Shown here piece by piece: positions 1-16,951 of a stretch of DNA of 16,951 nucleotides. Each line of letters starts with the position of its first letter. Within the stretch, counting starts at the first letter, position 1. The position numbers and the translations under genes were made by a program. The DNA lies in IMG/VR virus record IMGVR_UViG_3300029887_000063. One strand, written 5' to 3'. The DNA is from a virus. The notes under the pieces were generated by a model. The model searched no databases. It was not told where the DNA came from and saw only the letters and a program-made list of their open reading frames with translations.

Positions 1-99
1 CCTGGGAACACGCCACACGCCCATAGCTGTAAACCCGCACGCCTCCCCGCTAGGGACGCTTCAACCACCACGCCACACGTGGTGTGTTTGTAACGCGCT
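1..99. repeat. Left copy of the exact 99-bp direct terminal repeat (circular-closure overlap)
   Basis: Bases 1-99 (cctgggaacacgcc...gtaacgcgct) are identical base for base to 16853-16951. The repeat lies in non-coding DNA and contains no tRNA-like or integrase-proximal sequence. Confidence 0.95.
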
Positions 100-173
100 G
101 GGCAAGGCGCGGCCGGGTGCTTTATCGCGCCTCCCCAGCAACCGACCTTCGGCTGGGTCAAGGGCATCTTCAG

Positions 174-296
174 TTATCGGCAGTCGTCGTCGGTGAAGAA
201 ATCACCAAGCCGGACGAGGGCGAGGACAATCCCGAGCATGAGGACCACGAACGGGCTTGCCAGCAGCAGCAGGACGGTCTTGATGAAACGTTTCAC
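174..296 (-). CDS. 40-aa hydrophobic single-pass membrane peptide (MKRFIKTVLLLLASPFVVLMLGIVLALVRLGDFFTDDDCR), unknown function
   Basis: Hand-translated; it falls below the ORF-track length cutoff. GTG start at 296 lies 6 nt after a GAGGA, 2 nt downstream of the stop of the preceding gene. The peptide has a basic N-terminus, about 22 hydrophobic residues and an acidic tail. The + strand ORF 84..353 is its antisense shadow. Confidence 0.5.
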   Translation of the reverse strand: MKRFIKTVLLLLASPFVVLMLGIVLALVRLGDFFTDDDCR

Positions 297-298
297 GG

Positions 299-454
299 TC
301 AATCCTCGTTGAAGCATCGGGTGATCTGTTTCTCAAGATCGTCAAGCTCGTAACCGTTGAACGGGACGCGCACGGTGATGCCTTCTTCCGTCTCAACGAT
401 CAGCTCGAAGAAGCAATGCTGCTTGCCATCCACTCGCTTGACTGTGACGCTCAT
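299..454 (-). CDS. 51-aa acidic hypothetical protein (MSVTVKRVDGKQHCFFELIVETEEGITVRVPFNGYELDDLEKQITRCFNED)
   Basis: Hand-translated. The ATG at 454 overlaps the stop of the upstream gene (ATGA), with AAGGAG 6 nt upstream. Composition is protein-like. Confidence 0.55.
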   Translation of the reverse strand: MSVTVKRVDGKQHCFFELIVETEEGITVRVPFNGYELDDLEKQITRCFNED

Positions 455-687
455 TCCTGGGCTCCTTCCCATTCACGACGGGCGCGCCTCGCGTGCATCA
501 TCGCCTTGTTGATCGCGCCCTTCATCGTCTGAAGGTCGCCCATGTCCAAGCCATCGAAATCGAACGATTGTTCGCCCACCTTGATGCTGCAGGCGAAGCC
601 GTAGGGATTGCCGCCGGTGCATTCCGACGGGTCGATGTCCTGCACATGGAAGTAATTGCTGGTACATTCCGGATTGAAAACACTCAT
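451..687 (-). CDS. 78-aa hypothetical protein with four Cys and a basic C-terminal helix
   Basis: ORF track 451..687. AAGGAG lies 7 nt upstream of the ATG. Amino-acid composition is balanced. It is the first gene of a three-gene coupled operon. Confidence 0.65.
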   Translation of the reverse strand: MSVFNPECTSNYFHVQDIDPSECTGGNPYGFACSIKVGEQSFDFDGLDMGDLQTMKGAINKAMMHARRARREWEGAQE

Positions 688-789
688 TTCACTGCTCCTT
701 GATTCATGGATTTAGGCTCCTTCCTCCGCAGCGATAGGCTTGTAATCGCACGAACCAAACCTTTCAAACAACGAAGGAAGGAAGAATAT

Positions 790-1401
790 ATGCACCTAAA
801 CTTCAGCGACATCATCGCCGTAATTTCGTTGGGTTGGACGGCCGCAACCTTCGGTAGAACGGTTCGACATAGACCAGAGGCATCATGGATGAACTCGTAC
901 ATCGTCACTCGCCTGCGCAACGCGACGCCACCACTGACCGACGAACACGGCCGCTTGCCAGTCAGGAAGGCCATGATTGCCAATGACGGCGATGGGGACG
1001 CTTTCGATGTCCGCGTGTTCGGACACAACTGCATAATCCGCGCATATGCATGGGAAAAACTCCCAAACGGTAGCTGGAAAATTGGCGAGCGGACGATGGT
1101 CCCTCGCATGTCCAACGAAGACGGTGACGACGTGAAAATAGCCATCTGGCTGCCCGATGGCGCGGATGACATGCCCGAGGATGCCAGGATCTGCATCCAC
1201 TGGACCAAATCACCCACAAGACTGCGCCGCTGTGGATACGAAGAGATACCACTCACTTCGGAACTCGCCGACAAATGGTGGGAGGAAAAGGACTGGAAGG
1301 CATCGCACAGACTGGCTGAACGATTCCGCACATGGTGCGCACACCGAAGGTTCCACCACAATCCCGAAGACGCCAGAAAATCACCGCAACCAACCATCTG
1401 A
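790..1401 (+). CDS. 203-aa N-terminally membrane-anchored protein of unknown function (accessory gene; candidate superinfection-exclusion or defence protein)
   Basis: Internal ATG at 790 of ORF 706..1401 is preceded by GAAGGAAGGAAG with a 5-nt spacer. The N-terminal hydrophobic helix FSDIIAVISLGWTAATF is followed by a soluble domain rich in D/E/W. The gene is isolated on the + strand between minus-strand genes and has lower GC than the structural genes. The opposite-strand ORF 684..1472 is Ser-rich and shadow-like. Confidence 0.7.
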   Translation: MHLNFSDIIAVISLGWTAATFGRTVRHRPEASWMNSYIVTRLRNATPPLTDEHGRLPVRKAMIANDGDGDAFDVRVFGHNCIIRAYAWEKLPNGSWKIGERTMVPRMSNEDGDDVKIAIWLPDGADDMPEDARICIHWTKSPTRLRRCGYEEIPLTSELADKWWEEKDWKASHRLAERFRTWCAHRRFHHNPEDARKSPQPTI

Positions 1402-1476
1402 ATCACCGTGACACGTAAATCGAAACCAGAATGGAACAAACCAGAGCCGTAATAGACAAAACAAGGTGCCAATCCA

Positions 1477-1683
1477 TTACTTCACCTCCAACGGAGCCCG
1501 GCCAAGCACGAAATCGGTGGAAACGTCGAAGAATTCGGCTATGCGCGACACATCACGCAACGTGAAATTTGAGCGGCCATGGAATTTGTCGCTGATGGCC
1601 TGCTCGGAGACGCCTAGCTCATGCGCCAGATCGCGCTGTGTGACGTGATTGTCTCTCATGAGTTTTCTTATCTGACTAATCAT
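1477..1683 (-). CDS. XRE/Cro-C1-type helix-turn-helix regulator, 68 aa (one half of the lysis-lysogeny switch)
   Basis: Classic HTH_3 pattern (VTQRDLAHELGVSEQAISDKFHGRSNFTLRDVSRIAEFFDVS). It is divergent from a second HTH gene across an AT-rich 99-bp spacer. No SD is visible, so it may be leaderless. Confidence 0.8.
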   Translation of the reverse strand: MISQIRKLMRDNHVTQRDLAHELGVSEQAISDKFHGRSNFTLRDVSRIAEFFDVSTDFVLGRAPLEVK

Positions 1684-1782
1684 TTAAAAACTTTCAGACT
1701 AAAGATTTGATGAAGTTCTAGACCAAAGATTAACCATATGACGTAGCCAACACGCCGAGTACTACGCTAAAACCGTAGTAAA
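1684..1782. promoter_or_regulatory. Divergent promoter/operator region of the genetic switch
   Basis: G+C is about 36% by hand count in an otherwise GC-rich genome. A direct repeat AGAC[T/C]AAAGATT sits at 1696..1707 and 1720..1731. An inverted repeat TACTACG-n7-CGTAGTA at 1760..1780 abuts the ATG at 1783. Confidence 0.6.
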
Positions 1783-2082
1783 ATGAATTTCATGACAATG
1801 CTAGATATTCAGCCGAGCGCTACATTGCGCAGGCAGGACGTTGTTGCGATGAATACGAACATGATCTTGTCCAACAGCGGTTTAATGAAGAAGGACCTTG
1901 CTAAGGCAATGGGGCTCTCGCCGCAATCGATGGCGTCGAGGCTTCAGAGCAAGGCCGATTGGACCATTGACGAAACTTGCGCGGCGGCCGATTTCTTCGG
2001 CGTCCCGTTGATGGCTTTGCTGGATGAGAACTTAACGCCAGCAAAAGCTATGGAATATATAAAAAACCGCCGCCCCGGATGA
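1783..2082 (+). CDS. HTH DNA-binding regulator, 99 aa (second half of the switch; co-oriented with integrase)
   Basis: HTH-like segment LMKKDLAKAMGLSPQSMASRLQSKADWTIDETCAAADFFGVPLMALL. The start is uncertain: ATG at 1783, 1792 or 1798, or the ATG at 1849 (MNTNMIL...). Confidence 0.65.
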   Translation: MNFMTMLDIQPSATLRRQDVVAMNTNMILSNSGLMKKDLAKAMGLSPQSMASRLQSKADWTIDETCAAADFFGVPLMALLDENLTPAKAMEYIKNRRPG

Positions 2083-2099
2083 TGGGAACGACGGTCAAT

Positions 2100-2136
2100 T
2101 GGTAGCGGGGCATGGATTTGAACCGTGGACCTCTGG
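2100..2136 (-). other. attP core candidate: mimic of a tRNA 3' end (variable loop, T-arm, acceptor 3' strand, discriminator, CCA)
   Basis: The minus strand reads CCAGAGGTC-CACGG-TTCAAAT-CCATG-CCCCGCT-A-CCA. This is a canonical GGTTCAAATCC T-loop plus a 7-nt acceptor strand, A73 and CCA. No matching 5' acceptor strand or D-arm is present, so it is a fragment. It lies about 90 bp upstream of the integrase gene. Confidence 0.7.
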
Positions 2137-2174
2137 TAACGTTGTTGCCCAGAGGTCCACGGTTCAAATCCATG
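2111..2174. repeat. Perfect 26-bp inverted repeat (12-nt loop) built from the tRNA-like segment; likely strong hairpin, terminator or insulator
   Basis: catggatttgaaccgtggacctctgg (2111..2136) is the exact reverse complement of ccagaggtccacggttcaaatccatg (2149..2174). It is followed on the + strand by a T-rich tract (gattatttgatttta). Confidence 0.9.
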
Positions 2175-2227
2175 AAGCCCGATTATTTGATTTTATCCTA
2201 GCGGCGTAATGCCGCCGGCCGCCAAGG

Positions 2228-3067
2228 ATGCCGGCCGTGAGTATGCACAAAAAGCTGCCCCCTGCTCAGTGGCGGGACGAAATCACCCTATGGCTCGAAT
2301 CGCTCACGGCGGCGGGTCTCAGTCAGGACACGATCAACACGCGGCGGTGCAAGATAGGGCACGCGGCGCGGTGCCTGGATAAATCGCCCTATGACGTGAC
2401 GTCAGAGGATCTAGTGCATTGGACGGCCTCGCAGTCCTGGAAGGCGGAGACGCGCAAGGGCTATCGGAATACGCTCGTCGGTTTTTTCCGGTGGCTGCAT
2501 GCCACGGGCCGGCGCGCGGACGATCCGGCGGTCGCGCTGCCGAAGGTGCGCAAGACGCGGCCGCATCCCCGCCCGTGCCCCGACGCGCACATATACGCCG
2601 CCATGTGCGCCGCGAACGATGTGGAACGGCTCATGCTGCGCCTTGGTGCCGAAGCCGGGTTGAGACTGTCCGAAATCGCGGCCGTCCACTCGCGCGACGT
2701 GCTGGAAGGCGACGCCGGCCCGTCGCTGATAGTGCGGGGCAAGGGCGACAAACAGCGCATAGTGCCCATAAGCGAAGACCTGGCGAAGCGGATAACGGCC
2801 GCGCCCGGTTGGCTGTTCCCCGGCCGGTGGCGGGGACACGTCGAAAAATCGTATGTGTCCCGCCACCTCACACGGCTGCTGCCGGACGGTTGGGGGCCGC
2901 ACTCGCTGCGCCACCGGTACGCCACGCGCATGTACGAGACCACGCACGATCTGCTGCTGGTCTCGAAGCTGCTGGGACATAGCAGCGTGGAGACCACGCA
3001 AATCTACGTGGCGATGCCGGATAGCCGGCTGCGCGTCGGCCTGGACGCGGTGACGTTGGCCGGCTAG
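2228..3067 (+). CDS. int: Tyrosine recombinase / phage integrase (XerC/D-like)
   Basis: The catalytic signature is readable: GLRLSE (Arg I), KGDKQR (Lys), HSLRHRYAT (His-x-x-Arg II) and LGHSSVETTQIYV (His plus the Tyr nucleophile). There is an N-terminal SAM-like core-binding region. The start could instead be the ATG at 2243. Confidence 0.9.
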   Translation: MPAVSMHKKLPPAQWRDEITLWLESLTAAGLSQDTINTRRCKIGHAARCLDKSPYDVTSEDLVHWTASQSWKAETRKGYRNTLVGFFRWLHATGRRADDPAVALPKVRKTRPHPRPCPDAHIYAAMCAANDVERLMLRLGAEAGLRLSEIAAVHSRDVLEGDAGPSLIVRGKGDKQRIVPISEDLAKRITAAPGWLFPGRWRGHVEKSYVSRHLTRLLPDGWGPHSLRHRYATRMYETTHDLLLVSKLLGHSSVETTQIYVAMPDSRLRVGLDAVTLAG

Positions 3068-3068
3068 A

Positions 3069-3389
3069 TTATTTGCCGGCCATGCGTAGAGGGTTGTAGG
3101 CGACGCCGAAACCGCCGGTGAGCACGCCGCCCGCGAAGATGATGTATTCGCCGATGTCGGCGTGGCCCGCGAGGGCGACGCCTCCACCCGCGAGTACGGC
3201 GGCGAGGCCGACGACGTAGATCACCGTTCGGATGGTCTCGCTGAACACGGGGGTGTATCCCTTGCTTGCGTCGATCTGCGCGGCGGCTTTGTGGTCGGCC
3301 ACGCCTGGTGTGTTCGTGTCCGTGGTGATGGTGTTGTTCTCGGCGGCGAGCATCTGCTCGCTGGTGGGCTGTTGCATGTCGGCGCTCAT
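3069..3389 (-). CDS. Putative holin, 106 aa with two C-terminal transmembrane helices
   Basis: The ATG at 3389 overlaps the endolysin stop (ATGA). Hydrophobic helices are TVIYVVGLAAVLAGGGVALAG and YIIFAGGVLTGGFGVAY. Only the last 106 codons of track ORF 3069..4160 look protein-like. It sits immediately downstream of the lysin. Confidence 0.6.
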   Translation of the reverse strand: MSADMQQPTSEQMLAAENNTITTDTNTPGVADHKAAAQIDASKGYTPVFSETIRTVIYVVGLAAVLAGGGVALAGHADIGEYIIFAGGVLTGGFGVAYNPLRMAGK

Positions 3390-4171
3390 TTGGCGGTGTC
3401 CTTCTCCTGTGCGGTCATGGTGATGACGAGTTTGTCGATTTTGTCGCTGACGGCCTTGGCGGTCCTGTCGGCGATGTCCTCGGGGTTGCTGCCGAGCGCC
3501 GTGGTGAGCTTGTCGATCTGCCGCTGCTGGGCCGCGACGGTTGCCTGCAGGGCAGTGACGGCTTTCTTCACGTCGCTGATACGGCCGGGCAGTTCGTAGT
3601 TGATGGCGTTGTACATGTTGCCGCCCAACGCGCTCTTGTTGTAGTTGTATCCCCATATTTCGGCTGCTGTTGCCATGTCGATGTCTCCGTATCCGTTGAT
3701 TTGGTTTGCTTTGTTGATGATGTACCGCCAGTTGAGCCCGTTCGGGCACAGGTCCGGGCAGGCCGGGTGCGCGTATGGAGGCACGTCCCGGTGCAGGAAT
3801 ATGTTCCTGCCGCGTTCCAGCTTGCCGAACCCGTACCGGCGGGCGATGTCCGCGCATAGGCGGGCGCTGGCGTCGAGGCATGCCTGGGTGCATGGGATGA
3901 AGTCGAGTCCGCCCTGGTGCTCGATGCTGATGGTCTGGCAGTTGCTTGTGTAGCTGCCGTCCGCCCATGCGGCATCCGTCTCGGCGACGTACTGGTGGGT
4001 CTCCCCGTTGCCGCCGATGCCGTAGGTGCTTGATGCCTGGTATGAGGCACGCTGGAAGATGTTGTCGGTGCCGGCGAGCCAGCCGGCCATGATGTGAAGG
4101 GTGATGCGTGTGACGCGGTATCCCCTTCGCCCCGCGTAGTGGTTGGGGCTGCCTATCCATGTGATGCTCAT
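3386..4171 (-). CDS. Endolysin: N-acetylmuramoyl-L-alanine amidase (Amidase_2/PGRP-type) with a coiled-coil-like C-terminal region
   Basis: Start at internal ATG 4171 (MSITWIGSPNHY...). Amidase_2-like landmarks are ITLHIMAG, ASSTYGIGGNGETHQYV, AWADGSYTSNCQTISIEH and HRDV...CP. The C-terminal ~90 aa are heptad-like (VKKAVTALQATVAAQQRQIDKLTTAL...). Confidence 0.8.
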   Translation of the reverse strand: MSITWIGSPNHYAGRRGYRVTRITLHIMAGWLAGTDNIFQRASYQASSTYGIGGNGETHQYVAETDAAWADGSYTSNCQTISIEHQGGLDFIPCTQACLDASARLCADIARRYGFGKLERGRNIFLHRDVPPYAHPACPDLCPNGLNWRYIINKANQINGYGDIDMATAAEIWGYNYNKSALGGNMYNAINYELPGRISDVKKAVTALQATVAAQQRQIDKLTTALGSNPEDIADRTAKAVSDKIDKLVITMTAQEKDTAK

Positions 4172-4178
4172 CGCATGC

Positions 4179-4463
4179 TTATTCCTTTCCGTCGTCGTTG
4201 TCCTGGAAGAGCCCGTCGGGCGCGCTCGGTGGCGGTGGAGGCGCGCGCCGCCATATCGCGTCCACAAGTTCCCTGTTCCACAACCACAGGAGCTGTCGGT
4301 CTCGGGCGCTTTGGTCGAGTTGGCGTTGCGCCTCGATGAGCAGGCGGCTGGCGTCGGTGTCCTTGTCGCTGCGTGTCTTCGCCCATGTGGCCACGAACTG
4401 GACGCACGCGCCTACGGCCACGCCTCCCGTGCCGATGAGTGCGCTGATTATCGATTCGGTCAT
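4179..4463 (-). CDS. 94-aa single-pass membrane protein (possible second holin/antiholin-like lysis factor)
   Basis: The ATG at 4463 overlaps the upstream stop (ATGA). An N-terminal TM helix IISALIGTGGVAVGACVQFVATW is followed by a charged helical segment and a PPPPPSAP tail. It sits directly upstream of the endolysin. Confidence 0.55.
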   Translation of the reverse strand: MTESIISALIGTGGVAVGACVQFVATWAKTRSDKDTDASRLLIEAQRQLDQSARDRQLLWLWNRELVDAIWRRAPPPPPSAPDGLFQDNDDGKE

Positions 4464-5086
4464 GCCGGGTCGCCCGCGGTGTAGATGAAGACGATCCAGA
4501 CGTTGATGGCGGCCGTGTTCGACGAGCCTTTGCGCACGATGATCTCGCTCGGTGTGACCGTGACTTCCGAATGCCAGTAGGTGTCTGTCGCAAGGTATGG
4601 CTGCATGGAGCCGTTCTTGCCCTGTGTGATGACGTGTGCATCCAGCAGCGTATACATGTTGCTGATGCCCGGTGATGTTCTGGAATTGTTCGCCAGATTC
4701 TTGTATTCCCTTACCTGCATGTAGATTCTCCGGCCATCGACCCATTTGCGGCCGGTGTAGATCTCTGAGTTGAGTCTCCATACGCCGTTCCATGGCTGGT
4801 CGGCGTTCCTGGTCTTGACCCATTGGGTCCCGTCCCACACGTATGGGCCGTTGTCGTCGTTGCCGCCGGTGACGAAACCTGGTTGGCCGGTCACGCCGGT
4901 GATGCTGGCCAATGTTTCCAAGGTGGTGGCTATGGCGGGTTTCACGCCGGCCGGGGTGTTGCGGCTGTCCACCTCGTTGAGTGCGTTCTCGAAGCCCTCG
5001 GCCATGGTCTTGAACTGGGCGGGCGCGCTTGACACGAGGTCGCCGGCCTCGATGTAGGGCAGGCCATAGATCGGTGTGGTTTTCAT
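4460..5086 (-). CDS. Minor tail protein / putative tail fibre (receptor-binding candidate), 208 aa
   Basis: The ATG at 5086 is preceded by GGAGGAACC and overlaps the upstream stop (ATGA). The N-terminus MKTTPIYGLPYIEAGDLV resembles the conserved N-terminal motif of actinophage tail-fibre proteins. It is the last tail gene before the lysis cassette. Confidence 0.55.
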   Translation of the reverse strand: MKTTPIYGLPYIEAGDLVSSAPAQFKTMAEGFENALNEVDSRNTPAGVKPAIATTLETLASITGVTGQPGFVTGGNDDNGPYVWDGTQWVKTRNADQPWNGVWRLNSEIYTGRKWVDGRRIYMQVREYKNLANNSRTSPGISNMYTLLDAHVITQGKNGSMQPYLATDTYWHSEVTVTPSEIIVRKGSSNTAAINVWIVFIYTAGDPA

Positions 5087-6609
5087 GGTTCCTCCGTGAT
5101 GGTGGTTGGTTGCTGATAGGTGTCGACGAGGGATAGTTCGGCGAGGGTGAGTGCGCATTGACTCCACGTGGCGGGCCATGCGCCCATGCTTGCCCAGGTG
5201 GTCGCGGCAGCTGCGGCGACTGGCAGCGGCCATAACGTCACCTCGTTGCGGAGCAGTGGCCGGCCGCTCCTCCACTGGTAGGTGAGCGTGCCGCCGATGC
5301 TTGCCCACGCGCCGGATGCCGCCGGGTTTCCGTCGTCGCCGGCGAGCCGTGACGACGTGGCTCCCTGGATGACCAGCGGGCCGCTGCTGGCGGTGAGATA
5401 CAGGCGCGCGTGCGTTGCTGGGTCGAGCCTGCGGCTGTCGAACACGATGGTCTCCGGCCGCAATCGCCGGTCAACCGTGACGAGCAGACGGGAGAACGCC
5501 GCGCGTTCATCGTCGCCAGGCGTCCATACGGTGCCGCCTGCGCGGGTCCACACTCCGCCGCTTTCGTCCGCTGAAACCACGTCGGCTTCAACGGTGACGC
5601 TTGACTGGGTGGTTTTCAGGTTGGCCGGCAGCGTGCCGAGGTCGGATAGCTCGGTGTCGTGCTGGTCGAACTCAAGCACGCCGTCGCTTGCCTTCGCGGT
5701 CTTGCCCTGGATGACGAACTGCGTGACGGGTTCCGGGATGGTCAGCGTCTGTTCGTCATCGATGATGATTTCGGCAGCGTCCAAACCGTCCAGCGTCTCT
5801 CCGGTCCAGTCGGTCACGGTGAACCGTCCCACGGTATCGACGCCGAGCGTCACGGGAACGCCGAACGGCATGTAATCCAGACGGCTCACCGCACGATCCG
5901 GGTATTCGTACCAGATGGGCCACATGCTCTCATGCGCGAACGTGCGATGCAGCAAATCCAGTTGGGACGGATAATCGTCGGTCTTATAGGCCGCCATGGA
6001 ATCGGTGGAGGTCAAACCGGATACGGAGACCCGGGGAGCGTCGGCGTCGGCGGCGCGCCGGTTGAGCTCTTCCACACGGCCGCTCATGCCGGCGACCCAA
6101 TGCAGTCCCGCATACCTGGCGTCGGATGACGTTGGCCCCTGCTTCTGCAATCTCTTCCACAGGATCATGCGACCGCTGGCGCTCAATTCCAGCAGCCATC
6201 CGTCGCCATGCGGTCGCGCGTCGCCGCCGTTCTGCACCAGTCCGTCGAACAGGGTGATTGCCGTGCTGGACGTGCTGGAAGGCAGGCCGGGCGTGTAAGC
6301 CTGGTGCATCGCTTCCACTCGCATATGCTGCGCCGACCATGGGCCCATATCGTCTCGGAGCATGCCCCACGTGGGCTGTTCGCTGATCTGCACGAGCACG
6401 CGGGTCCCGGCCAATGTGAGCGCGCGGCCGGTGAGCCACCCGGTACGATCCCGCAAGGTGAACGACATCACCGACGGTTCGGGCTGTTCGGCGAGGTCAT
6501 CGGTGCCCCACTGGATGCTGAAGCCGGCCAACGCGGCCACGTCCTCGGCATGGTCGTTGACGGACTTCCAGCCGTCGCCCCAGTCCAGGAACATGAAACA
6601 CTGCTGCAC
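5083..6609 (-). CDS. Minor tail protein (distal tail / baseplate-hub-like), 508 aa
   Basis: It lies immediately downstream of the tape measure. The GTG at 6609 overlaps the TMP stop by 1 nt; an alternative ATG is at 6594. Size and position fit a Dit/Tal-type protein. No motif-level assignment is possible by eye. Confidence 0.6.
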   Translation of the reverse strand: MQQCFMFLDWGDGWKSVNDHAEDVAALAGFSIQWGTDDLAEQPEPSVMSFTLRDRTGWLTGRALTLAGTRVLVQISEQPTWGMLRDDMGPWSAQHMRVEAMHQAYTPGLPSSTSSTAITLFDGLVQNGGDARPHGDGWLLELSASGRMILWKRLQKQGPTSSDARYAGLHWVAGMSGRVEELNRRAADADAPRVSVSGLTSTDSMAAYKTDDYPSQLDLLHRTFAHESMWPIWYEYPDRAVSRLDYMPFGVPVTLGVDTVGRFTVTDWTGETLDGLDAAEIIIDDEQTLTIPEPVTQFVIQGKTAKASDGVLEFDQHDTELSDLGTLPANLKTTQSSVTVEADVVSADESGGVWTRAGGTVWTPGDDERAAFSRLLVTVDRRLRPETIVFDSRRLDPATHARLYLTASSGPLVIQGATSSRLAGDDGNPAASGAWASIGGTLTYQWRSGRPLLRNEVTLWPLPVAAAAATTWASMGAWPATWSQCALTLAELSLVDTYQQPTTITEEP

Positions 6610-8678
6610 TAGTTGCCCCGCTTCCTGTCGTAATCGCCGAGAATCTTCCTGATCTCGCGCGCCACGCCCTCACGGTCCACCGGAGCGTTGAACGTGACGT
6701 TCACCACGGTTCCGCCCACCGTGCCGCCGTTCATGCCGGCGTCCAGGCTGAGCCCTCCCATACGGCCGTTGATCCGTGAGATGGTGCGCCGCACGTCGGT
6801 GTCGAAACCGCTGCGCAAGCCCTTGGCGAAGCCCTGCATGATGAGACGGCCGTTATTGACGAGCATCACGGCGTCGTATTCCGGCGGTCCCTTGTGCTCG
6901 GTTATCCAGTCGCCGATGCCGGAAATCCAGCCCGTCACGGAATCCCACATGCTTTTCAGACCGTCAAGGAAACCGCTGATGATCGATGCGCCGGCGTTGT
7001 ACAGCAGGTGCCCCACATTGCCTATCGCGCCGGTGATACGTCCCGGAATGCCCTTGAACCACGCCACGACTGCATCCCACTTGTCGGTCGCGAACTGCGC
7101 TGCCGACTGGAAGAAGCCGCCAATCTTGCCCGGCAACGCCTGGAAGAATCCCACGATGTTGCCCACGCACGATCCCAGCCATGATGTGAACGACGCCCAT
7201 ATCTGACGGCCGGTCTCGGTCTGCGTGAAGAAGTAGACGAGAGCCGCCACCAGCGCGGCTATCGCGGTGATGACGATGACGATGGGGTTCGCGTTCATGG
7301 CCGCGTTCATGGCCCACTGCGCCACAGAAGCGGCCGTGGTCGCCATGCTGAATCCCTGCAACGCGGACACGACGGCGCTGATGGCCGAAGCGACCTTGAA
7401 CGCGGCGAAACCCGCCGCGATGCCCACAAGCGCGGACGCGACGGGTTCCGCATGCTCGGATACCCAGTCGCTGAACGCCGTGAGCTTGTCCGAAACCATG
7501 CCGACGATATCGGCAGCGCCGTTGAATGCGTCACCCAACGCCTGGCCGGCGCCGGACGCGCCGCCCATAGAATCCGCCAACGGCGTGAACTGGCCGATGA
7601 CGTCACCGGCCGCGCCGGCGAGGTTCTTGCACGCCTCCCACACCGCGCCGAAGATGTCCGCAGCGGCCTGCATCGGGCCGGTGTTCTGGAATGCGGCCAC
7701 GAACTCGCCGGCCTTCTGCTTCGCCGTATCGAACGCGCTCACCGCGTTGTCGCGGATGGTGAGCAGGAAATCAACGACGGGACTGTCTTCATCGATGTTG
7801 AACGCTTCGCGCAATTCGCTGCTGAAATCACCGTCACGCACGAGCTTTATCACGCCCTGCAATCCGGTCGTCGCCTTGCCGCTGAACGCGCTGATCTTGT
7901 CGGCGGCCACGGTCATGGCGCTGGTCACGGCCGGTTTGAACAGATTGAAAGCGTCCGTCAATCCGCCGGTTACTGCGGCCTCAAGATTGCCCAGCGCGCC
8001 TTCCATGGTCTGCGTGCTCGTGGCCGCTTCCTTGGCGACGTCGGTCATGCCCAGGTCCATGATGGCCTTGTTGAACTCGTCGGCCGTGATCTCGCCTTTT
8101 TCCATGGCCTCGCGGAAATTGCCCGTGTACGCGCCCGCGTTCAGCATGGCTTCCTGGAGCTTGCCGGCCGCGCCCGGTATGGCGTCTGTCAGCTGGTTCC
8201 AGTTCTCGGCCGTCAATTTCCCCGCGCCGGCGGTCTGCGTCATGACCATGGCGACGCTTTTGAACGTTTCGGCGTTGCCGCCGGCCACGGCGTTCAGGTT
8301 GCCGGCGGCTTCGGTGAGTCCGACGTAATCCTGGATGCCGTTGGCCGCGAGCTGCGCCGTGGTGTTCTGCACGGTGGTCAGGTCGTAGACGGTTTTGTCG
8401 GCGTATTCGCGCGTGGCCTTCGTCGCGGCCTCCACGGCGCTCGTGTCGAAGCCGGCGAAATTCATGGTGTTTTTGAACTTGTCCGTGGAATCGGACATGT
8501 CCATGACCGCGCTGGTGAAGCCCTTGAGCGTGTCCCACAACGCGGAAACGCCCTTGAGCGCCGCGCCGCCCATGAACGTGCCGAACGCGCTGGCCTTGGC
8601 CGTGACCTTGGACAATGCCTTCACCGCGTCGTCGCTGTTGCCAGTGATCCGCACGCTCATGATGGCGCTTTTACCCAC
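6609..8678 (-). CDS. Tail tape measure protein, 689 aa
   Basis: It is the largest real gene, Ala/Gly-rich and helical. It has a typical TMP core (LTAENWNQLTDAIPGAAGKLQEAMLNAG...ITADEFNKAIMDLG) and internal hydrophobic helices (PIVIVITAIAALVAALVYFF). The GTG start is 6 nt after GGAGGAGG. It follows the G/GT chaperones. Confidence 0.9.
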   Translation of the reverse strand: MGKSAIMSVRITGNSDDAVKALSKVTAKASAFGTFMGGAALKGVSALWDTLKGFTSAVMDMSDSTDKFKNTMNFAGFDTSAVEAATKATREYADKTVYDLTTVQNTTAQLAANGIQDYVGLTEAAGNLNAVAGGNAETFKSVAMVMTQTAGAGKLTAENWNQLTDAIPGAAGKLQEAMLNAGAYTGNFREAMEKGEITADEFNKAIMDLGMTDVAKEAATSTQTMEGALGNLEAAVTGGLTDAFNLFKPAVTSAMTVAADKISAFSGKATTGLQGVIKLVRDGDFSSELREAFNIDEDSPVVDFLLTIRDNAVSAFDTAKQKAGEFVAAFQNTGPMQAAADIFGAVWEACKNLAGAAGDVIGQFTPLADSMGGASGAGQALGDAFNGAADIVGMVSDKLTAFSDWVSEHAEPVASALVGIAAGFAAFKVASAISAVVSALQGFSMATTAASVAQWAMNAAMNANPIVIVITAIAALVAALVYFFTQTETGRQIWASFTSWLGSCVGNIVGFFQALPGKIGGFFQSAAQFATDKWDAVVAWFKGIPGRITGAIGNVGHLLYNAGASIISGFLDGLKSMWDSVTGWISGIGDWITEHKGPPEYDAVMLVNNGRLIMQGFAKGLRSGFDTDVRRTISRINGRMGGLSLDAGMNGGTVGGTVVNVTFNAPVDREGVAREIRKILGDYDRKRGN

Positions 8679-9101
8679 GGTCCACCTCCTCCATGTGTTC
8701 TATCTCGTCCTGCAATAACCTCATGCCGGTGCCCCAATCGAGTTCGCTGGCCTCATGCCTCCATGCCCACGGCGTGCCGCCGAAACGGGCCGCGAGCAGG
8801 AACGACAGCATGCCCAGCGAATCGTCGGGCCACTCGGCTAGACGGTAGGGTTTTCAGCGGTCGGCGTCTCCACGTCGATGTCGTCCACCTCTTCCAGCCA
8901 CTGCGCGTAAGGCATGGTGGTGTTGCCCGCGTATCGTTGCGCCAGATACGCCATGTAGTACGACTGGCGAATCTTGGATGCCTCGCCCGGCGCCCATCCC
9001 TCCTTCTGCGCGTGCTCCTCCGCCGACGTGATGACGCGCGGCGTCAACGGCGCTTCGTCCACATGCCCGTCGGTGTACGTGACTTTCGCTGTGCTTCGCA
9101 T
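8671..9101 (-). CDS. Tail assembly chaperone GT-like fusion produced by -1 programmed ribosomal frameshift
   Basis: The -1 frame opens exactly at the slippery site and runs 59 protein-like codons (KPYRLAEWPDDSLGMLSFLLAARFGGTPWAWRHEASELDWGTGMRLLQDEIEHMEEVDRG) to the TAA at 8671..8673. It has no start codon or RBS of its own. It ends 8 nt inside the TMP gene. Confidence 0.7.
8838..9101 (-). CDS. Tail assembly chaperone, G-like (87 aa, zero-frame product)
   Basis: Small acidic protein located between the tail genes and the TMP. GGGAG lies 8 nt upstream of the ATG. A slippery heptamer lies 4 codons before its stop. Confidence 0.75.
   Translation of the reverse strand: MRSTAKVTYTDGHVDEAPLTPRVITSAEEHAQKEGWAPGEASKIRQSYYMAYLAQRYAGNTTMPYAQWLEEVDDIDVETPTAENPTV
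8847..8853 (-). promoter_or_regulatory. -1 frameshift slippery heptamer A_AAC_CCT
   Basis: The minus strand reads gct gaA AAC CCT acc gtc tag. This is the canonical X_XXY_YYZ form. After slippage the tRNAs re-pair on AAA and CCC. Confidence 0.7.
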
Positions 9102-9104
9102 GAT

Positions 9105-9488
9105 CTAGGCTCCCTTGATCTGGTTCATGGTCTTCTTCACGAACGTTTCGTATTCCTTCGCCCATTGGCTCTCTGTCGATGCCACGGCGTCGTTCACGAA
9201 CGTTCTCGGTCTGATGTTGCGCGCCGGCCAGCCGTAATTGATCGGGCCCGCATACGGCACGGTCTTGCGGCCGGCGCGGATGATACCGGCCTTCTGCGTG
9301 GCGCCGGCGCGGATGGAACCGGCCAGTCTGCCGGTCTTGCCGCGTGGCGCGCGGGCCACCGCCTCGGGTTTTGCGATGTCGGCGGCCCTGCGGTTGACTT
9401 CCTTGAGCTCCTGCATATCCGCGCCGGCCTTGCGCATGGTCTGAACGAAACGCTTCTGGCCGACGACGTACAGGGCCTTGTCCGCCAT
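9105..9488 (-). CDS. HK97 gp10-family head-tail joining (neck) protein, 127 aa
   Basis: The pattern typical of the gp10 family is readable: APRGKTGRLAGSIRAG...GRKTVPYAGPINYGWPARNIRPRTFV. Confidence 0.7.
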   Translation of the reverse strand: MADKALYVVGQKRFVQTMRKAGADMQELKEVNRRAADIAKPEAVARAPRGKTGRLAGSIRAGATQKAGIIRAGRKTVPYAGPINYGWPARNIRPRTFVNDAVASTESQWAKEYETFVKKTMNQIKGA

Positions 9489-9490
9489 GT

Positions 9491-9913
9491 TCAGACGCTC
9501 GGCTTCGTGTACGCGCTGGCCTTCACGCCGGTGGCGGAGAACTCGAAATCCTTCTTGTTCTTCGTCTTCACGTCACCGCCGAACGCGATTGGCGCTATGG
9601 TCACGGTCATGTCGAGCTGGAGCGCGCCGGACGTGTTCGGGATGAACTTCGCGGGCTTGGTCTCGCCCGCATTGTTCAGGCAATACACCTGCGCGCCGTT
9701 CATGCTGAAGTCCTCGCCGATGCTTCCCGACAGCTTCCACGACGTGCTGAGCGCGCCGCCCTCCTCGTGGCCGTCCAGGTACGTGTCGGGGTCCTCGCTG
9801 GAATTGTCCGGCGACAGTTCCACGCTCGTGCAATCGACGTCCAGCTTGTACTGGTCGTCTGAGGAGCCGATGACCAGGCTTCCCGGTCCCAGGGTACGGA
9901 TTTTGTCCGCCAT
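9491..9913 (-). CDS. Putative major tail (tail tube) protein, 140 aa
   Basis: GAAAGGAA RBS. The protein looks beta-rich, with the N-terminus MADKIRTLGPGSLVIG and ...KFIPNTSGALQLDMTVTIAPIAFGG. Size and position fit a short tail tube protein. The assignment rests on position and general resemblance only. Confidence 0.55.
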   Translation of the reverse strand: MADKIRTLGPGSLVIGSSDDQYKLDVDCTSVELSPDNSSEDPDTYLDGHEEGGALSTSWKLSGSIGEDFSMNGAQVYCLNNAGETKPAKFIPNTSGALQLDMTVTIAPIAFGGDVKTKNKKDFEFSATGVKASAYTKPSV

Positions 9914-9930
9914 GATGGTTGTTCCTTTCG

Positions 9931-10296
9931 TTAGATTTCATTGAGTGTGATCTGGTAGGCCGCGAGCGTCGCGTCTCCACGCGTGAAGCCGACGGGCTCG
10001 GCCGATGTGACAGGCAGCGCGGACGCCGCGAGCCGGTCCATCGCGGCCAGTAGCAGCGGCAGCGCGGACGCCTGCGCCCAGGGACTGCCGGCGACGAACA
10101 CGAGCCGCACCGATAGTTCGTTTTCCGCGCCCGCGTAGGGCCATGCCACTTCGGGGGGTTTGACCCATACGCAGACCTTGCCGCGTGGCGGCTTCACCTC
10201 GGTCTCGTCGATGGTGACGTGTTCCACGAGGTCGCCGCACGCGCCGGCCACCTGTTCCATGAGCGCGTCGATCTTGCCGGTGATGGTGTTTGTCAT
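9931..10296 (-). CDS. Head-tail joining / tail terminator-like protein, 121 aa
   Basis: The internal ATG at 10296 overlaps the connector stop (ATGA). It lies between the gp6-like connector and the tail tube. No diagnostic motif is visible. Confidence 0.45.
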   Translation of the reverse strand: MTNTITGKIDALMEQVAGACGDLVEHVTIDETEVKPPRGKVCVWVKPPEVAWPYAGAENELSVRLVFVAGSPWAQASALPLLLAAMDRLAASALPVTSAEPVGFTRGDATLAAYQITLNEI

Positions 10297-10619
10297 GCAA
10301 TCCCCATTCCCGCGAGCACGCCGGCGGCGCGGAGCTTCGGCCAGGCGGCGCGCAACGGGTCGGCGGAGACGCGGAACGGTTCGATGGCGTCGCTGTCCAC
10401 GTTCATCACGCCGTTGCGCGCGTCCTTCTGGTTGAACAGGTCGGCGGCGACCGCCAGCACGCAATCGGACTGGATCAGGTCGGGCACCGTGTCCCACGTC
10501 TCGCCCAGGTTCGTCGACAGGTAGGCGCGCGCCGTCGCCAGACAGTCGTCGGCGCGCGTCTCGTCGTCGCTGCCGATGACGTTCATCATCGACAGGAACT
10601 TGTCATGCAACTGGTCCAT
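10293..10619 (-). CDS. gp6-like head-tail connector protein, 108 aa
   Basis: It lies immediately after the capsid gene. The sequence resembles the gp6-like family (TARAYLSTNLGETWDTVPDLIQSDCVLAVAADLFNQKDARNG). Confidence 0.7.
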   Translation of the reverse strand: MDQLHDKFLSMMNVIGSDDETRADDCLATARAYLSTNLGETWDTVPDLIQSDCVLAVAADLFNQKDARNGVMNVDSDAIEPFRVSADPLRAAWPKLRAAGVLAGMGIA

Positions 10620-10629
10620 GTGCGCCTAC

Positions 10630-12204
10630 TCAGGCGGTGGCCTTCGGACCCAACGGCATGACGCCGCCGGTGAACACGGTCGCGAACGCCGCGTAACCGT
10701 ACACGCTGTAATTGGAAAGCAGTTTCGTGGTGTCGTCCTGCTGGAGCTGGAACGGGCCGCCGGCCTCCCACATCTGCAACGCGGTCGGGTCGATGAACGC
10801 GGCCGTGTTCGCGGCGGCACCCGGCACCATCTGCACGGGGACGGACAGCATGCGGCCGGTGATGCCGGTAAGGCTCAGGCTGCCGAGCTTGTCCACGCCC
10901 TCGCCGGAAACGTCCATGAGCGCGTCGCCGCTGCGCGTGATCTTCGCCATCTTGTCAAATACGTCCTTGCTGACCGCGAGCGTGCCGAGCTGCGCGCCTC
11001 GGCCGTCCGCCGCCTCGGCCGCGTTGATGATGACGGTAATCCACTGGTCGGCGGTGAGCGCGCTCACGGCCGCCGGCGTCTCCAGCTTGTTCGTTGCGGC
11101 GCCGGTGATGGCGGCAGTCAGCTGCGCGCGGGCCGCCGCCTCCACCGCGTTGCTGTAAGCGATGGTGAGCGCGCGGAGCGCGGTATCGAGCGCGGGCGTG
11201 TTGCTGCGTTCGATGACCTGGCGCGACAGCGGCGCGTAACCTCCATAGGTCTTCACGGCGGCGGTCGCGCTCGTGAGCGTGATTTTGCCGGTGGTCAGGG
11301 CCTCGCCCTCGGCCGTCTGTTCGGCCACCTTCAGCGTGTTAGAGCCGAGCTTGAGATATTCCAGCGTCATGCCGGTGGCCGGCAGCGCGGCATGCTGGAA
11401 CAGGTTCGCGACGCTACGGCGCGACTGGATGAGCTTGATCTGGTCGGCGACCCACTCGTTAGTGTTGTTCGTGTCGGAGCTGGAAATCAGGTCGCGGGCC
11501 TCGCGCATGAACTCATACGCGGTGTCGTCGCCGGCCGCAAGCGCCTTCGCGAACTCGCCGGCCGAACGGTATTGGCCACCGATGACGTGCGGCGGGTCCG
11601 GCTTCTGCCGGCCGATGGTGTCCGCGAGCGAACGGATCTGCATTTCGAGCTGGTCGAAACGCGATTCCGTCGCCGGCTGCTGTTCGTTTTCCACTGTTTC
11701 CTCCTTGGTGTCGGTTTCCTGGTTGACGTGTTCCTGGTCCCGTTGGCCGGTGATGGCCGCGCCCGTGTACGCGGGTATGCCGGTGACGGCGACCTCAAGC
11801 AGTTTCACGGCGCGCCGCACGTACACGCTCGTGTCGCCCTCGGTGCGCTTGTCGGTGGTCACGGGCATGAAGCCCACGCTGAACGAATCAAGCACGCCGT
11901 CGCGGATCAGCTGCACGGCGTCGCGACCCTCGGCCGTGTCGCTGATTGACGCGGTGATGTGCAATCCGTCGGCCTCGCGCGTCGCGTTCGTGACCTTGCC
12001 GATGAGACGGCCGTGGTCACGGCTCAACTTGGTGCGTGTCGTGTCGCCGAAATCGCAATCCGGCGCGAACTCCTCGGCCGCGCCGCGCCACAATCCGATG
12101 CGTTGGCCGAACGGCACGGCGATGCCCTCGATGCGGGTACCGTCGCCCTGGTCCTCGCGTAGCTCGATGCCCTTCACGGTGATGGTGCGTACCTCTTCGC
12201 TCAT
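10630..12204 (-). CDS. Fused HK97-family prohead protease (S78) and HK97-fold major capsid protein, 524 aa
   Basis: The ATG at 12204 is preceded by GGAGG and overlaps the portal stop (ATGA). The N-terminal ~165 aa carry S78-like blocks (IEGIAVPFGQ, VLDSFSVGFMPV, LLEVAVTGIPAYTGA). An acidic linker (DQEHVNQETDTKEETVENEQQPATE) follows. Next come a coiled-coil delta-like segment (SRFDQLEMQIRSLADTIGRQ) and about 330 aa of capsid-like sequence. There is no internal stop or RBS. Confidence 0.8.
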   Translation of the reverse strand: MSEEVRTITVKGIELREDQGDGTRIEGIAVPFGQRIGLWRGAAEEFAPDCDFGDTTRTKLSRDHGRLIGKVTNATREADGLHITASISDTAEGRDAVQLIRDGVLDSFSVGFMPVTTDKRTEGDTSVYVRRAVKLLEVAVTGIPAYTGAAITGQRDQEHVNQETDTKEETVENEQQPATESRFDQLEMQIRSLADTIGRQKPDPPHVIGGQYRSAGEFAKALAAGDDTAYEFMREARDLISSSDTNNTNEWVADQIKLIQSRRSVANLFQHAALPATGMTLEYLKLGSNTLKVAEQTAEGEALTTGKITLTSATAAVKTYGGYAPLSRQVIERSNTPALDTALRALTIAYSNAVEAAARAQLTAAITGAATNKLETPAAVSALTADQWITVIINAAEAADGRGAQLGTLAVSKDVFDKMAKITRSGDALMDVSGEGVDKLGSLSLTGITGRMLSVPVQMVPGAAANTAAFIDPTALQMWEAGGPFQLQQDDTTKLLSNYSVYGYAAFATVFTGGVMPLGPKATA

Positions 12205-13322
12205 AATGTGACCTCCTGCGGTGTGGTCTGGTTGATCGGCGCCCATCCCTCACGGGCGCGCGCCTCGTCCACCGTCATGAATCCGGCGGATATGGCGGTC
12301 TGGTAGGCGCTGTAACGGGTGTTCGTGTCGGAACGATGCAACGAATCCCAGTCGGGCATGCACCATTGCCCCTCAGGCAGCAGCGACGTGAGGGCCTCGC
12401 AAATCTCGTCAGCGTAGGCCGACAAAGTGTATTCCGCGAACGTGAGCCACTCTTGCTCGATGTTCGAGTAGGTCAGCGAAGTGCCTTCCACCTTCGCGAG
12501 CATCAACGACGCCGGGATGCCCAACAGGCGGGCTATCTGCGTGGTGTTGAACTGCTGGGACTCGATGAATTGCAGGTCTTCGGGGCTCAACGCCAACGGC
12601 GTGTAGTCCAGGCCCTTGCCGAGCACGCGCACGCCGCCGGCGCCGCCCTTCGCCCACCGTTCGCTAGCGGTCCTCGCGTCCTGGTCGCTTAATATCTGGT
12701 CGCTTTTCAGGATGCCGGCGGGCCGCGCCGTGTTGTCCAACCAGTTCGATGCGTAGGCGCGAGTGTCCTGCGCTCCCTCGATCTCCTCGCGGGCCGCGCT
12801 GATAGGGCCCATGCCGCGCAAACGGCCGGCCACGTTCAACAGCTTCAGATGCACGATGCGGTCGGCGCCGTAGTCCACGCCACGGTACGAGTAGCGCAAG
12901 CGCGGGTTAGCCGGGTCCATGTTCAGGTCAGTGACGGTCACGAGCTGGGGTGGCAGACTGCGCACTCCCACGAGCACGCCGGCCGCCTCGACCTTGAGCA
13001 GGAACGCGTTACCGTTCAACGCGAGAGCGGAAACGAGGTCGCCGAACAGGTCGCGGCGGCTACGGTTCAGGTCGGGCCGGGTGATGAGCGTGCTCGGCCG
13101 CATGCGCGAGCCGTCCGGCGCGTACTGGATCAGCGGCAGCTTGCTGACCGCCGTCTCGATGATCTGCACGCCGCGAAATACGGTGGACAACGCCAGCGGG
13201 TCATGCGACGTGGACAATCGCGGCGGCAATGTCGGCGCGTCCGCTTCCTCCACGTCGTCCGTCGTCTGCGCCGCGCGAAGCAACAGGGCGGCGGTGTTGG
13301 AGATGCGGGAAATGAAGCTCAT
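12201..13322 (-). CDS. Portal protein (HK97 family), 373 aa
   Basis: It lies between terL and the protease. Size and sequence blocks fit the family (ALNGNAFLLKVE, ...QQFNTTQIARLLGIPASLM...). Confidence 0.85.
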   Translation of the reverse strand: MSFISRISNTAALLLRAAQTTDDVEEADAPTLPPRLSTSHDPLALSTVFRGVQIIETAVSKLPLIQYAPDGSRMRPSTLITRPDLNRSRRDLFGDLVSALALNGNAFLLKVEAAGVLVGVRSLPPQLVTVTDLNMDPANPRLRYSYRGVDYGADRIVHLKLLNVAGRLRGMGPISAAREEIEGAQDTRAYASNWLDNTARPAGILKSDQILSDQDARTASERWAKGGAGGVRVLGKGLDYTPLALSPEDLQFIESQQFNTTQIARLLGIPASLMLAKVEGTSLTYSNIEQEWLTFAEYTLSAYADEICEALTSLLPEGQWCMPDWDSLHRSDTNTRYSAYQTAISAGFMTVDEARAREGWAPINQTTPQEVTL

Positions 13323-13371
13323 GCGGCCGATTCAACCGCCCGCCGGCGCGCCACGCCGAAACCGGCGTATA

Positions 13372-13411
13372 AGAACATCGCAGAACGTCTAAAAACGTCA
13401 TAGAACGTCTA
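13372..13411. repeat. Four tandem, helically phased 10-bp units AGAACATCGC / AGAACGTCTA / AAAACGTCAT / AGAACGTCTA
   Basis: Read directly. Units 2 and 4 are identical, and the core AACnTC recurs every 10 bp. The last unit contains the terL stop codon. The hairpin ACGCCG-aaac-CGGCGT at 13353..13368 lies adjacent. Confidence 0.8.
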
Positions 13412-14860
13412 ACCGAAAATCTGCAACGGCGCGGCCGGCTGCGCGTGAAGCGAAGCGGTGACCGCGAGTTGCGCGGCCTCAAGCGCGTTAATCGCCTGTT
13501 CGCTGTTGCGGCGCGACAGCACCCAACTGTCGGCGACCCACCGGCGCACCGCGACGGCGGCAGCGTCGTCCAGCGCCGGATCAGGCACGTGCAACACCTG
13601 GCGTTGCATGAGCCGGTCAAGCATGAGCACGCCGGCCGCGACTATCTCCGTGTTGCCGATATCCGACAACCGGTATTCCGGCGTGCCGTCCGCCGCGACC
13701 TCATGCAACCGGTCGGCCAACGGCGCGGACGGGCCGCGCCGGTCTATGGCTATCGGCGCGCCGCCATACCGTGATTGCAGGTCGGCCAGCCGTTCGGCCG
13801 CGCCGGCGGTGCCCGGCAGCACGTCCACGATCTGCACGACGGTGACGCCATCGCGCCGGCACGCGGCGGCTATCGCGGTCGATTCCGATTCCATGCCGAC
13901 CGCGACGCCGAACGCGAGCGTGTCCAGGTCGAGCGCCGACAGGTCGAGCGGCGCGGTCTCGGTCTCCGTCCACAAGGCGGCGGGGTAGACGCGTTCGGTG
14001 CTGGACGTGTCACGGAGATTGCAGAACGCGCGCCGCCAGCCGGCCGGGTCGTCCGCGAACTGGTCGCGAAAGTCCTTGAGCTGCCGACGGTCGAACAGGT
14101 AGCCGCAACCCGGGTGCGCGCTGGCTACGGCGTCCAGGTCCTCGCTGTCCTTCGCGGGGTCAAGCCCCCAATCGAAGAACGCCCAACGTTTCGGGATGTC
14201 GCCGGCACGGCACCGGTCCAGAAGCGCGTTGTAATACTCGCTTTCGGCCGTGCCCTCCGTGCTTGTGATCCACAATTGCGGACGGACGCCCGTGGCCCTC
14301 ATGCGCGTGGTCGTCGTCGGGATAAAGCCATCCAGAATCTGCTTGGCCTGGAGCGCCGACAACGCCCACACCTCATCGAGGTTGATGAAATCGCCCTGGA
14401 AACCGTGGCCGCTGCTTTCGGTCATGCTGCCCGGCCGCAACGTGCTGCCGTTGACGAGCGGCAGCGCCATGCTGCCGTTGCTCATGCGCGGGTTCCCGTC
14501 GATCAGCGCCGCCAGAGGGGAGCGCACCACGCTTTTAATCAGCTTGCGAAACTGTTCGTTGCTATCCTTACCGGTCTGCGCGAGATACCACACCTCACGG
14601 TCGGGTCCAAGCAGCGCGTTACGCACCTGCTCGGCCTTGCTTATCGTCGTCTTGCCCGCCTGGCGTTGAACGGACACAATAACGCGGTCGTAGTAGTACG
14701 TGCCCGTTTCCGGGTCCAGCTCACCGGCCACGTCCGCTACCTGGCGTTGCCATGGGATCAGCGGCTGACCCAACGCGGCGGAGATGCGCGCCACCTTGCC
14801 GCCGTCCGTCTCACGCGAAGGGTCGCGCGGGGTCGCGTGGCGCGCCGGTGCCGGCCTCAC
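13409..14860 (-). CDS. terL: Terminase large subunit
   Basis: Walker A QRQAGKTT, Walker B-like DFINLDEVW, and an N-terminal LGQPLIPWQRQV motif. Length is typical. I place the start at GTG 14860, which overlaps the terS stop (GTGA). The track's upstream extension to 15028 is Arg/Pro/His junk overlapping terS. An alternative GTG lies near 14800. Confidence 0.9.
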   Translation of the reverse strand: MRPAPARHATPRDPSRETDGGKVARISAALGQPLIPWQRQVADVAGELDPETGTYYYDRVIVSVQRQAGKTTISKAEQVRNALLGPDREVWYLAQTGKDSNEQFRKLIKSVVRSPLAALIDGNPRMSNGSMALPLVNGSTLRPGSMTESSGHGFQGDFINLDEVWALSALQAKQILDGFIPTTTTRMRATGVRPQLWITSTEGTAESEYYNALLDRCRAGDIPKRWAFFDWGLDPAKDSEDLDAVASAHPGCGYLFDRRQLKDFRDQFADDPAGWRRAFCNLRDTSSTERVYPAALWTETETAPLDLSALDLDTLAFGVAVGMESESTAIAAACRRDGVTVVQIVDVLPGTAGAAERLADLQSRYGGAPIAIDRRGPSAPLADRLHEVAADGTPEYRLSDIGNTEIVAAGVLMLDRLMQRQVLHVPDPALDDAAAVAVRRWVADSWVLSRRNSEQAINALEAAQLAVTASLHAQPAAPLQIFG

Positions 14861-15171
14861 TGCGCCATGTCCTTGAGCAGCTGCGCGAGGTCGCCGGCCT
14901 TCGCGGACGTTTCGGACGGCTGCAACCGGTCGATGGTCTCGTTGTAGCTCGTGACCATGCGGGAGATGTCGCGGCCCTTGCGACACAGGCGGTCGATGGT
15001 GCGGGCGCACGTGAGCAGCAGCGTACACAGGGCGCGCCGTTGCGGCGTCAGCTGCGCGGCGTCCTGCAACAGCTCGGTGACGAGCTCCTTGGTCGAGCTG
15101 GTCAGCGGGTTGGTCAGCTCGTCGCTGTCCTCCATGCCCGGAAGTGTCATCTGCTTGTCGTTGTCGTCCAT
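14857..15171 (-). CDS. terS: Putative terminase small subunit, 104 aa
   Basis: It lies directly upstream of terL and is coupled to it. The ATG at 15171 is preceded by GGAG with an 8-nt spacer. It is a small helical acidic protein. The assignment is positional. Confidence 0.6.
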   Translation of the reverse strand: MDDNDKQMTLPGMEDSDELTNPLTSSTKELVTELLQDAAQLTPQRRALCTLLLTCARTIDRLCRKGRDISRMVTSYNETIDRLQPSETSAKAGDLAQLLKDMAQ

Positions 15172-15334
15172 GATTTGCGCTCCTAGCCTATCGGTGTTAC
15201 TGTCTGGAACTGGCTTCATTCCGCCGATTGGTGGAGCGCCGCGCCCTTGCCGGCGCGGCTTTTTTTATTTGGGTTGGGGATACGAAATCGGTGGGCGCGG
15301 GGTGTCCCTTGACCATGGCCGTTTAAAAAACCGG
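15172..15334. promoter_or_regulatory. Probable cos (packaging recognition/cleavage) region
   Basis: This 163-bp non-coding gap lies between the HNH gene and terS, the position cos occupies in HK97-like HNH-dependent phages. It contains a GC hairpin, an A/T tract and G-rich runs (ggttgggga...ggtgggcgcggggtgtccc). The exact ends cannot be called. Confidence 0.45.
15238..15266 (+). terminator. Canonical intrinsic-terminator structure oriented on the + strand (antisense to the operon)
   Basis: An 8-bp GC stem GCCGCGCC (15238..15245) pairs with GGCGCGGC (15252..15259) around a 6-nt loop. Seven T follow (15260..15266). On the minus strand the run precedes the hairpin as A7 and no U-tract follows. 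Confidence 0.6.
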
Positions 15335-16060
15335 CTACCATCGCGGCCGCGCCGACACGGCCGGCGGCGAAGACGGGCCGTCGATCAGGCGAAGCCGCGA
15401 AAGCTGCGTGCGCCGCGTCTCCAGCATCCCGTCCACCTTCGCTTGCGTGATGCCGAGCCGGCGCCATCGCTTCAGCAGCTCCACGTCTTCACGGCCACGC
15501 CGGCACTCGGCCATGCGCCCGCGCAACAGCTGGTCGTCGGCGTCCAGGACCACCACGTCATAGTTCAACGCGATCCACTCGGCCAGCATGTTCGGACTGT
15601 TGCGGGACGTCGGCAGCGCACGCACCAGCCACACATGCCTGGCCGTGACCATGCGGGACACACGCCGGTACGCGCTGCCCCACAACGTATCGGCCAGCGC
15701 GTGCGCCTCGCTGCCGCCGTCCACGCACGCGACCGCCAGCCTCGACGGGTCCACCACGATATCGCCCGGCGCCATGTGGTCGCGCACATACGCGGTCTTG
15801 CCCACGCATGGCGGGCCTATCACGGCCGTGACCTGCGCGCCGAAGCCGGACACCACACGATCCGCGCGCAACGAATTGCAGTGCTTGCACGCCGGCCGAA
15901 GATTGCTCGGAACGGTCGGGCCGTAGAGACTGTAAGGCTTCACGTGGTCCATGGTCTCCGTGCCCCTGTGCGTGCATCCCGGCATGTCCAGCCAACAATC
16001 GGAGCCGAACGTGAGCAGCACTTGCGCGGCCATGTTCGGCGGCACCCTCTTGCGCTTCAT
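15335..16060 (-). CDS. HNH endonuclease fused to a P-loop NTPase/kinase-like (AAA_33/zeta-like) domain, 241 aa
   Basis: The ATG at 16060 overlaps the upstream stop (ATGA) after GGGGAAGAGG. The HNH block is CWLDMPGCTHRGTETMDHVKPYSLYGPTVPSNLRPACKHCNSLRADR. It is followed by Walker A VIGPPCVGKTAYV, VWLVRALP, and VVVLDADDQLLRGRMAECRRGRED. Confidence 0.8.
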   Translation of the reverse strand: MKRKRVPPNMAAQVLLTFGSDCWLDMPGCTHRGTETMDHVKPYSLYGPTVPSNLRPACKHCNSLRADRVVSGFGAQVTAVIGPPCVGKTAYVRDHMAPGDIVVDPSRLAVACVDGGSEAHALADTLWGSAYRRVSRMVTARHVWLVRALPTSRNSPNMLAEWIALNYDVVVLDADDQLLRGRMAECRRGREDVELLKRWRRLGITQAKVDGMLETRRTQLSRLRLIDGPSSPPAVSARPRW

Positions 16061-16227
16061 TGCCTCTTCCCCATCCACTTGTTCACATCGTCCACGAGAT
16101 ACACCACGCGGCCCTCCAACATGTACCACTTCGGCCCACGGCCCTGCTTGCGCCACATGTAGAGCGTCTGACCGGACTTGCCCAGGAACTCGGCCAGCTC
16201 ACGCGCATACAGGAAACGACGGCCCAT
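16057..16227 (-). CDS. Xis/AlpA/MerR-superfamily (HTH_17) DNA-binding protein, 56 aa
   Basis: The pattern is MGRRFLYARELAEFLGKSGQTLYMWRKQGRGPKWYMLEGRVVYLVDDVNKWM. The ATG at 16227 shares one base with the upstream stop (TGATG). Confidence 0.75.
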   Translation of the reverse strand: MGRRFLYARELAEFLGKSGQTLYMWRKQGRGPKWYMLEGRVVYLVDDVNKWMGKRQ

Positions 16228-16586
16228 CAGTGGCACCACGCCTTCAACGACTGGAGCAGGTCGGCACGGTCGAAGACAAGACGGCCACCCACACGCTTCG
16301 GCTTGAGCACGATGCCCTCGCTAATCAACTGCTGCATGGCATGGTCGCCGTCCGCGTCGGTCGTCGGGCTGATGTGATCCAGCTTCAAAATCCTGATGAC
16401 GATGGAACGCTCCACGGTGTCCGTGCCGGTGGTGTCATACTCCAGCTTCGGAAGATTCCATTTCACCGCGTTCTTCATGTCCTTGGCACGGATGGCCTTG
16501 CTGGTCACATGCTCACGACGATACTTCTTCTTGACCTTCCTGCGTTTGCGTTCCTCGGTAGAAATGTAATCAACTGCATAGCCCAT
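16227..16586 (-). CDS. 119-aa basic protein with an excisionase-like C-terminal wHTH (candidate RDF or late regulator)
   Basis: I place the start at internal ATG 16586. Codons upstream of it in ORF 16227..16892 are rich in rare A/T-ending codons (ATA, CTA, AGA, ACT, TAT, TCA). The protein has a Lys/Arg-rich N-terminus, and its C-terminus LISEGIVLKPKRVGGRLVFDRADLLQSLKAW resembles Xis-type wings. Confidence 0.5.
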   Translation of the reverse strand: MGYAVDYISTEERKRRKVKKKYRREHVTSKAIRAKDMKNAVKWNLPKLEYDTTGTDTVERSIVIRILKLDHISPTTDADGDHAMQQLISEGIVLKPKRVGGRLVFDRADLLQSLKAWCH

Positions 16587-16852
16587 GATGTTGTCCCCAA
16601 TCTGTGAGTAGGTGAGTGGATAAGTCTTGTGGATGAAACGTCTTGTGTATTTCGGATGGAAGGAGGTTAGAGCGGGGAACCCTATAGCGGAAAACAGGAA
16701 GCCAAAAGGCCTCATGAATTCCAAAGGGTTCCCGCATGTGAAGCATTTCGGCATGGTGCCAAGGCCGTCGCATGTGGTCAGCGGCGCAATGCCGCGACGA
16801 AGGTCTGGACGCGCAGCGCTGGCCGTGGCCAGCCGATGGTGCCGCTTTCGTC
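16587..16852. promoter_or_regulatory. Non-coding leader of the long minus-strand operon (continues across the circular junction into 1..173)
   Basis: No convincing ORF is present. GC drops at 16590..16700. A direct repeat GTCTTGTG sits at 16624..16631 and 16640..16647, 40-60 bp upstream of the first operon gene. Confidence 0.5.
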
Positions 16853-16951
16853 CCTGGGAACACGCCACACGCCCATAGCTGTAAACCCGCACGCCTCCCC
16901 GCTAGGGACGCTTCAACCACCACGCCACACGTGGTGTGTTTGTAACGCGCT
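16853..16951. repeat. Right copy of the exact 99-bp direct terminal repeat
   Basis: Identical to 1-99. The window ends exactly where the identity would continue. Confidence 0.95.

Follow-up and report, generated by a model that had tools for sequence, protein, structure and literature searches.

Small prophages at the 3' end of tRNA-Met next to metA were described in Bifidobacterium in 2018, with Bb423phi2 and 689b-1 (B. breve) and Bl-1 (B. longum NCC2705) as examples (PMC6109161). Set beside these prophages by their published description, the window, meaning the whole 16,951-nt stretch analysed here (IMG/VR record IMGVR_UViG_3300029887_000063), agrees in host genus and integration site, in an essentially identical 39-bp att core, in having the integrase at one end, the repressor at the other end and mostly structural genes, in an ssrA-like tag (…LAA) coded on the int-side arm, and in a variable 3' part of a distal tail gene (PMC6109161). 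The tail-gene variation is an allelic cassette in the window's group, whereas an inversion was reported by Mavrich et al. (PMC6109161), and the window is smaller, at 16.85 kb compared with 18.2 kb for the published tRNA-Met bifidoprophages, a group of ~17-18-kb prophages. The window probably represents the genome of a temperate siphovirus that infects gut Bifidobacterium and belongs to this group, in excised form (circular or derived from a concatemer) and copied by the host replisome. Contrary to the novelty suggested by the initial annotation, this type of small Bifidobacterium temperate phage is very common and already described. What is new here is the intact attP of excised DNA, the frameshifted repressor, the ~340-nt structured RNA, the DnaA boxes that follow it, and the O-like gene in the corresponding slot of relatives.

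From sequence comparison, the group appears to fall within a broader lineage of actinobacteriophages that have small genomes and a protease-scaffold-capsid fusion. The Gordonia clusters CW and DM (Emperor, 16.6 kb) are isolated temperate siphoviruses of 16-17.7 kb, and McGonagall and GRU3 belong to cluster CW (PMC5559632). These phages share with the window terS and a related terL (Table 1), a portal, a capsid-protease fusion, a short tail module, an HNH gene at the cos site, and a tyrosine integrase with adjacent repressor and a tRNA attB. They differ in host genus, in lysis genes interleaved with head genes, in integration at tRNA-Lys, and in an equivalent noncoding gap without significant structure (z = -0.6). 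The rarity of size and plan implied by the initial annotation was not upheld, as small temperate tailed phages with no annotated replication gene, such as Emperor, had already been isolated. Microbacterium cluster EE (Orlajensenviridae; Quaker, 17.45 kb) has 25 genes in the same order, a "major capsid and protease fusion protein" with 33-35% identity and a portal with ~41% identity to those of the window, and an HTH-HNH pair ahead of cos. It likewise lacks an annotated replication gene, but is strictly lytic, has no integrase or repressor, and carries an Lsr2-like gene. Arthrobacter cluster AN and Rhodococcus RRH1 (14.3-15.6 kb) also have a minimal siphovirus plan that includes a capsid fusion, and a terL about 30% identical, but are lytic, smaller, and more distant. 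Capsid-forming PICIs and other satellites resemble the window in size and in combining integrase, packaging, and capsid genes; the window differs from them in its complete tail module and lysis genes and in its lack of the primase/replicase that satellites normally carry.

The initial annotation offered two readings, a near-minimal autonomous phage replicating with host factors from a cis-acting origin, or an element propagated mainly by integration and induction. Either may apply, but since isolated relatives with the same gene plan form plaques, autonomous growth is favored by analogy. Emperor and Quaker grow lytically on prophage-independent laboratory hosts. This growth, together with the persistence of the same plan in about a dozen genera and the finding, in nine of ten portal-anchored contexts, of the prophage as sole occupant of the tRNA-Met site, flanked by tRNA-Met/metA on one side and glgE on the other, makes it very unlikely that the phage, while supplying the virion itself, relies on a coresident larger prophage for replication. 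Such a helper could be envisaged from one context (L016), where the same tRNA-Met also holds, in tandem, another element that carries SSB and further phage-like genes, and from the several prophages often present per Bifidobacterium strain (PMC6109161).

The first and last 99 bases of the window are identical (1-99 = 16853-16951, exact match), which bears out the closed 16.85-kb circle claimed initially (16,852 bp; 63% GC). The earlier estimate of about 25 genes also stood, as 25 were counted from ORFs with GC3 support after comparison with the genes called on contigs 99.9% identical, and all 25 are intact (Table 1). The minus-strand series runs from cro through small early ORFs, the leader RNA with its terminator-like hairpin, the DnaA-box repeats, p119, a Xis-like HTH gene, HNH, terS/terL, head, and tail to lysis. 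The proposed integration functions, two-HTH switch, HNH/terS/terL packaging genes, HK97-type head, full siphovirus tail, and lysis genes were confirmed; the profile match of terS is weak, and its assignment was retained because the gene position supports it. The predicted G/GT frameshift was substantiated by a canonical slippery heptamer, A_AAC_CCT, at 8853-8847(-), with the -1 frame open to 8671. Together these data support a complete, closed temperate siphovirus genome.

Table 1. Features of the window, in window coordinates
Feature	Coordinates	Strand	Evidence
Structured RNA element, 5' part	1-177	-	Conservation, RNAalifold, covariance model
Early small protein p57, 57 aa	299-472	-	Homologues in L026 and L036
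Early small protein p78, 78 aa	451-687	-	Homologues in L035 and L036
Low-GC cargo gene on lysogeny strand, 231 aa	706-1401	+	GC profile
Cro-like HTH_3 regulator, 68 aa, first gene of early transcript	1477-1683	-	Pfam HTH_3 E 1e-10; PHROG regulators
Immunity repressor, 99 aa	1783-2082	+	phrog_4583 repressor E 8e-11
attP common core, = 3' end of host tRNA-Met	2097-2136	+	Junction comparison; ARAGORN tRNA-Met
Perfect 26-bp inverted repeat, arms 2111-2136 / 2149-2174	2111-2174	.	Repeat search, 100% complementary
int-side arm, codes C-terminal extension ...NVVAQRSTVQIHEARLFDFILAA* (ssrA-like tag)	2137-2209	+	Viral vs prophage form reconstruction; published model
Tyrosine integrase, 279 aa	2228-3067	+	Pfam Phage_integrase E 1.5e-20
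Holin-like small protein, 106 aa	3069-3389	-	Gene calls; assigned by position only
Endolysin, N-acetylmuramoyl-L-alanine amidase	3386-4171	-	Pfam Amidase_2 E 7e-18
94-aa protein, probably membrane or lysis accessory	4179-4463	-	Gene calls; weak phrog_2525 match
Distal tail / receptor-binding protein, 208 aa	4460-5086	-	Allele comparison; one cluster member named tail fibre
Distal tail protein, 503 aa	5083-6594	-	Position after tape measure; conserved in relatives
Tape measure protein	6609-8678	-	Pfam TMP_3 E 7e-38
Tail assembly chaperones: G (8838-9101) and G-T, made by -1 frameshift (to 8671)	8671-9101	-	Frame analysis
Tail completion / neck protein, 127 aa	9105-9488	-	phrog_5 E 3e-10
Major tail protein, 140 aa	9491-9913	-	phrog_4574 E 2e-23
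Two head-tail connectors, 121 aa (9931-10296) and 108 aa (10293-10619)	9931-10619	-	Synteny with Quaker adaptor/terminator genes
Prohead protease-scaffold-HK97-type major capsid fusion, 524 aa	10630-12204	-	Pfam Peptidase_S78 and Phage_capsid_4 in one ORF
Portal protein	12201-13322	-	Pfam Phage_portal E 1.5e-72
Terminase large subunit, 483 aa	13409-14860	-	phrog_9 E 3e-37; 34-38% identity to small Gordonia phage terL
Probable terminase small subunit, 104 aa	14857-15171	-	Weak phrog_1496, E 0.006; position of Emperor's annotated terS
HNH-terS intergenic region, probable cos site	15172-15334	.	Analogy with Emperor
HNH endonuclease fused to P-loop domain resembling polynucleotide kinase, 241 aa	15335-16060	-	Pfam HNH and AAA_33
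HTH_17 protein, 56 aa, excisionase-like or regulator	16057-16227	-	Pfam HTH_17 E 2e-7; phrog_66 excisionase/regulator E 1e-9
Conserved protein p119, 119 aa, first gene after leader RNA	16227-16586	-	Conservation; structure model
DnaA-box-like repeats TCATCCACA (16636-16628), TTATCCACT (16623-16615), inverted TTGTCCCCA (16591-16599)	16591-16636	-	
Widely conserved box GGGTTCCCCGCTCTAACC, after terminator-like hairpin	16682-16665	-	Conservation
Terminator-like hairpin GAGGCCTTTTGGCTTC + CTGTTTTCC	16714-16690	-	Terminator scan on L015 and L024
Structured RNA element, 3' part, continuing 177-1 across circle junction	16852 to ~16690	-	As for 1-177

Exact copies of the integrase were found in >4,000 sample blocks and integrated in Bifidobacterium contigs, where exact integrase and portal copies sit between metA/atp and glgE. 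Comparison of the junctions with these integrated copies placed the integration site in the metA-adjacent tRNA-Met, at its 3' end (tRNA by ARAGORN), so the search for integrated copies and att junctions proposed earlier was successful. The att core is the one published for Bb423phi2, 689b-1, and Bl-1 (Mavrich 2018, PMC6109161), and the tyrosine integrase recombines attP with tRNA-Met; the second arm of the inverted repeat carries, in inverted orientation, the portion of this core that corresponds to the tRNA T-arm. The attP junction is intact and internal to the window contig, from which it is deduced that the DNA is excised, and it is also intact in two other contigs (L103 and L022). Many ~16.5-kb stand-alone contigs of relatives (e.g., L105) end inside the att core, so assembly does break at the att repeat, and the circle might accordingly be an artefact in which the attL/attR repeat of an integrated prophage collapsed. 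This origin is considered extremely improbable: the att core measures just 38-40 bp, against 99 bp for the closing overlap, which is 2 kb away from att, so that, if the overlap equals the assembler's k-mer size, the junction cannot have come from a collapsed 38-40-bp repeat; furthermore, L103 and L022 carry the identical junction independently. Deletion or misassembly of a much larger element, a possibility raised initially, was also not borne out. In 24 integrated relatives from about a dozen actinobacterial genera, att repeats bound elements of 16.3-18.5 kb with the same compact plan, and the window is therefore not a deletion derivative; IMG/VR contigs cluster at 15.7-18 kb.

The repressor and cro-like genes are divergent, and the pair adjoins attP. 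While relatives join the ssrA-like tag onto the viral form of the repressor, the window's copy, unlike those of the published bifidoprophages, was found by frame analysis to be shifted out of frame with the tag-coding arm, ending at TGA 2080-2082, ~15 nt before the att core. This exact allele was confined to two short contigs, of which one is an attP form. Given the frameshifted repressor, the window's phage may be a variant impaired in lysogeny.

The excised attP form seen in the window was not detected for Bb423phi2 by Mavrich et al., who observed neither excision nor copy increase after mitomycin C, a result that also counts against the reading preferred here; Bl-1 and 689b-1 were initially regarded as cryptic (PMC6109161), most copies in collections are integrated, and attP forms are rare. 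These observations would suit a cryptic or GTA-like prophage, excising occasionally, not replicating, and inherited only vertically. That reading is judged to have little probability, since none of the 25 genes is disrupted and synteny has been maintained in relatives across species at 45-50% protein identity, which points to selection on function. Several Bifidobacterium species carry near-identical copies, attP junctions were found in three independent samples, and the receptor-binding cassette alleles imply ongoing host-range selection. The cassette comprises the C-terminal ~135 aa (4466-4863) of the 208-aa distal tail protein and exists as two nonhomologous alleles of identical length in genomes otherwise ~99.3-99.9% identical.

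No protein of the window matched primase, helicase, polymerase, Rep, SSB, or recombinase families in Pfam, PHROGs, NCBIfam, or PADLOC. The initial claim that no replication module is recognizable was thereby upheld, the profile searches assigning neither an initiator nor a primase to any protein. PDB sequence searches gave no match to a replication protein, and structure models of two conserved unknowns showed no replicative fold in Foldseek. As in the window, replication genes appear to be missing from the whole family; a lambda-O-like initiator gene fills the early-late slot in at least three distant relatives (L047, L042, and L049), and an O-like remnant was sought in the window and not found. 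It is proposed that the phage DNA is copied by the host replisome alone from a cis-acting site. Because some distant relatives hold the lambda-O-like gene in this slot, the best candidate would be the early-late intergenic region, with its structured RNA and host-type DnaA boxes.

The ~340-nt structured RNA precedes the late operon, was previously unannotated, and is conserved across species (nhmmer/blastn). The covariance model R1 matched the window at 1-123 and 16754-16951; it gave no match in the cluster EE phages, and the RNA matched no Rfam family. In the alignment, 93.8% of cells were paired compared with 38-47% in shifted controls, compensatory change was observed at 49 of 58 pairs, and the folding z score was -2.98. 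A conserved -10-like motif (GATAAC/GATAAT) lies at its 5' end. The hairpin and T-run were present in all cluster representatives inspected, and the CCCCGCTC core of the conserved box that follows was present in 66 of 74 sequences. A role in transcription control is no less compatible than priming with a leader RNA that ends in a terminator-like hairpin.

The RNA is followed by tandem host-type DnaA boxes, TTATCCAC(A). The array has 0-5 copies across the family, with TTATCCAC at 150 times the density of the rest of the loci. Since 24 of 61 distinct relatives have none of the boxes, these cannot be a universal origin, and no AT-rich unwinding element was seen next to them. ColE1-type origins provide a functional analogy only: no initiator is encoded by the element, a long structured RNA is transcribed toward the candidate start site, and one or more DnaA boxes just downstream could load the host helicase. 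The sequences are unrelated, however, and the window's RNA ends in a terminator-like hairpin; antisense RNA, an RNase H site, and Pol I dependence belong to the ColE1 side only, as far as shown, and the boxes of the window's family are missing in many relatives.

The initial annotation had confined unassigned coding capacity to 174-1401, which proved wrong in two respects: p119 is also unassigned, and 1-177 together with 16690-16852 is a structured noncoding element rather than coding sequence. Homologues of p119 were found only in Bifidobacterium prophages, and it is kept in all Bifidobacterium-clade relatives. It adjoins the repeat array, sits where distant relatives have the O-like initiator, and was modeled with a long basic helix and a winged-helix-like C-terminal domain (pLDDT 84), while the repeats differ between lineages, as iterons do. 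An unrecognized small or divergent initiator could thus be envisaged, with p119 binding the TTATCCAC repeats upstream of its own gene as iterons and recruiting the host helicase. We regard this as unlikely because p119 resembles no initiator significantly in sequence, profile, or fold (Foldseek gave no significant match for the model), its sole recurrent weak match is to a "transcriptional regulator" PHROG (11 of 25 members), the repeats equal the host DnaA box consensus exactly (B. longum oriC box types), and p119 is kept in lineages without repeats. For p78 and p57, profile searches gave no family match, and both are weaker initiator candidates than p119. Copying by the host replisome from a cis-acting site remains the preferred reading.

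By analogy with Emperor, whose cohesive ends lie inside the HNH gene 128 bp upstream of terS, packaging is presumably of the cos type and assisted by the HNH nuclease. The HNH/P-loop protein was modeled with AlphaFold2 (pLDDT 87), and its top Foldseek matches were T4 and Clostridium polynucleotide kinases and adenylate kinases (E ~2e-3). The 231-aa cargo protein had no match in the family or structure databases searched; relatives carry a 203-aa form, with 203-aa homologues named from B. catenulatum. Profile searches of the 106-aa holin-like protein gave no family match, and in some relatives its slot holds an 85-aa Holin_SPP1 gene.

Identical 99-base ends closed the window into a circle of 16,852 bp, in agreement with the initial annotation; its GC content is 63%. 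Since a genome this rich in GC is crowded with spurious ORFs, genes were chosen by third-position GC and cross-checked with those called on contigs that share 99.9% identity with the window. A total of 25 genes was obtained, and profile searches supported the modules of the temperate siphovirus set of about 25 genes that had been proposed. These comprised a tyrosine integrase and two divergent HTH regulators; an HNH nuclease, large terminase, portal, and a protease and HK97-type capsid in one ORF; and a major tail protein, tail completion protein, tape measure, and amidase endolysin. The small terminase was assigned from a weak profile match (E 0.006) together with gene position. The G/GT frameshift read from the sequence was deemed correct because a canonical A_AAC_CCT slippery site is present in the tail chaperone gene, whose -1 frame is open as far as the tape measure gene. 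The central observation, the absence of a replication module, withstood the profile searches of all 25 proteins: searches of Pfam, PHROGs, NCBIfam, and PADLOC returned no match to families of primases, helicases, polymerases, Rep/initiators, SSBs, or recombinases, and no replication initiator or primase was assigned. The folds nearest to the modeled P-loop domain of the HNH protein in a structure search were polynucleotide kinases and adenylate kinases, not helicases. Members of the Bifidobacterium clade keep the fusion of HNH with this polynucleotide-kinase-like domain; in cluster EE phages the HNH part stands alone.

Coordinates of features in the window and in relatives (L-numbers denote contigs or loci of relatives)
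Feature	Location	Strand	Remarks
Cargo gene	window 706-1401	plus	low GC, lysogeny strand, between early genes
Repressor gene	window from 1783, stop at 2080-2082		stop before att core
Integration junctions and att core	window ~2097-2136		2097-2136 = TGGTAGCGGGGCATGGATTTGAACCGTGGACCTCTGGT
Inverted repeat, 26 bp, perfect	window 2111-2136 / 2149-2174		12-nt spacer
Tag-coding arm	window 2137-2209		
Tail cassette	window 4466-4863		C-terminal part of 208-aa tail protein
HNH protein	window 15335-16060		241 aa, model pLDDT 87; next to terminase genes; C-terminal P-loop domain
119-aa protein (p119)	window 16227-16586	minus	first gene after structured RNA
DnaA-box repeats	window 16591-16636		
Structured RNA, ~340 nt	window 177..1 + 16852..16690	minus	split by contig ends; contiguous in L015 6295-6640
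Second phage-like element	L016 1-4664		SSB, Band_7, small genes
O-like initiator gene	L047 4050-5168		Ornithinimicrobium; PHROGs
O-like initiator gene	L042 5478-6683		Streptomyces; PHROGs
O-like initiator gene	L049 4369-5232		Leucobacter; PHROGs
O-like initiator gene, weaker	L039 5386-6351; L051 4882-5826		two Actinotignum relatives; PHROGs

Helper dependence, in which the element would rely on another phage, was weighed as one explanation of the missing genes. PICIs and cf-PICIs are helper-dependent and lack a tail and, as a rule, further virion genes, whereas the window has full tail and endolysin genes. The distinction from a capsid-forming satellite was borne out by the major tail protein, the frameshifted chaperone, the tape measure, two distal tail proteins, and the endolysin. 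The primase or replicase, with its origin, that such satellites carry was also sought, and the four libraries gave no such protein in the window.

The element belongs with the prophages Bb423phi2 and 689b-1 of B. breve and Bl-1 of B. longum NCC2705, where it was set by its site, its att core, and the published description. Bb423phi2 (18,221 bp) and 689b-1 (18,260 bp) are similar to Bl-1, and the group is described as having ~18 kb and ~30 genes, mostly for virion structure, with the integrase and repressor at opposite prophage ends (PMC6109161). It integrates at tRNA-Met adjoining metA through a 39-bp core, TGGTAGCGGGGCATGGATTTGAACC(A/T)TGGACCTCTGGGT, and is related to small phages of Gordonia (CW), Arthrobacter (AN), and Rhodococcus (RRH1) (PMC6109161). 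The window element likewise lies at the 3' end of tRNA-Met adjoining metA in Bifidobacterium, and its 16,852 bp and 25 genes follow a similar plan, with the integrase and repressor flanking attP. No near-identical phage was found in GenBank, which returned only short tape-measure matches. The capsid fusion and portal are 33-35% and ~41% identical, respectively, to those of Microbacterium cluster EE phages, and terL is 34-38% identical to that of small Gordonia phages. The window capsid gene joins Peptidase_S78 and Phage_capsid_4 in one 524-aa ORF homologous to annotated fusions. A protease-scaffold-capsid fusion is common to small-genome actinobacteriophages, and most non-structural genes are stated to be absent from the small siphoviruses of this lineage (PMC7302621). 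With less than 20 kb and a siphovirus gene set, the element falls among these phages (clusters AN, AX, FE, CW, DM, EE, and RRH1). From the published bifidoprophages, the genomes of the Microbacterium phage Quaker and the Gordonia phage Emperor, and the literature on fusion-bearing small siphoviruses, it was concluded that the class is already known and that plaque-forming members exist. The observation was accurate for an element of a known kind, while the implied novelty was not upheld: such prophages were described by Mavrich et al. 2018 (PMC6109161), and the same plan is found in the lytic Quaker, which has 17,450 bp and 25 genes, and in the temperate Emperor, which has 16,604 bp, an integrase, and a repressor. 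Neither of these two has an annotated replication gene. For the suggested use as a minimal chassis, the isolated Emperor and cluster EE phages are already at hand and more practical.

Relatives were searched for with a capsid-fusion alignment in one genome per prokaryotic species, and 179 were found. The order in those that are fully syntenic is repressor, cro, an early region of ~2 kb, HNH, terS, terL, portal, fusion, tail, lysis, and integrase. Of the 26 elements examined, 24 are bounded by direct repeats that look like tRNA 3' ends, which sets their sizes at 16.3-18.5 kb; three of these repeats are only 14-15 nt and less reliable. The hosts of the sized elements were Bifidobacterium spp., Actinotignum, Arcanobacterium, Mobiluncus, Actinomyces, Microbacterium, Luteimicrobium, Leucobacter, and Sanguibacter. 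The sizes of 79 IMG/VR contigs sharing the family motif cluster at 15.7-18 kb. A deletion derivative, which the initial annotation had linked to much larger integrated relatives, was ruled out by the sizes of the bounded relatives.

Exact copies of the integrase were present in >4,000 sample blocks. Metagenome and genome samples with exact integrase and portal copies number in the thousands, and the copies are embedded in bacterial contigs that reach >1 Mb. The protein source names were Bifidobacterium adolescentis, B. longum, B. pullorum, B. pseudocatenulatum, and B. catenulatum. Comparison of the window with the integrated copies in Bifidobacterium contigs located the att junctions, and the att core was found to be the 3' end of a tRNA-Met gene, which in integrated near-identical copies has metA(HTS) and the atp operon to one side of it and glgE to the other. 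Apart from the known variable position and the final bases, at which the phage arm departs, the core is identical to the published one. One arm of a perfect inverted repeat is part of the core (tRNA T-arm), and the other lies within the tag-coding arm; integrase binding and transcription termination are candidate roles. In the relative L016, a second phage-like element stands in tandem at the same tRNA-Met, abutting the prophage. This arrangement is polylysogeny at one att site, and the second element is a possible interaction partner.

The repressor, core, and integrase are contiguous in the window, corresponding to attP. An assembly artefact was weighed as a rival account of the circle; however, the closing overlap is 99 bp and lies 2 kb from the att core of 38-40 bp, so that collapse of the att repeat is unable to explain it, and the same attP junction was present in two other independent contigs (L103 and the IMG/VR contig L022). 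From these junctions it was concluded that the window represents excised DNA and that the attP contig indicates excision in nature. These natural attP forms are a new addition because Mavrich et al. observed no excision of Bb423phi2 after mitomycin C (PMC6109161). They also count against the rival reading of a non-replicating prophage. The abundant contigs of 10-20 kb were rejected as evidence for free phage DNA. L105 (16,519 bp) has its position 1 exactly inside the att core, as do other stand-alone ~16.5-kb contigs of relatives; contigs of this type break at the attL/attR repeat and for this reason are no evidence of free phage.

Immunity in the Bb423phi2 group depends on integration, the viral repressor bearing an ssrA-like tag that is lost upon integration (PMC6109161). 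The repressor ORF crosses the core in five relatives (L011, L012, L014, L016, and L019), whose prophage-form repressor terminates in ...FEPWTSGL and whose reconstructed viral form adds NVVAQRSTVQIHEARLFDFILAA, an ssrA-like tag. The tag-coding arm is retained in the window, but the repressor is one base off the tag frame. Judged from these reading frames, tag immunity is a family feature that is broken in the window copy. Outside the window, the exact 99-aa repressor allele was confined to two short contigs, one of attP form, and no lysogen contig carried it, which weakly suggests that control of lysogeny may be changed in the window copy.

The stretch that separates the final small early ORF from the 119-aa gene is devoid of ORFs. 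In prophages of six other Bifidobacterium species its nucleotide identity is 68-88%, while their capsid proteins are only ~47% identical. RNAalifold predicted 99 pairs from seven sequences, and compensatory changes occur at 36 of these. When the 220-nt core was made into a covariance model, it matched every Bifidobacterium-clade relative in the same slot and always on the late-gene strand, with no match in other genera or Quaker. The RNA was present in all relatives of this clade and in 79 IMG/VR contigs. It is carried by IMG/VR contig 637000031_000001 (L183, 17,856 bp), which may be Bl-1 of NCC2705. In an alignment of 73 distinct sequences, which was fitted to the covariance model and so favors the structure, 93.8% of cells were paired versus 38-47% with partners shifted, compensatory change was observed in 49 of 58 pairs, and the covariation score was 0.45 versus 0.05-0.07. 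The single-sequence fold was better than all 100 shuffles (z = -2.98). The RNA was deduced to be read in the late direction because G-U pairs are frequent. Searches of the window, L015, and L029 against Rfam 15 gave no matching family and only chance-level matches. The 5' start has a conserved GATAAC/GATAAT motif, and the 3' end has a hairpin and T-run followed by a box, GGTTCCCCGCTCTAAC, with the core CCCCGCTC in 66 of 74 sequences. By strict regex the 5' motif was found in 24/74 and the terminator in 20/74 sequences, and variants of both were present in all cluster representatives inspected. For the corresponding gaps of Emperor and Quaker, a structured RNA was not supported. By its covariation the element has the appearance of a novel structured RNA positioned before the late operon. 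The RNA and terminator most likely govern read-through into that operon.

In the interval that separates the box from the 119-aa gene, tandem TTATCCAC(A) units stand in one orientation in many relatives (e.g., L121, L116, and L109); the copy number ranges from 0 to 5. Those of the window are TCATCCACA, TTATCCACT, and an inverted TTGTCCCCA, and the annotated oriC of B. longum includes TTATCCACA and TTACCCACA among its DnaA box types. The window alone has 2 exact DnaA-box matches, a number equaled by 37 of 200 shuffles, and relatives of the L011 type are without boxes. The interpretation of the boxes as chance was revised after the family-wide count, as the repeat 8-mer is 150-fold denser in this 160-nt region than elsewhere in the same loci. 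The array was deduced to be non-essential to the family since it is missing from 24 of the 61 distinct relatives (about 40%). GC skew gave no clear origin signal, and no convincing iterons or long repeats were found elsewhere in the genome.

The long early-region ORFs of 33 relatives had no Pfam match to replication families. In three distant relatives, PHROGs assigned a lambda-O-like/DnaD-like initiator to the gene immediately upstream of HNH (E ~5e-7 to 2e-24), and two others gave the assignment more weakly. The relatives bearing it share the capsid-protease fusion and related head genes, the size of ~16.6 kb applying only to L049, and weakly. Its slot is that of the RNA and 119-aa gene in the Bifidobacterium clade, and no trace of an O-like remnant was found in the window, L011, or L023 of this clade or in Emperor and Quaker. 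It was concluded from these matches and the lack of remnants that some branches have an initiator and that this branch is without one. A small initiator hidden among the phage proteins is the rival explanation here. The model of p119 (pLDDT 84) has a long basic helix followed by a winged-helix-like domain, and the sole recurrent match was a weak one to a transcriptional-regulator PHROG. Profile comparison revealed no relation to the O-like initiators, and Foldseek returned no significant structural neighbor.

Identity and life style are well supported, and the replication mechanism is not. The most economical reading is that the phage would depend wholly on host replication proteins, with the early-late intergenic region as a control hub. 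On a further, more novel reading, the O-like initiator of some distant relatives would have been swapped in the Bifidobacterium branch for an initiator-free origin, where the ~340-nt RNA would prime or open the DNA in a ColE1-like manner and helicase of the host would be loaded at the adjoining host-type DnaA boxes. That the RNA, the boxes, or both constitute such an origin was considered rather improbable; if true, this would be a tailed phage replicating without any replication protein of its own. The element is among the commonest prophages of human gut Bifidobacterium and has so far been treated as cryptic or only possibly functional. The small size and lack of replication genes are conserved over about a dozen actinobacterial genera and plaque-forming isolates, and together with natural excision this sharpens the question of how tailed phages of 15-18 kb copy their DNA, which the cited literature on the group does not address. 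The interest lies in the natural excised form, in how the whole lineage replicates, and in the unannotated RNA and DnaA-box array, two concrete, clonable candidates that make the question testable. Quite apart from replication, the RNA would represent a new family of structured RNAs.

The 203-aa form of the cargo gene product is widespread in Bifidobacterium prophages and is 90% identical in a B. angulatum MAG. The gene itself had no family, defence-system, or structure match, and PADLOC and NCBIfam returned nothing for the cargo and early proteins. The tail cassette is allelic, as genomes otherwise ~99.3-99.9% identical each encode one of two or more C-terminal domains that are unrelated but match exactly in length. 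The inversion of a tail segment published for Bb423phi2 was not seen; the segment is replaced by the equal-length allele, which likely represents receptor-binding switching by recombination rather than by inversion.

Follow-up and report, generated by a model that had tools for sequence, protein, structure and literature searches.

A polynucleotide-kinase-like P-loop domain joined to an HNH endonuclease at the packaging locus of a 16.9-kb phage genome

HNH accessory nucleases are an accepted yet poorly understood part of cos packaging, and passages in the packaging literature describe HNH genes that adjoin terminase genes as required for packaging (PMC12967558, citing Kala 2014 and Quiles-Puchalt 2014; PMC3592412; PMC5304195). 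The viral sequence analyzed here (IMG/VR record IMGVR_UViG_3300029887_000063; 16,951 nucleotides in all, referred to as the window) represents a complete, circular genome of ~16.85 kb that resembles Gordonia phage McGonagall. At its packaging locus, a single open reading frame had been predicted to encode an HNH nuclease followed by a P-loop NTPase domain. The question raised by this locus is why a nuclease gene in such a position should carry a kinase-like domain and what that domain might do.

One gene encoding an HNH domain and a P-loop domain

The fusion gene lies on the minus strand at positions 15335 to 16060 and encodes 241 amino acids from an ATG, plus a stop codon. The frame stays open beyond this codon as far as a GTG at position 16156. 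We took the ATG at 16060 as the start because it forms an ATGA overlap with the stop codon of the preceding gene and because homologues start at the same place. The preceding gene (16057 to 16239, minus strand) encodes an HTH_17 (excisionase/MerR-like) protein, lies immediately upstream and is translationally coupled to the fusion gene, a position that is kept in relatives. The same fused single ORF recurs in over 80 independent contigs and genomes, which rules out a frameshift artefact or two separate genes, and dN/dS is close to 0.2 on either side of the fusion (HNH half, 0.19; P-loop half, 0.21). These values come from the one informative comparison, with a relative that is 86% identical (L013), a closer relative having too few differences; judged from this single pair of sequences, both halves are under purifying selection. 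An AlphaFold model of the whole protein had a pLDDT of 87.4 and a pTM of 0.84. The NCBIfam models matched neither the fusion protein nor the products of the terS and terL genes described below.

The HNH (beta-beta-alpha-Me) nuclease domain comprises residues 1 to 73 (15842 to 16060, minus strand). It was identified by Pfam HNH (PF01844; residues 35 to 65, E = 3.3e-7, 30.8 bits, the cut-off being 21.4) and by the motif residues C22, C29, D38-H39, N53 and C58-K-H60-C61-N62. C22, C29, C58 and C61 are predicted to form a Cys4 zinc site, with D38-H39, N53 and N62 as the putative catalytic residues. H39 and N53 were conserved in all 83 two-domain relatives, and the HNH motif was never lost. A single-sequence search of the PDB gave marginal matches only, headed by the HNH protein of Geobacillus virus E2 (4h9d).

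Residues 74 to 205 (15446 to 15841, minus strand) form a polynucleotide-kinase-like P-loop domain, identified from its Walker A motif, Pfam, AlphaFold, Foldseek and a PDB profile search. The Walker A motif, GPPCVGKT, spans residues 82 to 89 (G82 to T89; 15794 to 15817, minus strand), and further features are Asp104, which closes strand 2, Arg107, Arg182 in the lid helix and a W199-R-R motif. Pfam AAA_33 (PF13671) gave this protein on its own 21.3 bits, under the cut-off of 27. The cut-off was passed by the homologues LF1 gp57 (36.6 bits), the CL31 protein (53.2 bits) and McGonagall gp27 (27.6 bits), and a PF13671 assignment is precomputed for many other relatives. An AlphaFold model of the domain alone had a pLDDT of 93.1 and a pTM of 0.87. 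Foldseek with the whole two-domain model, HNH included, returned poor TM and rmsd values; the search was therefore rerun with the domain alone, whose nearest structure was the T4 polynucleotide kinase domain (1ly1; TM 0.66/0.59, E = 6.7e-4, probability 1.0). Clostridium thermocellum Pnkp (TM 0.55 to 0.60) was also among the best matches, and the top 50 were P-loop kinases almost throughout. In a profile search of PDB sequences, only 4gp7, 1ly1 and 4xrp (Pnkp, T4 Pnk and Pnkp1) matched most or all of the domain (approximately positions 3 to 126 of 131), with modest E values of 1e-3 to 1e-2. We therefore regard the P-loop domain as genuine despite its subthreshold AAA_33 score, since homologues exceed the cut-off, the model is confident and its nearest fold is T4 Pnk. 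Thus, one reading frame with both an HNH and a P-loop domain, as originally predicted, is borne out, and both domains are real and intact. The layout of the second domain had been likened to AAA_33, zeta-toxin and polynucleotide kinase NTPases. Foldseek and the profile search upheld the polynucleotide kinase part of this comparison. An affinity to zeta toxins found no such backing: Zeta_toxin (PF06414) had no match at E <= 1 in this protein and none at E <= 0.01 in seven relatives. As the only solved structures that match most or all of the domain are polynucleotide 5'-kinases, we rejected a zeta toxin identity.

The kinase domains of T4 Pnk (1LY1/1LTQ) and C. thermocellum Pnkp (4GP7) share with this domain the P-loop, the Asp that ends strand 2 and the lid Arg, for which we take the T4 Pnk equivalents to be D35 and R126. 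In T4 Pnk, an essential Arg (R38), three positions beyond the catalytic Asp, binds the substrate phosphate. Arg107 occupies this position (Asp104+3) and is present in the clade to which our protein belongs; it is not conserved in the family, where A, R, V and L all occur. Sequence and family alignment revealed no acidic Walker B residue after strand 3, a further difference from T4 Pnk and Pnkp. Identity to these enzymes is 13 to 16%, and they act in nucleic acid repair, while the present domain occurs in a packaging context without a phosphatase or ligase partner.

The kinase site appears to have been kept or lost as a whole. GK[ST] is retained in 69 of the 83 two-domain relatives, all 69 of which have Asp104 and 87% of which have Arg182. 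In the 14 that have lost it (~17% of lineages), Asp104 is found in 64% and Arg182 in 14%, and these proteins retain the P-loop domain and often the C-terminal tail as well. Such joint decay is the hallmark of a site that works wherever it is present, and by this comparative measure Asp104, Arg182 and the Walker A Lys behave as a single site. All three are intact in our protein and its clade. Retention of the domain without its motif implies that catalysis is not always required.

The protein ends in a disordered Pro/Ser/Ala-rich linker with the terminal sequence RPRW-COOH (residues 228 to 241; 15338 to 15379, minus strand; pLDDT < 50). RPRW is an instance of a family-wide C-terminal tail, [ST][RE]xW, which is common to HNH-only, P-loop-only and fused proteins. 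It is present in most cos-adjacent actinophage homologues and absent from those of CL31 and LF1. No other protein encoded in the window or by McGonagall has W as its last residue. The tail may act as a docking peptide. No stable complex formed between the HNH protein of Skunavirus sk1 and TerL (PMC12967558), and docking to TerL is therefore not a given.

Position in the packaging cluster and a candidate cos site

Transcription of the cluster runs toward lower window coordinates, and in this direction the fusion gene lies directly upstream of the putative cos region and of terS and terL, as had been proposed. The candidate cos core (15276 to 15331, minus strand) was recognized by its conserved layout and its analogy to the McGonagall genome end. 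It contains T6A3 at 15322 to 15331, followed 29 nt on by CCCCGCGCCC at 15293 to 15302 and then by a T-rich stretch and CCCC. An element made up of T6A3, 21 nt and CCCCGCGCC was found in 48 of 53 distinct downstream regions of relatives, and the layout persists where the proteins are only ~40% identical. The physical end of the McGonagall genome falls within an analogous C-rich then T-rich stretch. Between the candidate core and terS come a run of A residues and then a GC-rich hairpin, GCCGCGCC ggcaag GGCGCGGC (15236 to 15270, minus strand). Two relatives' contigs (L010 and L033) end just downstream of the fusion gene, inside the GC hairpin; we read these ends as assembly breaks rather than cos ends.

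The next gene (14857 to 15171, minus strand) probably encodes the small terminase subunit, a protein of 104 amino acids that weakly matches phrog_1496 (E = 0.009) and agrees in position and size with its counterparts in relatives and with McGonagall gp1. Its ORF extends to 15219, and the start was placed at an ATG preceded by a GGAG ribosome-binding site. The large terminase subunit (13409 to 14860, minus strand; phrog_9, E = 2.6e-37) has 483 amino acids from a GTG at 14860 that forms a GTGA overlap with the terS stop codon; its ORF extends to 15028. A portal gene (12201 to 13322, minus strand; phrog_12, E = 1.4e-70) and a gene for a prohead protease-major capsid protein fusion (10630 to 12246, minus strand; phrog_2263 and phrog_80, with Peptidase_S78 and Phage_capsid in homologues) complete the cluster. 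This synteny is strict. In ~80 viral contigs, the HNH-P-loop gene is followed by ~2 kb containing terS and terL, then by portal and protease-capsid genes, and the same order occurs in Bifidobacterium, Eggerthellaceae, Senegalimassilia and Mycobacterium genomes. The fusion gene is always the last before the conserved noncoding element and terS/terL.

The likeness to the HK97-type accessory HNH proteins that had been drawn is apt, given the cluster order of HNH, terS, terL, portal, protease and capsid. The known packaging HNH proteins (HK97 gp74, the staphylococcal cos-phage HNH, Skunavirus HrdP and the Geobacillus virus E2 HNHE, 4H9D) share with the present protein the HNH motif and Cys4 zinc site, and their genes likewise are the last before cos and terS/terL in a terminase-portal-protease-capsid cluster. 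Those proteins are ~90 to 120 amino acids long and consist of the HNH domain only, whereas ours has an additional 130-amino-acid P-loop domain, two further helices and the disordered tail.

Relatives and other settings of the P-loop module

It had been implied that the fusion is unknown among described packaging systems, but this did not hold up. Proteins with this architecture are already deposited and annotated for the cultured phages McGonagall (gp27), Lactobacillus phage LF1 (gp57), Moosehead (gp76), Rhodococcus phage Mbo4 (Mbo4_066) and Corynebacterium phage CL31 (clg_01). PHROG 4581 is a family of this architecture, and our protein matches it at E = 4.4e-20. These proteins, together with BigNuz gp82 and phi16 gp101, make up a group that comprises PHROG 4581 and the cos-adjacent actinobacteriophage proteins annotated by SEA-PHAGES as 'polynucleotide kinase', and they are genuinely homologous to our protein, which is 39% identical to McGonagall gp27 across 113 aligned residues. 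They have the same domains and are encoded by the last gene before the cohesive end, for which 3' overhangs are documented in Mbo4 and phi16. Their hosts differ from that of the present phage, which is of a gut Bifidobacterium type. No paper discussing a cos-located fusion of HNH with a kinase turned up in our literature search; the additions described by Xu et al. 2013 are zinc ribbons only, and the phi16 paper merely lists an 'ATPase (gp101)'.

The two domains have been joined in more than one way. The HNH domain comes first in our protein, McGonagall gp27 and LF1 gp57, whereas the P-loop comes first in Moosehead gp76 and Mbo4_066. CL31 clg_01 has two P-loop domains and then an HNH domain, and in BigNuz the HNH (gp81) and P-loop (gp82) proteins are encoded by adjacent, overlapping genes, the last before cos. 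Fusion in both orders, alongside the separate genes of BigNuz, ties the P-loop domain to the packaging line.

A profile search, with 7,758 hits in all, returned 686 cluster representatives at E <= 1e-10, among them stand-alone P-loop proteins and other architectures besides the fusion. The P-loop module also occurs joined to the prohead protease in BFK20 gp5, phi674, LGCM-VI_0026 (phrog_9644) and P0177, and to a scaffolding protein in P0142. In the first three, the protease is of the S78 type and the fusion is encoded between the portal and capsid genes, while a separate HNH protein with a terminal W tail is encoded by the last gene (BFK20 gp55 and LGCM-VI_0021). The GenBank label of LGCM-VI_0026 is 'capsid and scaffold protein'. 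In P0139, the P-loop is combined with a 2H (2',5'-RNA-ligase-type) phosphoesterase and is itself fused to a prohead protease, and P0155 is a P-loop protein with a RapZ C-terminal domain. Among 51 phage records retrieved with one stand-alone P-loop query, none placed the module in an early or DNA metabolism region. In the records inspected it was at cos or fused to the protease; prophage records, with their permuted coordinates, were not gone through singly. Head and packaging clusters in cos phages of Actinomycetota and some Bacillota repeatedly contain the P-loop module. Whereas the fusion architecture itself was already known, being deposited and annotated, the head and packaging context of the module, the joint decay of its site and the shared C-terminal tail are new.

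Possible functions of the fusion protein

We consider it probable, at roughly 60%, that the gene product is the HNH accessory nuclease of a cos packaging machine of the HK97 type and carries a small P-loop phosphotransferase domain of the polynucleotide kinase type. By analogy with HK97 gp74 and related proteins, the HNH half would nick cos DNA jointly with TerL. The P-loop half would bind ATP or another NTP and transfer phosphate by means of Lys88/Thr89, Asp104 and Arg182, and the disordered linker with RPRW would dock the protein on a packaging partner, such as TerL, TerS or the portal. The likeliest target of phosphorylation would be a DNA end with a 5'-OH, at cos or close to it; otherwise, the domain might serve as a nucleotide-gated switch that restricts HNH nicking to the assembled terminase-cos complex. 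Phosphorylation of DNA ends and the energizing of HNH-terminase assembly, both suggested originally, or regulation of that assembly are the leading candidates for the kinase-like half. HNH and RNase H-type nucleases leave 5'-phosphates, and there is therefore no obvious need for a DNA-end kinase.

More tentatively, and with the odds against it, the kinase-like module and the [ST][RE]xW peptide may constitute an unrecognized additional component of HK97-type packaging in Actinomycetota and some Bacillota. The tail would recruit to the terminase or portal not only the nuclease but also an ATP-dependent kinase, and phosphotransfer, whether to a DNA end at cos or to a protein of the packaging or head apparatus, would be required in genome maturation. 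Recurrence of the module on or beside HNH, protease or scaffolding proteins points to an additional stage of head assembly or genome maturation, one that no model system has revealed. The ~17-kb phages with the fusion have few genes, which favors genetic dissection, and one such phage, McGonagall, has been cultured; the analysis also provides candidates for a cos motif and for a docking peptide.

T4 Pnk heals RNA cut by host anticodon nucleases, and the P-loop half could likewise be a counter-defense repair kinase, for example for cleaved tRNA or mRNA, that lies beside HNH only because both open the late operon. Its nearest fold is indeed T4 Pnk or Pnkp, and the P-loop and 2H phosphoesterase of P0139 are a classic end-healing pair. 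The RapZ C-terminal domain, as found in P0155, binds RNA. Pairs of polynucleotide kinase and RNA ligase in actinophages also have been interpreted as counter-defense (PMC7302621). We nevertheless judge this reading unlikely. The annotated genes of the 16.9-kb genome include no ligase or phosphatase partner, the module was never early in the 51 records, its tail is shared with HNH-only packaging proteins, and P0139 itself is joined to a prohead protease. A defense system also was considered and rejected. Septu PtuA/PtuB and other ATPase-plus-HNH defense systems likewise pair a P-loop NTPase with an HNH nuclease, but the only PADLOC match in our protein was weak and confined to the HNH part (PtuB, residues 26 to 72, E = 0.0096); neither the P-loop part nor its stand-alone relatives matched any PADLOC family, and the gene lies in a phage late operon. 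The toxin-like or anti-defense role envisaged originally thus received no support.

It is improbable that the module is a cargo or effector placed into the capsid and perhaps delivered to the next host, with the protease and scaffold fusions and the tail serving in capsid targeting and the HNH fusion as another route to the procapsid vertex. The module does stand N-terminal on prohead proteases (BFK20 gp5, LGCM-VI_0026, P0177 and P0139) and on the P0142 scaffolding protein, and BFK20 gp5 has a GenBank note of 'experimentally confirmed presence among structural proteins'. This note, however, does not specify what portion of gp5 the virion contains; accessory HNH proteins are not known as virion components, and matches to toxin or defense families are limited to the HNH part. 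We give equally little credence to a P-loop domain that is mainly a structural spacer or oligomerization scaffold for HNH, with a nucleotide site that is vestigial here as in some relatives. The 14 relatives that keep the domain without GK[ST] would fit such a role, but the intact Walker A motif, Asp104 and Arg182 in this clade, their joint decay elsewhere and the dN/dS of 0.21 argue against it.

It is highly improbable that the protein is a small terminase subunit or a selfish homing HNH endonuclease. A terminase identity is suggested by the name of phrog_4581, 'terminase small subunit', and by the same label in RefSeq for McGonagall gp27, LF1 gp57 and BigNuz gp82, proteins that GenBank submitters called 'polynucleotide kinase' (McGonagall gp27) or 'HNH endonuclease'. 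The phrog_4581 match, however, spans the HNH and P-loop domains only, and a separate terS-sized gene lies between cos and terL in the window, McGonagall, BigNuz and BFK20; we therefore rejected a TerS identity. Homing is at odds with the fixed position and the same set of neighbor genes across relatives with 34 to 47% protein identity. The 'terminase small subunit' label of PHROG 4581 and RefSeq is wrong for the HNH-P-loop proteins.

An HNH nuclease and a P-loop domain in one gene

The HNH-P-loop ORF runs on the minus strand from an ATG at 16060 to a stop codon at 15335-15337 and encodes 241 amino acids. The frame is open further, up to a GTG at 16156; the ATG was taken as the start because it forms an ATGA overlap with the stop of the preceding HTH_17 gene and because all homologues of the protein start at the equivalent position. 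The original prediction described a single ORF carrying both domains, and this observation and the domain assignment hold. The alternative of two separate genes merged by a frameshift was also checked. The same fused ORF recurs in 132 IMG/VR contig stretches (80 of which were retrieved) and in genomes or MAGs of Bifidobacterium imperatoris, B. angulatum, B. moukalabense, B. phasiani, Eggerthellaceae, Senegalimassilia and one Mycobacterium. Against one relative with 86% protein identity, the HNH half had a dN/dS of 0.19 and the P-loop half one of 0.21. The fusion is one gene, under selection. Truncated copies with premature stops occur in two metagenomic contigs (L015 and L054) and could be pseudogenes or assembly errors.

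The predicted N-terminal HNH block is complete (C22, C29, D38-H39, N53 and C58-K-H-C61-N62), and the protein passed the Pfam HNH model PF01844 at 30.8 bits (threshold, 21.4). Terminase-adjacent HNH genes are needed for packaged virions and act with terminase at cos (PMC12967558, citing Kala 2014 and Quiles-Puchalt 2014), as also reported in PMC3592412 and PMC5304195. Position and motif suggest that the N-terminal half is a terminase-accessory packaging nuclease of this kind.

The second domain contains a Walker A motif, GPPCVGKT (residues 82-89; nucleotides 15794-15817, minus strand). The fusion protein alone scored below the Pfam threshold for AAA_33 (21.3 bits versus 27), so this domain was tested by other means. 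An AlphaFold2 model of the whole protein, built with 21 homologues, had a pLDDT of 87.4 and a pTM of 0.84, with disorder limited to residues 228-241; residues 74-205 modelled alone with 32 diverse sequences reached 93.1 and 0.87. When the domain model was compared with the PDB using Foldseek, the top match was the T4 polynucleotide kinase domain (1ly1; TM, 0.66/0.59; E = 6.7e-4; probability, 1.0), followed by the Clostridium thermocellum Pnkp kinase and then by other small P-loop kinases, a ranking that the whole-protein model reproduced. A domain profile searched against PDB sequences had full or near-full coverage only for Pnkp (4gp7; E = 1.2e-3), T4 Pnk (1ly1; E = 4.5e-3) and Pnkp1, the remaining matches not extending beyond the P-loop or the domain's first half. 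The models and profiles bear out the predicted NTPase fold and show that the second domain is real, with a kinase fold. With modest E-values and 13 to 16% identity, "polynucleotide-kinase-like" refers here to the fold and nearest relatives and not to a proven activity. Of the AAA_33/zeta-toxin/polynucleotide-kinase-like layout originally described, the zeta-toxin affinity was not borne out: profile searches with the fusion protein (E <= 1) and seven relatives (E <= 0.01) gave no Zeta_toxin match, and the nearest solved structures are the polynucleotide kinases T4 Pnk and Pnkp.

When a profile was run against 1.84 billion cluster representatives, 7,758 matched at E <= 1e-3 and, at the stricter cut-off of 1e-10, 686; these matches mix stand-alone P-loop proteins and other architectures with the fusion. 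The best family match, across both domains, was PHROG 4581 (E = 4.4e-20), labelled "terminase small subunit." In GenBank, homologues are called "polynucleotide kinase" (McGonagall gp27, BigNuz gp82 and Moosehead gp76, the last also noted as an "HNH endonuclease"), "HNH endonuclease" (Rhodococcus Mbo4_066), "putative ATPase" (phi16 gp101) or "small terminase subunit (endonuclease domain)" (CL31 clg_01). Given these labels, and since both HNH and AAA_33 exceed their Pfam thresholds in Lactobacillus phage LF1 gp57, the architecture was already deposited and annotated, contrary to the suggestion that it was undescribed. Full-text literature searches found no paper analysing it. The fusion belongs to a large family, annotated but uncharacterised, and so does not define a new type of system. 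For PHROG 4581 and the RefSeq proteins NC_030912 gp27, NC_019486 gp57 and NC_023692 gp82, the name "terminase small subunit" looks like a propagated annotation error; identity with TerS was rejected, as each of these genomes has a separate terS adjoining terL. A reading of the protein as a defence system was also rejected, the PADLOC defence models matching no more than its HNH region.

The packaging locus and a candidate cos

Nucleotides 1-99 of the window exactly repeat nucleotides 16853-16951 in direct orientation; the window is therefore a circular assembly, a complete genome of approximately 16,852 bp. The phage is a very small McGonagall-like temperate siphovirus with a tyrosine integrase (2228-3067, plus strand) and a DUF739-type regulator, and its relatives reside in Bifidobacterium and Coriobacteriia genomes. 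On the minus strand the order is HTH_17, HNH-P-loop, 163 noncoding nucleotides, terS, terL, portal, protease-capsid fusion, major tail protein and tape measure. Gordonia phage McGonagall (17,119 bp) has the same layout: its gp27, also an HNH-P-loop fusion, is the final gene ahead of the right cohesive end, and its terS and terL are gp1 and gp2. Wherever the sequence of a relative reaches far enough, approximately 2.1 kb separate the fusion gene from the portal gene downstream of it, and the protease-capsid gene comes next. In the window, the protease-capsid gene is a single 538-amino-acid ORF (10630-12246, minus strand) that joins an S78 prohead protease to the major capsid protein; all relatives and McGonagall gp7 have this fusion as well. 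The terS and terL products are both probably shorter than their maximal ORFs (14857-15219 and 13409-15028, minus strand), with likely starts at ATG 15171 (GGAG ribosome-binding site, 15180-15183) and at GTG 14860, which overlaps the terS stop (GTGA). Pfam and PHROG gave no match for the ORFs of 363, 157, 282 and 508 amino acids downstream of the tape measure gene (3069-6609, minus strand) or for an early ORF of 221 amino acids (16227-16892, minus strand), and identified no lysin among the window ORFs. The unmatched ORFs presumably serve minor tail, lysis and early functions.

Past the end of the fusion gene, a fixed noncoding layout recurs in 48 of 53 distinct relatives: T6A2-3; 29 nucleotides on, CCCGCG[CT]C; a T-rich stretch; CCCC; and an A-run with a GC hairpin. 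The proteins of these relatives are only 34 to 47% identical to the window protein. In the window, the candidate cos (15276-15331 plus 15236-15270, minus strand) comprises T6A3 (15322-15331), CCCCGCGCC 29 nucleotides on (C-rich element, 15293-15302), the T-rich stretch, CCCC, and the A-run and hairpin (15236-15270). A short stem encloses T6A3 in its loop, with arms GCCG/CGGC in the window versus GACCG/CGGTC in a related locus (L022), and these lineage-specific arms hint at covariation. The genomes of McGonagall and BigNuz physically end in comparable sequence, C-rich and then T-rich. This similarity and the conserved layout support the putative cos originally placed beside the fusion gene.

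A mobile P-loop module and a shared C-terminal tail

The P-loop module is mobile yet confined to head and packaging clusters in all sampled cases. BigNuz encodes it as a separate gene (gp82) that overlaps the preceding HNH gene (gp81) by 4 nucleotides and has no further gene between it and cos. It is fused after HNH in the window protein, McGonagall and LF1, fused before it in Moosehead, Mbo4, P0128 and P0155, and duplicated ahead of it in CL31. It also forms the N terminus of the S78 prohead protease in BFK20 gp5, phi674, P0177, P0139 and LGCM-VI_0026, the last closely homologous to BFK20 gp5 despite its GenBank label, "capsid and scaffold protein"; in P0142 the fusion partner is a scaffolding protein. 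Two metagenomic relatives have unusual architectures: P0155 has a RapZ C-terminal domain (RapZ_C) between P-loop and HNH, and P0139 a 2H (2',5'-RNA-ligase-type) phosphoesterase between P-loop and protease.

Many of these proteins close with a disordered Pro/Ser/Ala-rich linker and a [ST][RE]xW-COOH tail; in the window protein this region (15338-15379, minus strand) ends in RPRW. A terminal Trp, mostly within the motif, is found in 44 of 72 HNH-P-loop proteins and in 21 of the 33 in which the P-loop stands alone. It also ends HNH-only last genes: Coeur gp26 (APSRDW; locus L101), BFK20 gp55 (PSEAW; L104), LGCM-VI_0021 (LSEQW; L105) and BigNuz gp81 (AMDW; L097). The tail is common to HNH-only, P-loop-only (BigNuz gp82 included) and fused cos-adjacent actinophage proteins, and it may be a shared docking peptide. 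In the window and in McGonagall, the fusion is the only Trp-ended protein.

Joint decay of the P-loop site and possible functions

Residue retention was counted in 83 proteins with both domains. GK[ST] is kept in 69 and lost in 14. Asp104 is kept in 100% of GK[ST]-positive and 64% of GK[ST]-negative proteins and Arg182, on the lid helix, in 87% versus 14%. Both groups retain HNH His39 and Asn53 without exception (100%). By this correlated retention and loss, the three P-loop-site residues behave as one catalytic unit. The unit is usually maintained and sometimes dispensable, the nuclease never dispensable.

We favor the reading that the C-terminal half is an ATP-dependent phosphotransferase operating inside the packaging line, its most likely target being a 5'-OH DNA end. 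Alternatively, it could control nick formation by nucleotide gating. Several points weaken the kinase reading: the nucleases concerned produce 5'-phosphate ends by themselves, the Arg following the catalytic Asp (Arg107 in the window protein) varies across the family, an acidic Walker B residue after strand 3 is absent, and catalysis is lost in some lineages. The fusion pattern, the joint decay of catalytic residues and the shared Trp tail offer experimental handles on the role of a kinase-like module in cos packaging.

Three less probable rivals to the phosphotransferase reading concern the same P-loop half. It could be a mere scaffold, a view favored by the 14 proteins that lack GK[ST] but keep the domain, and opposed by the joint decay of the site residues. 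It could be a counter-defence repair kinase, a role favored by the kinase fold and opposed by the confinement of the module, in the cases sampled, to head and packaging clusters. It could also be encapsidated cargo; according to its GenBank note, which does not specify a part of the protein, BFK20 gp5, the P-loop-protease fusion, was found among structural proteins.
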